Shown here: positions 1 through 64,000 of the stretch, one piece after another
How positions within the stretch are numbered: the stretch's first letter is position 1
How the letters are laid out: the number at the start of each line of letters is the position of its first letter
Assembly: GCA_028281885.1 (NCBI GenBank)
Contig: JANQJA010000011.1
Span: 129,200-193,199 of the forward strand
DNA from: Pseudomonadales bacterium
GTDB taxonomy: Bacteria > Pseudomonadota > Gammaproteobacteria > Pseudomonadales > Azotimanducaceae
DNA length: 64,000 nucleotides
Direction of reading: 5' to 3'
Made by a program: the position numbers and the translations under genes
Notes under the pieces: model-generated
What the model saw: the letters and a program-made list of their open reading frames with translations, nothing else
Database searches by the model: none
Told to the model about the DNA's origin: nothing

Positions 1-2
1 GG

Positions 3-1322
3 CGCACCCTCACGGTTCGTCTGCCCGGTTCAGCCGCCGAACTGATCGCCCAGCCTCTCTCCGCGCCGGATGATGAAGTCGCGGTACTTAAGGTAAACGG
101 ATTATTTACCGTGCCGCTCGCGTTCAGTCGCGATTACGAAATAGGTCATCCCGTCTGGTCGGTTCATCGACTGGCGGGCGAGGGTGACTATCTGGTTTCG
201 TCGCAGGGCAGGCTCGCCAGCGTCGAGCAGTCAGGTAGTGTGGACTATCTCTTGCATTCTGCCGGGGTCGGCATCGACAACGCATCGATGGTCGTCAATG
301 AGTGTGGCCATGTTGTTGGCGTCAATATTGGCCAGCGGTTCCCGATCAGGACGCCCGCAGAGGACTCGCTGACCCGGGCGTTGGGCGTCGAGGGAGTGGC
401 GGCGGCAGCGGGGCGACACAATATCCGGCTGAATTATGTGGACGGCGGCTGTGTGTCAGCGATCGAACAGGCACGGGAAGAAGCGGCACGTGCTTCGGAA
501 CAGGCCCGGGTCGCCGTGCTGAATGCAGAGAGTGCTCAGGCCGTAGCCCGCGACCTGGAACAACGGTTATCAGCTTCCAATCAGCGAAATGAGGGACTGG
601 TGCAGCAGACCGAACTGGCCCGGGCCCGTGCGGAGCAGGCAATGGCCGCCGCGGAACTGGCGCGTCGCGATGCGGATGAGACGCGGCTGGAACTGGAGCG
701 TCGCACGGCGACGATCAAGGCCGAAACCGGGGCGCTGATGCAATCGCTGGAACGGGATCGCCGCGCGGCCGAAGAACGTTATCGCGAGGCATTGGATGAG
801 CAGCAACAGGCTGCGTTGAGTCGGGAGCGACTCTGGCTCGCCTTTTCGCTGGTTGCGCTGGTGGTCATCGTGACGATCGGGTTGTTGCTGTGGCGTCGCA
901 CTTCGACACAAAAACTGCCGCTCCCAGTGCTTAGACCGGGTCGAAGCGATGCGGCAGACCCTGACCCCGATACGGTGATGCACAACGAGTCTCTGGTTGA
1001 GTATGTGCTCGACGGACGGGACGAAGACGGGATTCGCTATCTGCTCAGGATTTCCGGTGATCAGATGAAGAACGGCGAGGGGATCATCATTGGCCGAAAT
1101 CCGCAGGACTCTCCCTACATCATCAATCATGCCGACGTGTCCCGAAAGCACGCCCGGATGCGGGTTATGAAAAACCGGGTATTCATCGAGGATTTAGGTT
1201 CCACCAACGGAACCTCGGTGAATGGTCAGTCGATCGACGACAAGGGACCGGTCTCGGTGGACAACGGTGACCAGATCATCATCGGCTCGGTGGTGATGAA
1301 ACTGAGAGTCCTGGACGCCTGA
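3..1322 (+). CDS. Membrane protein with N-terminal trypsin-like domain, coiled coil, one TM helix and C-terminal FHA domain; N-terminus lies outside the window
   Basis: Frame 3 is open from base 3 with no stop, so the ORF-track start at 111 is internal. DEVAVLKV and GHVVGVNIG resemble trypsin-like peptidase strands. There is an Ala/Arg/Glu-rich coiled-coil stretch and a TM helix LWLAFSLVALVVIVTIGLLLW. The FHA signature is IIIGRNPQ...VSRKHARM...DLGSTNGTSVNG. Confidence 0.75.
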   Translation, partial: RTLTVRLPGSAAELIAQPLSAPDDEVAVLKVNGLFTVPLAFSRDYEIGHPVWSVHRLAGEGDYLVSSQGRLASVEQSGSVDYLLHSAGVGIDNASMVVNECGHVVGVNIGQRFPIRTPAEDSLTRALGVEGVAAAAGRHNIRLNYVDGGCVSAIEQAREEAARASEQARVAVLNAESAQAVARDLEQRLSASNQRNEGLVQQTELARARAEQAMAAAELARRDADETRLELERRTATIKAETGALMQSLERDRRAAEERYREALDEQQQAALSRERLWLAFSLVALVVIVTIGLLLWRRTSTQKLPLPVLRPGRSDAADPDPDTVMHNESLVEYVLDGRDEDGIRYLLRISGDQMKNGEGIIIGRNPQDSPYIINHADVSRKHARMRVMKNRVFIEDLGSTNGTSVNGQSIDDKGPVSVDNGDQIIIGSVVMKLRVLDA

Positions 1323-1502
1323 GACCCCTACAAATGGGGGCTCGATCTGTTAATATCGCGTAAATTCGTCGAGGGGAAACAGCTCGCGTACTCGTCGTGA
1401 GCCACTTTTTTTGCCAGTTACTTTCAATCTAGTCCGGCTTGGGCGTACGGGTTCATTGCTGGACCGCGTCCTTGGATGTAACCGGACGGGAGCATGCATC
1501 AT

Positions 1503-3368
1503 ATGTCAGTTGTCGAAGAAATCAGTCAGGATTCTAATGCCCGGACTGTAGAGTCGGTCGTTGTGCGTTTCGCCGGTGATTCCGGCGACGGTATGCAACT
1601 TACCGGCACCAATTTTACCGAAGCGACCGCAATCTACGGTAATGACCTGGCGACATTTCCTGACTTTCCTGCCGAGATTCGCGCGCCGGCCGGGGCTACC
1701 TTCGGCGTCTCGGCATTCCAGATCTACTTTGGTTCTGAAGACGTTACCACGGCCGGTGACGATGTCGACGTATTGGTGGCAATGAATCCGGCGGCGCTGA
1801 TTACCAACCTGAAGGATCTGGTGGAAGGCGGGCTGGTCATCGTCGATGCCGATGCATTCACCGACAAGAATATGGCGCGCGCGGGCTACGAGAAGAACCC
1901 GCTCGAAGACGGTTCCCTTGATCGCTATCGCGTGCTGTCGATCGAAATTACCAAGCGGGTGCTGGAAGCCGTCAAGCCTTACGACCTGACCCACAAGTTC
2001 GCGGTGCGTTGTAAGAACATGTGGACCCTTGGTCTGGTGATGTGGCTGTTTGAGCGCAGCCGCGATGCGGCGATCGCAGGACTTGAAAGCAAGTTCGCCA
2101 ACCGGCCCGAGATCAGGGATGCCAACATCGCTGCCCTGAATGCGGGCCACGCCTATGGCGAAACCACCGAGTTGCCCACCGGCGTGCAGGTCTACAGCGT
2201 GCCACGTGCGGAGGTGCCGCCGGGATTGTATCGAAACACGACCGGCACCGAGGCGCTGGCGTTTGGTCTTATTGCTGGCAGTCAGCTTGCCAGCGTGCCG
2301 CTGGCTTTTGCGTCTTATCCGATTACGCCGGCCTCAAGCCTGTTGCACTCCCTGGCGAGCCATAAAGAGTTTGATGTCATGACCTTTCAGGCGGAAGACG
2401 AGATCGCGGCGGCCTGCGCGGCGATTGGTGCTTCCTTTGCTGGCGCGCTGGGCGTGACATCCAGTTCCGGGCCGGGTATCGCCCTAAAAGGTGAAGCCAT
2501 TGCGCTGGCTGCCGCCACCGAGCTGCCGCTGGTTATCGTCAACACCCAGCGCGGCGGACCATCGACGGGTCTGCCGACCAAGACAGAGCAGTCGGACCTC
2601 AATCAGGCATTGTTTGGTCGTCATGCGGACACCAGCCTTCCGGTGATCGCGTCCTGTACCTCCGCGGACTGTTTCGATGTTGCCATCGAAGCTGTGCGCA
2701 TCGCGACCAAGTACCGCGTACCGGTGATGCTGCTCAGTGATGGTTACATGGCGAATGCATCGGAACCCTGGCACGTACCGGATATGGGCGACTACGAGCC
2801 GTTCCCGGTGGCCTATGAAACGCAGCCGGATGGTTTTAGTCCCGCCAACCGCGATCCCGAGACACTGGCCCGGGTCTGGGCGAAGCCGGGTACGCCGGGT
2901 CTGGAGCACCGAATTGGCGGTATCGAAAAGAGCTATGAAACCGGTGACATCTCCTATGAACCGGAAAATCACCAGAAGATGACCGACGTCCGCAAGGCCA
3001 AGGTCGACGGCATTGCCCGCGATATTCCTGAACAGACAGTCGCGATGGGCGACAGCTCGGGCAAGCTGGCCGTGGTCGGCTGGGGTTCGACCTTCGGTGC
3101 AATTCACCAGGCGGTCAAGCGATGTCGTCGCGAAGGTATGGATGTTTCTCACATCCATATCCGTCATCTCTGGCCGCTGCCGCCGAACCTGGCGTCGCTG
3201 CTTTCCGGATATGACGCCGTGCTTGTGCCGGAGATGAACACGGGCCAACTGGTCAAGGTGTTGCGAGCAGAGTTCCTGATCGATGCGAAACCATTGAACA
3301 AAGTTTCCGGACAACCCTTCAAGATTCGAGAAATTGTCGATGCCATCAAGGCATCGCTGGAGTCATAG
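1503..3368 (+). CDS. korA: 2-oxoglutarate/2-oxoacid:ferredoxin (acceptor) oxidoreductase, alpha subunit
   Basis: About 620 aa. VVRFAGDSGDGMQLTG near the N-terminus and YPITPAS centrally are typical of two-subunit KorAB enzymes. The beta subunit follows 3 nt later. ATG 1503 is preferred over ATG 1494 because GGGAG (1488-1492) is only 1 nt from 1494. Confidence 0.85.
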   Translation: MSVVEEISQDSNARTVESVVVRFAGDSGDGMQLTGTNFTEATAIYGNDLATFPDFPAEIRAPAGATFGVSAFQIYFGSEDVTTAGDDVDVLVAMNPAALITNLKDLVEGGLVIVDADAFTDKNMARAGYEKNPLEDGSLDRYRVLSIEITKRVLEAVKPYDLTHKFAVRCKNMWTLGLVMWLFERSRDAAIAGLESKFANRPEIRDANIAALNAGHAYGETTELPTGVQVYSVPRAEVPPGLYRNTTGTEALAFGLIAGSQLASVPLAFASYPITPASSLLHSLASHKEFDVMTFQAEDEIAAACAAIGASFAGALGVTSSSGPGIALKGEAIALAAATELPLVIVNTQRGGPSTGLPTKTEQSDLNQALFGRHADTSLPVIASCTSADCFDVAIEAVRIATKYRVPVMLLSDGYMANASEPWHVPDMGDYEPFPVAYETQPDGFSPANRDPETLARVWAKPGTPGLEHRIGGIEKSYETGDISYEPENHQKMTDVRKAKVDGIARDIPEQTVAMGDSSGKLAVVGWGSTFGAIHQAVKRCRREGMDVSHIHIRHLWPLPPNLASLLSGYDAVLVPEMNTGQLVKVLRAEFLIDAKPLNKVSGQPFKIREIVDAIKASLES

Positions 3369-3371
3369 ACG

Positions 3372-4388
3372 ATGAATGCGCCTGCCAAACTGACGATCAA
3401 GGATTTCGAGACAGACCAGGAAGTTCGCTGGTGTCCGGGCTGCGGTGATTACGCCATCCTGAAGGCTGTACAGAAGCTGATGCCGGAACTGGATGTGCCG
3501 AAGGAGAACTTCGTTTTCATCTCCGGCATTGGCTGTTCATCCCGCTTTCCCTATTACATGGAGACCTTCGGGTTCCATACGATTCACGGCCGTGCGCCGG
3601 CGATCGCCAGTGGTGTCAAGCTCGCTAATCCGGAACTGGATGTCTGGGTCATTACCGGCGATGGTGACGGGCTCAGTATCGGTGGCAATCACATGATGCA
3701 TGTGCTCCGCCGCAACGTTGACCTGCAGATTCTGCTGTTCAACAACGAAATCTATGGTCTGACCAAAGGCCAGTACTCGCCCACCTCCAAGGTGGGAACG
3801 CGTTCGCCATCGACGCCTGACGGATCGGTGGATCTGCCGCTTTCTCCGTGCCAGTTCGCGCTCGGCTCCGGGGCACGATTCGTTGCCCGTTCCATCGATA
3901 CGGAAATGAAACATCTGACCGAGATGTTGACGCGGGCGCACGATCATCGTGGTGCTTCCTTCGTGGAGATTTACCAGAATTGTCCTGTCTACAACGACGG
4001 TGTGTTCGAAGCGGTCAAGAATAAAAAGAACGCGCCGGAAACACGGCTTGTTCTGGAGCATGGCAACCCGATGCGTTTCGGTCAGAATAATGACAAGGGT
4101 CTGATGCTTGATCCCAGGACGCTGAAGCTGAGTGTCGTGACACTGGGCGAGGATGGTGTCGAGGAAGAAGACCTGCTGGTACATGATGAAACCAACAAGG
4201 TGATCGCACAGATGCTGGCGGACCTGCGCGGCCCTGATTTCCCGACGCCGTTCGGCGTGCTGTACAACGCGCCGGCGCCTGCCTATGTAGCTGATGTTTA
4301 CGAGCAACGGATTGCGGTTCGTGAAAAGAAGGGCAGGGCGGATTTGAACGCGCTGCTTCGCAGCGGGCAGACCTGGACTGTCGAATAG
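3372..4388 (+). CDS. korB: 2-oxoglutarate/2-oxoacid:ferredoxin oxidoreductase, beta (TPP-binding) subunit
   Basis: WCPGCGDYAIL, GIGCSSRFPYY and the TPP-binding GDGDGLSIGGNH motifs. GGAG lies 9 nt upstream of the ATG. Confidence 0.88.
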   Translation: MNAPAKLTIKDFETDQEVRWCPGCGDYAILKAVQKLMPELDVPKENFVFISGIGCSSRFPYYMETFGFHTIHGRAPAIASGVKLANPELDVWVITGDGDGLSIGGNHMMHVLRRNVDLQILLFNNEIYGLTKGQYSPTSKVGTRSPSTPDGSVDLPLSPCQFALGSGARFVARSIDTEMKHLTEMLTRAHDHRGASFVEIYQNCPVYNDGVFEAVKNKKNAPETRLVLEHGNPMRFGQNNDKGLMLDPRTLKLSVVTLGEDGVEEEDLLVHDETNKVIAQMLADLRGPDFPTPFGVLYNAPAPAYVADVYEQRIAVREKKGRADLNALLRSGQTWTVE

Positions 4389-4405
4389 TCAAATCCTTGT
4401 CGATG

Positions 4406-4428
4406 TACTGCAGGCCCCTCCTGCAGTA
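4406..4428 (+). terminator. Hairpin downstream of korB (possible terminator; no U-tract)
   Basis: tactgcagg / cccct / cctgcagta forms a 9-bp perfect stem with a 5-nt loop, 18 nt after the korB stop. No T-run follows, so function is uncertain. Confidence 0.3.
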
Positions 4429-4482
4429 GCCATGACCTGGTGAAGCTGCTACTTTGCTGGCTTTCAAAAGCTTGGGGTTACG

Positions 4483-4956
4483 ATGGCACTTCCCAAAATC
4501 GGCAACATGGCACCGGCGTTTACCCTGAACAATCAGGATGGCAAGCCGGTCACGCTCAAAGATTTTCGCGACAACAAGATCGTCGTACTCTATTTCTATC
4601 CTAAGGCCATGACACCGGGTTGTACCACCCAGGCATGTGGCGTTCGCGACAACAAGGCAAAGTTATCGAGAGCCGGGGTCGTGGTGCTGGGGGTCAGCCC
4701 CGACCCGGTGGATCGTCTGCGCAAATTCCGGGAGAAAGAGAAACTGAATTTCGACCTCCTCTCAGATGAAGATCACAAGATCGCCGAAAAATATGGCGTC
4801 TGGGGGCTCAAGAAGTTTATGGGCCGTGAGTACATGGGTGTGAATCGGATGACTTTCATTATCGGTGCCGACGGTCGATTGAAGCACATCATGGAAAAGG
4901 TCAACACCAAGACCCATCATGAAGATGTGCTCGAGATGGTCAGGTCGCTCGGTTAA
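4483..4956 (+). CDS. bcp: Thioredoxin-dependent thiol peroxidase (peroxiredoxin Bcp)
   Basis: 157 aa. The YFYPKAMTPGCTTQAC active-site motif and overall length match Bcp/PrxQ. Confidence 0.9.
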   Translation: MALPKIGNMAPAFTLNNQDGKPVTLKDFRDNKIVVLYFYPKAMTPGCTTQACGVRDNKAKLSRAGVVVLGVSPDPVDRLRKFREKEKLNFDLLSDEDHKIAEKYGVWGLKKFMGREYMGVNRMTFIIGADGRLKHIMEKVNTKTHHEDVLEMVRSLG

Positions 4957-4981
4957 CCAAACGGATCAATAACCGCGCGGT

Positions 4982-5536
4982 CTAGCGATCCTGTTCCAGC
5001 GATCTCAGCGCGTTGGCAATCTCAGATACGTGGTCGTCGGGCTGACGGATGGCGTTCAGGGCGGATTCAAGATTGAACAGGTACTCCCGGTTGGTACCGC
5101 TCGGACCGCGCGCGGTGCTGATCTGACTGGCGATTTCCGCTGGTCTGGCGGGACCAAGGTAGTTGGGATTCTCTTTCGTCGCGTGATAGACGAGTCCCTC
5201 GACTTCAATGCCTGAGGCCAGCATCACCGGGACTGCTCGTCTTTGATATCCACCCTTCTCGCGGAAATCGAGTTGGGCCATGACGATGGGCGCTTGCGCG
5301 GCGCTGATGCAGTAGGCAACGCCCCAACAGGATTCTCCGGGTGCGTCCACCAGGGTGACCACCCGGCCGGGTGCTTCGGGTACACCGCGATGGTCCGTGG
5401 AGCCCTGCCAGAAGCGGCGACCAAAATCGGAAATGAAGCCGGGTTCTCGTGCCTCAAAAGGGAAGTCTGCTCGCCAGATCAGCGAACCATAAGCGAAAAT
5501 CCAGGCATTTGGTGCGATATGCGCGCTAGCTGCCAA
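4982..5536 (-). CDS. ChaC-family gamma-glutamylcyclotransferase
   Basis: YGSLIW, RRFWQGSTDHRG, GRVVTL and EKGGY motifs of the ChaC family. Overlaps the upstream gene's stop by 11 nt. Confidence 0.8.
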   Translation of the reverse strand: MAASAHIAPNAWIFAYGSLIWRADFPFEAREPGFISDFGRRFWQGSTDHRGVPEAPGRVVTLVDAPGESCWGVAYCISAAQAPIVMAQLDFREKGGYQRRAVPVMLASGIEVEGLVYHATKENPNYLGPARPAEIASQISTARGPSGTNREYLFNLESALNAIRQPDDHVSEIANALRSLEQDR

Positions 5537-7901
5537 GGCGGTAGCGAAGCTTGACGACGAAGGTGTCTACGGCTGGTTGGGTCAGGGCATCGCGGAAGCT
5601 TCGTTCAAAGCCTTCACCCACTCCTCTTTCAATGTTTGATCCGCGGGTGTAAACCACGAACAGATCAGAGAGCGGGGCGATTTCCCAGCGATAACGTGCC
5701 TGGAAGGTCAGACGACTCACTGAGAAGTCTCTCGAACTGGTGGCTACCCGGGTATCTGTCATCAGAGCCCCATCCTGCACGGGTACCTGCCACCGGGCAT
5801 TTTCAAATGCCTTCAGGCCAGCCCACTGCATGGTGACTCTGAACTGCTGCCTGGCGCTGAGGAAGAAATCTGCTTCGACCTCGGGCCGCCAGAATTCAGC
5901 CTCGAAGGTCGTAAAATCCCGACCTGTCTTGTGAATAAGCCAGCCGTCACGCTTCTCGTATTCAAGTTCCAGTGCCAGTGAGAACCGGTCAGAGGGTCGC
6001 CAGTTGGCCTCGATCTCGTATTCATGAATCAGCCCGTCGATGGGTTCCTGCTCTGCGAAGACGCCAAATCCCAGCGACAGAGGTCGGGATTCGTCCGTTT
6101 CAAAGAAGATCCCCGTGTTGAGACGACCCTGGATTGGAAAAGCGCCATTGTCGTCGCTCGTGATGTCGTCCCATCTCGACGGAATGTAGCGCAGGCGAGT
6201 GTATATCGAGTGGTTGTTACGCAGTACCAGATCCTGCTCGAAGTTGTACACGCCCATGACGCGCTGACTGTTGCTGTTGTACATGCGAACGAGATTCATA
6301 TTGCGCGTGACCTCTTTAAAGAGGCCGGACCCGGGACTACGCAGCTCGAGCTCGTAAGACCCACCCATGATGTCATTGCGCCGAAGGAATCCCAGATCGT
6401 TGAGGTTAATCTGGTCATCGAAATAGTCGAGTTTGAAATCATGGGTGATCCCCCGTCGCGGGGAATAGCTGAGATCAACAAATCCGCCCACGCCCTCGAC
6501 ATCATCAACGTCACTCATGAGGAGTTGACCGTCGAGTGACCAGCTGCCGTCCTCCGTCAGTAGGTGAAAGTCGAGACCATGAGCCAGCGCGTCTTCCTGC
6601 GGATGGGCCACCATCGTTGACATCCAGCCAAGAGAGCGTCTGCCGCCGCCGCTGGTTTCCTCATAAAGAACGCGCGCGATGCCGAAGTCCCTGCCATCCT
6701 GTTCGACATCGTAGGGCAGGCCGTTCAGTTCCCCCCTGAGCAGGGTGTCGTCTTCAAACGCGCCGAGAAAACCGTATCGAAAACGCCCGTTCTGACCGGT
6801 GACTTTCGCGGCGCCGAGCAGTTCGCTGGGCTGATTTTTCTCAATATCCGATAGCTCGAATCCCGTGATCCCGACTGAGTGCGGCGGGCCGCCGATACGT
6901 CTGGTATTGACCAGGGTTGTCGGTGGCTGATTGCTGTTTCGGCGGCGCCTGGCGCGGGGTGTGGCAACAAAGATTTCGTTTCCTTCGAGGAAAAAGGCTC
7001 GTTTTTCCGGAAAGAAAGTCTCGAATGCGGATAGATTGACGACAACATTGTCAGATTCAACGTTGCCAAAATCCGGGTTGACCGTTGCCGTGAGCTGCAG
7101 GTTGGTCGAGGGGCGCCAGAAGATGTCGAACCCTGCCTTGTAGCCATTCTCACTTTCAGTACGGTCATAGGTGGTTGATGCGAACGGATAGAAGGTGAAC
7201 TGCTGTTTCGGGTTGATGTCCTCAACGGTAAATGGCTGTAATGCGGAAAGGAATACGGGCCGCGTGGGCGGCAGCGCCGGATATGCCCACTGCTCATTTC
7301 TTTGTGACAGATAACGATTAACGTAATAGCCCATTTGCCGCACGTTGCCGTCGCTCTCTGGCATGGACATCATCGACCAGGGCAGAAACATCTCCGCTGA
7401 CCAGCCGCCTTCGCCTTGCGCGGTGGCGCCTTTCCAGGGACCATCCCATCGATTAGAGAACTGCCGTTCAGGCAGGACGGTGCCATCGTTCAGTGTGTCT
7501 CCCAGATTGATGGTGAACCAATAGCCATAGAGTCCCTCGCCGCTTGGATCGATGGTGATGCCGAAACGGTCACGGGACAGGAACTTGTCGCGGGCACTCA
7601 GTCTGACAACCTGTGTTTCTTCCGGTTGCTCGTTCCAGGCACCGACATAAAGTCCGCGCTCGGTATAGAACATCATTTTTTTGGTTTGGAGATCAGTCTG
7701 TTCAAGTGTGTCTGGCCTGATTACAACCATGCCGTCACGGCTCTCGAGGTTTTTCCAGATTTCCTCGTCAAGTCGACCATCAATGGTGAGATTGAGGTCT
7801 TTTTCCGGAACTTGTGTTAATGCGATGGGCATCTGCGCCACGGCCGAATGAAAGGCCTGAAGCAGCAGTGGAAGTGCGAACGTAACGAGTCTCAGTTTCA
7901 A
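5526..7901 (-). CDS. Secreted CBM9-like / DUF5916-type large beta-rich protein (probable outer-membrane associated)
   Basis: Signal peptide MKLRLVTFALPLLLQAFHSAVA. N-terminal IDGRLDEEIW is a CBM9-like motif. The remaining ~600 aa are Tyr/Phe/Gly/Asp-rich with alternating beta-type sequence. Confidence 0.6.
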   Translation of the reverse strand: MKLRLVTFALPLLLQAFHSAVAQMPIALTQVPEKDLNLTIDGRLDEEIWKNLESRDGMVVIRPDTLEQTDLQTKKMMFYTERGLYVGAWNEQPEETQVVRLSARDKFLSRDRFGITIDPSGEGLYGYWFTINLGDTLNDGTVLPERQFSNRWDGPWKGATAQGEGGWSAEMFLPWSMMSMPESDGNVRQMGYYVNRYLSQRNEQWAYPALPPTRPVFLSALQPFTVEDINPKQQFTFYPFASTTYDRTESENGYKAGFDIFWRPSTNLQLTATVNPDFGNVESDNVVVNLSAFETFFPEKRAFFLEGNEIFVATPRARRRRNSNQPPTTLVNTRRIGGPPHSVGITGFELSDIEKNQPSELLGAAKVTGQNGRFRYGFLGAFEDDTLLRGELNGLPYDVEQDGRDFGIARVLYEETSGGGRRSLGWMSTMVAHPQEDALAHGLDFHLLTEDGSWSLDGQLLMSDVDDVEGVGGFVDLSYSPRRGITHDFKLDYFDDQINLNDLGFLRRNDIMGGSYELELRSPGSGLFKEVTRNMNLVRMYNSNSQRVMGVYNFEQDLVLRNNHSIYTRLRYIPSRWDDITSDDNGAFPIQGRLNTGIFFETDESRPLSLGFGVFAEQEPIDGLIHEYEIEANWRPSDRFSLALELEYEKRDGWLIHKTGRDFTTFEAEFWRPEVEADFFLSARQQFRVTMQWAGLKAFENARWQVPVQDGALMTDTRVATSSRDFSVSRLTFQARYRWEIAPLSDLFVVYTRGSNIERGVGEGFERSFRDALTQPAVDTFVVKLRYRLGS

Positions 7902-8078
7902 CAGTTCGAGCCGCGCGACTTAACCATAATTAGTGGGAACAGGTGATCGTCGTCACGGGGGCCTTTAGCGCTAGGGCACGGGTGACAAGGGTTGAATTCT
8001 ACAGAACCGGCGTGTTGTGTGCCAATACGCGAGCGTTATGGAGTACCATTCACGTTCACTCAGAACGGGAGATTGCTC

Positions 8079-8894
8079 ATGTCGCTCAACCCTTCGAGTA
8101 CGGAAGAGTTGATTGTGGAAACGCATGGAAATGTTGCGGTTATATCACTCAATCGTCCCGACCGACTGAATGCAATCAGCCGTCCGATGTTGAATGAGCT
8201 GTCACGAAAGATGGTTGAGGCTGACAAGGACCCCGATGTGCGCTGCGTGGTGCTGACCGGTAAGGGCAGGGGATTCTGTTCAGGGCTTGACCTGGTCGAT
8301 GCTGACGGTGGCGGTATTGGCAGTCCCGAAGAGCGCAGTCAGCGGCGGCCGAGTCTGTTTGATCTGAGAGATGCCCCGCTGACGGTCATGTGGCGCATGG
8401 ATACGCCGGTGATCTGTGCCTTGAATGGTGCTGCCGCCGGGTATGGCATGGATATCACGCTGCTCTGCGACATGCGCATCGCTGCCGGCTCGGCGAAGAT
8501 GGCGGCAGTGACGGCGAAAAGAAATGTCGTACCGGAGTCGGGCGGCACCTGGCTTCTGCCGAGACTGATCGGATGGGGCAAGGCGGCGGAACTCTATTTT
8601 CGGGCCAGAACCATTGGCGCCGAGGAGTGTCTCGAACTCGGGCTCGTTAATGCTGTCGTGCCGGATGATCAGCTTATGGAGACGGCAATGACCTGGGCTC
8701 AGGAAGTCGCAGACAATGCGCCGCTTGCTGTCCAGACCACCAAGCGGATGATGCGCATGGGGATCGAGGAGTCCTATGAAACGGCCGTCGATCATCTGAT
8801 GGTTCATCTTGCCGGTATGTTCCGCAGCGAAGACTTCAAGGAAGGCGTGAGTGCGTTTCTTGAACGGCGCAAACCCAACTTTACCGGCCACTGA
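8079..8894 (+). CDS. Enoyl-CoA hydratase/isomerase (crotonase) family protein
   Basis: VAVISLNRPDRLNA, FCSGLDL and GAAAGYGMD crotonase motifs. ATG 8079 is preceded by GGGAG (8067-8071). The ORF-track start at 7992 adds an implausible Cys-rich leader. Confidence 0.85.
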   Translation: MSLNPSSTEELIVETHGNVAVISLNRPDRLNAISRPMLNELSRKMVEADKDPDVRCVVLTGKGRGFCSGLDLVDADGGGIGSPEERSQRRPSLFDLRDAPLTVMWRMDTPVICALNGAAAGYGMDITLLCDMRIAAGSAKMAAVTAKRNVVPESGGTWLLPRLIGWGKAAELYFRARTIGAEECLELGLVNAVVPDDQLMETAMTWAQEVADNAPLAVQTTKRMMRMGIEESYETAVDHLMVHLAGMFRSEDFKEGVSAFLERRKPNFTGH

Positions 8895-8899
8895 TTCCG

Positions 8900-9304
8900 G
8901 TGATTTGTGAGATTGAGGTGGAGGTGCCAGGCGCCGGTCTTCATGACATCACGCACCGGATCACCGAGGCTGTTTCCCAGGCGGATATCACAGAAGGGCT
9001 CTGCACGCTGTTCATCCAGCATACGTCGGCGAGTCTGTTGATTCAGGAAAACTACGACCCTTCAGCGCGTGCTGATCTTGAGCGATGGTTGAATCGCCTG
9101 GTGCCAGAAGGCGATGACATCTATACACATACACTGGAAGGACCTGATGACATGCCGGCGCACATCAAGTCTGCCCTGACAGCAACCAGCGTTGCGGTAC
9201 CGGTGCTGGACCGCAAACTCGCGCTGGGTAACTGGCAGGGAATTTTTATCTGGGAACATCGTCACCGACCCCATCGCCGCCGAGTCATCATTCATTTGAA
9301 TTAA
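8900..9304 (+). CDS. yjbQ: YjbQ/UPF0047 family protein (secondary thiamine-phosphate synthase-type)
   Basis: 134 aa. HTSASLLIQENYDP, EGPDDMPAHIKSAL and LGNWQGIFIWEHR are characteristic of the YjbQ family. Confidence 0.8.
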   Translation: MICEIEVEVPGAGLHDITHRITEAVSQADITEGLCTLFIQHTSASLLIQENYDPSARADLERWLNRLVPEGDDIYTHTLEGPDDMPAHIKSALTATSVAVPVLDRKLALGNWQGIFIWEHRHRPHRRRVIIHLN

Positions 9305-9398
9305 CACGCACCTTGATGTTGCTGGCATCGATTGTGTGGTTTTGCTAGCCTTCGGAAGTTTTTTTAGCGGTCTATTCTTAAAGAGGGAGCAACATCGC

Positions 9399-9824
9399 GT
9401 GGCTTACGACAAACCTATTCCAACGCCCAGTGCGCTGACCCAACCATTCTGGGATGGCGCCAGGGAAGGCAAACTCATGTTGCCAAGATGCACGAACTGT
9501 AATCGTGTTCACTGGTATCCAAGGCACCTTTGTCCGTTTTGCCATCACGATGTGATCGAATGGTTCGAAGCGAGTGGACAAGGCAGGCTGCATACCTATG
9601 CGGTACAGCACCGCGCGTTTGGTGGCTGGGCCAAGGAAGTTCCCTTTGTGACCTGCTACATCGATCTGAACGAAGGCGACCGGATGATGGGTGTACTTCG
9701 TGGCGTGGATGGCAAGAAGCCCGAAAGCATCAAGATCGGTTCTCTTTGCCAGATCGAGTTCGACCAAGCCAATGAGGATGTTCATATTCCCTTTTGGCGG
9801 GTGGTAGAGGAGGCGTCGTCATGA
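9399..9824 (+). CDS. Zn-ribbon/OB-fold protein (DUF35 family), partner of the thiolase-like protein
   Basis: CxxC...CxxC zinc ribbon (CTNCNRVHWYPRHLCPFCHH) followed by an OB-fold-like region. In-frame GTG 9399 is preceded by AGGGAG (9384-9389). Its stop overlaps the next ATG (ATGA). Confidence 0.7.
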   Translation: MAYDKPIPTPSALTQPFWDGAREGKLMLPRCTNCNRVHWYPRHLCPFCHHDVIEWFEASGQGRLHTYAVQHRAFGGWAKEVPFVTCYIDLNEGDRMMGVLRGVDGKKPESIKIGSLCQIEFDQANEDVHIPFWRVVEEASS

Positions 9825-11011
9825 GCTTTTCTCGTTCCGCTGCAATTGTCGGTGCTGCCGAAGCCAATGAGATCGGTTATCCCGAAGAGCCGGTAACCGC
9901 GCTGCAACTCCATATGGAGTCGATCAAAAATGTCAGTGAACAGACCGGCATCCCGATCTCGGATATCGATGGCATCTTCTCCGTCAACATGACATCTGAG
10001 ATCGCTGAACACCTGGGATTGCATCCGAAGTACATCGAAACCACGGCTGTGGGTGGCTGTTCGTTCGAAATTCATGTTCACCACGCGATGGCCGCAATCC
10101 ATGCCGGCATTATCGATATTGCGCTCGTCACCCATGGTGAAAATGGCTGGTCCCAGCGCAAGATCCCTGGCGGGGCGCGTTACCCACGGAATGAAACGTC
10201 CCCGGCGGTGCAGATGTCGATGCCGTACGGACTGTTCGGTGCACCGTCCAACTACGCGCATTCGATGGTCGCCCACAATCACCGGTTTGGAACAACGCCG
10301 GAGGATTTCGCTCACATTGCGGTGGTGACCCGGGAATGGGCGACGTTGAATCCACGGGCGGTGATGCACTCCAAAGACACTCATGAATTTGGTGGTCCGA
10401 TTACGATTGAAGACGTTCAGAAAGCGCCGATGATTACCTGGCCGCTGACCATGCTTCACTGTTGTCTGCAGACTGACCATGGCGGTTCGGTGATTGTTGC
10501 ACGACCCGAGATCGCCCGCAGCCTCAGGACCAAGCCCGTTTGGGTCGCTGGTGCGGGCGAGAACATGAGCCATTCCAACATGCTGGAGATGGGCGACTTT
10601 ACCCAGACATCGGCTTACCTGTCTGCCCAGACTGCCTATGAGATGGCGGGTATGGGGCCGAATGATATTGAACTGGCGCTGGTGTATGACTCGTTTACGC
10701 TGACAGCGGGTATCACGATGGAGATGCTGGGTCTGGCGCCCCGCGGGGAAGGTTACAAGCTATGGCGTGATGGCCATGCCGCGCCCGGTGGCCGGCTGCC
10801 GATCAATACCAACGGCGGCGGCCTGTCGTTTAACCACTCTGGCATGTATGGCATGCAGCTTCTGATCGAAGGTTATCGGCAGCTGTCAGGTACGGCGGAA
10901 GATGGCATCAACGGCATCAAGGGCAAGCAGACCGATGCCCGCACTGCGATCGTTAACGGTACCGGCGGAACCCTGTCCACCACAGGTACGCTGATTCTGG
11001 AAGCGGACTAA
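9821..11011 (+). CDS. Thiolase-like (SCP-x type) protein, DUF35-associated
   Basis: About 396 aa thiolase fold. C-terminal NTNGGGLS and GTGGTLSTTG motifs. ATG 9821 has GGAGG at 9808-9812 and an ATGA overlap with the DUF35 gene. Confidence 0.8.
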   Translation: MSFSRSAAIVGAAEANEIGYPEEPVTALQLHMESIKNVSEQTGIPISDIDGIFSVNMTSEIAEHLGLHPKYIETTAVGGCSFEIHVHHAMAAIHAGIIDIALVTHGENGWSQRKIPGGARYPRNETSPAVQMSMPYGLFGAPSNYAHSMVAHNHRFGTTPEDFAHIAVVTREWATLNPRAVMHSKDTHEFGGPITIEDVQKAPMITWPLTMLHCCLQTDHGGSVIVARPEIARSLRTKPVWVAGAGENMSHSNMLEMGDFTQTSAYLSAQTAYEMAGMGPNDIELALVYDSFTLTAGITMEMLGLAPRGEGYKLWRDGHAAPGGRLPINTNGGGLSFNHSGMYGMQLLIEGYRQLSGTAEDGINGIKGKQTDARTAIVNGTGGTLSTTGTLILEAD

Positions 11012-11061
11012 TGAGACCATTCGGGATTCGTCGCCGTGAGGCGATGTATCCCGATGTTCCT

Positions 11062-12447
11062 CTACTGCCGTGAATACGGCGGTCGCATCCTTGCCATGAT
11101 TTTCGAGATGCGCCGCGATTGGGTGTAGATGGACCGGGCATGACTGAACTGCCTGAAGCCGTCGAAACCGTGGTACGCGCCCATGCCGCTTGCGCCAATC
11201 CCGCCGAAGGGCAGATCTTCCATTGCCACATGCATGATGACGTCATTGAGTGTGACGCCGCCTGACGTTGTATGGGTGAGGACCCGTTCCCGTTCGTTCG
11301 TATCCTCGCCGAAATAATAGAGTCCCAGCGGCCTCGGGTGCGCGTTGATATAAGAGATTGGCTCGTCGATTCGCTGGTAACGCCTGATCGGAAGGATAGG
11401 GCCGAAGATTTCGTCCTGCATGACGGTCATGTCGTCGGTCGGATCGAGGATCAGGGTAGGGGGAATCCGGCGATGTTGCTGCTGGCTGAAATCTTCGCCA
11501 GCGGGATTGAGTTCGACGATTTCTGCCCCCTTGGCGCGAGCATCGTCGAGATATGCCCGTAGTCGGTCATAGTGTCGGTCGCTGATGATCGTCGTGTAGT
11601 CGGGGTTGTCCTTCAAGGTGGGATACATTCGAGTCACCGCCGCGCGAGCGGCATCAACGAATTCATCGAGGCGAGTCTCGGGCAACATGGCATAGTCCGG
11701 CGCGAGGCAGATCTGGCCGGCATTCATGGTCTTTCCAGACATGACATTGTCGGCAGTGAGCGCCATATCCGCCGAACCGCTGACGATGACCGGTGACTTG
11801 CCACCCAGTTCGAGGGTTACCGGGACCAGGTTCTCGGCTGCAGCCTTCATGATGATGCGCCCGATTGATGTGGCGCCGGTAAACAGCAGGTGATCGAAGG
11901 GCAGGCCGCTGAACTCTGCACCGACCTCAGGACCGCCTGTGAATACAGCGATTTCTTCCTGGGCAAAGGCCTCTTCGATCAGATCCTTCATCAGCTCTGA
12001 TGTCAGAGGTGTCAGCTCCGACGGTTTTATCATGGCGCGATTGCCCGCGGCTAGAATCCCGGCCAGCGGTGTGAACGTGAGATTGACCGGGAAATTCCAT
12101 GGACTGATGCAGCCAACCACGCCGACCGGCTGATATCGGACCTCGGCTCTACCGCCGAGCAGCCGAAGTGGAAATTGCAGCGGTCGTCGCTCTGTTTTCA
12201 TCCAGCTCCGAACGTGTTTGACAGCGTGTTTGAGTGGTGCAATTGAGCCGTTGATATCGGTTGACCGGCTCTGGTGGTGACTGCGATGGCCAAAATCTTC
12301 CGCCATGGCTTCGATCAGTCGTGAACCATGATCCTGTAGCAAACTGATGGCGCGCTGCAGACGATCGATGCGGACTTCGGCGGGGACGAATCCCTCGTTC
12401 AGATAAGACTTGCGCTGTATTTCCAGTACTTCTTGCATCGATGTCAT
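11062..12447 (-). CDS. Aldehyde dehydrogenase family protein (ALDH3 / coniferyl-aldehyde dehydrogenase-like)
   Basis: SPWNFP, ELGGKSP and the catalytic GQICLAPDY motifs. ATGA overlap with the upstream GNAT gene. Confidence 0.85.
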   Translation of the reverse strand: MTSMQEVLEIQRKSYLNEGFVPAEVRIDRLQRAISLLQDHGSRLIEAMAEDFGHRSHHQSRSTDINGSIAPLKHAVKHVRSWMKTERRPLQFPLRLLGGRAEVRYQPVGVVGCISPWNFPVNLTFTPLAGILAAGNRAMIKPSELTPLTSELMKDLIEEAFAQEEIAVFTGGPEVGAEFSGLPFDHLLFTGATSIGRIIMKAAAENLVPVTLELGGKSPVIVSGSADMALTADNVMSGKTMNAGQICLAPDYAMLPETRLDEFVDAARAAVTRMYPTLKDNPDYTTIISDRHYDRLRAYLDDARAKGAEIVELNPAGEDFSQQQHRRIPPTLILDPTDDMTVMQDEIFGPILPIRRYQRIDEPISYINAHPRPLGLYYFGEDTNERERVLTHTTSGGVTLNDVIMHVAMEDLPFGGIGASGMGAYHGFDGFRQFSHARSIYTQSRRISKIMARMRPPYSRQ

Positions 12448-13025
12448 GGTGGGTCTCCGGTCAATTGCGGCCTTGTTAGCGAGTAAAGGTAGGCATCGTG
12501 CATTCGTTGATGAATCTTGAGTCTTCGAGCCAGTTGGCCTTCATAACTGGCGCCCGCATTCTCTGCGACCTTGCGGCTCGCGGTGTTCTCGGTAGACATG
12601 ATGATTTCAATCCGTTCGACATCCAGCCAGCGAAACGCAAAATTGGCGAGGCCCAGGGTCGCTTCCGATGCGTACCCCTTACTGGTTTCGCTGGTCCGCA
12701 TCCAGTAACCGAGGTTCATCACCGGATGTTCGTCCAGTCGGCTCACGCCGCATCCGCCCAGTAGTCGTGACCGCTGCGTATCGTAGATGGCAAAGGAATA
12801 CACGGATCGATCCTGCCAGGCTGGCTCGACTGAACGAATCCAGTCTCTCGAATCCTCGATGGCGTAGTTGGGATGGCACCAGGGCAGAAATGCGTGGACT
12901 TCTCGGATTGATTCACGCGCTGCTTCATACAGGTGACGGGCGTCCGCCAGCACATAGCGTCTGACAAAGAGGCGGTCAGTCTCAAAAGACAGGGGGATTC
13001 CCTGCTTGCGAGCTAGGTTGACCAT
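12444..13025 (-). CDS. GNAT family N-acetyltransferase (RimJ/RimL-like)
   Basis: TDRLFVRRY start and ASRKVAENAGASYEG are GNAT motifs. ATG 13025 shares one base with the TGA of the upstream gene (TGATG). The ORF-track start at 13055 would overlap that gene by 31 nt. Confidence 0.75.
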   Translation of the reverse strand: MVNLARKQGIPLSFETDRLFVRRYVLADARHLYEAARESIREVHAFLPWCHPNYAIEDSRDWIRSVEPAWQDRSVYSFAIYDTQRSRLLGGCGVSRLDEHPVMNLGYWMRTSETSKGYASEATLGLANFAFRWLDVERIEIIMSTENTASRKVAENAGASYEGQLARRLKIHQRMHDAYLYSLTRPQLTGDPP

Positions 13026-14395
13026 CAGCTGAATTCTTCCGTCTGATATCGCCACACCTTGATCGTTTTGCTCCAGCCTTCCCGGGGCAGCCCCGCCTTG
13101 CGGCGAAGTTCGCCTACGAATCCGGTTGGATCCGCGATCTGTTCCCAGACTGAGGGCAGGTAGGTAGCGCGGCGGCCGCCATCATCAATGATCAGGCCGT
13201 CGATGCCGGGCCTGAGTTGTCCTTCCAGCGTTTCTCGATCCGCTACTGTCACCGGCTCGGGCACACTGAGTACCGAGATATGAACGTCAATATCCTGGTA
13301 TTCCTCCAGGCTCAGCGGCTTGAAGCGCGGATCCTGAAAGGCCGCGGCCTGGGCGTTGTTGAGGACGTCGACGACGAGTTCCCGGTGCGCGGTCAGGCTG
13401 CCGATACAGCCCCGCAGGTGCCCGGACCGGTTAATCGTTACAAAGCTGGCACGTTGCGCGCGTAGCGCTGCAGGAAACGATGCCGGGTCGATAGAATAGG
13501 AACCCTTGCCGAGCAGTGGTTGCAGAATCGCCTCCCGCGCCACCTGAAGCAATCGCTGGCGCCAGGCAGGTAGCAGTTCGCTTCCCAGTCGTGGATGTTC
13601 GTGAACGGCGAAGGCACCGTAGCCAACGACACGGCTCTTGTCTCCGGCCGTGTCACCGGAGTTACGAAGGTCGATCTGTTCGATGGCAAGACCGCGTCGT
13701 TTTGCCAGGGTGAGCAGCCCATTGATCGGTCGGTAGCCACAGGCCTCTTCGCCAACCAGGCAGTCATCCAGCGCGACGATACGTTCACAGGTGCGAGTGT
13801 CGATTTGGCGAGCTTCGTTATAAGAGTGGTAATGACTCAGGTCAGAACTGATGACAACCAGCGTCTCAGGTCCACCCCAGAGCAGTTCAAGGATGTCCGC
13901 GACATCCGTGGCACCAGCGTCACCCACGACCAGTGGAACCAGTTGAAAGTCACCGAGCGTTCGTTGCAGAAATGGTAAGTGCACTTCAAGACTGTGTTCC
14001 TGTGCATGCGCCTCGTCGAGAAAGCCGACCGAGGGGCGAGTCAATGCCTGCTGGATCGATTGGGTGTCGATGGGTATATCGCCGAGCGGGGTGCGGTAAG
14101 TCGTCGCAGAGGTCGCTGCGATGCCGCGAAAGCCAACCCGGTGGGAGGGGCCCAGCAAGACGACCCGGTTAATCCGGTCGGCGGCATTCTTGAGCGAGGC
14201 ATAGACGCTGGCTGCGACCGGGCCCGAGTAAATGTGTCCGGCGTGTGGTGCGATGACGGCCTTGGGCGGACTACCGCTCGTGGCGGCGGCATCAAGCATC
14301 TGGTCGACAGATTTGGCGAGTGCGACCGGATCTGCCGTATAAAAGGTGCCGGCAACCGCCGGTTCCCTGACCGCGTCCATGGCACTTTTACTCAT
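13025..14395 (-). CDS. amrB: Fused AmmeMemoRadiSam system protein B (MEMO1-like) and protein A (AMMECR1 domain)
   Basis: The N-terminal half has VIAPHAGHIYSG and SSDLSHY Memo-type motifs. The C-terminal half has the AMMECR1 motif ASFVTINRSGHLRGCIGS. It is divergent from the matching radical SAM gene. Confidence 0.85.
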   Translation of the reverse strand: MSKSAMDAVREPAVAGTFYTADPVALAKSVDQMLDAAATSGSPPKAVIAPHAGHIYSGPVAASVYASLKNAADRINRVVLLGPSHRVGFRGIAATSATTYRTPLGDIPIDTQSIQQALTRPSVGFLDEAHAQEHSLEVHLPFLQRTLGDFQLVPLVVGDAGATDVADILELLWGGPETLVVISSDLSHYHSYNEARQIDTRTCERIVALDDCLVGEEACGYRPINGLLTLAKRRGLAIEQIDLRNSGDTAGDKSRVVGYGAFAVHEHPRLGSELLPAWRQRLLQVAREAILQPLLGKGSYSIDPASFPAALRAQRASFVTINRSGHLRGCIGSLTAHRELVVDVLNNAQAAAFQDPRFKPLSLEEYQDIDVHISVLSVPEPVTVADRETLEGQLRPGIDGLIIDDGGRRATYLPSVWEQIADPTGFVGELRRKAGLPREGWSKTIKVWRYQTEEFS

Positions 14396-14446
14396 AGGTA
14401 GCGTTGCGTTAATTTGGATTCTAGAGCAAGCGTCTGAGGTCCACCA

Positions 14447-15571
14447 ATGTCAATGATTCTGGACTGGAGACTGGGTCAGTCGGGGCAGGGAGCCTCCGGG
14501 CCAATGCGGGCAGGCGGTTATTTCCACCGGCTGTCTGACGGTCGACTGCAATGTGATCTCTGCCCTCGATTTTGTCGTTTACGGGAAGGGCAGCGGGGGC
14601 TCTGCTTTGTCAGGGCCCGGCAAAATGACGAAATTGTGCTGACAACCTATGGTCGTTCCAGCGGTTTCTGCGTTGATCCCATCGAAAAGAAACCCCTCAA
14701 CCATTTTCTGCCGGGTACGCCGGTCCTGTCGTTTGGCACGGCAGGCTGTAACCTGGCCTGTAAATTCTGCCAGAACTGGGACATGAGCAAGTCCCGGGAA
14801 ATGGACACACTGGCCGATGAAGCGACGCCCGAAACGCTGGCCAGGGCTGCATCGGAACTCGGATGTCGAAGTATCGCGTACACCTACAACGATCCGGTGA
14901 TCTTTCTGGAATATGCAGTGGATGTTGCACGTGCTGCGCATGAGCTGGGCATTGCCTCTGTGGCGGTGACAGCGGGTTACATTACTCCTGAGCCGCGACG
15001 AGATTTTTTTAAGCATATCGATGCGGCCAACGTCGATCTGAAGGCTTTTACCGAGCGCTTCTACCACCGCATCTGCGGCGGTCATCTCAGGGACGTGCTC
15101 GATACATTGCTTTACCTCAAGCATGAAAGCACCACATGGTTTGAGTTAACGACGCTGTTGATTCCCGGTGAAAACGACTCTGCAGAGGAGATCGAGGCCA
15201 TGTCCCGGTGGGTGGCCGACAATCTGGGCCCTGACGTTCCGATGCACTTTACGGCCTTTCATCCCGACTATCGTATGCAGGACAAGAGCGCGACGCCCCC
15301 TGCGACGCTGAGCCGAGCGAGGGAAATTGCCCGGGCCAATGGCATTGCGCACGTTTACACCGGTAATGTTCATGACAGTGAAGGCGGCAGTACCTACTGC
15401 TCGGGATGTGGCGCCAGAGTGATCGAACGAGACTGGTACGCACTGGGTGAATGGCGATTGGACGCCCAGGGTTGTTGTCGCGCCTGCGGTACACGAGTGC
15501 CAGGTGTGTTTGATCCTGAGCCCGGTAACTGGGGGCGTCGTCGACAGCCGATCCGCCTCGGCAACCCCTGA
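14447..15571 (+). CDS. amrS: AmmeMemoRadiSam system radical SAM enzyme
   Basis: N-terminal CDLCPRFC cysteine cluster plus the radical SAM motif GCNLACKFCQNW. A C-terminal CSGCG...CCRACG cluster is also present. The start could be the in-frame ATG at 14504. Confidence 0.85.
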   Translation: MSMILDWRLGQSGQGASGPMRAGGYFHRLSDGRLQCDLCPRFCRLREGQRGLCFVRARQNDEIVLTTYGRSSGFCVDPIEKKPLNHFLPGTPVLSFGTAGCNLACKFCQNWDMSKSREMDTLADEATPETLARAASELGCRSIAYTYNDPVIFLEYAVDVARAAHELGIASVAVTAGYITPEPRRDFFKHIDAANVDLKAFTERFYHRICGGHLRDVLDTLLYLKHESTTWFELTTLLIPGENDSAEEIEAMSRWVADNLGPDVPMHFTAFHPDYRMQDKSATPPATLSRAREIARANGIAHVYTGNVHDSEGGSTYCSGCGARVIERDWYALGEWRLDAQGCCRACGTRVPGVFDPEPGNWGRRRQPIRLGNP

Positions 15572-15661
15572 TCGGCCTGGCGGACATCCGCTGTACCTGT
15601 TTCCTGCTTCACTATAGGCTTGTCTGCAACGTGTTGTGCAACCTAGTGTTTGGAGTTGACG

Positions 15662-17947
15662 ATGGCTTCCGAGCCAACTGAATCAGCCGGCAACTTGCTT
15701 GCCCAGATACGCACTCCCGGTACCTTGATGCTGGATTGCAGTGTGCTGAAAAAGGGTAATGACAACTACCATGTTGACATCCAGCTATCCAAACGCTTTA
15801 TCGGTGCGACCCGGGAAGTCATCCAGGGCATGTCGAAGCGCGCGTTGTCCGGACGCCGGCCAGCGGCCACATCCGAGGATGCCGAGGAGTTCCGCGAGGC
15901 CTACGTTGAGATCGTTGAGGACAGCCTGCATCGGACCAAGACAGACCTGACGCCAGCCGAGGTGTGTGTATTGCATTTCGGCGTGGTCAAGTTTGTCATT
16001 GCTGAAATTCGGGCGAGTCTCGACGCTGTCGTCCAGGATCTGGAAGAGACACTGGCACAGCAGCAGTATGCCGGCTCCCGCAGCCTGCTGGTTACGCAGC
16101 AGAAGTTCGCCTGGGTCAGGCAGCACTATGCTTCGTTTCAGTTTCGTATCACTCGCGCGATGTTGAGGCTGCTGCAGCGGGAAGAAAACAACCAGCTGCG
16201 CACGCTACGAGAGCAGTTTCTTGGCGACGCCATGATGGAGTTGCCTCACGTGTTGTTGAATCCGTTGCTGGCGGGCCCACCGCGGGATGCACTGCTGCTG
16301 ATGGAAAACTATGCCCTTTGGGCTGACAGCGGTAAGAGATTTTCGTCAGCCAACGAGAAGCTTGAGGCGCTTCTCAGGAAGCGGTTGAGTCAGCTTGATA
16401 TTGTTTCGTTGAAACCACCGGGTAAGTCGGAAGGTGCAACCGAAGTTTACGACGAGTTCGGCGGACTTTTCAGCATTCAGGAGATGCTGGGCCCGGCGGT
16501 CGATCAGAAGGAATCGGTATCCGAGGAATTCAGCTGGCTCGATCATCCGGGCAATTTTCGCCTGTTATTTGACGCCAGCGTGCACGAGCGGATGCGGGCT
16601 CAGCAGGAAGGTCGGCGTGCCCAATGGAAATTCCGCTCTGGGGCCAGGAAACTGGAGAAAATCGGCGTTGAAGCGATACGCGCCCTTGCCTCCGATGCTG
16701 AAGCGAAAATCATGATTGCAGGTTATGTGTTGCGGGAAGAGTGGCTGCCTGCCTGGGATGACATTCTTGATGTCGCCAGCGCCTGTGCTTATGTGGCAGG
16801 GCAGGATGACAAGCGAATCCTCGCCCGCATTGATCAGAGCAAGGAAGGCGCACTGCTGATGATCAAGAAGCTGGACGAATTGTCGAAAAAAGCTGCGCGA
16901 GTTTACAAGGAAGACATGGATGAGATTCGGGTGCGAATCCTCACCGATGTATCTCGATATCGACTGCATCTCAAATACTTCCGATTTGCCCATCGAATAT
17001 TCAATCGAATTTCTGTGTTAACTGAGCCTGAAGAGATCCATCTATCCAGGGCCAACGGGCGGCTCTATCAGCTTACCGGTCGCGAGGAAGATGAAGACGA
17101 TGTGTTGCATGAGCCGCAGATCATCCACCATGCGGTGCTCAAGGCGGATGTCAGGGGATCAACGACCGTGACACAGGAACTGATCCGGCAGAATCTGAAT
17201 CCTGCTTCCTATTTCAGTACTCGATTCTTTGGGCCTATCAATGACCTGCTGTCGGTGTATGGGGCAGAGAAAATTTTCATTGAGGGGGATGCCATCATTC
17301 TCGGGATCCATGAGTACGACCAGTCACCGGAGGACTGGTATTCGGTGAGCCGCATCTGCGGTATTGCCAAGGAAATTCTCGATATCGTCAGTTCGAAGAA
17401 TGCCCATTCAAAATCCACCGGTCTGCCGTTGCTGGAGCTGGGTATCGGCATCTGCTACGAGGATGACCGACCACTGTTTTTGTTTGATGAAGACAAGCCC
17501 ATCATGATTTCGCCGGCCATTGGTGAGGCCGATCGAATGAGCTCCTGTAGCTGGCGACTGCGAGAAGCGTTTGCGGAAGCTCCCTTCCATGTGCAGGTAC
17601 TGAACATGTCCGAGGACGACAGTAGTCGAGGTGAGAAGGGGCAGACCCAGGTTCGATACAACCTGAACGGCATCCTGATGGCTAACGATGCCTTTATCAA
17701 ACTGAAGTCTGAGATTCAGCTAAAGAAGGTCAGCATCAAGGTCGTGGATCGCAGCGAAACGATGTATGTGGGCCGCTTCCCGGATGTTAGGGGGAAGGAA
17801 CGTGAGCTGGTCATTCGCGAGGGTATTGTCGGTCGCTGGGACGGTGAACAATCAACCCCCGGACCGGAAGACGGAGAACGGTATTACGAAGTACTGCCCA
17901 ACTCGAAGCTGGCGAGCCAGGTGCTGGAGGTTGTGCGTAGCCAATAG
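15662..17947 (+). CDS. Large uncharacterised protein with C-terminal class III nucleotidyl-cyclase-like domain
   Basis: ATG 15662 is preceded by GGAG (15652-15655). Residues ~490-640 (nt 17117-17569) read VLKADVRGST ... FIEGDAIILG ... LGIGICYED ... SPAIGEADRMSS. These fit the beta1-Asp, GD-Asp and Arg positions of class III cyclases. The N-terminal ~480 aa are helical with no motif I recognise. Confidence 0.6.
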   Translation: MASEPTESAGNLLAQIRTPGTLMLDCSVLKKGNDNYHVDIQLSKRFIGATREVIQGMSKRALSGRRPAATSEDAEEFREAYVEIVEDSLHRTKTDLTPAEVCVLHFGVVKFVIAEIRASLDAVVQDLEETLAQQQYAGSRSLLVTQQKFAWVRQHYASFQFRITRAMLRLLQREENNQLRTLREQFLGDAMMELPHVLLNPLLAGPPRDALLLMENYALWADSGKRFSSANEKLEALLRKRLSQLDIVSLKPPGKSEGATEVYDEFGGLFSIQEMLGPAVDQKESVSEEFSWLDHPGNFRLLFDASVHERMRAQQEGRRAQWKFRSGARKLEKIGVEAIRALASDAEAKIMIAGYVLREEWLPAWDDILDVASACAYVAGQDDKRILARIDQSKEGALLMIKKLDELSKKAARVYKEDMDEIRVRILTDVSRYRLHLKYFRFAHRIFNRISVLTEPEEIHLSRANGRLYQLTGREEDEDDVLHEPQIIHHAVLKADVRGSTTVTQELIRQNLNPASYFSTRFFGPINDLLSVYGAEKIFIEGDAIILGIHEYDQSPEDWYSVSRICGIAKEILDIVSSKNAHSKSTGLPLLELGIGICYEDDRPLFLFDEDKPIMISPAIGEADRMSSCSWRLREAFAEAPFHVQVLNMSEDDSSRGEKGQTQVRYNLNGILMANDAFIKLKSEIQLKKVSIKVVDRSETMYVGRFPDVRGKERELVIREGIVGRWDGEQSTPGPEDGERYYEVLPNSKLASQVLEVVRSQ

Positions 17948-17951
17948 AACG

Positions 17952-18923
17952 CTAATTCGGTGGTAGGTACTTTGCGCAGGTTGCCTGGACCGCTTCGGCG
18001 GTTGGTGGTATCGGGGCGTCCTCGCTTGTCACATATCGGAACCGACCTGATCCGTGATCGGCGCCAAACAGGCGGACATTGACTTCCGGCACGACAAATC
18101 CGTTCCCACGAATTGCAGCGTATTCCTCATTAAGTTCATCGAAGGAGCGGCCGGATTCCTGATCGCCCGTTGTGACGCCTTCGTGCAACTGATGAAAGCT
18201 GCCTTCACCGGCCAGGTAGATGGGTACGACGCCTTTGTGCTCGACCGCTCGCTTGTAGAAGTCCAGGTTCACCAGCCCCCCACCCGGAGACTGAAAGGCT
18301 TCGTCAAAACCGGACAGCGACTGAAAGAGGCGTTGTGACACAACGATGCAGTTGCTTTCCGCAATCGGACCAAACCAGCCCTGCGGACATGAACCGCCCC
18401 AGCTGGCGATTTCAAACAGGCGATAGCCATCGCTTGGCCAGTCAATGTGCGCAAGCAGCCGGTCCTCCACGGATTGGGTATACCCTGCGTTGACGCTGTT
18501 TCGCTGATGGTCGGGCCCCAGGTGAAGTCCAAGCACGGCAATCACGGGTTCAGGGTTGTCCTTGACCGCCCGACGGGCGCCGGCCACCACACCGGGACTG
18601 AGCATGCGTGCGCCGTCGATCATGATGGCGACGTAATCTCCCTGTGCCTGCTGGACGCCATAATTGACGGCGCCCGCCGGGGAGGGGCTGGCCTCCTCCA
18701 GATAATAAGAGCGTAGCGGAACACCGATGTCTCGTGCATCGATGTCGAGCGGTGGTTTCGAACCGTTGTCGACCAGAATGACCTCCCAGTCGGTATCGGC
18801 AGAGTTCTGCTGGTAGCTTCTCGACAGCGTATGCAGCGTGCGTGAGATTTCTCGAGGCATGTTGTACGCGATGACAACAACGGAGATGAGCGGGCGTGGG
18901 TTCAGCAGTCTGCGAAGTCGCAT
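17952..18923 (-). CDS. Glycosyltransferase family 2
   Basis: The ISVVVIAYNMPREISRTL ... VILVDNGS GT2 N-terminus begins right after Met at 18923. The longer ORF (start 18992) would leave only 16 bp to the divergent gene. Confidence 0.75.
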   Translation of the reverse strand: MRLRRLLNPRPLISVVVIAYNMPREISRTLHTLSRSYQQNSADTDWEVILVDNGSKPPLDIDARDIGVPLRSYYLEEASPSPAGAVNYGVQQAQGDYVAIMIDGARMLSPGVVAGARRAVKDNPEPVIAVLGLHLGPDHQRNSVNAGYTQSVEDRLLAHIDWPSDGYRLFEIASWGGSCPQGWFGPIAESNCIVVSQRLFQSLSGFDEAFQSPGGGLVNLDFYKRAVEHKGVVPIYLAGEGSFHQLHEGVTTGDQESGRSFDELNEEYAAIRGNGFVVPEVNVRLFGADHGSGRFRYVTSEDAPIPPTAEAVQATCAKYLPPN

Positions 18924-19008
18924 GAGCGGGGTCGAGGTGGATCGATGATGATGGCTTATTGTAGTTGAACAGCCGCGGATTTGTTGTGCCATGCGTTAAC
19001 ATGATGCG

Positions 19009-21039
19009 ATGAATGAACCACCAATTAATGGATCGGCGCCGATCACTGTTGTTGTCACGGGCATGCACCGTTCCGGAACCTCGGCGGTTGCAGGGTATCT
19101 CGAACAACTCGGCTTCGCGGTCCCGTCAGAGACTCTGCCGCCGCATCCGCAGGACAACCCGGGTGGCTATTTTGAGCCCCGGGAACTGGTTCAGTTGAAC
19201 AATGGATTGCTGCGAGAGATGGGTGCGAGCTGGCAATCCTTCGATCCGATCGATCCCGGGTGTTTTTCTGCGGCAAATGTTGCGGGGTTCCGTTCCGATG
19301 CCAGGGCATACCTGCAGAAGGTCGGCGTCGGCAAACAATCACTGGTGCTGAAAGATCCACGTCTGACACGACTGATGCCGTTCTGGGCGCCGTTGCTGAA
19401 AGAGTGTGACCCTGATTTTCGGCTGGTTCATGTGCTGCGCGATGCCTGTTCGGTAGCGGTGTCGCTCGGACGGCGGGCACTTGATCCGAAACTTGCACCT
19501 GCAGCTATTGAGGACCCGCTCCATGGCACCTTGCTCTGGCTGCGATATAACCTGGATCTCTGTTGCCAGGCGCGGGCATTGGGCGTGTCCCCCTGGGTGG
19601 TTGGATACGAAGAATTTGTGTCGGAACGTGGGGTTCGTGAAACCCTGCTTCGCTCGCTGGGGCTCTCCGCCATCACCAAAGAATTTGTTCCAAACCGGCC
19701 GGGCCGTGCTGACGCAGAACCTGACCTCCCTGCGGACTGGATTCATGTCCTGAAGGCCGTAGCCGATGCGATCCGCAGACTCGATGTTGATGCGCTGAAC
19801 GGCATCGACGCGCTTGCATCGCAACCAATCCCCGCTTCGAATCAGAGGGCTCCGGACTTGCCCCCGGTAGAGCTTCTTGCAGCAGCGAGGGTCCGTCACG
19901 TTAGCGCACACTGGTCGAAGCCGTGGCCATATCTCGATACGCCAAAGAAGCAGACGAGTACACCAGGGCGCGATCCCGGTCGGGATGGAATTCTGTTTGT
20001 AACGGCAGATGCGGGTACCAGGGGGCATCTCTACCGGGTTAAGAACCCGGTTGATGCGCTGTCTCGAAAAGGACTGACCACGCACTGGACGACACTGGAG
20101 CACGTCTCGAGCGACCTCAGCGTCCTCGCTGGCTATCGTCATCTGATCGTGCATCGCTGTGAATGGGGCGAGGGTCTGGCAGCGTTGTATCGGGCCGCGC
20201 GCGCCGCCGGGATCAGGATCGTCTATGACATCGATGACCTGGTGTTTGATCCTGCCGTGCTGGAAGCAGGCGAGGTCGATTTCATCCAGCGTCTGAACCA
20301 GGCCGAGCGGGCCATGTGGAGGGCGCGGTTTAAGAAGTATCGTCAGGCCCTCTGCCATGCAGACCTGTCGCTGGTACCGACCGCGAGCCTACAGGAGGCG
20401 GCTGAGGCAGCGGGGACACCATCGGTGATCAAACCCAACGGGCTGAGTCCGGAGACGATCGCATTGAGTCGTTTCTGGGCATCACGGCCGCTTTCTGGTG
20501 CCAGGAGACTGGGCTATGCCAGCGGTACGCCCACTCACCAGGGAGATTTTGCGCAGATAGAAGATGTACTGATCGATTGTCTGGGGCAGCATCCCGACTG
20601 GACTATCACTGTGATTGGCCATCTCGACGTGACCTCGCTCAGAAAGCGGCTGGGAGCAGGCAGAGTCGAAACCAGGCCGGTGGTCGCACACATCAACCTT
20701 GCTTTCGAACTCGCGCGGCTCGATCTGACCGTAGCGCCGCTTGAGATGAATAACGCCTTTTGTGCTGGCAAGAGTCCGCTCAAGTGGTTCGAGGCTGCGG
20801 CCGTGGACGTACCTGTCATCGCGTCAGAGACGGGCGCGTTTCGTGATGCGATCAGGCACGGCAAAACGGGCCTGCTGGCGGCTGACGAAACTGAATGGGC
20901 AGTCGCCCTCGAGCGATTGATGTCGAGCGCCGATGAACGTCGAGCCATCGCGTCGGCAGCGAGCGAAGATGTCCTTGGCAGGTTCGCGGAAGATATTATC
21001 GCCGACGCTTTGATAAGAGAGCTGGACCTGATCGGTTGA
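19009..21039 (+). CDS. Bifunctional sulfotransferase (N-terminal) / glycosyltransferase family 1 (C-terminal) fusion protein
   Basis: The N-terminus has the 5'-PSB-like loop VVVTGMHRSGTS. The C-terminal ~340 aa contain GT1/GT4 motifs (GKSPLKWFEAAAVDVPVIASETGAFRDAIRHGKTGLLA). Confidence 0.75.
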   Translation: MNEPPINGSAPITVVVTGMHRSGTSAVAGYLEQLGFAVPSETLPPHPQDNPGGYFEPRELVQLNNGLLREMGASWQSFDPIDPGCFSAANVAGFRSDARAYLQKVGVGKQSLVLKDPRLTRLMPFWAPLLKECDPDFRLVHVLRDACSVAVSLGRRALDPKLAPAAIEDPLHGTLLWLRYNLDLCCQARALGVSPWVVGYEEFVSERGVRETLLRSLGLSAITKEFVPNRPGRADAEPDLPADWIHVLKAVADAIRRLDVDALNGIDALASQPIPASNQRAPDLPPVELLAAARVRHVSAHWSKPWPYLDTPKKQTSTPGRDPGRDGILFVTADAGTRGHLYRVKNPVDALSRKGLTTHWTTLEHVSSDLSVLAGYRHLIVHRCEWGEGLAALYRAARAAGIRIVYDIDDLVFDPAVLEAGEVDFIQRLNQAERAMWRARFKKYRQALCHADLSLVPTASLQEAAEAAGTPSVIKPNGLSPETIALSRFWASRPLSGARRLGYASGTPTHQGDFAQIEDVLIDCLGQHPDWTITVIGHLDVTSLRKRLGAGRVETRPVVAHINLAFELARLDLTVAPLEMNNAFCAGKSPLKWFEAAAVDVPVIASETGAFRDAIRHGKTGLLAADETEWAVALERLMSSADERRAIASAASEDVLGRFAEDIIADALIRELDLIG

Positions 21040-21043
21040 TATG

Positions 21044-21712
21044 CTATCGCTGAAACACGGCCATCTGCTGCGCTCTTGGATGCCGCCAGGTGTCATCGAA
21101 GGAAGCCGAAAGTCCGCCGAGTTCAGCCATCCGGCTGACTTCTTTGCGGGAATAGTGATAGGGGTTCATGTCGTGGTGGGTGACGATGCCGCCTGGCTGA
21201 TGGAGGATTTCATCGACCCATGCATCACCTGGCGCCTCGAAATAGGTTGCGTACATCGCTGCATTGGGGCCGAGCACACTCGCGGCTGATTTCAGGCACC
21301 TGACAATCTGGTCGCGGGGCAGATGGGTGAAAACGGACACTGCGACTGCCATGTCGAATGAATCGCCAAGCCTGTCGAAAGCAAATTCGCCATTGACGAT
21401 TAGTTTTGGTGCCTTTGCGGTCAGTCCTGCTTCCGTTAGCTCCACCTCGGCGGCCTTGATCAATGAAGGATTCACGTCGATGCCGTAATAGTTGCCTGTG
21501 GCCAGATAGTCGATGAAATGCAATCCACCCCGCAGGCTGCCGCAGCCGACATCCAGTAATCGGTGTTCAGGTTTCAGGCCCCGGGAGATGAGATAGTCGA
21601 GCTGCAGGCGGCCGACCTGCTCCCACATACCACCAACAAATTCGCGATGGCGCTTCTGCCGAATATCCTCGGCACTCAGTTCTTCACGGTCATATTTGCT
21701 GTTTCCGTTCAC
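21044..21712 (-). CDS. Class I SAM-dependent methyltransferase
   Basis: LLDVGCGSLRGG motif I. In-frame GTG 21712 is preceded by AAGGGGGA and lies just downstream of the OST stop (TAA at 21723-21725). The ORF-track start at 21871 would overlap the OST gene. Confidence 0.75.
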   Translation of the reverse strand: MNGNSKYDREELSAEDIRQKRHREFVGGMWEQVGRLQLDYLISRGLKPEHRLLDVGCGSLRGGLHFIDYLATGNYYGIDVNPSLIKAAEVELTEAGLTAKAPKLIVNGEFAFDRLGDSFDMAVAVSVFTHLPRDQIVRCLKSAASVLGPNAAMYATYFEAPGDAWVDEILHQPGGIVTHHDMNPYHYSRKEVSRMAELGGLSASFDDTWRHPRAQQMAVFQR

Positions 21713-21722
21713 AACGTCCCCC

Positions 21723-23882
21723 TTAATTGATCCGCCAGGCTCTTGCGGTAACGGTAGAGACCACCTCCTCGAATCCCGCGGGAGGATTGCCCAGCAAAAA
21801 CGCCTGAACAACCAGAGAATCGAGTAGTCTCGTATCGACCAGCAGTGTATCGCCGCGATCAACCCGGACAATGTAGGTCAGGTTGCCGCCTGGCCGTATA
21901 CGCCAGCGATAAGTGCGGTTGACCCTGCCCTGCGCATCCGACTCGGCAAAGATGACCTGGGAAACGTTTGCATTGGACACTGCTACCGTGCCTTTGGCCG
22001 GGTTGTCGTTGAACTGTTGGCGAAGAATCCGGCCTTCTGTTGAGGTTCCCTTGAAATAGGTGATCACCGGTGGCCTGGATGTTTCGCCTGTTCGGGGATC
22101 TACCGAACAGAAACGGTAAATCTGTCCCAGTTCGTCGAGCATCTCGTCGTTGAGAAAGAGATAGGTGTCATTCGCTGGATGACTGTCGGGAATTACCTGA
22201 CCGCCAATCAGCGCGTTGATCATCGCGTCATCCTGCCAGCGATAGCCCTGTTGCTCCACGTTCAGCGACAGCCTGCGAAGCAGGTTTCCTGCATCCTGCG
22301 CATCGCCGCAGATTAATGCATGGCTGACGGCGAAGAGCAGTTGTTGGTTGACCATCAGGCCGCCATCGATCACAACGTTGGCATTGCTGTAATAGCGCAG
22401 TGGATAGCCATAATCCCACCAGGTGATGGCCAGATCGCGGGCGCCGGCGACGTCAGCCAGTGCGGCGGCAGCCTCTGCCGTGGGGCTCAAAATGATCGGT
22501 GCCTGCAGCGAACTCCGTGCAGCTGAGACCTGGAGAACGACAACTGCACCGCAGGCGACTAGAGCCGTAGTGCGAATAAACTTCGGAACGAACGCGTTGG
22601 CCAGACAAAAGACCAGATAAGCCAGCCCCAGTGCCAGCCAGGGCACGGCGAAAATGCCGAAGCGGATGCCAAAGGGGAAAGCCAGCAATCCCAGGCCGAT
22701 CATTGGCAAGGCGATGGATAGTTCACGGCGTCTCACCATCATCAGAGCCATACCGATGACGGCGAAGACAAATATGAAGGGCGTGGCGCCCGACAGCATG
22801 CCCATGGTGTCACCGAAATCGGTCACGGACATTTCCGCGACCATCGATTGAACCTCAAGAAAAGAAAAGTTGCCCTGCGAAGCTGGCGTCTGCAGGAAAT
22901 AGAAACGGAATTTGTCGATGATGAATTCGGCGCTGGCGATCGCGATGGCCCCACAGGCAAGGACCCCGATGCCGGCGATCATCCTGGGGTTATTGAATGC
23001 AGTGGGCACTCGATCGACCAGCGGCCACAGCGCGTAGATTGCTATCGGCGCAATAAAACCAGCGATCGGCTGCAACTGGGTAACCAGTGCACCCGCCATC
23101 ATGGCCGGTATTGCGATCGCGCTGTGCTTGCCGCTCAGAAAAATGGCAATGACCCCCGCGATTGGCGTCATGGCGGCGAATACAATCCACATGGATGGAT
23201 ACCACCAGCTGCCAATGCTGATCATCAGGCTGCCAACAAGTCCGATGAGCCGCGAGCCTGTCTGCAGCGCGATGATGGTCCCGCAGGCTGCCGCTGTGGC
23301 CAGGGTGACGTTAAGCATATCGGTATCGAGGGCGCCCGGAATAGTACGGCCAAGATAGACTTCCGCTGTGGCTGCCAGGATTGCGGCGGCGAAACCCAGC
23401 CAGACAGAACCCAGTGCCGAGCCAAGCAGGACGATGGGTATGACGAGCAGGGAGCCAAGCAGGGGAGGTGCGAAAACAAAAATGTCTCCCAGTTCCAGGG
23501 GCAAAGCCAGGGCTGCGACGGCGGTCAGCTGGCTGACCGGGAATGCTGTACGCGATCTTGGATCCTGGCGGTCTTCGAGAATGTCCCGGGTGCCATCAGC
23601 CCAGGCGTAGCCGTCGTGGGTCGTGAGAATGTAACTGTCATCGAAGCGTGTATAGGGAGCATTGCCGTAGTCGATGAACCAGGTGCAACGTGCGCCGAAC
23701 GCCACGATAAAGGCAACGAAAACCAGCAACAGGATCGTCGGACGCGTCGGTTTTTCCAGTGTTATTTGCAGGCGTTCCAGTCGGGCCGGGCTTGAGCGTT
23801 TTTGGTTTCTTGCCAACTCAGGAACTCGTTTCTGTGATGGATTTTGGGGCGGATTGCATTGCGCGCGATATGCGCCGACCAA
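21723..23882 (-). CDS. pglB: PglB/STT3-type oligosaccharyltransferase (N-linked protein glycosylation)
   Basis: Polytopic N-terminal domain with HDGYAWADGTRD (23583-23618), DTDML (23313-23327) and FLEVQ. Then WWDYGYPLRYYSNANVVIDGG (WWDYG = 22407-22421) and a soluble C-terminal domain. No in-frame ATG exists near the start. Candidates are TTG 23882 or TTG 23816, the latter lying 1 nt after the acyltransferase stop. Confidence 0.85.
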   Translation of the reverse strand: MVGAYRAQCNPPQNPSQKRVPELARNQKRSSPARLERLQITLEKPTRPTILLLVFVAFIVAFGARCTWFIDYGNAPYTRFDDSYILTTHDGYAWADGTRDILEDRQDPRSRTAFPVSQLTAVAALALPLELGDIFVFAPPLLGSLLVIPIVLLGSALGSVWLGFAAAILAATAEVYLGRTIPGALDTDMLNVTLATAAACGTIIALQTGSRLIGLVGSLMISIGSWWYPSMWIVFAAMTPIAGVIAIFLSGKHSAIAIPAMMAGALVTQLQPIAGFIAPIAIYALWPLVDRVPTAFNNPRMIAGIGVLACGAIAIASAEFIIDKFRFYFLQTPASQGNFSFLEVQSMVAEMSVTDFGDTMGMLSGATPFIFVFAVIGMALMMVRRRELSIALPMIGLGLLAFPFGIRFGIFAVPWLALGLAYLVFCLANAFVPKFIRTTALVACGAVVVLQVSAARSSLQAPIILSPTAEAAAALADVAGARDLAITWWDYGYPLRYYSNANVVIDGGLMVNQQLLFAVSHALICGDAQDAGNLLRRLSLNVEQQGYRWQDDAMINALIGGQVIPDSHPANDTYLFLNDEMLDELGQIYRFCSVDPRTGETSRPPVITYFKGTSTEGRILRQQFNDNPAKGTVAVSNANVSQVIFAESDAQGRVNRTYRWRIRPGGNLTYIVRVDRGDTLLVDTRLLDSLVVQAFLLGNPPAGFEEVVSTVTARAWRIN

Positions 23883-24960
23883 GGTTCATGGCTGGCAGCT
23901 CGATCACTCGATAGGTGATTGCCGCACATCCGATCGTCGCGATCAAGGCAATCCATGCGGCCAAAAACGATGGTAACGACTCTGCCAGGGTGACAGCGCG
24001 GATTACCGGAATGTGCAGCAGATAGATGCTGAAACTGATCCGCCCGGTGATGGCCAGGGCAGGGTGACCGAGCCAGGTGCGAATGATGTCGGGTCCAAAC
24101 AGTGTGCAGGCCATGACCATACCCCAGATGATCGCGTAGGGTCCGATCCAGCCGTGAAAGTAGTCGAGTCCGATAGCATCGTTCGAGAAAACCAGCTGAG
24201 TCAGGCGTGGTACTGAAATGAGGACCAGCGACATTGACAGGCAAAACAACGCAATGCTGCAGGGTTTGAGCCAACGCCTGAGCAGAGGGGCGTAGTGGTG
24301 GCCGGCGTATGCGAGTCCCATCCCGACCATGAACGTGGGCCAGTAGGCCCAGAGGTTGATGGTATTTCGGGTGTAGGCGCCACCCCAGGGAACAACAAAT
24401 GGCAGCATAAAAAGCAAAATAAAAAGGCCGAGGCCAGCCGAGAGGTTACCGAAGCGCCCGATGAAGACAGCCGCTGCCAGCGCGACCGGCAACAGACCGT
24501 AGAACAGGAATTCAACCGGTATTGCCCAGAAGATGGAGCGGCCTTCGAGCATGGCCAGGTGCCTGAGCGCATCCGACAGGTCCATTCGGATAATACTGAT
24601 CGGCCAGGCGTAGCTGGTGGCAACGACGCAGAACAGCAGAACGGTGGTGTAGAGGGGCAGGATACGCAGGCATCGACGTAAAAGGTAACCGCACCAGTAG
24701 AGGGTGCTCCAGCCGCGGCTTTCCCTCGCCTGAATAGCCTGGTTTGTCAGTAGCCATGCGCTCAGAACGAAAAACAGGTACACGCCGGCCTTGCCGATAC
24801 CCTGAAAATCGGCGCCTGGAATAAGGTCCAGGCCAAAGCCACTGAGATGGCTCAGCAGTACGATAAGTACGGCGATACCGCGAATTCCGTCGAGGGCGGG
24901 CATGTTATTACCAAAACTGGACCTGTCGAAGCATACCCTGAGGTCGTCTGCCGATGCCAC
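23818..24960 (-). CDS. Acyltransferase family 3 (membrane O-acyltransferase)
   Basis: LDGIRGIAVLIVLLSH N-terminal motif and ~10 predicted TM helices. Sits directly upstream of the OST gene on the same strand. Confidence 0.8.
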   Translation of the reverse strand: MASADDLRVCFDRSSFGNNMPALDGIRGIAVLIVLLSHLSGFGLDLIPGADFQGIGKAGVYLFFVLSAWLLTNQAIQARESRGWSTLYWCGYLLRRCLRILPLYTTVLLFCVVATSYAWPISIIRMDLSDALRHLAMLEGRSIFWAIPVEFLFYGLLPVALAAAVFIGRFGNLSAGLGLFILLFMLPFVVPWGGAYTRNTINLWAYWPTFMVGMGLAYAGHHYAPLLRRWLKPCSIALFCLSMSLVLISVPRLTQLVFSNDAIGLDYFHGWIGPYAIIWGMVMACTLFGPDIIRTWLGHPALAITGRISFSIYLLHIPVIRAVTLAESLPSFLAAWIALIATIGCAAITYRVIELPAMNLGRRISRAMQSAPKSITETSS

Positions 24961-25153
24961 GGGATTAGCATCTTTTTCAGCAATATCATGGGGTTAGCGT
25001 GCAATTATCGGATTCTGGCCGATATTTGACCATTAAGTTGCTATAAAATAGGCGATGAAGGTCGCTCGAATTAAGATTTCGCAAAGACCAAAATCGACCC
25101 TTTCTGGTTGGTCAAATAAGCCGATAAGCGGTGTGTAGCGGGACTTTCGGCGC

Positions 25154-25182
25154 TTGACAAGGCGCAGCACGGTTCATAGTAT
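25154..25182 (+). promoter_or_regulatory. Sigma70-type promoter for the secreted-protein gene
   Basis: TTGACA (25154-25159), a 17-nt spacer, then TAGTAT (25177-25182). This predicts a 5' UTR of roughly 80-85 nt before ATG 25272. Confidence 0.55.
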
Positions 25183-25271
25183 GCGTCGTTGAGGGTGCTC
25201 TTGGCTCTCACGGAATTCCTTGGTCGACAAGGTGTTTCTTCGAACCAACAATTAAGTAGGAAACGTTTCTT

Positions 25272-26723
25272 ATGAAAAAACTGTTACTTAGTCTGGCTAT
25301 GGTTGCGACCATGGGGATTTCTGTGGGGGCCAACGCTGTAGTAGCCATTGACGATGGATCCTCTGCGGATGCAATCGCCATTGCGGGCGAGTACACCATC
25401 CCAGCAGGTGGTCTTATCACTAACTCTACAACGAACCAGCTTGATCTTTCGACAGAACTGGGCTTTGGTACTGCGCAAAACGTTTCGCGTGCGATCCGTA
25501 TTGACTGGACTAACGCAACAGTCAACGGAGAGCATACGTTCGAAGTCGACAGTTCTGACTGTACGATGGGTACGCCGGTGACTGGCGTTACCCCGTCAGT
25601 AGGTGGTTCTGGCGATTCGTTCCTGATCTTCGAATTCGATAACACTTGTGGTGAAGACTTGCCGCAGGAAGCTGGGATCTTCGTCAGGGTGGGGAGCCTG
25701 AATGTAAGCGCATTCCCCGTTACCGTTCAGTACCGACTGTTTGAAAACTCATTCGCGGCAACTGACCCGGATAACAACCCAGCAGGTTCAACCGAATCCG
25801 ATACAGTGTTGACATCTTCTGATGCTCTTGAATTTGCGGCTTCAGCAGATTCCGGTACGGAACAGATTGACGTGACTCAGGATTCCACGTTCTTTAACGG
25901 TGGTACTGGTGACGATACAACTCCGTTTGGTAATGCAACCCTGGATCTGGCTTCTCCGGCTCCGTTTATTCCGTCAGGTGGTGATCTGGTACAGCTGACC
26001 TCGGTGAGCCAGGTGGTTGACGATTCAGACAGTGACCTGACGGTAACTGGTGAGTTCGGTGCAGCTGCAAACCTCGGTTGTAACGGTTCTGCCTCATCCA
26101 CTGCAGCCAGTATTCTGGACGGTGCGGATGCTGTTTTCCCGGCCTCTGCCACGGATGATGCGACCTTCAACGGTAACGAGACGTATAGCTGTTTCTTTGA
26201 AGCTGACGGTACTACGATTATTGAAGAAACCACGTTCTCGCTGACTGCGAATCTGGCGGGTCAGACAGGATTTAACGCTTCAGTATTCGGTCCGTTCACT
26301 TTGAGTGAGTTCGACAAGAACGGTTCTTCAGCGATGGTTAACGTCCTGCTGAACAGCTCGCTCTTTGTTAACACGGTTCGTATTCTGAACAAGTCGTCCA
26401 TTGCGGGTGACGTGAGCATCACCATCTATAACGATGGCGGTGACTCGGTGACCTTCCCACTGTCAGTGGTCAATCCATTTGGCCGCAATGACATCATCAC
26501 CTCGTCAAATCTGGGTGCTGGTGAAGCGACACCTGCCATGCGAGTGAGTGACCTGATCACTGCAGCACGTACGGTTGATTCAGGCTTCGGTCAGACCTCA
26601 GCACTGAAGAACAAGTACCGCATTGTAGTTGATGCTGAGTTTGGTTCAGCAGCCAACCCGGTTCGAGTTCAGGTGACGGTTGTTTCTAACGGTTGGGGTG
26701 TCGATATCGACAACATCAACTAA
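25272..26723 (+). CDS. Secreted acidic Asn/Ser/Thr/Asp/Gly-rich protein of unknown function (candidate glycoprotein)
   Basis: Signal peptide MKKLLLSLAMVATMGISVGANA|VV. AGGA lies 10 nt upstream of the ATG. There are 11 N-X-S/T sequons and 4 Cys. Its own promoter and a strong terminator make it monocistronic. Confidence 0.8.
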   Translation: MKKLLLSLAMVATMGISVGANAVVAIDDGSSADAIAIAGEYTIPAGGLITNSTTNQLDLSTELGFGTAQNVSRAIRIDWTNATVNGEHTFEVDSSDCTMGTPVTGVTPSVGGSGDSFLIFEFDNTCGEDLPQEAGIFVRVGSLNVSAFPVTVQYRLFENSFAATDPDNNPAGSTESDTVLTSSDALEFAASADSGTEQIDVTQDSTFFNGGTGDDTTPFGNATLDLASPAPFIPSGGDLVQLTSVSQVVDDSDSDLTVTGEFGAAANLGCNGSASSTAASILDGADAVFPASATDDATFNGNETYSCFFEADGTTIIEETTFSLTANLAGQTGFNASVFGPFTLSEFDKNGSSAMVNVLLNSSLFVNTVRILNKSSIAGDVSITIYNDGGDSVTFPLSVVNPFGRNDIITSSNLGAGEATPAMRVSDLITAARTVDSGFGQTSALKNKYRIVVDAEFGSAANPVRVQVTVVSNGWGVDIDNIN

Positions 26724-26748
26724 GATGATTTAGACATCTGAAGACAAG

Positions 26749-26777
26749 AAAGCCCCTGCTCGCAGGGGCTTTTTTTT
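26749..26777 (+). terminator. Rho-independent terminator
   Basis: Stem agcccctg (26751-26758) / caggggct (26763-26770), loop ctcg, followed by seven T (26771-26777). It is preceded by an A-rich tract, so it may act in both directions. Confidence 0.85.
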
Positions 26778-27117
26778 GCCTGCAGGAACTAACGCCTGCT
26801 ATGTTGGGTTGACTGAACCGAAAGACGGAAGCGCTTTCTCTATATCGACTGGCGAAATCCTGATGTCAGGCGCGGTTAAGATTAAGCTGGCGTTGGCAGG
26901 TTAACGACGAGTTCCTCTGAACCCTGCGATAGATAAGTCTCGTCAAGGCGTTCTGGCCCGAAGGCATGGAAGTGTGTTTGGAGTGATGATGGATCGGACT
27001 AAAGTGGCGGGCCTGCTCGCAGGTTTCGATCGGCTGGCTACCGTTGCGACCTCCAATTAAGGCACGGATATCCCTGCTTGCGTTCTTAATCGACATGGTG
27101 CCTTGCGGGTTGGCTGC

Positions 27118-29163
27118 TTACTCGGGCTGGATCAGTGCTTCTCTCAGCTGATCGGATATTCGCTGCGCATCTGACTCGTCCTTCAACACATAGGCCGCCA
27201 CCATCACAAGCAGTTCAGTACTGCTCCCGGTGGCCGACTCGGATTTGAACGCCTTGCCCAATAGCGGGATGCGGCCCAGCAACGGGATACCCTGTTCGCC
27301 CTTGCTCTGGGTATTGGAGATCAGACCACCGAGTACGATCGAACCCCCGTCCCGCAGGGTTAGCGAGGTATTGACGGATCGATTGAACACAGTGGGCAGA
27401 AAGGTATCACCGGAGCCAGTGTCCTGGGTTTCCGCGAGCGTCTGTTGAATCTCGATCTCGACCAGTCCGCTGGCCTGGACAATGGGTTTCACACTGAGAG
27501 TGACGCCCGTGCGGCGGTATTGGAACTGCTGCAGCACATTGGTATTTCCATCGGACTGGAAATCGCCCTGCGTCGTTGACGTCAAAACCGGTATCTCATT
27601 GCCCACTTCGATAGTGGCCTCTTCGCCACTTTTGACCATGAGTTTCGGTGATGAGCGGATCACTGCGCGATTTGAATCGTAAAACGCATTAATGACTGCC
27701 CGGGTCTGCCCCGCACTGTTGAGCGTGTAGGTAAAGCCACGCCCACCCAGGCCCAGCCCGCCGAGCGTTCCCAGTGTACCTGACAGATCATCAGCGGTTC
27801 CTTTGGCCAGCCATTCGACGCCGGTGCCTTCTGAATCGTTCAGCGTGACTTCCGCTAGCAGGACTTCCAGCAGTACGGACGGGACTGTCTTGTCCAGCTT
27901 CTGGATGATCTCAAGTAGTTCCATCCATTCGCTGCCGCGGCCTCGATAGATCAGCACGTTTCGCTGTTCATCCACGACCAGGCTGCCATCACCGACCTGA
28001 CTGTTCACTGCATCCGTTGACTGGTCCTCTGACCCCTGACTTCGCATTGAAGTTCCGTTGCCGCTGTATAGACGGCTCACCAGCGAAGCCAGGTCTTCGG
28101 CGCTGGTATTTTGCACTTCGTAGGTAAAGATGCCGGAGTCGATCTGGCGCTGGTAATCCCGGTCCAGGCGCGTTGCCCAGGACTGTACGTTATTCAAGGC
28201 GACTTTGTCGTTTGCCAGAACAACCAGCGCTTCCAGCTCTGGCATTGGAACCAGTGTAATGGTGCCCGGCAGACCACTGGGGCGACTGACGGCATAACCG
28301 GACGCAGACAGCAGGTCTGTCAGTCCTTTTTCCAACGCCGGGATTTCGATAAAGGCGGGTCGAATCAGGATCGAGTTCTTGCCCTTTAACAAGGGCTGAT
28401 CGAAGTAGCGAATTGCGTCAACCGCGTCAGCCACTTCTGCAGCGGGCCCGCGGAGCAGTATTGCATTTCGTGTGTTGTCCTGGGTCATGGTGACGCGTTG
28501 CCCCTTGATCAGGCCGTCCACGATACTGGTGATCTGGGAGGTTCGAACCACGTTTAGCTCGACTACCTGAAACACCGGCCGGTGGCTTGAGGGCACTTCG
28601 GGCATGGCTTCGCCTGTAATCAGCAGCGGCCGCTGATCGCCGGACACCGAACCTGACATATTGAATTGCCAGATGTTGGCCACCTGTTCGAGCGTCACAC
28701 CATAATTGGACAGGACCGTTCGCGCGGTTCGAAACAGTTCTTTGGGGGGCAACGGATCAGTCAGCCTGAGCGTCACCAGATCTGTCCGGTTCCTGAGTGC
28801 TGGTGCAAGCGTGTAGGAGAGATTCAGTTTTTCTCCGAAGATTTCGTTGATAAAGACAGGCAATGGCAGTTCGTTGACGCTGAGTTCGATCGGTGGCCCC
28901 TTCAGCTCGGGAACCTCGCTTGAGCTGCTAACTGACCGAGGTGCGCCGGTTGCCATGACTGGGCCGGGTTCTATTTCGATCGAGGTCTGCCCCCGATCAA
29001 CTGCCGCTTGTTCCGTGCTCTCGGCCCGGCCTGTACCGGTTTCCAATCGTTGACTGCCAAATAGTGAGCTGCGGTCAAGTGGGGTGCCAACGCATCCCCC
29101 CAGTGCGACGGTGCTTGAAATAGCGACGGCGAGTGCCCGTTTCTTGAAGGTCGGATTATTCAT
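27118..29163 (-). CDS. gspD: Type II secretion system secretin GspD (lipoprotein-type)
   Basis: Secretin C-domain motifs (VTLSVKPIV..., GGLISN..., GIPLLGRIPLLGKAFKS). N0/N1-like N-terminal repeats. Last gene of the gsp operon. Confidence 0.85.
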   Translation of the reverse strand: MNNPTFKKRALAVAISSTVALGGCVGTPLDRSSLFGSQRLETGTGRAESTEQAAVDRGQTSIEIEPGPVMATGAPRSVSSSSEVPELKGPPIELSVNELPLPVFINEIFGEKLNLSYTLAPALRNRTDLVTLRLTDPLPPKELFRTARTVLSNYGVTLEQVANIWQFNMSGSVSGDQRPLLITGEAMPEVPSSHRPVFQVVELNVVRTSQITSIVDGLIKGQRVTMTQDNTRNAILLRGPAAEVADAVDAIRYFDQPLLKGKNSILIRPAFIEIPALEKGLTDLLSASGYAVSRPSGLPGTITLVPMPELEALVVLANDKVALNNVQSWATRLDRDYQRQIDSGIFTYEVQNTSAEDLASLVSRLYSGNGTSMRSQGSEDQSTDAVNSQVGDGSLVVDEQRNVLIYRGRGSEWMELLEIIQKLDKTVPSVLLEVLLAEVTLNDSEGTGVEWLAKGTADDLSGTLGTLGGLGLGGRGFTYTLNSAGQTRAVINAFYDSNRAVIRSSPKLMVKSGEEATIEVGNEIPVLTSTTQGDFQSDGNTNVLQQFQYRRTGVTLSVKPIVQASGLVEIEIQQTLAETQDTGSGDTFLPTVFNRSVNTSLTLRDGGSIVLGGLISNTQSKGEQGIPLLGRIPLLGKAFKSESATGSSTELLVMVAAYVLKDESDAQRISDQLREALIQPE
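29092..29163 (-). other. Lipoprotein signal peptide/lipobox of GspD
   Basis: MNNPTFKKRALAVAISSTVALGG|C gives an L-G-G-C lipobox with Cys24. Confidence 0.6.
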
Positions 29164-29170
29164 ATCTGAT

Positions 29171-29713
29171 CTACTGTGTCAGTTGACTCATGTTGGCAGT
29201 TAAATCTGGCCTGGGGAACAGCTCAAGCCAGCGTGATTCCTGATGGGCGTTCTTGAGCAGCACGCGGTTACCTTCGATGCGTTTCAGGATCACAGCATCA
29301 GGAAGATGGGTGCCTGTTGTTGCTGAAAGGATCTCGATGCCATCTGATCCACGATCCGCTAGCAGGGCTTCGACCGGCGAGCCGCGAACGTTGATGATGG
29401 CGACGAGATGAAAACGATCGAGTCCCGAAGGAAGCGCCGGCTTCACGATGACAGGTTCCGGTTTGGACGGCCGTTCTTCGACCTGAACCGGTGGTGCGGG
29501 TGCTCTTGACGGTGCCGAGAAGTAACTTTTCTCCATGATCTGATTTAGCGCGGGTTCTGTCGTTTCAAGACCAATAAATGCCTGCTGGCTGTCACCCAGT
29601 ATCGTGTTGGTGTCGTTAAATCCCGAACCGCGGTATCCCGGCGCTGCCAGCCACCAGCCCAGCACGAGGATAGTGCTACCAAGGATCAGTGCGACTTTCT
29701 GGCGCAGCGTCAT
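29171..29713 (-). CDS. T2SS inner-membrane component, GspC/XpsN-like
   Basis: N-terminal TM helix (VALILGSTILVLGWWLAAP), a Pro-rich linker and a small C-terminal beta domain. Its position between gspM and gspD matches xps-type clusters. The assignment rests on position and architecture only. Confidence 0.45.
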   Translation of the reverse strand: MTLRQKVALILGSTILVLGWWLAAPGYRGSGFNDTNTILGDSQQAFIGLETTEPALNQIMEKSYFSAPSRAPAPPVQVEERPSKPEPVIVKPALPSGLDRFHLVAIINVRGSPVEALLADRGSDGIEILSATTGTHLPDAVILKRIEGNRVLLKNAHQESRWLELFPRPDLTANMSQLTQ

Positions 29714-30300
29714 TGGTCGTTACTCTCAAGACCGGTCAATGGTGTATTCACGTCAATCACCATAAAGACCCCTTTTCGGGTGCCGACGCGAATGTCGATG
29801 GTGTCAATGATCATTAACGGTTGATAGGACTCGAGCCTGGCGAGCCAGTCCCAGGGGACATTGACGCCGTCTTCCAATGCAGCCGTGATCTGACCTGTCA
29901 TCGTCCAGAGTTCTCTCGAAATCGGCTGCGGTTCGCCGAATTCGACCCTTCGGATCTCGACAGGGTCGATGGTATTGGTGCTCAGGTTGTCGATCGCTTC
30001 CCTGATCACAGCTTTGGCGAGCCCCCCGGTATCAACCGTCCAGGTCTGTTCCAGCAGGGCCTGGTGTTGAGACTCCACCACAGAGGCTTGCTTTGACCAG
30101 AAGGTATCGTCCTGTAAAGATCGCAGGTTCTCAAGCGCTGCTGTTTCACGCTGCCAGGCGATCTGTTTCAGGGTTAGTTCGTCGTCCAGCCACAAAGCAG
30201 CATAGAGCAGCAGAATCGCGCCGATCGCCCAGGTCCCCAGGCGCAATAATCCACTGCTCGCCCACTGCTCGCGCAGTTCAAGTTGTAATCGCTCAATCAT
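29710..30300 (-). CDS. gspM: T2SS protein GspM-like
   Basis: 196 aa with a single N-terminal TM helix (LLRLGTWAIGAILLLYAALWL). Overlaps gspL and the next gene by 8 and 4 nt. The assignment rests mainly on position and architecture. Confidence 0.55.
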   Translation of the reverse strand: MIERLQLELREQWASSGLLRLGTWAIGAILLLYAALWLDDELTLKQIAWQRETAALENLRSLQDDTFWSKQASVVESQHQALLEQTWTVDTGGLAKAVIREAIDNLSTNTIDPVEIRRVEFGEPQPISRELWTMTGQITAALEDGVNVPWDWLARLESYQPLMIIDTIDIRVGTRKGVFMVIDVNTPLTGLESNDQ

Positions 30301-31411
30301 CAGCGCTGCCTGGGGTGTCGTTCGTTGCGACGTTCAGATTGACAATGGCCAGGTGCTGATTCGTCGGCGTCTCCGCCTGAACGTTACTTAGTGCGGGCAA
30401 CTCCTCAAGGGAGCGGACGATGGTCGCCGCATTGATACCGATCGGCTGTTTATGCCACATCAGGGTGAGCTGGCCGCCCCGGTAGGACCATTGGCGCAGC
30501 ATGGTGTCATCCAGTTGCAGCGTATCTCCGATATCCCGTGCCAGTTCGAGGTGGGAGGGCTGCCTCATCGAGGTCAGTGCCCGGTTAAACTGGCTTAACA
30601 GGCGAACCTGATCGCGCTTTGCCAGCACGCTTTGAACTTCTGCCTTGATCTCCTGCTGTGACCGTTTTAGCGCATAGACCTCCCAGCTGGCACGCAGGTT
30701 AGCGACAAGAAAGATGGCAACGACGACAGCCAGCGCGGCACAGGTCATGGGCAGGACCCGGGACTCCAGCAGGCTGGTGGATGCCACAAGAGGTTCGCCG
30801 CGGGGCTGGCTGTCCTTGTCAATAGAGGGGCGGAGCGTTGGTTCAAGCGGGGCGGTGATACTGGCCTGCTGGCGACCCAGCCAGGCTCGGGCCTCGTCTG
30901 GGGAGATAGGACGGACTTCCCGTCGCTCGAACAAGCCAAGCGTCGGGTGCTGGTACTGAAGCAGGAACAAGCCTGACTCGTCATCGCAGACATAGCGGTA
31001 TTGGCCGTCAGCTAGCACAGGCCACATTGCGGTTTCAGGAACCAGGGTCACGTCACCCAGACTTTCGTGAATCTGCTGTTCGAGCGTCCTGGGCCAATAC
31101 CAGACGAGGGCGCGCTCACCATCGCGGACATACCAACCGTTGGCATCCTTGTAGGGGGCGCTTGCTTCCAGCTCGAGGGCAATGGATTCGCGCCATTGGC
31201 TGCGTGGCACTCCCTTCAGGTCGATGCGGGCGAACAGCAGCGCCTGCCGGGGCAGGGCGCAGGCGCCAAGCGGCAGCGATGGCATCGCGCCGATGGGCAG
31301 GGCGTCGTTACCCGTCCAGCGAAAGCTCGGACGGGAAATACGCTCGATAGTTGGGCCAGCTAGTTGCCGGACGCGCCTCACCATCTGATCGAGAGATTCC
31401 ATCAGGGCCAT
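30293..31411 (-). CDS. gspL: T2SS protein GspL-like
   Basis: A ~220-aa cytoplasmic domain, one TM helix (LPMTCAALAVVVAIFLVANL) and a ~125-aa periplasmic domain. ATG 31411 has AGGAA 9 nt upstream but overlaps the gspK 3' end by 104 nt. An alternative start is ATG 31285. Confidence 0.55.
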   Translation of the reverse strand: MALMESLDQMVRRVRQLAGPTIERISRPSFRWTGNDALPIGAMPSLPLGACALPRQALLFARIDLKGVPRSQWRESIALELEASAPYKDANGWYVRDGERALVWYWPRTLEQQIHESLGDVTLVPETAMWPVLADGQYRYVCDDESGLFLLQYQHPTLGLFERREVRPISPDEARAWLGRQQASITAPLEPTLRPSIDKDSQPRGEPLVASTSLLESRVLPMTCAALAVVVAIFLVANLRASWEVYALKRSQQEIKAEVQSVLAKRDQVRLLSQFNRALTSMRQPSHLELARDIGDTLQLDDTMLRQWSYRGGQLTLMWHKQPIGINAATIVRSLEELPALSNVQAETPTNQHLAIVNLNVATNDTPGSADD

Positions 31412-32399
31412 GGGTTGATTCCTGGAGCTTTGTGAATGGAAGATCGACGCGGTGATCGTATTCGATCACCCACGGTTCTTCCCCCGAGGAAGTAAATGTT
31501 ACGTTGATCCAGCGTGCTTGTCGCCCGTCCGCTCCCAACATGATTCGAACCGGGCCGAGCGGAAAGTATTGGGTGGACTCCGAGAAAGGAACAATCATAC
31601 CGGTCAGGTTCTGCACGGTATCGGGGCCGGTCAGGTTGTATCGCTGCCGGGCGGAGACGAATCGCGACGCCTGCTGTTCAGACCAGCCAAGCGCCGCCTG
31701 GAGCCACAGTCTGGTTGCCGTATTGAGCTGTACTGAACCGCCACGCAACGTGTGTGAGTTGGTGATCAGGTCCTGCAGCGATGGTCCCAGCTCGTCAGCA
31801 ATCGGCAGATTATTGAGTTCGTGAGGAGATACCATATAGCGATTGGCCGGGGCGGGCAGCGAGAGCGAACGATAGTCGGTATCTTCTGCACCGTTAATGG
31901 ACCTGAAATCATCGAGGTCCTGGTAGTCGGTCACCTGGCTCATGAGACGCGCACCCGCTTCGGCGGAGAGCCCCAGTGTGTGAGTCATCGGTCGCCATTC
32001 TTCCGCAAACTCAGAAACCAGAGAGAAGGTCGACAGGGTATCCTGCAAGGCGAAGGTGACATCGCCAATTCCATCGTACGGTGTACTGTCGAACCGCAAC
32101 GACGGGCTGATATCCACCTGGTCTTCAAATCCAGACAGAGGATCCAGTTCCATCTCGTTGTCGTTCGGCGTCAGGTCGGCACCTGCTGCGGTTCGGGGCA
32201 GGCCGGACAGCAGGAACAGCAGCGTCTGCTCGGTGGCCAGCATGTTGCGTTCCCGCTCGGAGACGAGACGCATTCGATAGGTCTGGTCGATCGTGGCATT
32301 GATCTGCGCGATGATCGTGCCGGCAATGATGGTCATCGCCGCCAGCGTCCACAGGACGACAGCGAGGATGAAGCCGGATTCACGATGCTGCTCCTTCAA
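31308..32399 (-). CDS. gspK: T2SS minor pseudopilin GspK
   Basis: N-terminus ESGFILAVVLWTLAAMTIIAGT is a prepilin-like helix lacking Glu+5, as in GspK. In-frame TTG 32399 is preceded by GAGGAG and overlaps the gspJ stop (TTGA). The longer ORF-track N-terminus is Arg/Pro-rich and implausible. Confidence 0.7.
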   Translation of the reverse strand: MKEQHRESGFILAVVLWTLAAMTIIAGTIIAQINATIDQTYRMRLVSERERNMLATEQTLLFLLSGLPRTAAGADLTPNDNEMELDPLSGFEDQVDISPSLRFDSTPYDGIGDVTFALQDTLSTFSLVSEFAEEWRPMTHTLGLSAEAGARLMSQVTDYQDLDDFRSINGAEDTDYRSLSLPAPANRYMVSPHELNNLPIADELGPSLQDLITNSHTLRGGSVQLNTATRLWLQAALGWSEQQASRFVSARQRYNLTGPDTVQNLTGMIVPFSESTQYFPLGPVRIMLGADGRQARWINVTFTSSGEEPWVIEYDHRVDLPFTKLQESTHGPDGISRSDGEARPATSWPNYRAYFPSELSLDG

Positions 32400-33067
32400 A
32401 ATCCGATCTCCTCTCGAACGTCGGGCATGCCCACCGGTCGTTGCCGGAGGTTGGCAAAGCCGAATACGGTTCGATGGCTGTCTTCGATCCGGATCGCTTT
32501 TGGCATCGACAGCGGCAGTTGACGTCCATAGACGTCGTCGCCTGGCAGAACCGTCGGGTGTTCCCAGCGACTCACCCATTTGCCCTCATCGTCCTGGTAG
32601 CTGAAACGCGCATCGGCAGGCAAATCCAGCGACGACAAGGATGTCGTGGCAGGCGCTTCTGGACGACCTTCACGGGCAACGAGGGTCGCATCGCCGGAAC
32701 CCGGCATCAGCTCCCAGCGGATCCAGGTTCGTGTTCCCGGCCGCGAATGAATACCGGCGAATGTATAGCCTTCGAAGGCTGTCGAGTTGCCGGTCAGGCA
32801 GTGGCTGGCATCGGCGCAGCCGATCAGGGAGACGAGAGAATCCTCGAACCAGAGCGCATCCCGCACCTGGACATCGAGGCCAGCGGAGATACGGGTCACC
32901 CGCTCATAAAGCCCCAGGGCGATGCCCAGTCCCTGAACGACGAGAGTGATCAGCAGTGTACCGATCACCATGGCGGCGAGCAGTTCCATCAGTGTCATTC
33001 CCGATTCAGAATTGAGGCGTCGGCGCATATTGAAGGCTCTCCACCTTACGGGTGACATATCGATCAA
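32396..33067 (-). CDS. gspJ: T2SS minor pseudopilin GspJ
   Basis: Prepilin-type N-terminus SESG|MTLMELLAAMVIGTLLITL. The start may be ATG 33028 (MRRRLNSESGMTLMEL). Confidence 0.7.
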   Translation of the reverse strand: MIDMSPVRWRAFNMRRRLNSESGMTLMELLAAMVIGTLLITLVVQGLGIALGLYERVTRISAGLDVQVRDALWFEDSLVSLIGCADASHCLTGNSTAFEGYTFAGIHSRPGTRTWIRWELMPGSGDATLVAREGRPEAPATTSLSSLDLPADARFSYQDDEGKWVSRWEHPTVLPGDDVYGRQLPLSMPKAIRIEDSHRTVFGFANLRQRPVGMPDVREEIGF

Positions 33068-33470
33068 TCAGTCTTGTGTCTTCAAGGATGTTGACGTCAA
33101 CGTTGTACAGGGCGATCAGGTGAATGCCCTGCTGGCCGACCGGGCTTCGCGTGGTCGCTGCCCGCATCCGGTCAAAGGTGGCATTGACCTGGTAGTCCTG
33201 GCCGTTCCGGGTGATGCTGAATTGCGCCGTGTGCTGCTCAGCCAGCTCCGGAATCTCGATGTGCCTGATCCAGGCAAGGACATCTGGTTGAATCGCAGCG
33301 GCCATTGCATGTGCTTCGGCCCTGGTGAGCCCCTGCAGCCCGGTATTGATCAGCGCAAAGAGGGCGCTACCGGCACCTGCGACCAGCACAATGGCAACCA
33401 GCGCCTCCAGCAGTGCAAAGCCGCCGAACCGCTTCCTGTTCTGGTGGGTCAGGTGCGCTGGGGCTGGCAT
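33006..33470 (-). CDS. gspI: T2SS minor pseudopilin GspI
   Basis: Prepilin-type N-terminus KRFGG|FALLEALVAIVLVAG. Size and position fit GspI. Confidence 0.7.
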   Translation of the reverse strand: MPAPAHLTHQNRKRFGGFALLEALVAIVLVAGAGSALFALINTGLQGLTRAEAHAMAAAIQPDVLAWIRHIEIPELAEQHTAQFSITRNGQDYQVNATFDRMRAATTRSPVGQQGIHLIALYNVDVNILEDTRLIDRYVTRKVESLQYAPTPQF

Positions 33471-33865
33471 CGTGGTGCCTCAAGTTGAATGGTAAAGGGC
33501 GTCTGATTGGCAAATTGCCAGCGGAGCAGTCCGCCGGTGCAGGCGCCGTTGGCGCGCCAGGTAACAGGTTCCTGTACCCATACTTTTAAAGACTGGAAAT
33601 GCTCAGGCAGCGGTTCCGGGGATTTACTTAGAATCCGGGTCGCTGGTTTGAATCCTTCAGTCCGGTTGATGTTGAAACTCTCGATGTCTTCCATCGTTCG
33701 GACCGGTAACGCCCGCAGGTAGACGATAACGCTGTTCTCATGCTGTTCTTCATCCAGTGAATCCACCAGCCGGACCAGGGACGGCATAGCGACACTCGCG
33801 CCCAGTCCCAGGATTACCAGGACGACAATCAGTTCCAGCAGAGTAAAACCGGTCATGTGTTTCAT
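33449..33865 (-). CDS. gspH: T2SS minor pseudopilin GspH
   Basis: MKHMTG|FTLLELIVVLVILG prepilin N-terminus. ATGA overlap with gspG. Confidence 0.7.
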   Translation of the reverse strand: MKHMTGFTLLELIVVLVILGLGASVAMPSLVRLVDSLDEEQHENSVIVYLRALPVRTMEDIESFNINRTEGFKPATRILSKSPEPLPEHFQSLKVWVQEPVTWRANGACTGGLLRWQFANQTPFTIQLEAPRCQPQRT

Positions 33866-34314
33866 CTTTGGTCGGGCAGATAGCCCACGTCTCCATCCAG
33901 CAAATCACCCCCTTGCTGACCGTCAGCGCCGTAGGAATACAGTACAAATCCCTGTGAATGGGACTGGCTGGGTCGGTAGATGTAGGGATTTCGCCAGGGG
34001 TCGAGAGGAAGTTCCCCATCGAGGTAGGGGCCCTGCCAGAAGGCTCGTTCGCGTTCGCTGGCGGGCGGGTTGTTCAGTGCGATGAGTCCCTCCGCTTCGG
34101 TCGGGAAGCGGCCCATATCAAGCCGGTAAGTCAGCAAAGCGGACTTGATCATCTGGATCTGGGTTTCCGCCGTCTGAATCTTCGCCGTGTCGGCCTTGCC
34201 GAACAGACGTGGGCCTACCAGGCCGGCCAGCAGTCCCAGAATCACGAGTACGACAAGGAGTTCTATCAGGGTGAAGCCGTATGTTTTTTGAATCATGTGG
34301 TTGCGGTATTTCAT
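33862..34314 (-). CDS. gspG: T2SS major pseudopilin GspG
   Basis: KTYG|FTLIELLVVLVILGLLAGLVGPR followed by GRFPTEAEGL ... DPWRNPYIY ... YSYGADGQQGG. These are classic GspG blocks. Confidence 0.9.
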   Translation of the reverse strand: MKYRNHMIQKTYGFTLIELLVVLVILGLLAGLVGPRLFGKADTAKIQTAETQIQMIKSALLTYRLDMGRFPTEAEGLIALNNPPASERERAFWQGPYLDGELPLDPWRNPYIYRPSQSHSQGFVLYSYGADGQQGGDLLDGDVGYLPDQR

Positions 34315-34333
34315 TTCAATTCCGGGTAAGAGA

Positions 34334-35563
34334 TTAGATGACGATGTCGTTGGCGCTGGTAATGGCCAGTATCACGCCCATGATAATGATACCGATGACG
34401 CCGCCGATCAGCAGGATCGCGGCGGGTTCGATCAGGGTCAGGAACCGGGTCATGCGGTTTCGGCCCGAGGTGTCATGCAGTTCTGCCAGCGCGGACAATA
34501 ACTGCGCGACTTCCCCCGACTTTTCCCCGGCTCGCAGCAGGTTGAACCCCGTTTCTGTGATCACGGCATTGTCCTTGAGCGCGGTCGACAAGGGTACGCC
34601 GGACTTCACCTGCGAAGCGGCGCGGTTCAGTCGGCGTCGCCGACTGGGTAGCTGGACACTGGATTCCGCCAGTTCAAGCGCTTTGAGGATCGGTACCCGG
34701 TGACGAGTCAGCGCGGCCATGATCGATGCCCAGCGTGCTGTTTCGGCTTCGACGATCCACTCGCCCACCACGGGAATCCTTTGCAGCGCGTCCGCGACTC
34801 TCAATCGAACGCCTGGCATGGCTGCCACGCGGACGAGAACGATGGCCGCGGCCGCCCCGCAGCCCAGCACCCACCAAAGGTGGGCGTTGACCCATTTGCC
34901 TGTGACGAGGACAGACCAGGCCAGTAGCGGCAGGTCGGCACTCCGGTCAAGCAGGTTCTCAAACTTGGGTACGACGAAGGTAAATACGAGCAGTACCGCC
35001 GCGATACCGGAGAAAACCAGGACCGCCGGGTAGATCAGCGCGTTCTGCATCTCGTCCCTGATCTTTTTTTCGTAGCTCAGCTGATCCACCGCGGTCTGCA
35101 GGCTTCTTCCCATTTCACCGGTGAGTTCGCCCGCCTGGACCAACTGGATCACATAGTCGGGCAGATCCACCGACGACTCCGTGAGGGCCTGGCTAAGGGA
35201 GTTACCCTGACGCAGTTGCGTCGCCCAGTTTTCGATGAGGGCCTGCAGACTTGCCTCTCGATCGCCGCCACTTAACGAATCCAGCGCGTCCTTCAGATTG
35301 ACGCCGGAACGCAGCAGGGTTGCCAGCTCTGTCAGGGTCAGTAACAAGGCATCGCGGCTGACCCTGCCGGATCGAGCCGTTGCCTGGCGTGAGTCAGCTT
35401 CGTGCAAGCGGGTAACCCTGAGTCCTTGTCGGGCGAGTTGTTCAAGGGCTTCCCTGCGATCCATGGCCTGGAGATCTGCTTCCAGTTTTCTGCCATTCGG
35501 GTCGATGGCGCGGTATCGAAAGTTCACGCCGGTACTCTCATGCTGGCACACCTGCTTCATCAC
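34334..35563 (-). CDS. gspF: T2SS inner-membrane platform protein GspF
   Basis: About 400 aa with two GspF-type repeats and three TM segments. FRYRAIDPNGRK start. The C-terminus EPAAILLIGGVIGIIIMGVILAI is typical. The true start may be GTG 35527. Confidence 0.88.
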   Translation of the reverse strand: MMKQVCQHESTGVNFRYRAIDPNGRKLEADLQAMDRREALEQLARQGLRVTRLHEADSRQATARSGRVSRDALLLTLTELATLLRSGVNLKDALDSLSGGDREASLQALIENWATQLRQGNSLSQALTESSVDLPDYVIQLVQAGELTGEMGRSLQTAVDQLSYEKKIRDEMQNALIYPAVLVFSGIAAVLLVFTFVVPKFENLLDRSADLPLLAWSVLVTGKWVNAHLWWVLGCGAAAAIVLVRVAAMPGVRLRVADALQRIPVVGEWIVEAETARWASIMAALTRHRVPILKALELAESSVQLPSRRRRLNRAASQVKSGVPLSTALKDNAVITETGFNLLRAGEKSGEVAQLLSALAELHDTSGRNRMTRFLTLIEPAAILLIGGVIGIIIMGVILAITSANDIVI

Positions 35564-37250
35564 TGACCTGCGTGCCCGCTACACGCAATACCTCGGAAAT
35601 TGTCGTTTCACCCCTGGCAGCCTTGATCAGCCCATCCTGTAACAGGGTTCGATAGCCCTGGGCTTCTGCCCACTGCCGCAAATCATTGATCTCGGCATTC
35701 TCGGCGACAAGGTTCTGCAGGTCTTCCCCGGCAGGAATGATCTCGTAGATACCAAGTCGGCCCCGGTATCCGGTACCGTGGCACCGTTCGCAGCCCTGAA
35801 CGTCGACGAACCGGGGTTCGGTGACCCAATCTCCGGCCGCAGGTCGCCAGAGTGAGTCCGGCGGTGAGGCGGGTGTGGCGCAATGGGTACAGGCCCTTCG
35901 AACCAGCCGCTGGGCCTGCACCGCCTTGATCGGAGCCGCGACCAAATACGGTTCGACACCCATATCGATCAGCCTGGTAAAGGCCGACAGGGCGTCGTTG
36001 GTGTGTACTGTGGACAGCACCAGGTGCCCGGTCAGCGCAGACTGGATGGCAATCTCGGCGGTCTCAAGGTCGCGGATCTCACCAATCATGATGATGTCGG
36101 GGTCCTGGCGCAGGATGGCGCGCAGTGCCCGGGCAAAGGTGTAGCCGATCTCGGCATTGGCCTGGATCTGGGTCACTCCCTGGACCTGGACTTCGACCGG
36201 GTCCTCGACGGTGATGATCTTCTGGCGTCCGTCGACCAGTTCCGAAAGACCACTGTAGAGCGTTGTAGACTTGCCCGAGCCAGTGGGGCCTGTCACCAGC
36301 ACGATGCCGTTGGACACCTTGAGCATGCTCCGCATCAGCTTCAGGTGATCCGGCTCCATGCCCAGTGTGTCCAGGGACATGGACTCACGGTGCTTGGGAA
36401 GCAGTCGCAGCACGACAGATTCGCCGAATGCACAGGGCGCTGTGGACACGCGGATGTCCATCTCCCGGCCGCCCAGTCTGGCAGTGATTCGGCCGTCCTG
36501 GGGCAGCCGGGACTCGGCGATATCCATACCACTGATCAACTTGATTCGGGACGCGACGGCGGGGAAACGGTTGATCGACTGGGTCATCTGGGAGTGCAGC
36601 ACGCCGTCAACCCGGTATCGGATGACAAACAGTTCCTCGTCCGGGTCGATATGCACGTCTGACGCACCCGCGTTAGCGGCCCGGGTCAGGATATTGTTGA
36701 CGAGTTCAATCACCGGGGCCTCCTCGGCGAGTTCCAGCAAACTCTGGTTGGAATCGGTGGAGAGGAGCCGGGTGACGGCGATCTCCTGCTTGATGAACCC
36801 GGTCATCCGTTCGATTTCGTAGCTGGAAGCCAGTGCCCACGCCAGCCTGAATCCGGCAGGAACCAGCGTAGTTTCCAGAACTTCCCGCAGTTCATCGCGG
36901 TCGAATTGCGATGACACCGTCCAGAGGCACTGCGGATCTGATGGATCCCGCCAGATGATGGTGTCGTGGTCGATCAGCCAGTCGGTTGAGAGGGGGAGTT
37001 CTCGCATGGTCTCGAACAACTCGAAATCATCGATGGCGGTGACTTCCTGACCAAGGATCGGGTACCCCCATTGCCGTGACAGCGCCTGGATGATCATGTC
37101 CTCGCTGGCCGCGCCCGAGCGAACCAGCAGGTGGCCCAGCCGGCCGCCGATGCGGGACTGTAGTTCGAGGGCCTGCTGAATGTCCGTCTCGGAGACGGTG
37201 CCGAGTTCCACCAGCCATTCGCCCAGCGGTTTCCAGGTGCTGTTAGTCAT
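35538..37250 (-). CDS. gspE: T2SS ATPase GspE with N-terminal MshEN-type domain
   Basis: Walker A GPTGSGKST, Asp and His boxes, and the tetracysteine motif CTHC...CERCHGTGY. Confidence 0.92.
   Translation of the reverse strand: MTNSTWKPLGEWLVELGTVSETDIQQALELQSRIGGRLGHLLVRSGAASEDMIIQALSRQWGYPILGQEVTAIDDFELFETMRELPLSTDWLIDHDTIIWRDPSDPQCLWTVSSQFDRDELREVLETTLVPAGFRLAWALASSYEIERMTGFIKQEIAVTRLLSTDSNQSLLELAEEAPVIELVNNILTRAANAGASDVHIDPDEELFVIRYRVDGVLHSQMTQSINRFPAVASRIKLISGMDIAESRLPQDGRITARLGGREMDIRVSTAPCAFGESVVLRLLPKHRESMSLDTLGMEPDHLKLMRSMLKVSNGIVLVTGPTGSGKSTTLYSGLSELVDGRQKIITVEDPVEVQVQGVTQIQANAEIGYTFARALRAILRQDPDIIMIGEIRDLETAEIAIQSALTGHLVLSTVHTNDALSAFTRLIDMGVEPYLVAAPIKAVQAQRLVRRACTHCATPASPPDSLWRPAAGDWVTEPRFVDVQGCERCHGTGYRGRLGIYEIIPAGEDLQNLVAENAEINDLRQWAEAQGYRTLLQDGLIKAARGETTISEVLRVAGTQVSDEAGVPA
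37071..37229 (-). other. Tandem MshEN-type (c-di-GMP-binding) motif in GspE residues 8-60
   Basis: The region reads PLGEWLVELGTVSETDIQQALELQ, spacer SRIGG, then RLGHLLVRSGAASEDMIIQALSRQ. Two 24-residue repeats fit RLGxx(L/V/I)(L/V/I)xxG(L/V/I)(L/V/I)xxxxLxxxLxxQ, separated by 5 residues. Confidence 0.6.
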
Positions 37251-37335
37251 AATGGGGGTAAGAATCTGCCTCTAAGCGATTGATATTAACAGAGAAGTCG
37301 CGCTGACCCGAGGGTATTGAGCGACAGTCCGAGGT

Positions 37336-38355
37336 TCAGGTTCGGAAAATGAAGAAGCGCTGGATCAGGAAATTCACGAAGAACAGAACACTGGTGATCA
37401 TCAGGTAGAAGATTGTACTGGAGTTCCCGGCCAGTGGACCAATACCACCCATCACCAGTGATGCCACGAGTATGTTGATCCCCACTAGCGATACATATTC
37501 AACGAACTGCCGGGGTATTGAGCGATGCGAGTGGTAAACGAACCGTCGCATGGTAAAGAAGTACAACGTCGCGGTGATGGGGCGGACGATCAGGAAGGCA
37601 GCCCCCGGCGGAAGTAACAGCGCGATCAGGCTGAACGCCCCGAAATCAAGCGCGGCGAATAATAGCGCGACGGCGGTATGCCGAATAAAGACAAAGTAGA
37701 TCCGAGCTGAGTCCAGCAGTGGTCGAAAATGGGAGGTCGGGTTGCCCGGCTCATAGACCGTCTCGATTGGAATCTCGGTGTAAGGTTTTGACCGGACCAG
37801 CTTCGCCAGCACGTCGAACTCGAACTCATATCGGTTGGACGGGGTCTTGAGTAGCGTGTCATAAGTCGCCGCCGGATATCCGCGCAATCCCGTCTGAGTG
37901 TCTCTTAGCGGTTTTCGCATGGTTATCCGGAACAGATGATTGGTGACGAGGTTGCCAGCCCGGCTGCGTAGAGGTACTTCTGCGCCAAATTCGCGATAAC
38001 CGAGCGTCAGGGTGCCTGATTCGGCTGTCGCCCGGGCGATCCTTTCGATGTCTTTGGCAAGATGCTGTCCATCCGCATCAGCGGTCACGACGTAGGGTGC
38101 ACCGTGTTTCGATGCGAACTCAATGCCGGTTCGAATGGCGGCTCCCTTGCCGATGTTCTCGGGATGTCGAATCACTGTGGCGCCGCATGCCGATATGCTG
38201 TCGAAGATGTGTTGATGTGTCGGATCGGATCCATCATCGATCACGACGATCTGGTTGAATTGACCCGTGCTTTCAAGACATTGAACAAGCTCTACCAGTG
38301 CAGTGTCTGGTTGGTAGGCCGGAATCAGCAACATGCCCCGGATTGCTTCAGTCAT
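37336..38355 (-). CDS. Bifunctional glycosyltransferase family 2 / GtrA-like membrane domain protein (polyprenyl-phosphate sugar synthase-like)
   Basis: GT2 N-terminus (LLIPAYQP...VVIDDGSD...DADGQH). The C-terminal ~110 aa have four TM helices resembling GtrA. Confidence 0.75.
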   Translation of the reverse strand: MTEAIRGMLLIPAYQPDTALVELVQCLESTGQFNQIVVIDDGSDPTHQHIFDSISACGATVIRHPENIGKGAAIRTGIEFASKHGAPYVVTADADGQHLAKDIERIARATAESGTLTLGYREFGAEVPLRSRAGNLVTNHLFRITMRKPLRDTQTGLRGYPAATYDTLLKTPSNRYEFEFDVLAKLVRSKPYTEIPIETVYEPGNPTSHFRPLLDSARIYFVFIRHTAVALLFAALDFGAFSLIALLLPPGAAFLIVRPITATLYFFTMRRFVYHSHRSIPRQFVEYVSLVGINILVASLVMGGIGPLAGNSSTIFYLMITSVLFFVNFLIQRFFIFRT

Positions 38356-40213
38356 CTGTGACCTGCTTTGAATTCGGGTCGATGGGGTGAAGCTGCAGTC
38401 CGTCTGCGCCCAATTCGATGCGAAAGAGGGTTCCCAGTACGTCCGGCATTTCCGCCTCGGGGATGAAACTGATGACCAGCCTCGCGAGGGGCTGGTCGAG
38501 ACGGGTAAAGATTACGAATCGGTAGGGCGTAAGGAGTTCAGTAAGGGCGTCGGGTGTGAGGTCACCTGGTGGCTCGAGATTAAAATGGCTGACAGCGGGA
38601 GACAGGTCGTGGGCAATCATCATCCGATAAAACTGTGCCTCTCTGGCAATATCCACCAGTATCTTGTCTCCCGGTGCGGTGTTTGACAGTACATACTCGG
38701 CGATTGGCGCGAATTGGTGTCTGAATGGCTGCTTCCAGGGCTTCTTGTAGAGAGCGGGAAGGTAAGGGGGAGATAGCACATAGAGCAGGGTCGCCAGTGC
38801 CGGTGGTATCCAGTGTGAGGCGCGATGTCCTCCCGAGAAGTTTGGCAGGTGAACAGCAAAGGCAATCCCAATCAGTGGCAGCAGGACAATGTTGGCATAG
38901 CGTACATAGGAAACCAGGTTGAGTCCCGCCCGTTCGGGAAAGATAAACAGATACAGGCAAAGCAGCAGCCCGAGATAGAGCAGCGTCGTACCGAACATGA
39001 ATAGCGCCGTCGCCGTGACCTGGCGCCTCTTGTCGGGCGCGAGCCAGAAAGCCCCCGCGAACATCAGTAGTGCGATCAGTCCCCAGCCCACGGCGGACGG
39101 CTGCAGCGACTTTGAGTATTCACTCGTCAGCGGATAGCTGAACTCGTTGTAGCGAATCGACATCTCGTCACTGCCAGTTTGCTGGGCAAAAAGCACTTCT
39201 GCAAAGCGGCTGAGCACAGGTTCCCGTGCCGGATCGATGTCCAGCCCGAGCGTTGTCTGGATGCCTGTCGCGGCATCCAGCTTGCGAGCTTCTTCAGTGA
39301 CGCCGACCATGGTCTGTCGGGCCGACCAGAGACCGCTGGCGAGTAGAGGGGTTGCCATGGTCATGATGGTGAGCAGGATAGCCAGGCCCGCTGAGATATT
39401 TCTTGTGCAGAAGAACCTGACGAGAACGAAAAGCCCGCCACACGCCGCAAAGTAGATGCCCACGTCCTTGACCAGGGCGAGGACGACAAGGGGCGGCAGA
39501 AGCAGAAATGTCTGTCTGACTGAAGGCTCATCGTTCAGCTGAACCAGAATGACGCCGAGGAATAACGCGGCCACGACATGATCGACATAGAGGCTGGCCC
39601 AGCCATGTCCGAGCACCGAGAGCAGAAACAGCATTGTAAGCGTCGCGGCAACAACTGCGGGCGTATCTCGCCAGTTCAGCCGATCCAATAGCGGAAGCAG
39701 TGCTGCGATCAACACGACAAACTGTGCGGTGTAGGTTGCCCCTTCGCTGTAGCCAAGGTTCAGTGTGACGAAGTAGTTCCAGAGCGGTATCGCGGGCGGG
39801 TAGTTAAGGAACGCAACACTGCTGTCTGGTCCATAAAGTGTGTCATGGCCCAGCATGTCGCGGACCACGAGCCCCCAGTGGGAGAATTCATCCCACTTGA
39901 AATACTCGGCGTTCTGGAACAAAAACCAGTGAATGAAGGTTAGGACAACGAGCACCATCAATGGCGGGGAGAGCGCGACCTGTCGCAGGCGACCTCCTTG
40001 CTGCAGGCGCCATCCACCATAGATGCCTGCCAGCATGCCCGACCAGAAGAGTCCAATTGCTGCAGGCTTGAGGAATCCGGAGATGCCAGCGACGAACAAG
40101 GCACAGATCAAAGAGGCAATGACAAACAGGGGCGCTTTGCCTGGCGACATTGATTCGTTCGACGCCGTTAGCAGAACGTAGCCCAGGACAGGCAGGGTAA
40201 TCAGGGTGGTCAC
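38348..40213 (-). CDS. Large polytopic membrane protein, possible GT-C-fold glycosyltransferase
   Basis: 621 aa with more than 12 predicted TM helices. An acidic motif KWDEFSHWG sits after the early helices and is reminiscent of GT-C loop-1 DE/DxD motifs. Overlaps the downstream GT2/GtrA gene by 8 nt. Confidence 0.45.
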   Translation of the reverse strand: MTTLITLPVLGYVLLTASNESMSPGKAPLFVIASLICALFVAGISGFLKPAAIGLFWSGMLAGIYGGWRLQQGGRLRQVALSPPLMVLVVLTFIHWFLFQNAEYFKWDEFSHWGLVVRDMLGHDTLYGPDSSVAFLNYPPAIPLWNYFVTLNLGYSEGATYTAQFVVLIAALLPLLDRLNWRDTPAVVAATLTMLFLLSVLGHGWASLYVDHVVAALFLGVILVQLNDEPSVRQTFLLLPPLVVLALVKDVGIYFAACGGLFVLVRFFCTRNISAGLAILLTIMTMATPLLASGLWSARQTMVGVTEEARKLDAATGIQTTLGLDIDPAREPVLSRFAEVLFAQQTGSDEMSIRYNEFSYPLTSEYSKSLQPSAVGWGLIALLMFAGAFWLAPDKRRQVTATALFMFGTTLLYLGLLLCLYLFIFPERAGLNLVSYVRYANIVLLPLIGIAFAVHLPNFSGGHRASHWIPPALATLLYVLSPPYLPALYKKPWKQPFRHQFAPIAEYVLSNTAPGDKILVDIAREAQFYRMMIAHDLSPAVSHFNLEPPGDLTPDALTELLTPYRFVIFTRLDQPLARLVISFIPEAEMPDVLGTLFRIELGADGLQLHPIDPNSKQVTDD

Positions 40214-40233
40214 AAGATCATCAACCGAGAAGT

Positions 40234-41187
40234 CTACTCCCGGCGTTCCCCCTCATTCCGGCAGAACCACTCATAGGTGGAGGCCAGCCCCTCTTCAAGT
40301 GCAATCGTTGCTTTCCAGCCCAGGCTTTCGATTTTGGTGACATCCAGCAGCTTGCGCGGTGTGCCGTCCGGTTTGCTGGCGTCGTACTCCAGCTCTCCTC
40401 TGAAACCGATAATCTGTACCAGCAGCTCGGCAAGCTCGCGAATGGATACATCGGTGCCGGTACCCACGTTGATATGGGAAAGCATGGGGGATGTGACCTC
40501 ATCGTACTTGCTCTTCTCAATGCGCATGATATGCACACAGGCCGAGGCGAGGTCATCCACATGAAGAAATTCGCGGCGGGCTGAACCGGTTCCCCAGATG
40601 GTTACTGCCTTGTCGCTGTTCTCTTTCGCCTCGTGAATCCTGCGCATCAATGCGGGGATCACGTGGCTGTCAGTGGCGTGAAAGTTATCGCCGGGACCGT
40701 ACAGATTGGTTGGCATCAGCGACCGGTAGTCTCGGCCATATTGGCGATTGTAGGACTCGCAGAGCTTGATGCCGGCGATCTTTGCGATTGCGTAGGGCTC
40801 GTTGGTGGATTCCAGTGAGCCAGTCAGCAATGCCTCCTCGGTCATGGGCTGCTCGGCCAGTTTCGGGTAGATACATGAGCTGCCCAGAAACAACACTCGA
40901 TCGCAGCCGGCCAGATGGGCCCCATGGATCAGGTTCGCCTCGATCATCAGGTTTTCATAGATGAACCGGGCGGGGTAGGCGTTGTTAGCGTGAATCCCGC
41001 CGACGCGGGCTGCGGCGACGATGACGGTATCCGGCCTCTTTTTGCCTAGAAATTCCGTCACAGCCGACTGATTGATCAGGTCGATTTCACCTCGGGACGC
41101 AAGAATCAGCTGTTCTTCAGAGCCAGTCAGTGCCCTGACGATGGCAGAGCCCACCATACCGTTGTGTCCGGATACAAATGTTGTCAT
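40234..41187 (-). CDS. fcl: GDP-L-fucose synthase
   Basis: Alignable end to end with E. coli Fcl as I recall it ([67 protein letters not shown]). Confidence 0.92.
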
Positions 41188-41298
41188 CAGTCAGCCGAAT
41201 GTTTATTGAGAGCCCAATTATACGCGGCGACTTGCCAATGTCTTGGGCGCCCGCAAAATGTTTAAAATGGAACTCGACCCAGTCGTGAACGCAGCTCC

Positions 41299-42420
41299 TT
41301 GAAAATACTTGTTAATGCAATCAATCTGACGTCCGCGGGGACGCGCTCGACTGGGGTTGAACTTTTTAAAGCGCTCTCAGCGATGGATGTGTCGCATCAG
41401 TTGGTTATCCTGATCCCGGCGGGATATGGACTCCGTCCGAATGAATTGTCGGAGTATCTTGAATATGTTGAATACAGTCCGCCCAAAGGGCTGCTGTATT
41501 GGTTGTGGCGTTTGTGGTTCGATTTTTTTGAGATCCCGCGAGTGGCAACGACTTATCAGGTTGCCGCAGTGTTTGCGCTTGGTAATCATCTTCCGGCCCG
41601 GATCGATGTTCCGGGCGTTGTTTTGTACCGGAATCCGCATTATGTGTTGCCGGTGGAGGCGCTTTCTTTACCGAAAAGGCTCGAACGCATGCTGTTCGGA
41701 TTAACGGTTAGACGAGGTCATCACTTCATCGCACAAACAGAGATGATGAAGCGGAAGTTGGTTGATGTATGGGGGTTATCTGAAGTTCAGGTATCAGTAG
41801 TACCCAATGGCGTCTCGCCGGTCGTTAAGCGGCGGGATACGCCAAGACAATTAGTTCAGCGAGATAGTTTTCGCCTGCTCTACGTCAGCCGTTACTATCC
41901 CCACAAGAATCATGAGTTCCTCATTGCGCTTTTGGCGCGATTTGCGGAACTTGGTATCGATCAGGTAGAGATACGATGCACTGTGGATGCTTCAGGAAGC
42001 GCTGGTTTGGCGCTCCAGAGAAGCGCCAGAAGAGCAGGCGTCGAACGATTTCTAACGCTTATCGGCGAAGTTTCCGACGCTGAACTCTCGAATGAATATG
42101 AGTCGGCTGATGCTTTCATTTATCCGTCGACAATGGAAACTTTTGGTAATCCTCTGGTTGAAGCGTTGTGTGCCGGTTTGCCAGTATTTGTCGCAGATAT
42201 GCCCTACGCCCACGAGATATGCGGAGACGCTGCGATCTATTTCTCTCTGGACCGGGTCGATGATGTGCGAAGGAAGATAGAAGTCTTGATCAATGATGCG
42301 GATGGCTATGCCGCGCGATCCGAATTGTCTCTTGAGCGAGCTGGACGTTATCCTGACTGGAGTACTGTGGCGCGCCAGTATCTTCAGATTTTGCAGCGCA
42401 AGATTGAAACGTCCGGATAA
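41299..42420 (+). CDS. Glycosyltransferase family 1 (GT4-type)
   Basis: TTG start giving MKILVNAINL. The C-terminal EX7E-type region reads PSTMETFGNPLVEALCAGLPVFVAD. Confidence 0.8.
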   Translation: MKILVNAINLTSAGTRSTGVELFKALSAMDVSHQLVILIPAGYGLRPNELSEYLEYVEYSPPKGLLYWLWRLWFDFFEIPRVATTYQVAAVFALGNHLPARIDVPGVVLYRNPHYVLPVEALSLPKRLERMLFGLTVRRGHHFIAQTEMMKRKLVDVWGLSEVQVSVVPNGVSPVVKRRDTPRQLVQRDSFRLLYVSRYYPHKNHEFLIALLARFAELGIDQVEIRCTVDASGSAGLALQRSARRAGVERFLTLIGEVSDAELSNEYESADAFIYPSTMETFGNPLVEALCAGLPVFVADMPYAHEICGDAAIYFSLDRVDDVRRKIEVLINDADGYAARSELSLERAGRYPDWSTVARQYLQILQRKIETSG

Positions 42421-43283
42421 TGAACAAGATCAAACGTATCAGTATTGTGACGCCTTGCTTAAATGCGGAACGGTACATCCTCGAGACAGCCCAATCTATT
42501 CTTAACCAGTCGGCTGTGAGAAGTGGTCAGGTAGAACTGGAATACGTCGTTGTTGATGGCCAATCCACTGACCGCACCGTCGAACTATTGAGATCATTGG
42601 AAGACGACAGGATTAGGATTATCTCCGAACCGGACTCTGGCATGTACGATGCGCTCGCCAAGGGGTTGAGGCTGGTAACGGGGGACGTGGTGGCCTATCT
42701 GAATGCCGGGGATCTCTATTTTGAACACGCTTTTCAGATTCTGGTGGATATCTTCACAAATCCTTCAGTCAGATGGATAACCGGGTTCAAAGTAATATTC
42801 AACGAGAAATCAGAGGTCATCGGTGTGTATCGTCCGTTTCGATACAAACGAGAATTGATTCTCGCAGGGTCCTACGGTTCCATGTTGCCGTTCATTCAGC
42901 AGGAGTCGACCTTCTGGCGTCGCGAACTGCTAGAGTCAGTTGATCTTGAGGGATTAAAAGAGTTTCGGCTGGCGGGTGATAGCTATTTATGGTGGCGCTT
43001 TGCAAAAGCAGGTGAGGAACCCAGAGTGGTTACATCACTGCTGGGCGGGTTCAGAAAGCACGTAGGCCAACTTTCTGAGAATAGGGCTAGATACATGGCT
43101 GAAATGAGATCGATGACTTCGCCAACCTTGCGTGAAAAAGCCTTGGCGCTGTTTGAGAGACTGATTTGGCCGATGCCCTGGCGTATCAAAAATCGCCTGA
43201 GCAATACTTACAGTATTGGATACCATCTTGATACAGGAACCTGGCGCGCGGGCGAATCCGACGGCACGTTTGGTGCCAACTGA
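42420..43283 (+). CDS. Glycosyltransferase family 2 (small WcaE-like type)
   Basis: ISIVTPCLNAERYI ... YVVVDGQSTDRT. TAATG overlap with the preceding gene. Confidence 0.8.
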   Translation: MNKIKRISIVTPCLNAERYILETAQSILNQSAVRSGQVELEYVVVDGQSTDRTVELLRSLEDDRIRIISEPDSGMYDALAKGLRLVTGDVVAYLNAGDLYFEHAFQILVDIFTNPSVRWITGFKVIFNEKSEVIGVYRPFRYKRELILAGSYGSMLPFIQQESTFWRRELLESVDLEGLKEFRLAGDSYLWWRFAKAGEEPRVVTSLLGGFRKHVGQLSENRARYMAEMRSMTSPTLREKALALFERLIWPMPWRIKNRLSNTYSIGYHLDTGTWRAGESDGTFGAN

Positions 43284-44128
43284 TGCATCTGGCCGCGCTC
43301 ACCACCTGTCACAATCGTAGAGACAAGACACTGACCGCTCTGGCTGATCTGATCGGCCAGAAACTATCGGATGGTGACATACTTCAGATACTGGTCGTCG
43401 ATGATGGCGGGACTGACGGGACGAGTGAAGCGATTCGAGATCGGTTTCCTGAAGCGCGCGTGATCGCCGGTTCAGGTGATCTCTTTTGGGCGGGCGGAAT
43501 GCGGTTCGGTTTCTCTCAGCTTGACATGTCTCAATACGACGCCTTGCTTGTCTTCAACGATGATGTGCGCCTTAAGCCTGGTGCGGTAAGGACATTGATT
43601 GAATCCAGTCGTGAGATTGAACGTTTCGCGGGAGCGTTGCATGCAATCTGTGGCAGCCTTGCGAGCGAAACGGGCGGCGCGGTGACCTACGGTGGGTATC
43701 GGTCAACATCTCGATGGTTCCCCCTGAGCCACGCCCGGCTACCGCCGATAGATTCGGTGCAGCCAGTTGATACGTTCAACATGAACTTTGCTTTGATACG
43801 GAGGGAGGCCATCGAGCACATTGGTTTCCTGGCGCCTTATTTCAGGCATTCCGAAGCGGACATCGAATTTTGTCGACGGCTTACCAGGGCGGGCGGGAGG
43901 TGCTGGATGGCGCCCGGAATTCAGGGGTGCTGTGAGCGCAATGATGTCGCTGGCACATGGATGGAGTCAGACATTTCCAGGTTTGAACGCTTGCGTCGCT
44001 TTAGTTCAGTCAAGGCCTGGCCGTTCTGGACGCGGCTCAGGTACTGCGTGACATATGGAGGGTGGTTCTGGCCAGCTACCTGGCTTGCTCCTTATGTGAG
44101 GATGATTGTCTTTAATCGAATCAAGTAA
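43283..44128 (+). CDS. Glycosyltransferase family 2
   Basis: TTCHNRRDKT ... VVDDGGTDGTSE ... FNDDV motifs. TGATG overlap with the preceding gene. Confidence 0.75.
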   Translation: MHLAALTTCHNRRDKTLTALADLIGQKLSDGDILQILVVDDGGTDGTSEAIRDRFPEARVIAGSGDLFWAGGMRFGFSQLDMSQYDALLVFNDDVRLKPGAVRTLIESSREIERFAGALHAICGSLASETGGAVTYGGYRSTSRWFPLSHARLPPIDSVQPVDTFNMNFALIRREAIEHIGFLAPYFRHSEADIEFCRRLTRAGGRCWMAPGIQGCCERNDVAGTWMESDISRFERLRRFSSVKAWPFWTRLRYCVTYGGWFWPATWLAPYVRMIVFNRIK

Positions 44129-44870
44129 CCTGCCGCGGAGAAATCCACTGAGAGAGTTTCCTGAGGGGTTTAAACAGAGTTGTCCAGGGGTAGGGCTTTA
44201 AAGCGTTGACTTCCCAGGCTCTCTGGTCCATCCGGTTTGCCTTTAATCTTGCCTTGATCGACTGGTTGCTGGCACCGCCAATCAGCATCTCCGTGATCAA
44301 CATAGGAATGTAGCTGCATGATGCCCTATGTTTGTAGAGTAATCGCAGCATCATCTCATAGTCAGCCGAAGTGCCAAGATCGAGGCGATAGGTACCATAT
44401 TGATCGTAGAGTTCCTTTCTCACAAAGAATCCAGGGTGTGGAGGCATCCATCCCCAAAGGAAACGTGATCTCTCGAAATCGCCGCCGCGCCAGTAGCGTA
44501 CGGGTTTCCCTGAACGATCTACGTACCTGATATCACCGTAACAACAGTCGACGCCAGTTGACGCCATGTGATCAAGAACTGCTTCGAGAACTGAATCAGT
44601 AACATACCTGTCGTCGCTGTTGAGAATCCCAATGACGTTACCACTGGCATGTTCGATGCCTTTGTTGATTGCATCGTAAATGCCGTTGTCGGTTCCTGAG
44701 ATATATCTATTAACGTGTTCGAAAGATTGAACTATATCGGAAGTTTGGTCTGAAGAAAGGCCATCAACCACAATGTGTTCGGCAGCGATCGTTTGGGACG
44801 CGACGCTCTTAAGACAAATCTGAATCGTTGGCGCTGAGTTGCGAGCAGGCGTAATGATCGAGATATTCAC
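44121..44870 (-). CDS. Glycosyltransferase family 2 (small WcaE-like type)
   Basis: ISIITPARNSAPTI ... HIVVDGLSSDQT ... ILNSDDRY. Its 3' end overlaps the convergent gene by 8 nt. Confidence 0.8.
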   Translation of the reverse strand: MNISIITPARNSAPTIQICLKSVASQTIAAEHIVVDGLSSDQTSDIVQSFEHVNRYISGTDNGIYDAINKGIEHASGNVIGILNSDDRYVTDSVLEAVLDHMASTGVDCCYGDIRYVDRSGKPVRYWRGGDFERSRFLWGWMPPHPGFFVRKELYDQYGTYRLDLGTSADYEMMLRLLYKHRASCSYIPMLITEMLIGGASNQSIKARLKANRMDQRAWEVNALKPYPWTTLFKPLRKLSQWISPRQVT

Positions 44871-45940
44871 GAGATCGTGGCGCTTTTTGTTCGTAGATAG
44901 AGCCAGACTCTCAGTCCGATAAAGCCCCAGAATGAAACGACAATGAAAACGGATATGACCCAGGCTGGCACCTGGCTGATTTCAAGTGCAAACCCGGCGA
45001 GAGAAAAACTGACGGCTAGAGCTAGGATTAAGTGTCGAGCATGAGATTGAGAATAGCCCAGGTCCAAGAGTAGGTGGTGAAGATGGAGCCTGTCGGCGGA
45101 TAGAGGCGATCGACCATGAGCGATCCTCCAGCCCATGAGCACAAGACAGTCGCAAACAGGAACGGCGATGGGGAAGAAAGCGGTGACAGGTTGAATCATA
45201 TTCTTGAATCCTACGCAGACGAGAGCCGTAGCAGCGATGAATCCTATTAGGCGTGCCCCTGAATCTCCTAGGAAGACGACTCTTGATTCCCCAAACCATC
45301 CAACGTTTGCAGCGTAAATGGGAACGAGGGCGATGGTTGCGATAGTAAGGCTTGATAGAATCGGCTGATTCCATCCTGTGTGCAGTATTACAAGCCCTAT
45401 CGTAGTCAAAAAGCTTATGATTCCTAAGCTCGTGCAGAGTCCATCGATGCCGTCTGCCATGTTGAAGGCGTTACTCGCAGCAACAAAACAGAATATAGTC
45501 ATCGGAATAGAGAAGTAGCCAAGCCAAATTGTTCCGAATCCGAAAAGATCTTCGAGGTCAGTGAGCCTGATCATTCCGAATATACAGATGATCAGAGCCA
45601 ACAATGTGTCAATCGCTAATCGCGTTAGCGAGTGCAGCTCGATTATGTCGTCTATTGCGTGTAGAACGATTAGAGCAAAGAAGCAAATTCCTATCGTTTC
45701 CCACACCATGTCAGAAAAACCCGGAACAGGGACGGTGATATTGGATGCGGCAAATATGATGCATAGCGTCGAAAACAGCGACACGCCGCCGGTTAGGGGA
45801 ATGCTCGCCTCGTGGAACTTTCTATGTTCGTCTGGGTGGTCTATCAACTTCAGAGCTTTACCTAGAGGCCGCAGACCAACGACAAGCACAGCAGATAAGA
45901 TAGCCGTAGCGGGAATTAGCGCCGCAAGATCGGATAGCAC
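44867..45940 (-). CDS. MraY/WecA-family polyprenyl-phosphate N-acetylhexosamine-1-phosphate transferase (initiating enzyme)
   Basis: About 11 TM helices. NAFNMADGIDGL motif and LIDHPDEHRKFHEASIPLTGG N-terminal block of GT4-family (WecA/WbpL-like) phosphoglycosyl transferases. Confidence 0.8.
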   Translation of the reverse strand: MLSDLAALIPATAILSAVLVVGLRPLGKALKLIDHPDEHRKFHEASIPLTGGVSLFSTLCIIFAASNITVPVPGFSDMVWETIGICFFALIVLHAIDDIIELHSLTRLAIDTLLALIICIFGMIRLTDLEDLFGFGTIWLGYFSIPMTIFCFVAASNAFNMADGIDGLCTSLGIISFLTTIGLVILHTGWNQPILSSLTIATIALVPIYAANVGWFGESRVVFLGDSGARLIGFIAATALVCVGFKNMIQPVTAFFPIAVPVCDCLVLMGWRIAHGRSPLSADRLHLHHLLLDLGYSQSHARHLILALAVSFSLAGFALEISQVPAWVISVFIVVSFWGFIGLRVWLYLRTKSATIS

Positions 45941-46117
45941 TTCTTTTTTCTCGACTTTGAGTTGATCAAGGCTAGCACAGATAATTTTTCAGCTATATTG
46001 TAATTGGTTGGGAAGGAGAGATTTTGGGATGAGTGTATGGGTACTCTGTTCTGGTTGGGCGCATAGGTAGCGTGTGATGAGCATATATAACTATAGCACG
46101 CAATACGAGTCAGAGAG

Positions 46118-46909
46118 ATGTCGATCACTAGAATTTTAGGCCGGATTCGGAACGCACTTGTCGTCATTCTAATTGGTCGGTTCAAGTGGAGGTATCTTAG
46201 TTGGGCTTTGACTGAACAGTGGAGGCTAGCGAGGTTTGAAAACATTCACAAAGGTGACGCATGTTTCATCATCGGTAATGGCCCGTCATTAAGACTGATG
46301 GACCTCTCGGCCTTAAATGAATGCCATACATTTGGCTTGAACAAGATTTACCTAATGCAGCAAGAAGTTGATCTTCAGTTGAGCTATCATGTGGCAGTGA
46401 ATGAGCTTGTTGTGCAACAGGGTTTTGAAGAATTGAAGAGATTGCCTTGTCCGAAGTTTCTGTCTTCTAAATCGATTGGCACGCTAAGAAAAAGCGATGA
46501 TATGTTCGTGCTATTGACCGAAGGTGCGAACCTATCCTTTCAAAGTGATCTAACGCGAGAGATGTCAGAAGGATTTACAGTAACTTTTGTCGCAATGCAG
46601 TTGGCATACTACATGGGGTTCGATGAAGTCTTTCTGATTGGTGTTGACCATCATTTTAACGAAACTAGCAAAACTGAAAAACGCCAGTTCTTGAAAGGGG
46701 ATGATCCGAATCACTTCTCGCCTGACTATTTCAAAGATCAAACGTGGGATTTGCCTGATCTCGAAGGTTCTGAACTCGCGTATATGTTAGCGCGTTTTGC
46801 TTTCGAGAGGGATGGGAGAAAGATTTGGGATGCAACGATCAAAGGGAGATTGGAGGTTTTTGAGAAGATTTCCTATAAAGACGCACTTGCCCGAGCAACG
46901 GCGAAGTAG
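46118..46909 (+). CDS. DUF115 (MptE-like / Maf / GT42-like) putative glycosyltransferase
   Basis: CFIIGNGPSL ... GFTVTFVAMQLAYYMGFDEVFLIGVDHHF ... DDPNHFSPDYF. It is a paralogue of the N-terminal domain of the convergent 1519-aa gene. Confidence 0.65.
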   Translation: MSITRILGRIRNALVVILIGRFKWRYLSWALTEQWRLARFENIHKGDACFIIGNGPSLRLMDLSALNECHTFGLNKIYLMQQEVDLQLSYHVAVNELVVQQGFEELKRLPCPKFLSSKSIGTLRKSDDMFVLLTEGANLSFQSDLTREMSEGFTVTFVAMQLAYYMGFDEVFLIGVDHHFNETSKTEKRQFLKGDDPNHFSPDYFKDQTWDLPDLEGSELAYMLARFAFERDGRKIWDATIKGRLEVFEKISYKDALARATAK

Positions 46910-46937
46910 TTATGTGGGACTTCTACGGTCAGCGTGC

Positions 46938-49900
46938 CTACCAATTTAGATCCTTTTCGTAGCCCAGTCGGACTAGAAGATCTCCATATCGTTCCTTGAA
47001 CAAAGATGTAATTTTGGGAGTAAAGTGATTTTGCCATGACTCGACGTCGGATGAACTCGTGTTGCGTAGATTAAGGCCTGCGATTGAAGGAACCTTCAAG
47101 AACGTCGCGATTTGTTTGAGGCACTGCTGCGTATTCGCGGCATAGGCCTCTAGCTTAACTGTCATGATCCGATGGTCGTCGAGATTGGCGCCGATCTGAT
47201 CGGTTAAGACCTCGCCGGATATATTATTGAGCTCGTAGAGAATTCCTTCCTCTTCGCCCAGTTCTCTCAGTTTCGGACGATCGAGAATCAATTTGTCCCA
47301 AACCCAGCCACGATAGTGTGTGTGGTGGTCGGTCTTGTGGTGAAAGTAATTCGAAATCAAAATATGTCTCGGATCCCGAATCACTCGAAGCCCTAGCCAG
47401 TCTTCGGTTGTCTGCTGAACCAGTTCAAGAGACCTTTGCGTTGTATTCGCAAAGACCACGACTTCTCTTTCGTCCTCGGCTAGATTGGAGAGGTCAATAT
47501 TCTGCAGGTCAAGTTCATCCATTTGAGAGTAATGGAAGGGTGGTGATTTGACTTCATAACCCTTAAAGTCTGCTCCAATTAGCTCGGCGACCCTGGAAAA
47601 GACCTCGAATCTGAAAAATCTGGAAGCACACTTGTGGTGACCGAAGAAGACGAGGCGTTGTGGAGCATCAGGATAACGAATTTCACCGAGCTGTCGCTCA
47701 ATCGCCGTTGTGCGTTCTTCGAGGTAAGTTTCTGTAACAGATTGAGCTAGCTGAGCGGCCAGATTGGTCTGTGACTTTTCTAGAGATTCAACTCTCGCGC
47801 TTGCTTTCTCAAGCGAGACTCGCTGAGGCGCAACGAGTTCGTTTAGTTGGAGAACAAGCCTGGTCTCTGCCCTCTGGACGGAGGTATCGATTCGGCGCTG
47901 CAATTGTCGCTTGAAACGATTGAGCGCTGTTTCCAGGTAGCTCAAAGTCAGTAATGTGAAGATGCATGAAAGCGTAAGTACTAATCCAACTGTGAAGAGC
48001 CACCAGATGTAGCTCCCGGTCGTTGTTAGGAACAAAGCGGTCAATTCCAACGCGACTACGACGCACGCGAACGCAGCGAACGATTTGCGTCGAATAGACA
48101 TATTCAAAGCGTGGCGTGCAATGTCAGCCAGGCGGCGAATCGTTCTAGGGGTCTTTTTGTTTCGGAACTGGTGTTCTTCGACTAAATGTACATCTATAGT
48201 GGATCTACTGTCGGCGATGGCTGCATTGTGATCTGCCGCAAAGGTTTCAAGTGTCTCATTCAGTGGCGGGGTTTCCTCCGTTGTTGACAAGTTGTTGTCT
48301 GCATTCGGCGAGGTCGAATTGGTGTCAATATGATCGGGCGATTGAATCAAACCATCCAATGTTTCCAGAAGTGTTGGGCGAGATCCATCTGATTCGGACG
48401 CTGGATGTTCCGGGTGATCAATAGGCCTGGTGGTCGGTCGTGATGGTTGAGGTAGTTCTGCATGCTCAATTACTGGCTTGATCAGTTCGTTCAGCGACTG
48501 GAACAATGACTTCTGCGGCACAACTCGCGTAGTGGAGTCTGAATTGTCCGACCGGCGATGTGGAGACGTCTCGGGCTTGATCGGTTGTATTAGCCTACGC
48601 AATGAGTCGAGCAGGTTCTTCGTTCGTCTTGTCTGGTGTTGTCCTTCATGAATTGCACTTGATCGCTCATCCAGCCGAATTACTTTACTAAGAGCACTGG
48701 TAAGCAGTTGGTCATCGGGTGGGTTTAGGAAGCCAATTAAATTGCCCCAGGATGTTGTGTCTTCAAGCTCACAGGGATAATGTTTGATGCCGCGCCAGTC
48801 GTGCGCGATTCCGTAGCGCTTGATCGGGTACCATTCGCTTACATAAACAGTGTATCCATTTTCTACTAGATAGTCTGCGATATCCTTCCATGTGTGTCCA
48901 AGTCTCGAGGTTTTTGAATCCTCGAACTCGCACTGGACGATTCTTGGTCTGTTAGTTGACCATGGGACGCCGCGCAGTACGGAGAGGTCGTGGCCTTCGA
49001 CATCGATTTTCAGATAGTCGATCTCTCCGAGATTGAATTCTTCAATAACGTCAGTGATTGTCGTAGTGTGAACTACATCAACCTGCTTATGGGAATCTCT
49101 GAATGCCATTAGACCACTAATGCCGGTACTTTCGGGAGATCGAAAGAATGGAACAGCGTTCGAAGTAACGTCGGAAACAGCACGTTCGTCAATGTGAACG
49201 TTTGGTGATTCGGAAAATCTTCGTTGGAGTTGTTCACGGTTCACGGCATCGGGTTCAAAACAGAACGAGTTCCAGCCGTTTTCTACAAAATATGTAGAGC
49301 TCATTCCATGGTGTGCACCGACATCGATCATCTGTCCTGGGGAATCGGTAGCGATTAGCTTTGCAATCAGTTCCGACTCATCGATTCTGGCATGATCGTT
49401 TCGTCGAAACGGTTTTTTGATGAATCTCTGGCTGGAGTGTCCAATGTCTGCTGTTGAATTTAACGCTGAAAGAAATCGATCTCTGATTTCATGGATGTTG
49501 AGAGTCGTTCTGCTGATCGCAAGCGCGTTTGAGATGGTCGCCTTTACGGTTGCAGGATCTGACAAAAGTTGGAGGATCGCATGTTCAATTGCGGAAGTGT
49601 CGATCTCTGAGACAACGAGTGCGCAATCATAGTATTTCAAGAATTCGACTGTCGCCACATTTGACGGTCCATGTGCGAGCGTTGGGACCCCTGACGCGAG
49701 ACACTCAGGCATCTTGTTTGCCAGTGAATACTGGATATAAGTCTTGGACCTATTGTCGAAGTTGTATGCGATCAACAACAAGTCAGCGCCTTGTATCCAC
49801 TTTCGATATTCGTGATCGGGAAGCGTCGAAGAAATGATTTGAGTGTGATCGAGGTTTTCAAATTTGTGCTGTGCTAGATTTCTGAAATATTGGTTGGTCT

Positions 49901-51497
49901 TTATTTCAAATCGGATCGGCTGTGTCATTGCAAGCTTTTCGATGGTCTCGGCCACGCGCACAATGCTATCTAAGGTCATATCTTCTGCGAGCGAGCCGGC
50001 ATATCTCACTAGGATTTCCCGTCCCTCTGGTGGCGTCCAAACCTTAGTTTCCCAATCGTTGGGATCAATGCCATTTGCAATTGGCTCGAAAGACACTCTG
50101 TAGCGTTGCTCAAAAGCATCTGACATCGACTGGCTAATGCTGAAGCATCTGTGAGATCGTTTGAGAAGAATCTTCAAATCTGAAAGTAACTCGGGTGACT
50201 TGGGGTCGCGGGCCCGCTCAAGTGCCATTGGCCAGTCATCCACTATCCATGTTACTAACGGTATAGTTGGCCAGCGTTCTACAAATTTCATAGCAAGTTG
50301 ATGAAGCTTGGAGTTGTTTGGCACCGGCCTATACAATATAACGTCAGGCCGGAAATCTTCGACCAATTGTCTGGCGTCATTGAAGCTTTCGACCACTCTT
50401 TGCTTTCCCATGAATGAGAAATCGACTTGGTCTTCTCCCCCAGAAAAGAATTGTAGGAGGTTTGAGGCCGGCCAATTGGAAAAGATGTTCTTCTTTAGTT
50501 CACCGGTTGCAGTACCGTCCCCGGTCCTAGTGAAGTCGACAAGTAAGCATCTTGGACTATCGCTTGGGCTCAATGGAGAAGCTTTCAATCTTGGCCGATG
50601 GAAGGGAGAAAACAGACTGTCGAAGTTTATGCGAGGAAATACCTCCAGTTCCCCGCCCATTGTTGCGTTCAGAATTTGTTGATTGCTATCGCTTACAACA
50701 GTTCGGGCCTCTTCGTATGCGTCAAGCATCTTGTCGACCTGAGGATCATGCCAGCGGTATCCCTTTCCGAAATAGTCGGGATGGAAGTGATTTGGGTCGT
50801 CGGACTCCATATCGAGGATACCGACTGAATACCGGCTGCCCAGATTTACATCTGTAGGAATCTCATAGTCTGCATCTACACCTATCAGATAGATCTCCTT
50901 AAAGCCCATATAATAAGCAAGTTGCAGACATGTAAATGTTACAGTGCATCCTGCGTATGTGTTCTCTGCTGCATCCGTCGAGAAGTCGAACCCGTCCGGA
51001 TAGCTCTTTCTGGGCAGATGCTTGAAGAAAGTTGTGTTCGGTCCGTCGTCAAGACAGTATGCAAGGTAGATTGGAAAGAGTTTGTGCGGCCCTTTCAACG
51101 CGTTTATCGCATCTTGTCGATCTTCAGCGACAAGGTGGTCTTCGACGACATAAAAGGTCGGAGTCCAGTCTAGATCTGCCATTTTTAGAAAGAATCCGTT
51201 GACGGCAAAAGTCACTTCATTCTTAAGGGCTGCAAGATTGGTTTGGTTAAGGCTGGGTCCGTTGCCAATTACGAAGCACCGCTCTTGATCCTTGTATCGT
51301 TCTCTTAAAGCCCGAAGTTGGGGTTGATAGGTTTGCTCGAAAGTCTCTTCATAGATTCGTTTGACCGCACGTAGGCCCGAAAGGGCTTTGTCAGCACCGA
51401 TTTTCTCTGTAGGGAGAAAAATCTCAGAACGTGTCGGTAGTGACTCGACTATGGAGTCGATCTCCGCTTGTTGCTTAGACTCGGTATTTGAAATCAT
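46938..51497 (-). CDS. 1519-aa multidomain glycan-tailoring protein: DUF115-like + GT1-like + FkbM methyltransferase + repeat linker + TM hairpin + coiled coil + sulfotransferase
   Basis: Residues 70-290: CFVIGNGPSL...CTVTFTCLQLAYYMGFKEIYLIGVDADY. Residues ~315-680: GT1-like (ANKMPECLASGVPTLAHG). Residues ~705-900: FkbM (IDVGAHHGMSS...IDYLKIDVEGHDLSVL). Residues 1139-1187: two TM helices. Residues ~1278-1519: sulfotransferase (LVFFGHHKCASRFF, VIRDPRHILIS). Confidence 0.75.
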   Translation of the reverse strand: MISNTESKQQAEIDSIVESLPTRSEIFLPTEKIGADKALSGLRAVKRIYEETFEQTYQPQLRALRERYKDQERCFVIGNGPSLNQTNLAALKNEVTFAVNGFFLKMADLDWTPTFYVVEDHLVAEDRQDAINALKGPHKLFPIYLAYCLDDGPNTTFFKHLPRKSYPDGFDFSTDAAENTYAGCTVTFTCLQLAYYMGFKEIYLIGVDADYEIPTDVNLGSRYSVGILDMESDDPNHFHPDYFGKGYRWHDPQVDKMLDAYEEARTVVSDSNQQILNATMGGELEVFPRINFDSLFSPFHRPRLKASPLSPSDSPRCLLVDFTRTGDGTATGELKKNIFSNWPASNLLQFFSGGEDQVDFSFMGKQRVVESFNDARQLVEDFRPDVILYRPVPNNSKLHQLAMKFVERWPTIPLVTWIVDDWPMALERARDPKSPELLSDLKILLKRSHRCFSISQSMSDAFEQRYRVSFEPIANGIDPNDWETKVWTPPEGREILVRYAGSLAEDMTLDSIVRVAETIEKLAMTQPIRFEIKTNQYFRNLAQHKFENLDHTQIISSTLPDHEYRKWIQGADLLLIAYNFDNRSKTYIQYSLANKMPECLASGVPTLAHGPSNVATVEFLKYYDCALVVSEIDTSAIEHAILQLLSDPATVKATISNALAISRTTLNIHEIRDRFLSALNSTADIGHSSQRFIKKPFRRNDHARIDESELIAKLIATDSPGQMIDVGAHHGMSSTYFVENGWNSFCFEPDAVNREQLQRRFSESPNVHIDERAVSDVTSNAVPFFRSPESTGISGLMAFRDSHKQVDVVHTTTITDVIEEFNLGEIDYLKIDVEGHDLSVLRGVPWSTNRPRIVQCEFEDSKTSRLGHTWKDIADYLVENGYTVYVSEWYPIKRYGIAHDWRGIKHYPCELEDTTSWGNLIGFLNPPDDQLLTSALSKVIRLDERSSAIHEGQHQTRRTKNLLDSLRRLIQPIKPETSPHRRSDNSDSTTRVVPQKSLFQSLNELIKPVIEHAELPQPSRPTTRPIDHPEHPASESDGSRPTLLETLDGLIQSPDHIDTNSTSPNADNNLSTTEETPPLNETLETFAADHNAAIADSRSTIDVHLVEEHQFRNKKTPRTIRRLADIARHALNMSIRRKSFAAFACVVVALELTALFLTTTGSYIWWLFTVGLVLTLSCIFTLLTLSYLETALNRFKRQLQRRIDTSVQRAETRLVLQLNELVAPQRVSLEKASARVESLEKSQTNLAAQLAQSVTETYLEERTTAIERQLGEIRYPDAPQRLVFFGHHKCASRFFRFEVFSRVAELIGADFKGYEVKSPPFHYSQMDELDLQNIDLSNLAEDEREVVVFANTTQRSLELVQQTTEDWLGLRVIRDPRHILISNYFHHKTDHHTHYRGWVWDKLILDRPKLRELGEEEGILYELNNISGEVLTDQIGANLDDHRIMTVKLEAYAANTQQCLKQIATFLKVPSIAGLNLRNTSSSDVESWQNHFTPKITSLFKERYGDLLVRLGYEKDLNW
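48222..48620 (-). repeat. Four degenerate intragenic peptide repeats in the linker of the 1519-aa protein
   Basis: KNLLDSLRRLIQPIKPE (48570-48620), KSLFQSLNELIKPVIEH (48462-48512), PTLLETLDGLIQSPDHI (48327-48377) and PPLNETLETFAADHNA (48222-48269). They are separated by Pro/Ser/Thr/Asp-rich spacers. Confidence 0.55.
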
Positions 51498-51616
51498 TGC
51501 TTTCCTTGAACATCTAGTACTGGAGTGGCGCTGGAATGATGGTCAGCGCAGCCTCAGTTCGATAATATCGCGACTGGTAGAAAGTGGTCTAGGTTCAAAA
51601 AGATGTTTGAAACATT

Positions 51617-52615
51617 GTGAATGATTTTTGGAAAGATCGGCCCGTAGCCGTGACAGGGGCCAGTGGCTTTATCGCGAGCCACCTTTGTGAGGCGCTTGTT
51701 CAAGTGGGCGCTAGAGTTCGTGCTATCACACACTACGATAGCCGTGCCGAGCAGTCCAATCTGGAATTCGTTAGCGAAGACGTCCGGAGCTCTCTGGAGG
51801 TTATTCCAGGTGATGTTACTGATCCGTGGTTTGTCTCGCGTGTACTTGATGATCAGGATACTGTTTTTCATCTTGCCGCGCTTATCGCGATTCCCTACTC
51901 TTACAGGGCACCAGCTTCATATGTGAAGACAAACGTTGAGGGTACCTTGAACGTGCTTGAGGCGTTTCGCACTTCCTGCGGGCGCAAGCTGGTCCATACG
52001 TCTACATCTGAGGTGTACGGGACGGCGCAATACACGCCCATTGACGAGCAACATCCCCTTCAGGGTCAGTCGCCATATTCAGCATCGAAGATTGGCGCCG
52101 ACAAGATTGCTGAAAGTTACTTTCTATCGTTTGACACGCCTGTGGTGACCCTACGCCCCTTCAACACATATGGTCCTCGCCAAAGCGCGCGGGCAGTTAT
52201 TCCCACGATTATCGCGCAGTGTCTTTCTCAGAGTAGCGAGATTCAGTTGGGGGATTTAAGAACGGTCAGAGATTTCAACTTTGTTCTAGATACTGTGGAT
52301 GCGTTTCTTGAAGTCGCTAGCAACGATTCGTGTATTGGCGAAACCTTTAATGCGGGTTCCGGTGAGGTAGTTACGATCCGAGAGACGGCTGAGATGATTT
52401 TGCGTTTGACGGGAGCGAACAAAGAAATTCGTGAGGATGCTTCGAGGATGCGTCCCGAGAAGAGCGAAGTAAGAGTATTGCGCGCAGATGCATCGAAGCT
52501 AATGTCAGCAACCAAGTGGCAGCCGAGATATTCACTTGAGCAAGGCTTGAAACGAACTATTGATTTTGTGCGTAATCACATCGATACATTTCGACCTGGG
52601 ACAAATGCAATATGA
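51617..52615 (+). CDS. NAD-dependent sugar-nucleotide epimerase/dehydratase (extended SDR)
   Basis: VTGASGFIASHL Rossmann motif and catalytic YSASKIGADK (YxxxK). First gene of an 11-gene co-directional array. Confidence 0.8.
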   Translation: MNDFWKDRPVAVTGASGFIASHLCEALVQVGARVRAITHYDSRAEQSNLEFVSEDVRSSLEVIPGDVTDPWFVSRVLDDQDTVFHLAALIAIPYSYRAPASYVKTNVEGTLNVLEAFRTSCGRKLVHTSTSEVYGTAQYTPIDEQHPLQGQSPYSASKIGADKIAESYFLSFDTPVVTLRPFNTYGPRQSARAVIPTIIAQCLSQSSEIQLGDLRTVRDFNFVLDTVDAFLEVASNDSCIGETFNAGSGEVVTIRETAEMILRLTGANKEIREDASRMRPEKSEVRVLRADASKLMSATKWQPRYSLEQGLKRTIDFVRNHIDTFRPGTNAI

Positions 52616-53349
52616 ATCGTGATGTTGGTGTCCATGCAGTTATCCTGGCTGGTGGTCAAGGTACTAGGTTGAAACCCTATACTACTGTTGTCCCAAAACC
52701 GCTTATGCCGATTGGCGACGTGCCAATTCTTGAGGTCGTATTACGCCAACTTGGCGCCGCTGGTATTAAGCGTGTGACTATTGCGACCGGTTATCTTGCC
52801 CATCTCATTGAGGCATTTGTTGGAGACGGTGTTAGATGGGGACTCGATGTCGATTATTCCTTGGAAGAGCACTCGCTTGGTACGGCGGGTCCGATTGCGC
52901 TTCTGAAAGAGAAGTTAATCGGCTCTGATGTTGTTATTGCGCTCAACGGCGATATTCTTACTACCCTCAATTATCGAGAGGCTATCGATTTTCATCGAAA
53001 CAATGCGGCAGCAGCAACCATTTGCGTCAATCGGAGAGAGCAGTTTGTTGATTTTGGAGTTATTCATTCGGATGAGACAGGGCGCTTCCAGCGATATGAA
53101 GAGAAGCCGACGCTAGAGTATGAAGTCTCGATGGGCATCAACATCTTTTCAACAGAGGCGCTAGAATATTTATTGAAGCCAACCGAGTTCGACAATATTC
53201 CGGATTTGATCACACGATTACATGAAGGGGGTCAAAAGGTTTTTGCTTACAAGGAACCCTGTTATTGGTTGGATATTGGTCGTGTGGACGACTACAATGA
53301 AGCGACTCGGGTTTTCGATGATCGCAGGTCCGAGTTCCTGCCGGATTGA
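52612..53349 (+). CDS. Sugar-1-phosphate nucleotidyltransferase
   Basis: AVILAGGQGTRLKPYTTVVPKPLMPIG signature. 4-nt overlap with the preceding gene. Confidence 0.85.
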   Translation: MNRDVGVHAVILAGGQGTRLKPYTTVVPKPLMPIGDVPILEVVLRQLGAAGIKRVTIATGYLAHLIEAFVGDGVRWGLDVDYSLEEHSLGTAGPIALLKEKLIGSDVVIALNGDILTTLNYREAIDFHRNNAAAATICVNRREQFVDFGVIHSDETGRFQRYEEKPTLEYEVSMGINIFSTEALEYLLKPTEFDNIPDLITRLHEGGQKVFAYKEPCYWLDIGRVDDYNEATRVFDDRRSEFLPD

Positions 53350-53432
53350 ATACTTTGTGTCAAAGGTGGTGTTGGCTTGGGCTGCGAAAGCTTCAGGCAA
53401 ATGATGGCGAGTAGGGGGCAGGTCTAGTCACA

Positions 53433-54371
53433 ATGTCGCTACGTTCTTCGATCCGAAGCTGGTTGAGTGTGACGTTTCGGGTTTGTGTGTCTTGCGGGTT
53501 GCTTGTATTCCTGATACAGAGCATAGACACGACAGAACTGGATTTTTCTGATCTTCCCCTGTCGGGGCTAGATGTTGTAACCGTAGTGATGCTTCTTTGT
53601 CTCGGGGCGGTATCTAATGCTTTTCGGTGGAAACTGATTCTTGTTAGGTGCGGACACGTCATCAGTAGCTTTGAGGCGGTTCGCCTTTTTTTTGTTGGAC
53701 TTTTTTTTAGTCAAGCCTTGCCGACGTCCATTGGAGGAGATGCCGTTAGAGGTTACTACCTTACCAAACTGGGAGTTAGTGTAGAGGATGCGGTCAAGAG
53801 CGTCTTGATAGATCGATTGAGCGGTCTATTTTGTCTATTGATCTTGTCGGGGTCTGGACTTTTCTTGCTCTTACTGCTGAACGTCAGCTTTCAGCTCGTG
53901 GTTGTATTTGGTGTCCTTGTTTTGGCGTCATCGATTGGCTTTGTCTTCCTGGTATCTCTGGACCTGCTTCCATTGTTCACCGTTCCAACCTGGATAAGTC
54001 AAGCCAGAGGGATGTCGCGTAGTGCAAGGAGCATTCTATTTAATCAATCAGAGTACTGGATCTTTACTTTGTCGTTGATTGGTCAGGCGTTGTCGATACA
54101 AGCTTTTATTACGTTGGGCTCCGCGATGAACATCAGTATCGAATTCTACATCTGGTGGGCCTTAATTCCTTCGGTTCTTATCGCGACTATCATTCCGATT
54201 TCTTTAGCTGGATGGGGTGTTCGAGAGGGGCTGATTGTCTACTCTTTAAACGCTTTCGCAGTCGACTCAGAGCGTGCGTTGATAGTTGCAATTTTATTTG
54301 GCTTCGCGCAGGTGATTCGAGCGCTGCCAGGAGGAGTGAGTTGGCTGTTGGATAGTAGAAATGGGAAGTAG
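53433..54371 (+). CDS. UPF0104 / lysyl-PG-synthase-TM-like (flippase-like) membrane protein
   Basis: About 8 TM helices and the LPTSIGGDAVRGYYL motif typical of the flippase-like UPF0104 family. Confidence 0.65.
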   Translation: MSLRSSIRSWLSVTFRVCVSCGLLVFLIQSIDTTELDFSDLPLSGLDVVTVVMLLCLGAVSNAFRWKLILVRCGHVISSFEAVRLFFVGLFFSQALPTSIGGDAVRGYYLTKLGVSVEDAVKSVLIDRLSGLFCLLILSGSGLFLLLLLNVSFQLVVVFGVLVLASSIGFVFLVSLDLLPLFTVPTWISQARGMSRSARSILFNQSEYWIFTLSLIGQALSIQAFITLGSAMNISIEFYIWWALIPSVLIATIIPISLAGWGVREGLIVYSLNAFAVDSERALIVAILFGFAQVIRALPGGVSWLLDSRNGK

Positions 54372-55860
54372 CGACCTCAATCGTAAAGAAGGCTTGGCCT
54401 GTCGAGGTGCCTTGCAAGTATGTTTGTTAAGAACAGGGACGATACTTCTCCGAGTGATCGCAATTTTGGCAATCAATTTTGTGATATTCGCTCATCAAGT
54501 GTTGCAGCGCGAAGAGGTAAACTCAGTCCAATATATGAGTCTCTTGCATTCGGTCAATTCCGCAGCAACCTTTCTGGACCAAGACGTCTATTTTCTGGTC
54601 GATTATCCTGACGGGAGCTTCAGAGCTTGGGAAACTCTCGCAGTTGATGACCCAGGTTATCCATTCATGTTGACGACCCTTGTGGGGTTAGGTGCGATCC
54701 AGCTAAATCCTGATGTTGTGGAACTTGTCACACGTGAAAACTATCACTTGTATGGTCTGTTCGATCCTCGGCACCCTAATAGTGGATCAGTTCAGCGTCG
54801 GTATGATCCAGCCATTGAAGATCTAGTAACGGCGATCTGGCGTGTTCCGTTCTATGTTTACTTCCTGGTGGTCAGTCTAATTTCGATTGTCTTGCTTACG
54901 CTTTATTCGTCATGGGGGCCTGTAAGAGTAATTCTTGCGAACATATTTTTGTTACAGCTACCATTGGTTGCGCCCAGCTTATTTTTTGACAGATTGCACT
55001 CTCATTCCTTGATTGTGTCTTCAGTAATGTGCGGTGTATTGGCGGCATTGTTGATTCTGTCAGGATATAGGAGGTCGCTTCCCTTTACAGCAGTGCTCAA
55101 TATTTTGGCGGGATTTCTTTTGGGTATTGGAGACCAGATGCGCCATGCTGAAGGACTTATCTTGATTGTAGCGATTTTAATGGGATCGATTTTTCTCGAA
55201 AGGACCTGGCCGCGAAAGTTTTTTATTGTCTTTGTGTTGATCGCCAGCTTCGGCCTAGTAGGCTTACTGTCTGATGCGCTTCGATATGAGCGAAATCAGC
55301 AGGTAGAAATATCGGGCGCTTCAACACAGCAATCGAATCACCCGTTTGGTCATGTTGGACTAATGGGTGTCAGACAGTCTGACAATGCTCTCGGTGTCAA
55401 GAATATGGACGAGATTGCGAAGGCGGTTGCGGAACATGCTGGTAAGGACCTAAAGATGGGGCAGCCAGAATATCATCTCGCAGCGCAAAGACTTTTTTTG
55501 GAGTACGTTCGCACCAACCCCATGGAGTACTTCACGATCCTAATCGCAAAGGTAGGTCCGATCGCTCAGTATGCTGCCTTCCGTATGCTTCCGGAAAGTT
55601 TAAAAACTGATGTTAAGAAAGTCATTGCGGGTGGTCTCTGGATGATATTCCTTTTGTTCTTGGCTGTAGGCATCATCTGGGGCGGATTTGAAGTGCGATG
55701 GTTCTCTTGTGTCCTTGTTCTTGTTTCAGCCGGATGCCTCGCGCCTCCGATATTGACTGGTGCTTACTATTCATTCGGACTAACAGTCCTGCTCTTCCTT
55801 GTATTGCTCGCCGGTACTCTTTGGATGCTTGGTTTCAGCCCTGCCCGCCGTCATGAGTGA
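54361..55860 (+). CDS. Polytopic membrane protein of unknown function (possible GT-C glycosyltransferase or polymerase)
   Basis: 499 aa with more than 10 TM helices and an acidic loop LAVDDPGYPF after the first helix. I can assign no confident family. Confidence 0.4.
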   Translation: MGSSDLNRKEGLACRGALQVCLLRTGTILLRVIAILAINFVIFAHQVLQREEVNSVQYMSLLHSVNSAATFLDQDVYFLVDYPDGSFRAWETLAVDDPGYPFMLTTLVGLGAIQLNPDVVELVTRENYHLYGLFDPRHPNSGSVQRRYDPAIEDLVTAIWRVPFYVYFLVVSLISIVLLTLYSSWGPVRVILANIFLLQLPLVAPSLFFDRLHSHSLIVSSVMCGVLAALLILSGYRRSLPFTAVLNILAGFLLGIGDQMRHAEGLILIVAILMGSIFLERTWPRKFFIVFVLIASFGLVGLLSDALRYERNQQVEISGASTQQSNHPFGHVGLMGVRQSDNALGVKNMDEIAKAVAEHAGKDLKMGQPEYHLAAQRLFLEYVRTNPMEYFTILIAKVGPIAQYAAFRMLPESLKTDVKKVIAGGLWMIFLLFLAVGIIWGGFEVRWFSCVLVLVSAGCLAPPILTGAYYSFGLTVLLFLVLLAGTLWMLGFSPARRHE

Positions 55861-56929
55861 TGTACATGCGACGCCGTTTGTTTTGATAACTGGCAATGCA
55901 CGATCGGGAACGACCTTTGTGTCATCCCAGCTTGCGCGCAAGTTTGACATTGCGATTCCCGTCGAGAGCTTTTTTATCCCGCACTTTGAACGCTATGCAG
56001 GTCTGTTCTCGATCCTGGGTCGGGGCGATAGTCGGTTGCTCGCTCAAGCGGTGCAGGACTATCTTGAAATATCCCTGTATGCGGGAACGCGGTCTCCGGC
56101 GCCTCAGAGCATGTTGCTGAACAGCCTGCTGTCAACAATCTATAGACAGCGAGCGACACTGAGTAATTGCCATGGATATAGTGAGTTCTTGAATGAGCTC
56201 TTTAGACTGTACGCGGAGGAGCAAGGGGCCAGCCGCTGGGGTGAGAAAGGTATGAACTATGAGCTAGAACGATTAGAGCGGTACGATCGGTGTCTAAATC
56301 ATATGAAAGTCCTTCACATCGTTCGTGATGGTCGGGACGTCGCGCTATCTTGGATGAGGGAGTGGTTCGGCCCAAAATCGGTAGCAGAGTCGGCGATGCT
56401 CTGGCGACGTCACGTGCTCCATTATCGTGCCTGGGGAAACCAGAATCCAGATCGCTATTTCGAGGTTCGGTACGAGGACTTTCTTGCTCGTCCAGATTCA
56501 ATACTTTCAGCGATCGGTATGTTTTTCGAGTTGAACCCAATTGAGTCAGATGCCGGTTCCACATTGACCGATAGCTTGCGTCACGAAGTTTGGGCGCGCA
56601 ACTTGCGTCGGCCCATCATGAAGGAAAACTCAAACAAGTGGATTCGAGAGATGTCTTCGCGCGACGTCGCCCTGTTCGAGTCAATCGCGGGAGACGCGTT
56701 GAATCGATTCGGGTATTCGCCCGCTACTGAGTCACGATATTCAAAGCTCTTTGTTCGTCGATTGCAGGGTTATGTCCTCAGGCTCGCTGACTCGAATTTC
56801 TATAGACGTAAGATTAGGAGACATCTCCCCCTGGTATTAATTGTATCCCGTCTAATAGCTTATCGATTCGTTTCGTTCCTGATAGATCGTTTTGTCGTGC
56901 GTGGCGTGCGAGTTGTGGAGGTTAAGTGA
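55853..56929 (+). CDS. Sulfotransferase family protein
   Basis: 5'-PSB loop LITGNARSGTTF and 3'-PB-like LHIVRDGRDVALS. ATG 55853 overlaps the preceding stop by 8 nt. The ORF-track start at 55799 lies inside the previous gene. Confidence 0.8.
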   Translation: MSDVHATPFVLITGNARSGTTFVSSQLARKFDIAIPVESFFIPHFERYAGLFSILGRGDSRLLAQAVQDYLEISLYAGTRSPAPQSMLLNSLLSTIYRQRATLSNCHGYSEFLNELFRLYAEEQGASRWGEKGMNYELERLERYDRCLNHMKVLHIVRDGRDVALSWMREWFGPKSVAESAMLWRRHVLHYRAWGNQNPDRYFEVRYEDFLARPDSILSAIGMFFELNPIESDAGSTLTDSLRHEVWARNLRRPIMKENSNKWIREMSSRDVALFESIAGDALNRFGYSPATESRYSKLFVRRLQGYVLRLADSNFYRRKIRRHLPLVLIVSRLIAYRFVSFLIDRFVVRGVRVVEVK

Positions 56930-57783
56930 ATTCGCGGAAATTTCTGATAGTGAACGCCGATGATTTTGGCATAAGTGAGTCGGTATCTCGGGGTATTCTG
57001 TTTGGTCATGAGTTCGGGGTCGTTTCATCTACGACGGCCATCACGAACGGTAGATTTTTTGAAGAAGGTGCGCGATTGCTCCGTTCGATGCCGGCGTTGG
57101 GTGTAGGTGTCCACTTAAATCTGGACGAGGAGACAGCGGCTTTGCCCCCTTCAAAAATCCCTTCGCTCGTGGATGAAGAGGGTAGGTTCTATTCTCGATG
57201 GACTATGATTAGTCGATTAATTCGCGGCACCTCGTTGGTTTCAGATGTTGCGGCAGAATGGAGCGCGCAGATCCGGCGTTGCCTGGATTTTGGTATCAGC
57301 CCTAGTCATCTTGACTCGCACGGTCATATTTATCATCTTCCAGTGCTTCACGCGCTGATCGGAGATTTGGCTGTCAAGTTTGGCATTAACTCGGTTAGGA
57401 GAACCACACCTCAACTGGGCTCTTTGGCGAGGAACCCCGGCGCGCTCATGAAGTCCATATCGCTGCTCGCTTGCGGGATTCCCTTTGACCGCAGACCTCA
57501 ACTTCAAAAGGTGGCGAAGGTTCGAGCAATTGGGTTGGAAGAAAGTGGCCGATGTACGCACCTAGATCTGGTAAATCATATACGACGGTTACCACCCGGC
57601 GTCACTGAAATCATGTTGCATCCAGGATTCAATGGGCCCGATAACAGTGTTTATGAGGGATGGCAATATCGATGGGAGCAGGAACTTCAGGCGATTACCG
57701 ACATTCGGGTGATTGAAGAAATCGAGAGAAATGGCGTTGAGCTCGTTAGTCATCACGATCTGGTGGGACTTAGATATGAATAA
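56926..57783 (+). CDS. YdjC/ChbG/HpnK-family carbohydrate deacetylase
   Basis: LIVNADDFGISESVSRGI and LDSHGHIY motifs of the YdjC family. Confidence 0.8.
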   Translation: MNSRKFLIVNADDFGISESVSRGILFGHEFGVVSSTTAITNGRFFEEGARLLRSMPALGVGVHLNLDEETAALPPSKIPSLVDEEGRFYSRWTMISRLIRGTSLVSDVAAEWSAQIRRCLDFGISPSHLDSHGHIYHLPVLHALIGDLAVKFGINSVRRTTPQLGSLARNPGALMKSISLLACGIPFDRRPQLQKVAKVRAIGLEESGRCTHLDLVNHIRRLPPGVTEIMLHPGFNGPDNSVYEGWQYRWEQELQAITDIRVIEEIERNGVELVSHHDLVGLRYE

Positions 57784-58492
57784 CCAGAAGAATGACAAGT
57801 GGCAGGATTATTGGAATAGCGATGAAGTTGAGAAACTTGAGACGCCCTATTGGACGGAGTTTTACGTAGATGCGATTAGTGCGCTCGACGTCATCGGGGC
57901 AGAAGCTACGGTTCTAGATTTTGGCGCAGGATGGGGGGCTATTGGTGCATCCTTGGGCGCGCACTGTAGAAGACTCATCCTTCTCGATGCTAGTGAAAAG
58001 CTAAGGCATCTTATGGCTCGTCGATTCGAGGACGACTCTGGAACCCTGGTAGTGGCTTCCTTGGAAGAGGTTAATGAATCAATCGACGTCATACTGGCAA
58101 ATAGTGTCTTCCAGTATATCCCTCTTCACGAAGGTGTTCGCATTCTAGAGAGCTTCAGTTTGATATCGCGCCCGGGGACGATACTCCTGATGTCGGATCT
58201 CGTTCCGATAAAGTATTCAAAGGTGGAGGATCTTATATTCTTGCTTGCTCATACATTCCGAGTTGGAAGGCTTCCAACGTTTATTTCTCATGTCTGGCGC
58301 GCTGTTCGGCAGTCAGGTGACACGAATCTCGCGGATAGATTAGAACGATATGAGAGCGGTTTTATACTGCGTGTACTCGATCAGCTCGGTTTTGATGCGA
58401 AAGTGCTTCCTCGCAATCTGACACCATCCTCAAGAAGGTACTCGGTACTGGCGGTTAAGCGAGCCGACAGATCTATTCAGGAGGAACTGTGA
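57776..58492 (+). CDS. Class I SAM-dependent methyltransferase
   Basis: VLDFGAGWGAIG motif I. ATG 57776 overlaps the preceding stop by 8 nt. Confidence 0.7.
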   Translation: MNNQKNDKWQDYWNSDEVEKLETPYWTEFYVDAISALDVIGAEATVLDFGAGWGAIGASLGAHCRRLILLDASEKLRHLMARRFEDDSGTLVVASLEEVNESIDVILANSVFQYIPLHEGVRILESFSLISRPGTILLMSDLVPIKYSKVEDLIFLLAHTFRVGRLPTFISHVWRAVRQSGDTNLADRLERYESGFILRVLDQLGFDAKVLPRNLTPSSRRYSVLAVKRADRSIQEEL

Positions 58493-59457
58493 GCGATAGA
58501 CGTGTCTTGGTGCTTGGTGGAGCGGGCTTCATCGGAAGCCATGTAGTAGCTGAACTCATAAAAAGCGATTACGAGGTTTTTGTTATTGATGGACTTTGCC
58601 CAGAGACCGGAGGAGCGGCGGAAAATTTGGCCGAAATCGGACTGGCTGAATCCAATGTCAATCTTGAACCGATCGCGTCGAGTCCAGATGTGCGTGACTG
58701 GCTATCGAGTTCCAACGTTGTATTGGATCTGATGGCACTAACTTCTCATGGATACGGTTTTGAGCATCCAATCCAGGACGCGATGTTCAATCTTATGTCA
58801 CACGTTGTGCTTCTAGATCTGATCCAGGAGGTTTCCTATCGCGGGCGCGTCGTGTTATTCGGATCAAGAGGGCAATACGGCAGGGTTGATGATCACGGAT
58901 TCGACGAGTCTGTACGAAGAGAACCACTGGATCCACAAGGGGTTAATAAAGCGGCAGCCGAGAGGCTTTTCGAATTATACTCTCGTCGCGTGGGTTTTCA
59001 TTGTGACGCACTTAGAATCACGAACTGCTTCGGCCCTCGTCAGAAGTTGAAGGGTGATGACATTGGATTGGTTGGGACCTTCATTAAAGAGCTACTGAGA
59101 AATCGCGAGATTGATCTGTACGGATCAGGCGACAGGACCAAGGATCTGCTTTTCGTGAACGATTTGGTAGAAATGGTTGCAAATTTGTTGCAGAAGCCGG
59201 GCGGCGGCTTCCGAGCGTTGAACGTCGGGGGCGCTGCCGTCGCTGTGGGCGATTTAGTAAGTCTGCTCGTTGAAATTTGCGGCACCGGATCCTATAGGAT
59301 TACGCCATTTCCTGAAGAGACGTTGCAATCAGACGTTGGCGAAGCCGCGATGGATTGTTCGGCTTTGCAGGAAATCGCTGGCGTGGCTGAGTTGACCGAA
59401 TTATCTTGCGCTCTAGAGATAACAGTTGAAGATTTCAAGAAGCGGTTGGGAGAGTAG
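58489..59457 (+). CDS. NAD-dependent epimerase/dehydratase family protein
   Basis: VLVLGGAGFIGSHV Rossmann motif and extended-SDR length. Confidence 0.75.
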   Translation: MSDRRVLVLGGAGFIGSHVVAELIKSDYEVFVIDGLCPETGGAAENLAEIGLAESNVNLEPIASSPDVRDWLSSSNVVLDLMALTSHGYGFEHPIQDAMFNLMSHVVLLDLIQEVSYRGRVVLFGSRGQYGRVDDHGFDESVRREPLDPQGVNKAAAERLFELYSRRVGFHCDALRITNCFGPRQKLKGDDIGLVGTFIKELLRNREIDLYGSGDRTKDLLFVNDLVEMVANLLQKPGGGFRALNVGGAAVAVGDLVSLLVEICGTGSYRITPFPEETLQSDVGEAAMDCSALQEIAGVAELTELSCALEITVEDFKKRLGE

Positions 59458-59458
59458 T

Positions 59459-60574
59459 TTGATCTGGAGATGTGATTTGCAGGCACAGTATGAAGCCTTT
59501 CGTGAGGAAGTGCTTTCAACCGTAAGTGATGTGCTTGAATCGGGACGCTACACGCTTGCTGAAAGGGTCAGATCTTTTGAAGCTGAGTTTGCTGAATTTG
59601 TTGACGCCCAACATTGTTTATCCGTCGGCAGCGGGACGGATGCACTGATTATCAGTCTAAAGTTGGCTGGAATCGAGCCTGGAGATGAGGTTATAACCAC
59701 CCCCTTTACAGCAATACCGACGGTGTCGGCGATAATCGCGGCCGGAGCGAAGCCGGTATTCGTAGATATAGAAGAGTCGACCTATTTAATGGACATCAAC
59801 AAAGCACTTGCAGCTGTTAATGAGAGAACCAAAGCGGTGATGCCTGTTCACATTTTTGGAAATGTATTCGATGTTGAGGCACTTCGTTCTGAGTTGCGTG
59901 AAGATATCCTGATGATAGAGGATGCAGCGCAGGCACATGGTAGCCGTATTCGGGGGCGCTCTGCTGGTGCGATTGGTGATCTCGGAGCGTTTAGCTTTTA
60001 CCCAACCAAGAATCTAGGTGGCTACGGCGACGGTGGCGCAATCGTATTCGAGCGAGAAGAGTTCCGACCTAGGATCGAAAGGTTGCGTCAGTATGGAATG
60101 GTCGACAAGGATCATATTGTGCACCACGGTATCAATTCGAGGATGGACGAGATTCAAGCTGCAATCCTTTTGGTTAAGCTAAAACATCTGGAAGCGATGA
60201 ATCGACGGCGTCGTGAACTTGCTGATGTTTACGTTTCAGAACTTGAAGGTTATCTTTTATTTCAAGAAATACCGAAGGACGTTGTACACAATTTCCACGT
60301 CATGGTGGGTCGCGTTATAGGAGATAGGAACGCGCTTTTGGAGCGCATGACCCGACGCGAGATTCAGTGCAATATCTACTATCCGTTACCGTTACATCTC
60401 CAGGAAGCCAATCGGTTTCTTGGTTATCAGGTTGGTGATTTTCCGATAACGGAGAAGTTGTGTGGCGAGGTACTTGCGCTACCTATGTATCCTGAACTCC
60501 CCGAACCATTGTTGCGAAGAACGATAGAGGTGCTTAGATCGGAGATGGGAGAGATGAATGCCCGCTTTGGATAA
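59459..60574 (+). CDS. DegT/DnrJ/EryC1/StrS-family sugar aminotransferase
   Basis: DLQAQYEAF start, GSGTDAL, EDAAQAHG and the FSFYPTKNLG lysine motif. TTG 59459 is preceded by GGGAGAG (59447-59453). Confidence 0.85.
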   Translation: MIWRCDLQAQYEAFREEVLSTVSDVLESGRYTLAERVRSFEAEFAEFVDAQHCLSVGSGTDALIISLKLAGIEPGDEVITTPFTAIPTVSAIIAAGAKPVFVDIEESTYLMDINKALAAVNERTKAVMPVHIFGNVFDVEALRSELREDILMIEDAAQAHGSRIRGRSAGAIGDLGAFSFYPTKNLGGYGDGGAIVFEREEFRPRIERLRQYGMVDKDHIVHHGINSRMDEIQAAILLVKLKHLEAMNRRRRELADVYVSELEGYLLFQEIPKDVVHNFHVMVGRVIGDRNALLERMTRREIQCNIYYPLPLHLQEANRFLGYQVGDFPITEKLCGEVLALPMYPELPEPLLRRTIEVLRSEMGEMNARFG

Positions 60575-61538
60575 ACCTACTGTTTCAGTGGTTCTGCCAA
60601 CGCTCAACGAAGCGAAGAACATTCCGATCATTACGAACATGCTTCGTGATAGGCTTCGTGAATCGGAATGTGACTATGAAATTATTTTCGTTGATGATGA
60701 TAGTCACGACGGGTCTGATGAGATCTTCGATCGGTTAAACTGTGAAGACCCGAAAGTACGATTTATTGTGATGTCCAGGCGATTTGGTGATCAGGTTTGT
60801 CTGATGGCGGGCATCAATGCGGCGACTGGAGACGCGGTCATCACGATGGATTCAGATCTGCAACATCCGCCTAGTGATATCCCGAAAATGATCGCGGCAT
60901 GGAAGCAAGGGGCGGATATCGTCATTATGATCCGCAAGTCGGCTGGCCATCGAAGTTGGGTTAAGAAGCTGACAGAAATTTCTTTCTACCGCATCTTAAG
61001 CCTGCTGTCGGACTCGCCTATCATCCATAGATTTGCTGGGTTTGCATTGATTGACCGCAGAGCAGTTGATGCGGTCAGCCAACACCGGGAGGCCGAGCCC
61101 TTCTTGCGGGGCCTGATACCGCTTGTGGGATTCCGTCGCCAGGAAATGTTTTACGTCGAGAGTGAACGGCAGCACGGAGATACAAAATACAATTTTCTTA
61201 GGATGTGGCGTTTGGCTCTATCGGGATTAACGTCGTTTTCGGTTAAACCATTGTACTTCTCGATTTACTTCGGTGGATTCGTCGTTGCGATGGCGAGTAT
61301 CTACGCGATGTATCTCCTGCTGCGATATTTGTTTCTCGACGAAGTTACGCAGCCTGGCTGGGCATCCACCATGATTATCACACTGTTCATGGGAGGGACC
61401 CAACTCTTTTGCATTGGACTCCTAGGGTTGTACCTAAGCAAGATTTTTCTGGAAGTAAAAGGCAGACCTCGATACACGATTGCCCGTCAAAGTTCTCCTC
61501 AACGGGATGTCAGGAAAGTAGATAGTACGCCGTCCTGA
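60558..61538 (+). CDS. Glycosyltransferase family 2, polyprenyl-phosphate sugar synthase type (ArnC/GtrB/DPM1-like)
   Basis: VSVVLPTLNEAKNI, FVDDDSHDGS and MDSDLQHPP motifs plus two C-terminal TM helices. Confidence 0.8.
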   Translation: MPALDKPTVSVVLPTLNEAKNIPIITNMLRDRLRESECDYEIIFVDDDSHDGSDEIFDRLNCEDPKVRFIVMSRRFGDQVCLMAGINAATGDAVITMDSDLQHPPSDIPKMIAAWKQGADIVIMIRKSAGHRSWVKKLTEISFYRILSLLSDSPIIHRFAGFALIDRRAVDAVSQHREAEPFLRGLIPLVGFRRQEMFYVESERQHGDTKYNFLRMWRLALSGLTSFSVKPLYFSIYFGGFVVAMASIYAMYLLLRYLFLDEVTQPGWASTMIITLFMGGTQLFCIGLLGLYLSKIFLEVKGRPRYTIARQSSPQRDVRKVDSTPS

Positions 61539-61585
61539 GTTGACGGGCGGCTTTGCGAACAGGAATGGACATTTGGGAGTAGGTA

Positions 61586-62290
61586 TTGTTATCAATCGTT
61601 GATAAAGAAACGTATTGGAAATTGGTTGATGTTGGCTATGAGCGGCTGATTCCCAAGCCAGAAATCTGGCACCTCAAGTCGGTGCAAGACCTCGTTGCTC
61701 TAAGCGTTCTCCAGCATTGCGAGGACGAATCAATCGCAGAGATTGGAGGCGGAGCATCGCGCTTATTACCGTTTCTCGCGAAGCGAAACCAGTGTGCAAA
61801 CATCGAAGAGTTTCGTGGGGAGAATGGCGGTCCCTCTAGCGAAATAGTGATTGAAAACGTTGAAAATATATCAACCAAGATTGGAGAGTTTTCAGAGTTG
61901 GTTGAGTCGGAGTCTTTCGACACGGTATTCTCGATTTCGGTGGTCGAACATGTTGGTTCTGATAGGCTGAAAGGCTTCTTTCGCGATTGCCATCGAATCT
62001 TGAGGCCAGGTGGCATCATGTGCCATTTAATCGACATCTATCTTGAGGACGTGAATGGCGACAATCGCTATGCGTCTTCAAGAATTGAACTCTATCGCGA
62101 GCCCTTCGAAACGGGATTATTCGAAGCGAAGGGTGATCTTCTTGTCAGCAAGGAAGCGGTGTTTTCAACGCGATATGTCACCAATCCCGACAATGTCATG
62201 ATGCTCTGGAATCGGAGCGCCCCCCATCTCGTGGAAAAACGTCAATGCGCTCAAAGCTGTTCACTTTTGATGCTTGGGGTGAAAATCTAA
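61586..62290 (+). CDS. Class I SAM-dependent methyltransferase
   Basis: IAEIGGGASR motif I and FDTVFSISVVEHV...LRPGGIM. TTG 61586 is preceded by GGGAG (61575-61579). Confidence 0.65.
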   Translation: MLSIVDKETYWKLVDVGYERLIPKPEIWHLKSVQDLVALSVLQHCEDESIAEIGGGASRLLPFLAKRNQCANIEEFRGENGGPSSEIVIENVENISTKIGEFSELVESESFDTVFSISVVEHVGSDRLKGFFRDCHRILRPGGIMCHLIDIYLEDVNGDNRYASSRIELYREPFETGLFEAKGDLLVSKEAVFSTRYVTNPDNVMMLWNRSAPHLVEKRQCAQSCSLLMLGVKI

Positions 62291-62624
62291 CCGTGTTGTA
62301 CGCGTCCACAACTATTTTGTTGCGGTACGTTTTGAATATCTGAGCAAATATTAAGCGGTAGAAAACTCTGACTGGCAGTGAAACTAAGTGAGAGGTATTT
62401 ATATATGGACTCAAACGGGCACATGTTCAACCTTCATGACGAACCGTTCTTTCTCTTGTAGGGTTCAACTTATGAAGTTCTGGGGTGGGCTTGCCCGCTT
62501 GGTCAAATATTAACCTGATCCTACGTTGCTGCGCTGAGGTATAGCTAAACCCATTCAATCATATTTCAACTACTACCGGCAGATTGCAATAATGTGATGG
62601 CGCAAATTGCAATTCTCGCCATTG

Positions 62625-63383
62625 TCACGACGGCGCCGGGTCCAAAAGTCCGCCGTGGATTCCGCCGCTGGCATTGATGCACGCACCATGAACGAATTGT
62701 GCTTTCTCTGAACACAGAAAAACAGCGAGCTCTGCGATCTCTTGTGGCTCCGCGATACGTCCTGCGGGATGGAGTTCCTCAAGCTTTCGTAGTTCTTCCT
62801 CGCGGCCAATAAAACCAGCATCTAGCATCTCTGTTCTCACCGCTGCGGGCTCTATCGCATTAATTCTTATTCGATCTCTGAGATCCACTGCAAGGCTTCG
62901 GGTCAGGGTGCTTAAGGCACCTTTAGTCGTGGCGTAAGTGACAAAACGTTGTTTCGTTTGCGTCGCGTGGATACTGCTAATGTTGACGACAGCACCATGA
63001 TTTCTCTCAAGCTGTTCTAAAAAAAGCTGGATCAAGAAAAAAGGGGCGGAAAGATTTACAGCGAGGCTTTCGGCCCAGTCCGATCTGGTTACATCACGGC
63101 TACTGGCCAGCCTCTGGATTGCTGCATTATTGACGAGTGCAGAAATTCCAGTTTGATTGGTAGCTTGAGAAATGCGCGCTAAGAACTCGGCCGCGACTCC
63201 TTCATCGGTCGCCAACTCTGTTAGGTCGAGCGCCTGATGTTTGACTTTCTCATGCTGAAAAGGGTCCTTGTCAACACTATCTGTTGCAATGACCGAGTAA
63301 CCCGCAGCGATGAATTCCCAAACAAGCGCTTGGCCGATGCCGCCGTTAGCACCAGTTATCAGCACCCACTTTTGGCTAGTCAT
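62625..63383 (-). CDS. Short-chain dehydrogenase/reductase (classical SDR)
   Basis: VLITGANGGIGQAL, NNAA and YATTKGAL (YxxxK) motifs. Confidence 0.85.
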   Translation of the reverse strand: MTSQKWVLITGANGGIGQALVWEFIAAGYSVIATDSVDKDPFQHEKVKHQALDLTELATDEGVAAEFLARISQATNQTGISALVNNAAIQRLASSRDVTRSDWAESLAVNLSAPFFLIQLFLEQLERNHGAVVNISSIHATQTKQRFVTYATTKGALSTLTRSLAVDLRDRIRINAIEPAAVRTEMLDAGFIGREEELRKLEELHPAGRIAEPQEIAELAVFLCSEKAQFVHGACINASGGIHGGLLDPAPS

Positions 63384-63999
63384 TTAGGAATTCGCCAAGC
63401 AGTTTAAGAGCTTCGTTGGACGCACGACGCACTGCCTCTTCAGTATTTGAGCCGTTGTGGGAGCCAAATATGACGTTGTCGAAATCCCGCAATGCAGAAC
63501 TCAATGGCAGCGGCTCGACTTCGAAGACATCGAGTGCTGCGCCAATGACTTTATTGCCTAAAATGGCGTCGATGAGTGCAGTCTCATCGATTAGGGGGCC
63601 TCGCGACACGTTGATGATCCGAATTCCTCGCTTTGTTTTGTTGAGGACGCGGGAGTCAAGCATTTGTTTGTTGCTGTCGGTGAGTGCACAGGCAAATATC
63701 AGGAAATCAATGTTCTCGATGTCCTGGGGCCAATCTACTCGCTCCATCGTTTCAATCCCCAGATTGCTATCAATAAATGGGTCGTATCCTATGAGCTGAA
63801 CACCGAATCTCTCCAGCCGGTAGGCAATCGAATATCCGATGTCGCCGAGTCCGACGATTCCAACCACCTTCCCCCGCAGGCTGGTGCCTCTGGGTTTGGG
63901 CCAACCTCCGTGTTTTACGCCATCATGAATCTGATAAGTATGTCTCGCGAGCGCGAGAAGATAGGCGATCGCGAGATCAGCGACTTCTTCACCGAACTG
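63376..63999 (-). CDS. D-isomer-specific 2-hydroxyacid dehydrogenase family protein; N-terminus outside the window
   Basis: My manual translation upstream of the ORF-track start stays open to the window edge (QFGEEVADLAIAYLLALARHTYQIHDGVKHGGWPKPRGTSLRGK-VVGIVGLGDIG). The NAD-binding GxGxxG is present. Overlaps the SDR gene by 8 nt. Confidence 0.8.
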   Translation of the reverse strand, partial: QFGEEVADLAIAYLLALARHTYQIHDGVKHGGWPKPRGTSLRGKVVGIVGLGDIGYSIAYRLERFGVQLIGYDPFIDSNLGIETMERVDWPQDIENIDFLIFACALTDSNKQMLDSRVLNKTKRGIRIINVSRGPLIDETALIDAILGNKVIGAALDVFEVEPLPLSSALRDFDNVIFGSHNGSNTEEAVRRASNEALKLLGEFLND

Positions 64000-64000
64000 T

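Follow-up and report, generated by a model that had tools for sequence, protein, structure and literature searches.

The window, a stretch of 64,000 nucleotides from a Pseudomonadales bacterium, carries an open reading frame of 761 codons and a stop codon (15662..17947, + strand), whose product is one member of a large, so far unnamed family of bacterial proteins. The frame starts with the ATG at 15662 and ends with the stop codon at 17945-17947. A putative ribosome-binding site, GGAG (15652..15655, + strand), is read directly from the sequence 6 nt 5′ of this ATG, and an alternative in-frame TTG start occurs at 15650. The gene is present as a single copy in the source genome. Upstream of it on the same strand lies amrS (14447..15571, + strand), the radical SAM gene of the AmmeMemoRadiSam system, matched by TIGR04337 at 8.7e-196. 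A fused gene for AmrB (Memo) and AmrA (AMMECR1) is divergent from amrS (13025..14395, − strand; PF01875, PF01871, TIGR04336, and TIGR04335). The cyclase-like gene begins 90 bp downstream of amrS when counted from the ATG, or 78 bp when counted from the TTG, which agrees with the distances reported previously. Consensus scans of the gap between amrS and the reading frame found no promoter or terminator-like site on the + strand, a result that says nothing about an operon.

The earlier note described the product as an orphan, a label that does not hold. At least 177 full-length homologs align with the 761-residue protein from residue 1–8 through to its end, and the reading frame is real. The family comprises at least 559 representative clusters at 50% identity, and its carriers include Pseudomonadales, Nitrospirota, Beggiatoaceae, and Mariprofundaceae. 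Some of its members carry the name "class 3 adenylate cyclase" in JGI; ten relatives so named likewise gave no match to PF00211. Forms of about 300 amino acids were considered as stand-alone C-terminal modules, but those inspected on long contigs proved to be disrupted genes for the full-length protein, with a frameshift and a stop codon in L131 and one in-frame stop codon in L133. A defence or phage origin was also considered and rejected: PADLOC models returned no family for P0001 and P0135, nothing significant was found in PHROGs, and no effector-like conserved neighbour occurs among the family loci. Transcript evidence for an operon with amrS was sought, and the sequencing runs that contain the sequence are all of DNA, from a coral metagenome.

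Pfam and NCBIfam searches of the 761-residue protein matched nothing, including any Pfam-recognised membrane domain. A phmmer search against the PDB gave only a marginal match (5mbg, E 1.9), and the full-length family profile matched none of the PDB sequences. Its architecture was read from an AlphaFold2 model of the full-length protein (pLDDT 89.5). The product is best explained as a cytoplasmic protein of three predicted parts: an all-helical domain of about 480 residues, a divergent class III cyclase homology domain (CHD), and a small beta-rich tail.

The first of these parts, residues 1–484 (15662..17113, + strand), is almost entirely helical in the model and is a putative regulatory or sensor domain. 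A separate AlphaFold2 model of residues 4–484 reached a pLDDT of 92.7 and a pTM of 0.92. For this region, which the earlier note described as some 480 helical residues with no recognised motif, Pfam, NCBIfam, and Foldseek yielded no relative. The Foldseek search of the domain model against the PDB gave no match at E<=1e-3, and all the candidates that it offered for the identity of the domain were either designed proteins or helical bundles of a generic kind, with E of about 0.04 or above (best 0.038, TM<0.3). Within this domain, the sole cluster of positions conserved at 90% or more is a hairpin motif, G32-x-D34-N35-Y36-H37-x-D39 (15755..15778, + strand), as calculated from 169 non-redundant family sequences, the set on which all residue conservation figures are based. 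In some relatives, an LspA-like membrane domain is added ahead of the same hairpin motif.

At the other end of the protein, a beta-rich tail occupies residues ~673–761 of the model (17678..17944, + strand). It was previously given as about 120 amino acids; a length of 85–90 is nearer, because the cyclase domain probably extends to about residue 672. The tail has no Pfam match, and its positions F678, L681, E684, G711, R719, and E743 are conserved family-wide.

The middle domain, residues ~486–672 (17117..17677, + strand), is homologous to the class III adenylyl and guanylyl cyclases rather than to GGDEF domains. The best 50 PDB matches of the 761-residue model in Foldseek are all class III adenylyl or guanylyl cyclase (AC/GC) catalytic domains (E 2e-6 to 2e-4, target-normalised TM 0.6–0.74), among them 7yzk, 2w01, 1wc0, 3r5g, and 4wp8. 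The profile comparison agrees: when the 169 non-redundant sequences were aligned by HHalign with a set of 25 genuine PF00211 domains, the probability was 96.4%, with an E value of 1.4e-9 over 136 columns. A profile of the C-terminal part, used with hmmsearch, found as its best PDB sequence Cya2 (2w01), a weak match (E 0.029) whose alignment pairs DLRGFT, GD, and LEMGIGI of the known enzyme with the family. The cyclase reading of the earlier note is thus upheld by three methods, and the resemblance, with the conservation seen across the 169 sequences, goes well past what chance would give. In the model, the domain displays the predicted CHD fold, a beta-alpha-alpha-beta-beta-alpha-beta core with an arm, and the fold and the order of strands and helices are those of Cya2 from Synechocystis (2w01) and CyaC from Spirulina (1wc0). 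Identity to the solved cyclases is 10–17%. PF00211 gave no match to the protein at E<=1, so that it stays below the Pfam gathering threshold, and a six-frame scan of the source genome with this model found two other cyclases and missed this reading frame.

GGDEF diguanylate cyclases (PF00990) share with the family domain the same broad palm-like nucleotidyl cyclase superfold. A GGDEF reading was nevertheless rejected, as the HHalign control against 10 GGDEF domains of the same genome gave 0.3% and the top structural matches of the 761-residue model are all AC/GC. The GG(D/E)EF hairpin is absent, the corresponding hairpin being I-E-G-D-A, and no PF00990 match was found with Pfam.

Conservation within the family is concentrated in this domain. 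Identity across loci is 18–59% in the N-terminal half versus 45–80% in the C-terminal half, which is what one would expect if a sensor were fused to a catalytic domain; of the 60 positions conserved throughout the family, 45 fall in residues 490–625. The cyclase motifs quoted in the earlier note are indeed present at residues 490–501, 537–547, 591–598, and 616–628, and HHalign against PF00211 domains places D496 and D543 on the metal-Asp columns and R625 on the column of the transition-state Arg, as had been proposed. The first motif comprises strand beta1 and the phosphate loop, H490-xxx-K494-A-D496-V-R498-G-S-T501 (17129..17164, + strand), and aligns with F-x-D-I-x-G-F-T; H490 (98%), K494 (98%), D496 (97%), and R498 (99%) are nearly invariant among the 169 sequences. 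The claim that GFT is replaced as a whole went too far: G and T are kept (D-V-R-G-S-T versus D-I-x-G-F-T), and the Phe alone is changed. The second motif is the beta2–beta3 hairpin, K537-I-F539-I-E541-G-D543-A (17270..17293, + strand), placed by the HHalign columns, in which D543 is the second metal Asp (K537 98%, F539 96%, E541 96%, and D543 98%; n=169). Strand beta4, L-E592-L-G594-I-G596-I (17432..17452, + strand), is aligned both by HHalign and by the HMM alignment to Cya2 (E592 95%, G594 98%, and G596 99%; n=169). Helix alpha4, S617-P-A-I-G621-E-A-D-R625-M-S-S (17510..17545, + strand), aligns with G-x-x-V-N-x-A-S-R-L and carries R625, conserved at 93% (n=169). The resulting signature, D-R-K-F-E-D-G-I-N/G-R, is near-universal in the family, even at 24–29% overall identity. 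Further downstream, K659 is a candidate phosphate Lys by the resemblance of its motif; it lies beyond the confident alignment and is conserved in only 86 of the 169 sequences.

The distances between these motifs were compared with those of true CHDs. Spacings of 47, 53, and 29 residues are found, versus 44, 50–54, and 30–31; the first, from D496 to D543, is 47 in 169/169 sequences, and the last, from G596 to R625, spans the arm segment. Judged from the sequence, motif spacing is canonical and the predicted dimerisation arm is of normal length.

Both metal Asp residues, the Gly and Thr of the phosphate loop, and the Arg of the transition state are thus common to the family and the class III CHDs. 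The positions that contact the base and the ribose are different. In class III cyclases, the base is specified by residue pairs, Lys/Asp for ATP and Glu/Cys for GTP, or by known variants of these. The family carries F539 at the Lys/Glu column, the adenine-specifying Lys position, and P613/I614 at the Asp/Cys/Thr column, in agreement with the earlier statement that the substrate-specifying residues are replaced. Such a non-canonical base pocket makes the substrate nucleotide unreadable from sequence. The replacement of the Asn of VN, which positions the ribose, is true of the 761-residue protein, where residue 621 is Gly, and does not extend to the family, in which about half of the members keep it (N in 78/169, G in 70/169). 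In the alignment, the change from Asn to Gly is specific to one subfamily, and no other position co-varies with it at a 75% threshold. In total, the 761-residue protein has a clearly canonical residue at only three of the eight positions that make up the classical AC/GC active site, with K659 as a candidate for a fourth.

These substitutions raise the question of whether the domain is catalytic. Its loss of activity, with the CHD-like domain acting as a sensor of a nucleotide or ligand or as a scaffold for protein interactions and either the N-terminal domain or the tail providing the output, is unlikely but deserves serious weight. It would fit the replaced base positions, the Gly in place of Asn in the subfamily, the change of the Arg of R-I-G-I-H in beta4 to Gly, and the failure of PF00211 to match the protein. 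The beta4 Arg, however, is missing also from Cya2 (LEMGIGI), which is deposited as a guanylyl cyclase and shares "LExGIGI" with the family, and the ribose Asn is retained in half of the family. Across very deep divergence, conservation stays at 93–99% for the two metal Asp residues, the phosphate loop, and the Arg of the transition state. This conservation of catalytic residues favours an active enzyme over a pseudo-cyclase.

A precedent for a non-catalytic CHD-like fold is AdvA of Acinetobacter baumannii (PDB 7sua), a divisome protein with two of the eight active-site residues, no dimerisation arm, an altered topology, and a transmembrane/periplasmic N-terminus (PMC13060281). Both AdvA and the protein described here come from Pseudomonadales and have, in their C-terminal part, a highly divergent CHD-like domain that family models leave unannotated. 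The assignment to the class of AdvA-type pseudo-cyclases was nevertheless rejected, since the family, unlike AdvA, keeps the metal Asp residues, the phosphate loop, and the Arg, together with canonical spacing and arm length. Unlike AdvA, moreover, the 761-residue protein has no membrane domain recognised by Pfam. The structure 7sua is absent from the best 50 Foldseek matches of its model.

The reading that is somewhat favoured is that of a regulated nucleotidyl cyclase whose base specificity is not readable from its sequence. Like other class III cyclases, it would work as a homodimer in head-to-tail arrangement. D496 and D543 would bind two Mg2+ or Mn2+ ions, which would activate the 3′-OH of the bound NTP for attack on its alpha-phosphate; R625, contributed by the partner subunit, would stabilise the transition state, and a cyclic nucleotide and pyrophosphate would be formed. 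This activity would be set, in response to some signal, by the less conserved N-terminal domain, by analogy with the sensors of other bacterial cyclases. In the subfamily of the 761-residue protein, where G621 stands in place of the ribose-positioning Asn, catalysis may be slow, or the ribose may be bound in another way.

Beyond these residues, the family differs from class III CHDs by the extra invariant H490, K494, K537, and E541, and by its fusion partners, a 480-residue helical domain to which no solved structure is related and a beta-rich tail. The 761-residue protein and its subfamily differ from them also by the Gly for Asn. The extra charged residues, with E592, alternate along the strands that bear D496 and D543. 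From this arrangement, H490, K494, K537, E541, and E592 would be expected to face the active site. An improbable alternative is that the domain is an active two-metal nucleotidyl transferase which does not form a 3′,5′-cyclic product, but uses its palm-like CHD core to synthesise linear or cyclic oligonucleotides or to nucleotidylate another substrate. The retained metal- and phosphate-binding residues, the altered contacts to base and ribose, and the extra invariant residues, if they indeed face the active site, would be compatible with it. Nevertheless, each of the methods points to mononucleotide cyclases as the nearest relatives, and the GGDEF-type control stands at 0.3%.

The position of the gene next to amrS suggests another role, in which the gene would be co-transcribed with amrS and its product would be part of the AmmeMemoRadiSam system, regulate it, or serve as its substrate; this is considered hardly likely. 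Three observations are consistent with it. First, the gene follows amrS on the same strand at a short distance, and the + strand of the gap shows no terminator-like site. Second, about 20 loci at 48–67% identity, as well as L026, L070, and L133, repeat the gene order, with an aldehyde dehydrogenase (ALDH), a GNAT protein, and AmrAB on one strand, and AmrS followed by the cyclase-like gene on the opposite strand. Third, the presence of the two genes is associated in 151 genomes of the same bacterial family (both genes in 24, only the cyclase-like gene in 7, only AmrS in 23, and neither in 97; odds ratio 14.5, Fisher p=2e-9), an association confounded by common ancestry in this one family; where both genes are on one contig, they are always adjacent.

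Against this role, each gene occurs without the other, as the same counts show, and the 7 genomes with the cyclase-like gene only include all five cyclase-like-positive genomes of genus g28. In L010, L020, and L025, GNAT and ALDH still adjoin the cyclase-like gene and the amr genes are lost. Members at <=42% identity nearly all lack amr neighbours, the exceptions seen being L026 and L070, and such neighbours are absent from all Nitrospirota, Thioploca, and Mariprofundaceae loci. Flanking genes in distant lineages are unrelated and of housekeeping type. A family-wide conserved neighbour was sought by clustering the reading frames of 84 loci, and no neighbour gene cluster was common to more than 26 of them. 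Such a variable context without a fixed partner is usual for stand-alone signalling enzymes. The 761-residue protein is not among the three defining proteins of the AmmeMemoRadiSam system, and TIGR04335, TIGR04336, and TIGR04337 do not match it. The link to this system considered in the earlier note does not extend to the whole family, adjacency with amrS being restricted to the close clade. We infer that the place of the gene downstream of amrS reflects an inherited local gene order, possibly co-transcribed, and no functional coupling across the family.

A more far-reaching version of the cyclase reading can be put forward, although it is rather unlikely. The family would be an active clade in which a hydrophobic base pocket (F539 and I614), together with the extra invariant H490, K494, K537, and E541, selects a substrate other than ATP or GTP. 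Its product would be a nucleotide second messenger that, outside phage defence, has not yet been attributed to any class III enzyme, and a helical sensor of new fold would control its synthesis. In the source lineage, this signal could be coupled to AmmeMemoRadiSam by co-transcription.

The lead towards the AmmeMemoRadiSam system, attractive but weak, can be dropped, as the 761-residue protein is not a general partner of it; the adjacency of this system with a cyclase-like gene is a lineage-specific arrangement. Signalling by cAMP and cGMP stems mainly from class III cyclases, whose bacterial census depends on PF00211. This model misses a family of at least several hundred clusters, found in marine Pseudomonadales, Nitrospirota, giant sulfur bacteria, and Zetaproteobacteria. 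If inactive, the family would provide the second independent case, after AdvA, of a repurposed CHD. If active, it would represent an unrecognised signalling enzyme, possibly of new specificity, and its helical domain would be a new sensor fold to study.

The open reading frame of the divergent class III cyclase-like protein lies on the forward strand and ends at 17947, with two available starts, 15650 (TTG) and 15662 (ATG). Since GGAG can be read in the sequence 6 nt 5′ of the ATG and the homologs align from residues 1–8 onward, the 761-aa product from ATG 15662 was taken as the target protein (P0001). Searches of Pfam and NCBIfam with this protein gave zero matches. The full-length AF2 model, based on 55 homologs, has a mean pLDDT of 89.5 and a pTM of 0.77, and its residues 487–626 follow the order beta-alpha-alpha-beta-beta-alpha-beta-beta-beta-alpha. 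The best 50 Foldseek matches of the model in the PDB are class III adenylyl/guanylyl cyclase catalytic domains only, e.g., Rv1625c, Cya2, CyaC, CyaB and Ma1120 (E 2e-6 to 2e-4; TM 0.6–0.74, normalised to the target). Against 25 genuine PF00211 domains gathered from related genomes, HHalign gave 93.5% for the close-clade alignment and 96.4% for 169 non-redundant members (E 1.4e-9, 136 columns), versus 0.3% for the same query against 10 GGDEF domains of the window's own genome, and the GGDEF reading was rejected. The top PDB sequence match of the C-terminal 278-residue profile is Cya2 (2w01), with a weak E of 0.029 and the motifs in register. The cyclase fold proposed earlier is thus borne out by structure and profile comparison, and the cyclase-like domain is real.

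The earlier note regarded the protein as an orphan. This is contradicted by at least 177 full-length relatives from a word-seeded search (45–67% identity, none carrying a name), and by a profile search run exhaustively over 1.84 billion cluster representatives, of which 559 matched at E ≤ 1e-3 (254 of them at E ≤ 1e-30). Some members are auto-labelled 'class 3 adenylate cyclase' by JGI, so the superfamily link was not wholly unseen before. Placed by named genome contigs, the carriers include Pseudomonadales (Azotimanducaceae, Halieaceae, Pseudohongiellaceae, and OM182- and SAR86-labelled MAGs), Nitrospirota, Beggiatoaceae (Thioploca, Marithrix, Halobeggiatoa) and Mariprofundaceae. The gene is single copy. 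Among genomes of the window's own family, 31 of 151 carry it, in 10 of 44 genera, but an even sampling of the order gave only 3 carriers in 301 genomes; the window DNA itself derives from a coral metagenome.

The earlier motif assignments are right, judging by the HHalign columns, the PDB-profile alignment and conservation (percentages over 169 sequences). The motif F-x-D-I-x-G-F-T, with the first metal Asp and the phosphate loop, corresponds to K-A-D496-V-R498-G-S-T (D496 97%, R498 99%), and the G-D of the second metal Asp to G542-D543 (D543 98%). R-I-G-I-H is represented by L-E592-L-G594-I-G596-I (G594 98%); the Arg missing from this beta4 strand is not disqualifying, because that of Cya2, L-E-M-G-I-G-I, is also without it. 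V-N-x-A-S-R is represented by I-G621-E-A-D-R625 (R625 93%). GFT and the Asn had been described as all replaced, yet in GFT only Phe differs, G and T being retained, and the loss of the Asn, correct for the target, is subfamily-specific. At position 621, 78 of the 169 sequences have Asn and 70 have Gly; the two groups are deep subfamilies, and Gly is the residue in every named locus, the window included. K659, a candidate phosphate Lys by motif resemblance alone, is conserved in 86 of the 169. Residues said to face the active site are inferred to do so from strand periodicity. At the base-specifying positions, Lys/Glu, four residues before the second Asp, is replaced by F539 (96%) between K537 (98%) and E541 (96%), and Asp/Cys/Thr by P613 or I614 (I614 95%). 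The predicted base pocket resembles neither the ATP nor the GTP type; non-cyclase nucleotidyl transfer is considered improbable.

The D-R-K-F-E-D-G-I-(N/G)-R signature is kept in members only 24–29% identical overall, and of the 60 positions with at least 90% conservation, 45 fall in residues 490–625. The motif spacings of 47, 53 and 29 residues, versus 44, 50–54 and 30–31 in true cyclase homology domains (CHDs), are canonical, which indicates an arm of normal length. The main rival explanation is a pseudo-cyclase with a nucleotide-binding or scaffolding role. The existence of such domains is shown by AdvA, a CHD-like non-catalytic divisome protein of Acinetobacter baumannii (PMC13060281), but the residues missing from AdvA are precisely those conserved in the target family, and a pseudo-cyclase is possible but rather doubtful here.

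The N-terminal half is far more variable than the C-terminal half (18–59% versus 45–80% identity across relatives), with the hairpin motif G32-x-D-N-Y-H-x-D39 as a conserved exception. Residues 4–484 modelled alone reach a pLDDT of 92.7 and a pTM of 0.92, and a PDB search with this model found nothing better than E 0.038 and TM 0.28, the best matches being designed helical repeats and generic bundles. The tail of roughly 85–90 residues is beta-rich. In relatives of ~900 aa (P0135, P0145, P0154, P0158, P0199), an extra N-terminal Peptidase_A8 (LspA)-like domain of the signal peptidase II type is fused immediately ahead of the conserved G-x-D-N-x-H-x-D hairpin. In P0135 the two LspA-type Asp motifs (GNxxD and FNxAD) are still legible, and the domain of P0164 looks degenerate. 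The fusion suggests membrane anchoring, or a lipoprotein-processing link, in those lineages. At one fusion locus (L135:5496-8700), a DsbB gene stops 5 bp ahead of the fusion gene start and a Crp-type cNMP-binding regulator lies ~6 kb upstream, possibly by chance at a single locus. In one lineage, the family member L131:2580-4897 (identical in L132; carried on the 24 contigs read) has a frameshift near residue 267 of the N-terminal domain and an in-frame stop just ahead of the cyclase-like domain, directly followed by an ATG opening a 298-aa C-terminal product. This lineage may carry either a decaying gene or a catalytic module expressed alone.

The radical SAM gene amrS (TIGR04337, 8.7e-196) lies on the same strand 90 bp upstream of the target ATG, and the pair is perhaps an operon. 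Consensus scans of the 90 bp between them gave no forward-strand promoter or terminator, which says little either way. Divergent from it, on the reverse strand (11062–14395), are genes for a fused Memo-AMMECR1 protein (AmrB-AmrA), a GNAT (Acetyltransf_3) and an aldehyde dehydrogenase (ALDH), assigned by Pfam/NCBIfam. A GT2 gene is convergent with the target and ends 4 bp past its stop; no terminator-like hairpin was found between the two ends (17945–17952). A gene order with ALDH, GNAT and AmrAB on one strand, and AmrS followed by the target on the opposite strand, is found again in the close clade (at least about 48% identity) and in loci L026, L070 and L133, the last with separate Memo and AMMECR1 genes; L003–L007 and L014–L024 share the fused AmrB-AmrA, GNAT, ALDH order. 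Within the close clade, the amr genes have been lost from L010, L020 and L025, where GNAT and ALDH still stand beside the target, and L011 and L012 keep ALDH alone. At ≤42% identity, amr neighbours are absent except in L026 and L070; distant lineages are flanked by unrelated genes, e.g., MltG-like, phosphopentomutase-like and SlyD-like, and clustering the neighbour ORFs of 84 loci gave no cluster common to more than 26. Among the 151 family genomes, 24 have both target and AmrS, 7 the target only, 23 AmrS only and 97 neither (odds ratio 14.5, Fisher p 2e-9, uncorrected for phylogeny). Whenever a single contig carries both genes, they are next to each other and read in the same direction, amrS being the upstream one. 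The link to AmmeMemoRadiSam, for which the earlier note proposed a co-occurrence test, does not extend to the whole protein family. The arrangement is conserved local synteny within one bacterial family and neither gene requires the other; a dedicated AmmeMemoRadiSam role for the target is quite unlikely.

The window's genome also encodes two canonical PF00211 cyclases, one in a 696-aa open frame (C17:190156-190698) and one in a 299-aa frame (C10:110441-110926), and its GGDEF matches that pass the Pfam cut-off number 14, so conventional cNMP and c-di-GMP signalling is already present. The best fit for the target, held with modest confidence, is a signal-regulated class III-type cyclase. This reading follows from an architecture in which a variable N-terminal domain precedes a CHD of high conservation, the strict retention of metal, phosphate-loop and transition-state residues at deep divergence, the canonical arm length and the lack of a fixed partner gene. 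In the window's subfamily, Gly621 may lower or alter the activity. Among class III cyclase homologs, the family forms a large branch that Pfam does not detect and that combines a distinct active-site signature with a new associated fold.

Follow-up and report, generated by a model that had tools for sequence, protein, structure and literature searches.

A rare, divergent PglB-type oligosaccharyltransferase beside a sulfotransferase-glycosyltransferase fusion in a proposed gammaproteobacterial surface-protein and secretion island

Campylobacter PglB (C. lari, PDB 3RCE/5OGL) is a single-subunit oligosaccharyltransferase (OST) of the STT3 family with about 10-13 transmembrane (TM) segments and a periplasmic domain; most of its described homologues are epsilonproteobacterial, and a few are known from deltaproteobacteria and aquificae (PMC4894442). 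The Desulfovibrio enzymes lack the Arg equivalent to R331 (S358 in DdPglB, Y381 in DvPglB) and prefer a non-acidic residue at the -2 position (PMC4894442). In haloarchaea, sulfated N-linked glycans decorate surface glycoproteins (PMC11980604; PMC13308652), and in Halobacterium salinarum the OST AglB is accompanied by dedicated sulfotransferases, Agl30 and Agl31, that act on the N-linked glycan (PMC11980604). In Aeromonas, the secreted surface protein VapA of the A-layer (~50 kDa) adjoins its own type II operon, spsE-L, a unit set among genes for glycosyltransferases (GTs), an acetyltransferase of family 3, an epimerase, the rml genes and Wzm/Wzt, whereas neither an OST nor a sulfotransferase nor N-glycosylation has been described for that cluster (PMC4483657). 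NpdA, an exported protein of ~52 kDa with no known domains, is encoded beside a 12-gene gsp cluster and belongs to a surface-layer family of Beta- and Gammaproteobacteria, including Halieaceae and other marine gammaproteobacteria (PMC10765051).

The window analysed here (64,000 nt; contig JANQJA010000011.1, positions 129,200 to 193,199) shares some features with these systems in a gammaproteobacterial host (Table 1), and Pfam matches confirm each of the five gene calls of the initial annotation. The reading that we prefer, to which we give about an even chance, is that the glycosyltransferase GT2, the GT4-sulfotransferase fusion (ST-GT1) and the methyltransferase (MT) build a modified lipid-linked glycan that the OST moves to asparagine residues, possibly of the secreted protein p483.

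Table 1. Features of the window, with the matches or predictions on which each is based.
Feature	Position	Strand	Basis
GT2, soluble	17952..18992	-	Pfam Glycos_transf_2, 45 bits (cut-off 23.3)
ST-GT1 fusion	19009..21039	+	Glyco_trans_1_4 at residues 527-639; N-terminal Sulfotransfer_3
Class I SAM-dependent methyltransferase (MT), cytoplasmic	21044..21712	-	Pfam Methyltransf_12/25/11
STT3/PglB-type OST, single-subunit, divergent	21723..23816	-	Pfam STT3, 70.7 bits; STT3-PglB_core, 58.4 bits
Acyltransferase_3 (AT3), membrane O-acyltransferase	23818..24960	-	Pfam Acyl_transf_3, 93.9 bits
p483 promoter (TTGACA-17-TAGTAT) and ~90-nt leader, conserved	25154..25271	+	Promoter scan
p483, acidic secreted protein, 483 aa, ~47 kDa, unknown fold	25272..26723	+	Signal peptide, composition
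Type II secretion operon, gspE to gspD	27118..37250	-	Pfam Secretin, T2SSK, T2SSG, T2SSF, T2SSE
Epimerase, 621-aa protein, polyprenyl-phosphate sugar synthase (PpgS/AglJ-like)	37336..41187	-	Pfam, NCBIfam
WecA/MraY-family polyprenyl-phosphate HexNAc-1-phosphate transferase	44867..45940	-	Pfam Glycos_transf_4

Direct reading of the sequence bears out the near-zero-length junctions first described for the AT3-OST-MT array. The AT3 stop codon TGA (23820-23818) and the TTG start of the OST at 23816 are one base apart, while the OST stop TAA (21725-21723) is followed by GGGGGA, CGTT and the GTG start of the MT at 21712, a gap of 10 nt. The MT, the final gene of the array, converges on the fusion with 4 nt between the two stops (21044 and 21039), and the starts of GT2 and the fusion, taken on the longest ORFs, are 16 nt apart; this convergent fusion and divergent GT2, likewise called correctly from the coordinates, keep the same orientations in the only relative locus. 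The true start of AT3 is probably the ATG at 24903 (361 aa), as suggested by the L004 gene call and by a homologue alignment that opens at residue 22, and that of GT2 probably lies at 18923 (323 aa; L004 gene call). The OST product of 697 aa corresponds to database entry P0001 and aligns with P0002 from residue 1.

The OST matches C. lari PglB (3RCE) with an E value of 1.2e-47 and is 24-27% identical to Campylobacter PglB over the full length, with the catalytic residues in common: D56, R147, D154/D156, E319, R375, WWDYG and Y468 are all kept in the alignment. The two enzymes are also alike in having about 10-13 TM segments and a periplasmic domain. It differs from Campylobacter PglB, and departs from 12 other PglBs compared, at three substrate-contact positions, where Met replaces R331, GGLM replaces GGKH and Glu replaces the Ile of the MI motif, substitutions that are confined to its lineage. 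The loss of the Arg that reads the acidic residue at -2 suggests that this residue is probably not required, by likeness to the Desulfovibrio PglBs without that Arg and with a non-acidic -2 preference (PMC4894442); the latter, however, form a separate lineage, and the specificity of the OST in the window is a prediction from sequence. The GGLM and Glu substitutions could alter or impair function, which speaks against N-glycan transfer. A profile search did not detect PF18527, the PglB C-terminal domain, and the score for the NCBIfam PglB equivalog, 211 bits, was below the cut-off (1300). The lineage is isolated: a single relative, at 50% identity, occurs in a Pseudomonadales MAG, and in a set of 1.84 billion cluster representatives the relatives that come next share about 30% identity (30-31%). 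The nearest of the latter (31%; L090) carries a PglA/C/D/E set, unlike the window, where genes for PglC, PglD, PglE, PglF and PglK were not found near the OST and its neighbours are instead the sulfotransferase-GT4 fusion, MT and AT3.

The two OST-bearing genomes are syntenic over all 22 kb compared; this may be inherited synteny, and it counts against the N-glycan reading. Adjacency of that kind could lack any functional link, with an OST that is decaying or repurposed, e.g., inactive on proteins, as the restriction of the gene to two related genomes, its three deviant contact positions and its poor fit to the PglB profiles would allow. We regard this as unlikely, since the ORF is intact and full-length in both genomes at 50% identity, the two proteins retain all catalytic residues and WWDYG and share long invariant stretches of the periplasmic domain, and the GC and GC3 of the OST are similar to those of neighbouring genes. 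The enzyme is predicted to be a very rare, divergent, Asn-glycosylating OST of the PglB type.

The locus of the sole relative retains MT, ST-GT1 and GT2 beside the OST, and its OST and MT genes overlap (L002); AT3 is missing from it, with no remnant found (L005), and appears to be an accessory gene. The MT homologue of L005 is 58% identical to that of the window (L092, 42%; L091, 32%; L087, 30%), and AT3, with nine TM-like segments and no SGNH domain, is 46% identical to the AT3 adjoining a p483 homologue in L085. Profile searches of 79 other PglB-homologue loci (1.23 Mb) detected neither sulfotransferase-domain nor acyltransferase homologues, and the MT matches were limited to two weak ones, so that the gene set is indeed unusual among OST loci. 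The tailoring genes are not specific to OST loci, though: GT2, whose homologues (41-64% identity) adjoin the fusion in every locus sampled, accompanies ST-GT1 in all 10 loci, and the OST is present in two. The GT2 and ST-GT1 pair, whether or not joined by MT and AT3, exists free of an OST in L085, L086, L087 and L091, the layout of L091 being that of the window minus OST and AT3. Six of the 10 loci contain a p483 homologue, and in five of those a type II secretion operon is present too. The conserved partners of the tailoring genes would thus be p483 and the type II apparatus, and the OST would be an add-on, apparently inserted into an island of surface-protein, secretion and glycan genes.

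In the OST-free loci L086, L087 and L091, the cassette stands beside rmlABCD, Wzm/Wzt and a multi-GT protein of about 1100 aa, a parallel to the Aeromonas cluster, suggesting that what it chiefly makes may be a polymer resembling O-antigen, not an N-glycan. It is accordingly possible, although we think it doubtful, that cassette and OST are functionally separate: GT2, ST-GT1, MT and AT3 would make a sulfated, methylated and acylated polymer, O-antigen- or capsule-like, that anchors or accompanies the secreted surface protein, as the LPS O-antigen does with the Aeromonas A-layer, whose type II unit is nested in an ABC-2 O-antigen cluster (PMC4483657). The OST would then put a different glycan on other proteins, or would release free oligosaccharides; that other glycan could be made, for example, at 41-62 kb of the window, where many additional glycan genes lie, a second sulfotransferase among them. 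This sits less well with the translational closeness of OST and MT, a cassette member, in both genomes, and no Wzm/Wzt pair was found within the 64-kb window. PglB-type enzymes accept O-antigen-type undecaprenyl-PP glycans, so the N-glycan and polymer uses are not exclusive.

The fusion appears to consist of an N-terminal PAPS-type sulfotransferase (about residues 1-300) and a C-terminal GT4 enzyme (GT-B, retaining-type), and to be cytoplasmic. The Sulfotransfer_3 match (23.9 bits) lies slightly below the cut-off of 27; the 5'-PSB loop GMHRSGTS, KDPR and the 3'-PB Arg/Ser motif R..V..SL are invariant in 16 homologues. The AF2 model (pLDDT 88.7) finds as its top fold match PglA of C. concisus (E 2.4e-12), with other GT4 enzymes close behind; PglA is a GT4 enzyme acting on an undecaprenyl-PP-linked sugar, which speaks for the N-glycan reading. 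TM prediction gave no segments in the fusion or in GT2. By sequence prediction, AT3 and OST are polytopic, and MT and ST-GT1 have neither signal peptide nor membrane segment. SAM and PAPS, on which these two enzymes depend, are cytoplasmic, so that both should act on the lipid-linked precursor. Methylation and sulfation of the glycoprotein after transfer, the alternative offered in the initial annotation on gene adjacency, is therefore very improbable; only the membrane AT3 could work at the periplasmic face. The N-glycan sulfotransferases of Halobacterium, Agl30 membrane-associated and Agl31 cytosolic, also argue against it (PMC11980604). They are likened to the fusion by role, not by sequence: the system is archaeal, with a dolichol carrier and AglB in place of PglB, and its sulfotransferases are separate, not fused to a GT4.

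The candidate acceptor p483, acidic in composition (D+E 12.8%, K+R 3.0%), contains 11 N-X-S/T sequons against 6.7 expected, the densest in the window. Sequon counts in this protein family are no guide to the presence of an OST at the locus (11 and 7 with one; 3, 7 and 7 without), and only five of 11 sequons are kept in the orthologue pair, not above expectation at 61% identity. Homologues adjoin ST-GT1 in L005, L085, L086, L087 and L091, and the type II operon is syntenic beside them in L005, L085, L087 and L091 (GspD 52-76% identical). The promoter, leader and first 60 nt of the coding sequence share about 97% DNA identity with L005. This promoter-leader stretch, for which no Rfam family matches, includes a palindrome, CCTTG(G)TCGACAAGG, and an element, AGGAAACGTTTCTTATG; core elements of promoter and leader are invariant across six loci, and a strong terminator follows p483 (26749-26777). 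In makeup the island recalls the A-layer cluster of Aeromonas and that of NpdA, in which VapA/Sps and NpdA offer precedent for a secreted protein of ~50 kDa with its own type II system in a glycan cluster, and p483 is a candidate type II cargo and surface-layer-like protein. It is likened to VapA by size and gene layout, not by sequence. As an NpdA homologue p483 was rejected: hmmsearch and hhalign matches cover residues 1-22 only, i.e., the signal peptide.

Immediately 5' of gspE and co-directional with it lie possible periplasmic glycan-elaboration genes (37336-41187), among which the 621-aa protein has 10 TM segments and resembles GT-C enzymes. The WecA-like gene is a candidate for the initiating enzyme of the lipid-linked glycan, and its homologues immediately adjoin pglB in Sulfurospirillum-type loci (L052, L076, L037). 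No flippase was identified, which counts against the N-glycan reading.

From the gene identities, junctions, catalytic residues and co-occurrence observed, we infer a donor glycan, an acceptor and an order of steps for the preferred N-glycan reading. The larger island would comprise the dedicated type II operon, p483 and a glycan cassette of GT2 divergent from the ST-GT4 fusion, plus MT and sometimes AT3, with the divergent OST placed at the head of the MT gene in one small Pseudomonadales clade. At the cytoplasmic face, a polyprenyl-PP-HexNAc primer, perhaps made by the WecA-like enzyme, would be extended by GT2 and the GT4 domain, sulfated by the fused sulfotransferase with PAPS and O-methylated by the MT with SAM; O-acylation by AT3 may follow after flipping, in this organism. 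The OST would move the whole glycan in one step to the Asn of N-X-S/T sequons in periplasmic proteins, p483 being the prime candidate, modified before type II export. Of the initial proposal that the transferred glycan is acylated, methylated and sulfated, the unusual gene set is real; AT3 is accessory, and the tailoring genes are not specific to the OST. The OST and the conserved island may be the signature of a bacterial route to sulfated N-linked glycoproteins.

The ORF list and a direct reading of the sequence bear out the coordinates that the initial annotation gave for the five-gene array, and each of its gene identities was recovered with Pfam (table below). The junctions also read as had been claimed: the stop of the acyltransferase_3 gene (AT3) and the start of the oligosaccharyltransferase (OST) gene form TGA, one base and TTG, and the OST gene is followed by TAA, GGGGGA, CGTT and the GTG start of the SAM methyltransferase gene (MT). 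The TTG start of the OST is backed by a 697-aa database entry (P0001) and by the alignment from residue 1 with its single close relative (P0002). For AT3 and for the GT2 glycosyltransferase gene, the gene calls of the identical public contig suggest shorter starts (ATG 24903 and 18923, respectively). MT and the sulfotransferase-glycosyltransferase fusion gene (ST-GT1, or ST-GT4) are convergent with a 4-nt gap (window 21039-21044). In the locus of the relative, the same two genes overlap by 7 nt (L001 12780-12786), and the convergent pair also occurs in L091, an OST-less locus. Neither gap nor overlap leaves space for terminators, so the two transcripts must overlap.

Features of the window, with coordinates and the grounds for their assignment
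Feature	Position	Strand	Basis or remark
765-aa protein	15650-17947	+	no Pfam or NCBIfam family
GT2	17952-18992	-	Pfam
676-aa ST-GT1 fusion	19009-21039	+	C-terminal group 1 (GT4) domain; N-terminal Sulfotransfer_3 slightly below gathering score
Class I SAM methyltransferase (MT)	21044-21712	-	Pfam
STT3/PglB oligosaccharyltransferase (OST)	21723-23816	-	Pfam
Acyltransferase_3 (AT3)	23818-24960	-	Pfam
483-aa secreted acidic protein (p483)	25272-26723	+	
NAD-dependent epimerase	within 37336-41187	-	upstream of gspE
621-aa protein, 10 TM segments, GT-C-like	within 37336-41187	-	upstream of gspE; no family match
PpgS/AglJ-like polyprenyl-phosphate sugar synthase, GtrA-like membrane tail	within 37336-41187	-	upstream of gspE
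WecA-type initiating transferase	44867-45940		
Second MptE-like gene	46118-46909	+	
1519-aa multidomain protein	46938-51497	-	
Flippase-like LPG_synthase_TM protein	53433-54371		in low-GC island
Second, stand-alone sulfotransferase	55799-56929		in low-GC island

Judged by its sequence, the OST is PglB-like at the family level, and it falls outside the PglB equivalog and lacks R331, the arginine of the -2 rule. Both the STT3 membrane domain (PF02516, 70.7 bits, cut-off 24.5) and the STT3/PglB core periplasmic domain (PF21436, 58.4 bits, cut-off 23) are detected with Pfam, and the protein aligns over its full length with Campylobacter lari PglB (3RCE; E 1.2e-47). A 14-sequence alignment shows that D56, R147, D154/D156, E319, R375, WWDYG and Y468 (C. 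lari numbering) are all retained; D56, D154/D156, E319, R375 and WWDYG are likewise conserved in P0002. The NCBIfam equivalog model for PglB (NF050801) scores it at 211 bits, below the cut-off of 1300, and the PglB C-terminal domain (PF18527), present in nearly all other matches, was detected in neither P0001 nor P0002. Three positions set these two proteins apart from all 12 other PglBs aligned: the equivalent of R331 is a Met ("MLSG" for "RISG"), "GGKH" has become "GGLM/I", and in the MxxI (MI) motif, the contact for the +2 Ser/Thr, the Met is invariant but Glu (MLDEL) occupies the position that is Ile in the 12 others. R331 of C. lari PglB pairs with the acidic -2 residue of the bacterial sequon, and Desulfovibrio PglBs that have no R331 equivalent favour non-acidic -2 residues (PMC4894442).

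The OST lineage is very rare, being known from two genomes. A word-indexed search of 5.8 billion clusters returned one relative at 50% identity, the next match standing at about 27%, and a scan limited to one genome per species recovered that single relative again, on the Pseudomonadales MAG chromosome OZ254080.1, with Campylobacterota next in rank. When all 1.84 billion representatives were searched with HMMER, no further relative exceeded 31% identity. P0140, at 31% identity among the best-scoring outside relatives, lies in a classical PglA/C/D/E-PglB set (locus L090). Recent horizontal transfer of the OST gene was considered and rejected, its GC and GC3 being those of the neighbouring genes. 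In the Campylobacter pgl locus, pglB is accompanied by PglC, the bacillosamine genes PglD/E/F, the glycosyltransferases PglA/H/I/J and the flippase PglK, whereas Pfam found no canonical pgl gene (PglC/Bac_transf, PglD/E/F, PglA/H/I/J or PglK) clustered with the OST gene in the window between 17 and 27 kb; the OST locus is not a pgl locus.

The sulfotransferase domain of the fusion scores 23.9 bits with Pfam, below the threshold of 27, and its homologues carry unmarked or weak PF13469 matches. The family counts some 60 full-length homologues at 30-46% identity; the GMHRSGTS P-loop (5'-PSB) and the 3'-PB residues R144 and S152 are invariant across 16 homologues. The glycosyltransferase domain matches Pfam Glyco_trans_1_4, shows the GT-B fold and was modelled confidently as a GT4 enzyme (AF2 pLDDT 88.7). 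Foldseek comparison of this model with PglA, HepE, MshA, PimA and BshA gave E values of 1e-12 to 1e-10, with PglA, which acts on an undecaprenyl-PP-linked sugar, as the best structural match and the other GT4 enzymes scoring nearly equal. AT3 (PF01757, 93.9 bits) has nine predicted TM-like segments, against about 10 in O-acyltransferases of the OafA/Oac type, and, at only 361-380 aa, has no SGNH extension. OST and AT3 are predicted to be polytopic membrane proteins, and MT, the fusion and GT2 are predicted to have neither membrane segments nor signal peptides.

In the OST-bearing relative (locus L001/L002/L005), the genes run from the type II secretion operon through the gene for a 479-aa protein, OST, MT (which overlaps the OST stop), ST-GT1 (convergent) and GT2 (divergent) to the gene for a 761-aa protein and the radical-SAM/Memo-AMMECR1 genes. 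This order matches that in the window, at protein identities of 45-76%. The adjacency described in the initial annotation holds there for OST, MT, ST-GT1 and GT2, but not for AT3, which is missing from L005 with no remnant detected by tblastn. Synteny between the two genomes extends across all of the 22 kb compared, so that this comparison alone cannot separate function from inheritance. In the window, the gene for the 765-aa protein separates the glycan genes from the Memo-AMMECR1/radical-SAM pair; the protein recurs beside GT2, with 67% identity, in the OST-bearing relative only, and its C-terminal part, by eye, carries what may be a nucleotide-cyclase-like "KADVRGST...EGDAI" pattern. We also searched 79 further loci of PglB homologues (1.23 Mb) with single sequences and with profiles: neither the sulfotransferase domain nor AT3 had a relative there, and MT had two weak matches only. 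The gene set is therefore unusual among OST loci, as had been proposed.

We compared the cassette (GT2 and ST-GT1, with MT or AT3 in some loci) across nine further loci and the window, the P0065 locus being available as a gene table only, without DNA. A GT2 homologue adjoins the fusion in every locus with DNA, at 41-64% identity. Homologues of p483 occur in five loci besides the window (L005 62%, L087 32%, L086 30%, L085 26% and L091 26% identity; E 1e-16 to 1e-55 outside L005). In the window, this exported acidic protein of about 50 kDa stands beside a complete gsp (type II secretion) operon, an arrangement kept in four of the five (L005, L085, L087 and L091; GspD 52-76% identical); the L086 contig ends short of that point. 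MT homologues are found in L005, L087, L091 and L092, and an AT3 homologue in L085 (46% identity). The OST itself is present in the window and L005 only, and tblastn revealed no OST remnants in the OST-less loci. L091 has exactly the layout of the window: GT2 and ST-GT1 diverge, ST-GT1 and MT converge, and a p483 homologue and the secretion operon follow, all without OST and without AT3. The unit conserved across these loci thus combines a secreted protein with its type II system and with the GT2/ST-GT4 cassette, to which some loci add MT or AT3. In one clade, the OST has been added to this unit.

Besides the cassette, three of the OST-less loci (L086, L087 and L091) contain rmlABCD, Wzm/Wzt and the gene for a multi-GT protein (about 1100 aa; 1045-1188 aa). 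These genes lie within about positions 1-9900 together with a GT2_3 gene, the multi-GT gene adjoining GT2, and the set resembles an ABC-transporter-type polymer pathway; the multi-GT protein of L091 also has a weak sulfotransferase match. In the main rival reading, plausible but less likely in our estimate, the cassette would supply the surface protein with an O-antigen-like polymer and the OST would act independently; the cassette occurs with p483 homologues in loci that have no OST, and in both OST-bearing genomes the OST gene directly adjoins MT.

Our main reading is that the OST transfers the modified glycan of the cassette to Asn residues of periplasmic proteins, which we put at about an even chance. 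SAM and PAPS are cytoplasmic, and MT and ST-GT1 are predicted to be soluble; methylation and sulfation should therefore take place on the lipid-linked glycan before flipping, and the OST would then move the modified glycan onto its protein acceptors. The WecA-type initiating transferase is encoded 21 kb away; its homologues adjoin pglB in some Sulfurospirillum-type loci. No clear flippase was found. The obvious candidate acceptor, as yet unproven, would be p483.

The p483 protein has a signal peptide, a mature mass of about 47 kDa and a very acidic composition (D+E 12.8%, K+R 3.0%), about 65% of its residues being small or polar. It has no Pfam, NCBIfam or PDB match, a PDB profile search with the family gave spurious matches only, and the AlphaFold model from a three-sequence alignment (mean pLDDT 40.9) is too low in confidence for use. 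It contains 11 sequons where 6.7 are expected (P about 0.05, a weak enrichment), five of the 11 are conserved, about the chance level, and counts are alike in loci with and without the OST; these statistics speak neither for nor against an acceptor role.

The p483 gene is preceded by a consensus promoter and a leader (about 90 nt) and followed by a strong terminator; its GC3 is below that of its neighbours. The promoter (TTGACA-17-TAGTAT), the leader and the first 60 nt (20 codons) share about 97% DNA identity between the two OST-bearing genomes, as against 45-76% protein identity between these genomes. We compared the region upstream of the gene in six loci (window 25154-25340, L005 9450-9670, and before the p483 homologues in L085, L086, L087 and L091); a palindrome, CCTTG(G)TCGACAAGG (14-15 nt), and an element, TAGGAACGTTTCTTATG, are invariant in all six. 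These motifs may constitute an operator or an RNA element. An Rfam search of the leader returned no family, RNAalifold gave a small hairpin and a possible anti-SD pairing with no covariation, and no convincing second copy of the palindrome was found elsewhere in the window.

Two described systems resemble this island. In Aeromonas, the surface-layer protein VapA (about 50 kDa) has its own type II system (Sps) encoded next to it, both embedded in an ABC-2 O-antigen cluster that also includes genes for an acetyltransferase of family 3 and for an epimerase (PMC4483657). NpdA-family surface-layer proteins, likewise of about 50 kDa and set among glycan genes, are encoded beside 12 gsp genes, including in Halieaceae (PMC10765051). 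The p483 island likewise pairs a secreted protein of about 50 kDa with its own type II system and glycan genes. An orthology of p483 with NpdA was rejected, since hmmsearch, BLAST and hhalign match the signal peptide only, and among PDB matches no meaningful one links p483 to a proven S-layer protein. We therefore liken p483 to surface-layer proteins by analogy and do not assign it to one of their families.

The genes for the epimerase, the 621-aa protein and the polyprenyl-phosphate sugar synthase immediately precede gspE on its strand; they might be transcribed together with the secretion genes and provide a second glycosylation step in the periplasm. The stretch from 44000 to 64000 is a low-GC island of glycan genes (GC 0.46-0.51, against 0.54-0.60 in the first 42 kb) with the WecA-like initiator, several GT2/GT4 genes, YdjC, a DegT aminotransferase and two methyltransferases, as well as the stand-alone sulfotransferase, the flippase-like protein and an 11-TM protein of 499 aa with no family match. 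The 1519-aa protein combines MptE/Maf-like, GT4, FkbM methyltransferase and sulfotransferase domains and has the second MptE-like gene beside it.

For an OST that works with sulfotransferases of its own, the closest known system is N-glycosylation in Halobacterium, where Agl30 and Agl31 are the sulfotransferases (PMC11980604). Our literature search found no description of a bacterial OST with a sulfotransferase, nor of a gammaproteobacterial PglB. The window might encode a bacterial counterpart of the haloarchaeal system, in which an OST free of the -2 rule N-glycosylates a type II-exported, surface-layer-like protein with a glycan that is sulfated, O-methylated and, here, O-acylated; we consider this full scheme speculative and rather unlikely. 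If it is true, neither a sulfated N-glycan nor an N-glycosylated protein of the S-layer type would have been described in Bacteria before.

The bacterial PglB homologues described so far come almost entirely from epsilonproteobacteria, deltaproteobacteria and aquificae contributing a few (PMC4894442). In glycoengineering, there is an active search for OSTs that take minimal N-X-S/T sequons (PMC12229607). The gammaproteobacterial lineage, with its two genomes only, broadens the host range of the described bacterial PglBs and, with no -2-rule Arg and an altered MI motif, may be relevant to the search for minimal-sequon OSTs. The link of the OST with an ST-GT4 fusion, MT and AT3 points to sulfate/methyl/acyl N-glycan chemistry. 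Such chemistry is, to our knowledge, documented so far only in Archaea and Eukarya. The comparison also defines a wider, undescribed island, in which a dedicated type II system accompanies a family of acidic secreted proteins, with its strongly conserved promoter and leader, and the GT2/ST-GT4 cassette. In marine and environmental gammaproteobacteria, this island lends itself to testing as a surface-layer system.

Follow-up and report, generated by a model that had tools for sequence, protein, structure and literature searches.

Three deeply diverged sulfotransferase domains lie in separate glycan gene modules of a Pseudomonadales bacterium

The 64,000-nucleotide stretch of Pseudomonadales DNA analysed here (the window) encodes three sulfotransferase domains, in ORFs A, B and C, which by sequence comparison represent three deep lineages within two Pfam families. 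Each of the three ORFs lies in a separate module of glycan genes, and Pfam searches identified around them glycosyltransferases, a WecA, sugar-nucleotide enzymes, an aminotransferase, a flippase-like protein and methyltransferases. Because the three domains sit inside sugar-coat gene clusters, the bacterium probably makes sulfated surface sugars. The explanation we favour, with moderate confidence, is that the three domains are active PAPS-dependent sulfotransferases of independent origin, each working in a different glycan-assembly module, and that they give rise to at least one surface glycan that is sulfated and methylated.

A preliminary description of this DNA had reported PAPS-binding motifs in the three ORFs, and every motif it quoted was found in translation at the position claimed. 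The 5’-phosphosulfate-binding (PSB) loop, which follows strand 1, reads GMHRSGTS in ORF A, GHHKCAS in ORF B and GNARSGTT in ORF C, each with a basic residue and a Ser/Thr, and all three domains have a 3’-phosphate-binding (3’-PB) motif with an Arg at a strand end and a Ser opening the next helix. The possibility that these P-loop-like motifs belong to other folds was raised in the same description. In our analysis Pfam, searches of the PDB with family profiles, and Foldseek searches with AlphaFold models of ORF A and ORF B all returned sulfotransferases and not chance P-loops. In homologue searches the best named matches are annotated merely as ‘hypothetical’ or ‘sulfotransferase family protein’. 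The Pfam assignment is clear for ORF C (Sulfotransfer_3), borderline for ORF B (Sulfotransfer_1) and below the cut-off for ORF A (Sulfotransfer_3).

ORF A (19009-21039, forward strand) encodes a 676 aa fusion of an N-terminal sulfotransferase domain (nt ~19036-19698, aa ~10-230; PSB loop at nt 19060-19083, aa 18-25) and a C-terminal GT4-like GT-B glycosyltransferase (aa ~326-676), the latter matched by three group-1 glycosyltransferase Pfam families. The N-terminus scores 23.9 bits against Sulfotransfer_3 (PF13469; cut-off 27), a domain carried by many ORF A homologues and by the ORF A ortholog in a related locus, L004. With the AF2 model (pLDDT 83) the top 23 Foldseek matches are exclusively sulfotransferases, at E-values of 4e-5 to 1e-2 and TM-scores of only 0.33-0.59, and sulfotransferases account for nine of the ten PDB matches to the trimmed family profile at E <= 1. 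In family alignments G18, H20, R21, S22, G23, T24, S25, E56, K115, P117, R118 and R144 are invariant, and S152, which with R144 forms the 3’-PB-type motif, is nearly so. Structural and profile matches include the mycobacterial enzymes Stf0 (1tex) and Stf1 (2zq5), and their P-loops align (VLGMHRSGTS in ORF A, V(T/L)G..RTGTT in Stf0/Stf1), but identity does not exceed 18%, with E-values of only 1e-3 to 1e-2. Unlike the ORF A fusion, Stf0/Stf1 and the rhizobial NodH/LpsS-type carbohydrate sulfotransferases are stand-alone proteins acting on trehalose, Nod factor or LPS. The fusion itself is common in databases; the combination of sulfotransferase and glycosyltransferase was found in 100 of the best 149 representative ORF A relatives.

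ORF B (46938-51497, reverse strand) encodes a multi-module protein of 1519 aa, and the identical product is recorded in both NCBI and Logan. Pfam, NCBIfam and hydropathy analysis resolve an MptE/WaaZ-like domain (aa 53-212), a GT4-like GT-B domain (aa ~362-681), an FkbM methyltransferase (aa 725-883) followed by a low-complexity linker, a two-helix transmembrane hairpin (aa 1140-1185, nt 47943-48080) followed by a helix-prone stalk, and a C-terminal SULT-like sulfotransferase that contains FFGHHKCAS and RDPRHILIS (aa ~1278-1519, nt 46938-47666; Pfam, profile and model). The C-terminus scores 22.6 bits against Sulfotransfer_1 (PF00685), a borderline value at a cut-off of 22, and most homologues carry this family. 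The ORF B family profile matches about 48 solved sulfotransferases, best of all SULT2A1 (E 1e-11), in which RNPRDVLVS aligns with RDPRHILIS, and the top 50 Foldseek matches to the AF2 model of the domain (pLDDT 94) are all sulfotransferases, from E 1e-6. Six residues (H17, H18, R104, P106, R107 and S112) do not vary within the family, and K19, C20 and S22 are nearly invariant; the PSB loop HHKCAS is atypical compared with the canonical PKSGTT, although the Lys and Ser are retained.

ORF C (55853-56929, forward strand, ATG at 55853) encodes a stand-alone sulfotransferase of 358 aa with GNARSGTT and RDGRD, the latter within the 3’-PB-type motif VRDGRDVALS. It matches Sulfotransfer_3 with E 3e-18 (67.2 bits, cut-off 27) and Sulfotransfer_1 with E 2.5e-7 (30.8 bits, cut-off 22), and hydropathy predicts a C-terminal transmembrane helix (aa 326-344, nt 56828-56884).

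The preliminary description also suggested that the three domains represent distinct families rather than recent duplicates. The second part of this stands, since the domains are deeply diverged: identity between those of ORF A and ORF C is 23% over 215 aa, no sequence similarity is detectable between the family profiles of A and B (hhalign probability 4%), and the resemblance of B to C is confined to the C-terminal half. The first part needs amending: there are three deep lineages but not three clean families, because ORFs A and C both belong to the neighbourhood of Sulfotransfer_3, which leaves two families at the level of Pfam. A scan of all ORFs in the window found no fourth sulfotransferase domain.

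The three ORFs do not form the single glycan region originally proposed. ORF A lies in a five-gene island with a GC content of ~0.58; at a distance of 23-32 kb, past a type II secretion operon, ORFs B and C are found in a block where GC is ~0.48. The island, compact and situated between unrelated genes, comprises a GT2, the sulfotransferase–glycosyltransferase fusion, a methyltransferase, PglB and an acyltransferase. The GT2 gene (17952-18923, reverse strand; Pfam Glycos_transf_2) is divergent from ORF A and is its conserved partner, with orthologs of 42-64% identity adjoining ORF A orthologs in L004, L096, L098, L001 and L002. The other three genes form a tightly packed operon on the reverse strand (21044-24903), convergent with ORF A, that encodes a protein of the acyltransferase_3 family (23818-24903; Pfam Acyl_transf_3), the PglB/STT3 oligosaccharyltransferase (OST; 21723-23816; Pfam STT3, PF02516, and STT3-PglB_core, PF21436) and a SAM methyltransferase (21044-21712; Pfam Methyltransf families).

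ORF B belongs to a lower-GC polysaccharide cluster whose assembly genes (41299-46909; Pfam) comprise one GT4, three GT2s, a WecA-type polyprenyl-phosphate sugar-1-phosphate transferase (44867-45940, reverse strand) and a second MptE/WaaZ-like protein (46118-46909). The cluster extends 3.3 kb beyond the window, where it encodes a 2-hydroxyacid dehydrogenase, a CTP_transf_3 cytidylyltransferase and another GT2, after which aconitase genes follow. Parts of this arrangement recur elsewhere. Locus L008 has pieces corresponding to MptE, FkbM and the sulfotransferase, arranged as in ORF B, and in L007 a B-type sulfotransferase is accompanied by GT4, GT2, CTP_transf_3, 2-Hacid_dh, SDR and MptE/WaaZ genes.

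The module around ORF C (53433-62290; Pfam, NCBIfam and hydropathy) lies wholly on the forward strand and encodes a flippase-like LPG_synthase_TM protein (53433-54371), a polytopic membrane protein of 499 aa that matches no Pfam family (54361-55860), ORF C, YdjC (56926-57783), a methyltransferase (57713-58492), an SDR of the epimerase/dehydratase family (58489-59457), a DegT aminotransferase (59426-60574), a GT2 with C-terminal transmembrane helices (60558-61538) and a last methyltransferase (61586-62290). This set of genes suggests an ‘Arn-like’ amino-sugar module. The ATG of ORF C overlaps the stop codon of the gene for the 499-aa protein, in the string ATGAGTGA.

These observations suggest how the three enzymes may work. 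The role of the GT2 and ORF A cassette would be to attach one or two sugars and to sulfate what is formed. ORF B would be a giant membrane-anchored enzyme, with a WaaZ/MptE-like (ulosonic-acid-type) transferase, GT-B, FkbM methyltransferase and SULT-like sulfotransferase, working in a polysaccharide cluster initiated by the WecA-type enzyme. ORF C would be anchored by its C-terminal transmembrane helix and translationally coupled to the polytopic membrane protein, in a module that uses a polyprenyl-phosphate carrier. No signal peptide was found in ORF A, ORF B or ORF C, the hairpin of ORF B would place both protein ends on one side of the membrane, and PAPS is cytoplasmic; we therefore propose that lipid-linked sugars are sulfated at the inner face of the cytoplasmic membrane and exported afterwards. 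The outcome would be at least one surface glycan that is sulfated (and methylated), with either an O-antigen/capsule-like polymer or an N-glycoprotein as the possible carrier of the sulfate.

Gene clusters with several sulfotransferases have already been described in Vibrio and Synechocystis. The sulfated capsule/O-antigen locus of Vibrio sp. KMM 8419 has three sulfotransferase genes (PMC11641403) and, like the window, is a large Gram-negative surface-glycan locus in which the three sulfotransferases lie in separate sub-regions together with glycosyltransferases and sugar-nucleotide genes. It also encodes an ABC transporter together with additional copies of cysN, cysD and cysC, and its sulfated product has been determined, whereas in the window no PAPS or export genes were seen, two of the three sulfotransferases are parts of fusion proteins and a PglB is nearby. 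The xss (synechan) cluster of Synechocystis sp. PCC 6803 contains two sulfotransferases of distinct subfamilies, XssA and XssE, among eight glycosyltransferases, and the repeat unit is proposed to be sulfated while lipid-linked, on the cytoplasmic face (PMC8205485). That system is Wzx/Wzy-dependent, with polymerase, flippase and regulators identified and with genetic proof, whereas the sulfotransferases of the window are fused or membrane-anchored, and no Wzx, Wzy, Wzm/Wzt or WaaL families were recognised in the window.

The architecture of ORF B is reminiscent of WbdD, WbbB and the Klebsiella O4/O7 ORFs, which are multi-module O-polysaccharide polymerase/terminator proteins (PMC3482155, PMC11231755). 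Both types combine a Kdo-transferase-like module, a glycosyltransferase module and a methyltransferase on one polypeptide, and both have a membrane-association element and a helical spacer ahead of another modifying domain. ORF B differs in having a sulfotransferase as an extra domain and a helix-prone segment of only ~90 residues. In WbdD/WbbB-type systems the terminator protein has a coiled-coil molecular ruler and the cluster a Wzm/Wzt transporter; no ABC-transporter family was found among the window genes. In the literature that we searched on such terminator systems we found no report of a terminator that adds sulfate.

Our results also bear on protein N-glycosylation, for which a role is conceivable for one of the three domains, that of ORF A; adjacency to PglB in two related genomes hints weakly at such a link. 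In the form that we consider, the GT2 and ORF A cassette would help to build the lipid-linked oligosaccharide of PglB, giving a sulfated N-glycoprotein that is probably also methylated and acylated by the products of the neighbouring genes. We regard this as doubtful, but it is the best of the alternatives. The compactness of the five-gene island favours it, as does the gap of only 5 bp between ORF A and the end of the PglB operon, although the two are on opposite strands. In the window PglB the catalytic motif WWDYG and the acidic metal-site residues D68, D164, D166 and E328 (the D-x-D residues among them) are invariant, and the enzyme belongs to the STT3/PglB family, as does the OST of Campylobacter-type pgl loci. 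It shares 24-29% identity with Campylobacterota PglBs and scores 210 bits against NCBIfam ProtGlycPglB, far under the equivalog cut-off of 1300, and is therefore a distant relative. Between its operon and a T2SS secretin gene is a gene for a conserved 483-aa secreted protein (25272-26723, forward strand) with a signal-peptide-like N-terminus, rich in S, T, D and N. It has 11 N-X-S/T sites, where 6.7 +/- 2.3 are expected, and one D-K-N-G-S sequon is kept in the ortholog. From its sequence this protein is a candidate glycoprotein that may belong to the system. PglB accepts glycans bearing a 2-acetamido sugar at the reducing end, and a WecA-type initiator is present elsewhere in the window.

Among all collections searched the window PglB has just one close relative, in L004, where the order PglB, methyltransferase, sulfotransferase–glycosyltransferase, GT2 is kept (identities: PglB 50%, ORF A 46%, GT2 64%). 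This order would favour a role of ORF A in N-glycosylation, but synteny between the window and L004 extends over the entire 11-37 kb region, including housekeeping genes of 67-76% identity, so that the adjacency reveals little about function. Other evidence points away from PglB. The GT2 and sulfotransferase–glycosyltransferase pair occurs without a nearby PglB in the available sequence of four contigs (L001, L002, L096 and L098) from at least three other lineages, and three lineage-specific profiles detected no sulfotransferase of the three lineages within 10 kb of any of 80 other PglB loci. Neither an initiating transferase nor a flippase lies in the island (the PglK and Wzx families were not detected), and the WecA-type gene, the sole initiating enzyme in the window, is 21 kb away. 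Thus the clustering of an initiating phosphoglycosyltransferase, a flippase and glycosyltransferases with the OST that is typical of pgl loci is not seen, and in contrast to Campylobacter-type loci there are no PglC, PglK or diNAcBac genes beside the window PglB.

It is very unlikely that one or more of the domains instead sulfate a non-glycan acceptor, such as a protein tyrosine (as TPST and RaxST do), a lipid or a small molecule. Tyrosylprotein sulfotransferases do rank high (E 6e-5) among the Foldseek matches of ORF A, which are headed by OLS, and the best sequence matches of ORF C, though weak, are to two polyketide sulfotransferases, CurM and OLS. The structural matches share just 10-20% identity and therefore indicate fold, not substrate; moreover, ORFs A and B are covalently fused to glycosyltransferase domains, and ORF C is coupled to a polytopic membrane protein gene within a sugar-modification operon. 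That all three sulfotransferases modify one OST-dependent N-glycan is hardly credible: they do lie within 38 kb on the same contig as PglB and the WecA-type initiator, but ORFs B and C are separated from PglB by a complete type II secretion operon and a drop in GC of ~10 points, and PglB was not called in other loci with homologues of the B sulfotransferase domain and MptE/FkbM/sulfotransferase or CTP_transf_3/2-Hacid_dh/SDR gene sets.

As the preliminary description stated, the window lacks PAPS-synthesis genes: Pfam detected no cysD-, cysN-, cysC- or cysQ-type families among its ~50 genes, and no PAPS-synthesis genes were found in the 5.4 kb past its right end. PAPS genes are usually unlinked housekeeping genes. 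The least likely reading, that the domains are inactive relics or that the organism makes no PAPS, draws on this absence, on the sub-threshold Pfam score of ORF A and on the atypical PSB loop of ORF B, but PAPS-binding residues are invariant over dozens of diverged homologues of families A and B, and the L004 ortholog of ORF A retains GMHRSGTS, KDPR and the R…S motif at 46% identity.

Sulfated N-glycans are already known in archaea. The preliminary description supposed that no sulfated OST-dependent N-glycan had been characterised, which is true of the bacterial literature as far as we found but not of Halobacterium salinarum, where Agl30 and Agl31, encoded in an OST-anchored gene cluster, are sulfotransferases of the AglB-dependent N-glycan (PMC11980604). 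There two different sulfotransferases act on an N-linked glycan, much as had been suggested for the window. The glycan is archaeal and dolichol-phosphate-linked, and the enzymes have a sulfatase/alkaline-phosphatase-like fold, whereas the window domains have P-loop PAPS sulfotransferase folds and the scanned window genes yielded no domain of the sulfatase family. We speculate, while considering it unlikely, that a deep-branching, non-Campylobacterota PglB transfers a glycan partly made by the adjacent GT2 and sulfotransferase–glycosyltransferase cassette, with the 483-aa secreted protein as the natural acceptor. If PglB does transfer a sulfated glycan made by the cassette, Bacteria would have their first example of a sulfated N-linked glycoprotein system, and one in which P-loop PAPS sulfotransferases take the place of the haloarchaeal sulfatase-fold enzymes.

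Three sulfotransferase domains are encoded in the window, in ORF A (19009-21039, forward strand; 676 amino acids, with GMHRSGTS at residues 18-25), ORF B (46938-51497, reverse strand; 1519 amino acids, with FFGHHKCAS and RDPRHILIS in the last ~240 residues, nt 46938-47666) and ORF C (forward strand, from the ATG at 55853 to 56929; 358 amino acids, with GNARSGTT and RDGRD), and all three sets of motifs lie exactly where the preliminary description placed them. No fourth sulfotransferase domain was found in the window. The Pfam assignment is solid for ORF C (Sulfotransfer_3, E 3e-18; Sulfotransfer_1, 2.5e-7), borderline for the C-terminus of ORF B (Sulfotransfer_1, 22.6 bits; cut-off 22) and sub-threshold for the N-terminus of ORF A (Sulfotransfer_3, 23.9 bits; cut-off 27). 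Because Pfam support is weak for ORFs A and B, both were tested by independent means. PDB searches with the single sequence of each of the three domains gave no significant match. The N-terminal 302 residues of ORF A have 350 homologues at E <= 1e-3, many of them with PF13469, and in the family alignments the entire G-M-H-R-S-G-T-S loop, E56, K115, P117, R118 and R144 are invariant and S152 is nearly so. The 23 best Foldseek matches in the PDB to the AlphaFold model of this domain (pLDDT 83 overall, >90 through the core) are all sulfotransferases, with E values from 4e-5 to 1e-2 and modest TM-scores (0.33-0.59); they include the sulfotransferase domains of OLS and CurM, TPST1/2, Alicyclobacillus 3rnl, mycobacterial Stf0 and Stf1, and heparan-sulfate 3-OST. 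When the family profile is trimmed to the domain, nine of its ten PDB matches at E <= 1 are sulfotransferases, and the P-loops of the family and of Stf1 align; the untrimmed profile was dominated by coiled-coil proteins because the homologues have helical tails, which trimming cured. The C-terminal domain of ORF B has 176 homologues at E <= 1e-3, most of them stand-alone proteins of ~240-320 amino acids and most with PF00685. Its family profile matched ~48 solved sulfotransferases, the best being SULT2A1 (E 1e-11), whose 3'-phosphate-binding RNPRDVLVS aligns with RDPRHILIS, and the top 50 Foldseek matches of the model (pLDDT 94) are all sulfotransferases. The 5'-phosphosulfate-binding (PSB) loop of ORF B, HHKCAS, is atypical, yet it is the norm within its own family. 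By predicted structure and family profile, the N-terminus of ORF A and the C-terminus of ORF B are real sulfotransferase folds and not chance P-loop matches.

The three domains are only remotely related. ORFs A and C are 23% identical over 215 amino acids (pairwise E 2e-4), and the A profile matches ORF C with a probability of 64%; the likeness between B and C is confined to the C-terminal half (probability 95%), and the A and B family profiles give no meaningful alignment (hhalign probability 4%). ORF C behaves as an intermediate, touching both Pfam families. The suggestion that these are three distinct families and not recent duplicates holds in that the lineages are deep, but the Pfam families are only two, and two Pfam families with three deep lineages is the fair description. 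The initial observation is confirmed, and its interpretation is partly supported.

The three genes do not form the single glycan region originally described; they belong to separate modules. GC content falls from ~0.58 to ~0.48 across ~41-46 kb (41000-46000), with no tRNA or obvious mobile element at this boundary, and the cluster with ORFs B and C differs in composition from the island around PglB, an STT3-family oligosaccharyltransferase (OST), and from the type II secretion system (T2SS). ORF A lies in the higher-GC part, within this compact five-gene island, between a divergent GT2 glycosyltransferase gene (17952-18923, reverse strand) and a tightly packed acyltransferase_3-PglB-methyltransferase operon (21044-24903, reverse strand) that converges on it. 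The island is followed by a gene for a secreted 483-aa protein rich in S, T, D and N (25272-26723, forward strand), flanked by the T2SS secretin gene and the PglB operon, and by the complete type II secretion operon, beyond which lie a GT2/GtrA-like gene paired with one for a 12-TM protein and then an epimerase gene (40237-41187). In that pair (37336-40213, reverse strand) the GT2 with a GtrA-like TM domain is directly upstream of a 621-aa protein with ~12 TM helices, and the arrangement resembles a GtrB/GT-C pair for periplasmic glycosylation. A 761-aa cytoplasmic protein (15662-17947, forward strand) with no Pfam or NCBIfam match borders the glyco-island here and in the one known relative, where it is 67% identical. 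At relaxed Pfam thresholds the 621-aa polytopic, 761-aa and 483-aa proteins gave no match. A complete AmmeMemoRadiSam set, consisting of a Memo-AMMECR1 fusion and its radical SAM partner and unrelated to the sulfotransferases, occupies 13025-15571. The lower-GC cluster (~41-67 kb) comprises one GT4, three GT2s, a WecA-type initiator, an MptE/WaaZ-like protein, ORF B, a dehydratase, a nucleotidyltransferase and the ORF C module; past the window it continues with a 2-hydroxyacid dehydrogenase, a CTP_transf_3 cytidylyltransferase and a GT2. No PAPS-synthesis genes were found in the right flank of the window, where the cluster ends and aconitase genes begin.

ORF B is a multi-module protein. From the N-terminus it carries an MptE/WaaZ-like domain (aa 53-212), then GT4-like GT-B (aa ~362-681) and FkbM methyltransferase (aa 725-883) modules; a low-complexity linker leads from these to a pair of TM helices (aa 1140-1185), and ~90 helix-prone residues separate the helices from the C-terminal sulfotransferase domain. 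That this architecture is an assembly artefact can be rejected, as NCBI and Logan both record an identical 1519-aa product. MptE, FkbM and sulfotransferase pieces occur in the same order on a metagenomic contig (L008, 5639-11416), and in another locus (L007) a B-type sulfotransferase is accompanied by GT4, GT2, CTP_transf_3, 2-Hacid_dh, SDR and MptE/WaaZ genes, so the combination of an ulosonic-acid-type transferase, a methyltransferase and a sulfotransferase recurs. The ORFs of L008 are fragmented, apparently by frameshifts that may be assembly errors, and a second B-type sulfotransferase gene comes next after them. ORF B is reminiscent of the multi-module polymerase/terminator proteins that serve ABC-transporter-dependent O-antigen synthesis (PMC3482155, PMC11231755); those systems, however, are defined by the transporter, and the window is without one.

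ORF C has a C-terminal TM helix. Its ATG and the stop codon of an upstream gene for a 499-aa polytopic protein, which has no Pfam match even at relaxed thresholds, overlap within ATGAGTGA. The NCBI gene call starts ORF C at Val23 (336 aa), omitting 55853-55918 and with it the whole PSB loop; the start/stop overlap supports the longer form. Genes around ORF C encode a flippase-like protein and YdjC, along with two methyltransferases, an SDR, a DegT aminotransferase and a GT2 whose C-terminus has TM helices. This gene set suggests an Arn-like route in which an amino sugar would be added through a polyprenyl-phosphate carrier.

Signal peptides are absent from ORFs A, B and C, and the TM hairpin of ORF B is predicted to leave both ends of the protein facing one side of the membrane. 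PAPS, SAM and nucleotide sugars reside in the cytoplasm. On these grounds we propose that the three enzymes would sulfate lipid-linked sugars at the inner membrane face, before export, much as has been proposed for synechan in Synechocystis. The sulfate may be borne by one polymer or by several; the window showed no recognisable Wzx, Wzy, Wzm/Wzt or WaaL family.

The fusion of a sulfotransferase with a glycosyltransferase is not unique to ORF A: an A-type sulfotransferase domain and the GT domain occur together in 100 of its 149 best representative relatives, each representing one cluster at 50% identity. Of these fusions 62 are 620-745 amino acids long and 36 are longer multi-domain proteins. 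No studied member of the family was found. The NCBI gene call starts ORF A at Met19 (658 aa), omitting 19009-19062 and losing strand 1, and conservation among homologues favours the longer form (676 aa). In Thiolapillus brandeum (L090; AP012273, 509518-530711) an A-type sulfotransferase of 397 amino acids, ~160 residues longer than the domain, adjoins Wzm/Wzt-like ABC transporter genes and a gene for a 728-aa GT2/GT4 protein; purely as an idea, it may be a putative sulfate-adding chain terminator of the WbdD type.

The position of ORF A raises the possibility that the cassette formed by the GT2 and the sulfotransferase-GT is tied to the adjacent PglB (21723-23816) and feeds N-glycosylation. 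PglB is a genuine member of the STT3 family, with WWDYG and the acidic residues in place, and by its acceptor rules a WecA-initiated glycan could in principle be transferred. It is divergent: the other homologues recovered, chiefly those of Campylobacterota, are only 24-29% identical to it. A single-protein scan of GTDB found no close relative, a GTDB scan with a PglB alignment found no locus above 29% identity (again mostly Campylobacterota), and a scan of JGI metagenomes gave matches of 25-26% only. Among 5.8 billion proteins just one exceeds 30% identity, at 50%, and there the gene order is that of the window: T2SS, a 479-aa secreted protein, PglB, methyltransferase, sulfotransferase-GT (647 aa, PF13469), GT2, 761-aa protein and AmmeMemoRadiSam genes. 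However, the whole region is syntenic between the two (housekeeping neighbours 67-76% and glycan genes 46-64% identical), so the conserved adjacency mostly reflects relatedness, and ORF A and PglB lie on opposite strands. The same GT2 and sulfotransferase-GT pair, moreover, is found without PglB on the available sequence of contigs L001 and L002 (46% identity in the sulfotransferase domain), on L096 (46%), where the sequence spans only ~1.3-1.7 kb either side of the fusion, and on L098 (42%), where it spans only 0.7 kb downstream. In GTDB representative genomes, none of 80 other PglB loci has a sulfotransferase of the three lineages within 10 kb, as scanned with profiles specific to lineages A, B and C. 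The conserved unit is the GT2 and sulfotransferase-GT cassette, and the PglB adjacency is specific to one lineage.

On L098 (6753-12115), the GT2 and the fusion are separated by an insertion of toxin-antitoxin-type genes (ParD, Gp49-like and others), and a second A-type sulfotransferase adjoins rmlA/rmlC-like genes. The lineage in the window is without close sequenced relatives in a collection of ~15 billion proteins: the 14 window proteins with an exact database match have no relative from another genome in their 90%-identity clusters, twelve window proteins are alone there, and the clusters of ORF A, ORF C and the epimerase add no more than a call of the same gene with an alternative start. 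The Gsp operon and the named homologues recovered (Thiolapillus, Stappia, Pseudorhodoplanes) are loosely indicative of Pseudomonadota. The 483-aa secreted protein, 62% identical to its ortholog in the close relative, contains 11 N-X-S/T sites where 6.7 +/- 2.3 would be expected, and one extended sequon, D-K-N-G-S, is kept in both; PglB acceptor and T2SS cargo are both possible roles for it.

Multiple sulfotransferases in a bacterial glycan cluster are already known, and the window adds another case. Vibrio sp. KMM 8419 has three together with cysNDC in an 80-gene locus (PMC11641403), and the Synechocystis xss cluster has two, of distinct subfamilies (PMC8205485). The preliminary description knew of no characterised sulfated OST-dependent N-glycan. 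This is incorrect for archaea, where such glycans are established in Halobacterium salinarum and Agl30 and Agl31 were identified in 2025 (PMC11980604), these two having, unlike the domains described here, a sulfatase fold; for bacteria, none of the literature we found joining sulfotransferase and PglB describes a sulfated N-glycan.

To our knowledge, sulfated surface glycans of bacteria are still seldom documented, and hardly any of the enzymes behind them have been characterised. The window provides three distinct sulfotransferase domains, each well delimited and with clear partners and one of them from a large family (that of ORF A), which are useful as starting points for the enzymology and engineering of sulfated polysaccharides. 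Sulfation of an N-glycan by the cassette beside the divergent PglB is at present a speculative lead and not a result. If the cassette does feed N-glycosylation, sulfation would join the bacterial N-glycan repertoire, and glycoengineers would gain a route to sulfated glycans on proteins in bacteria.
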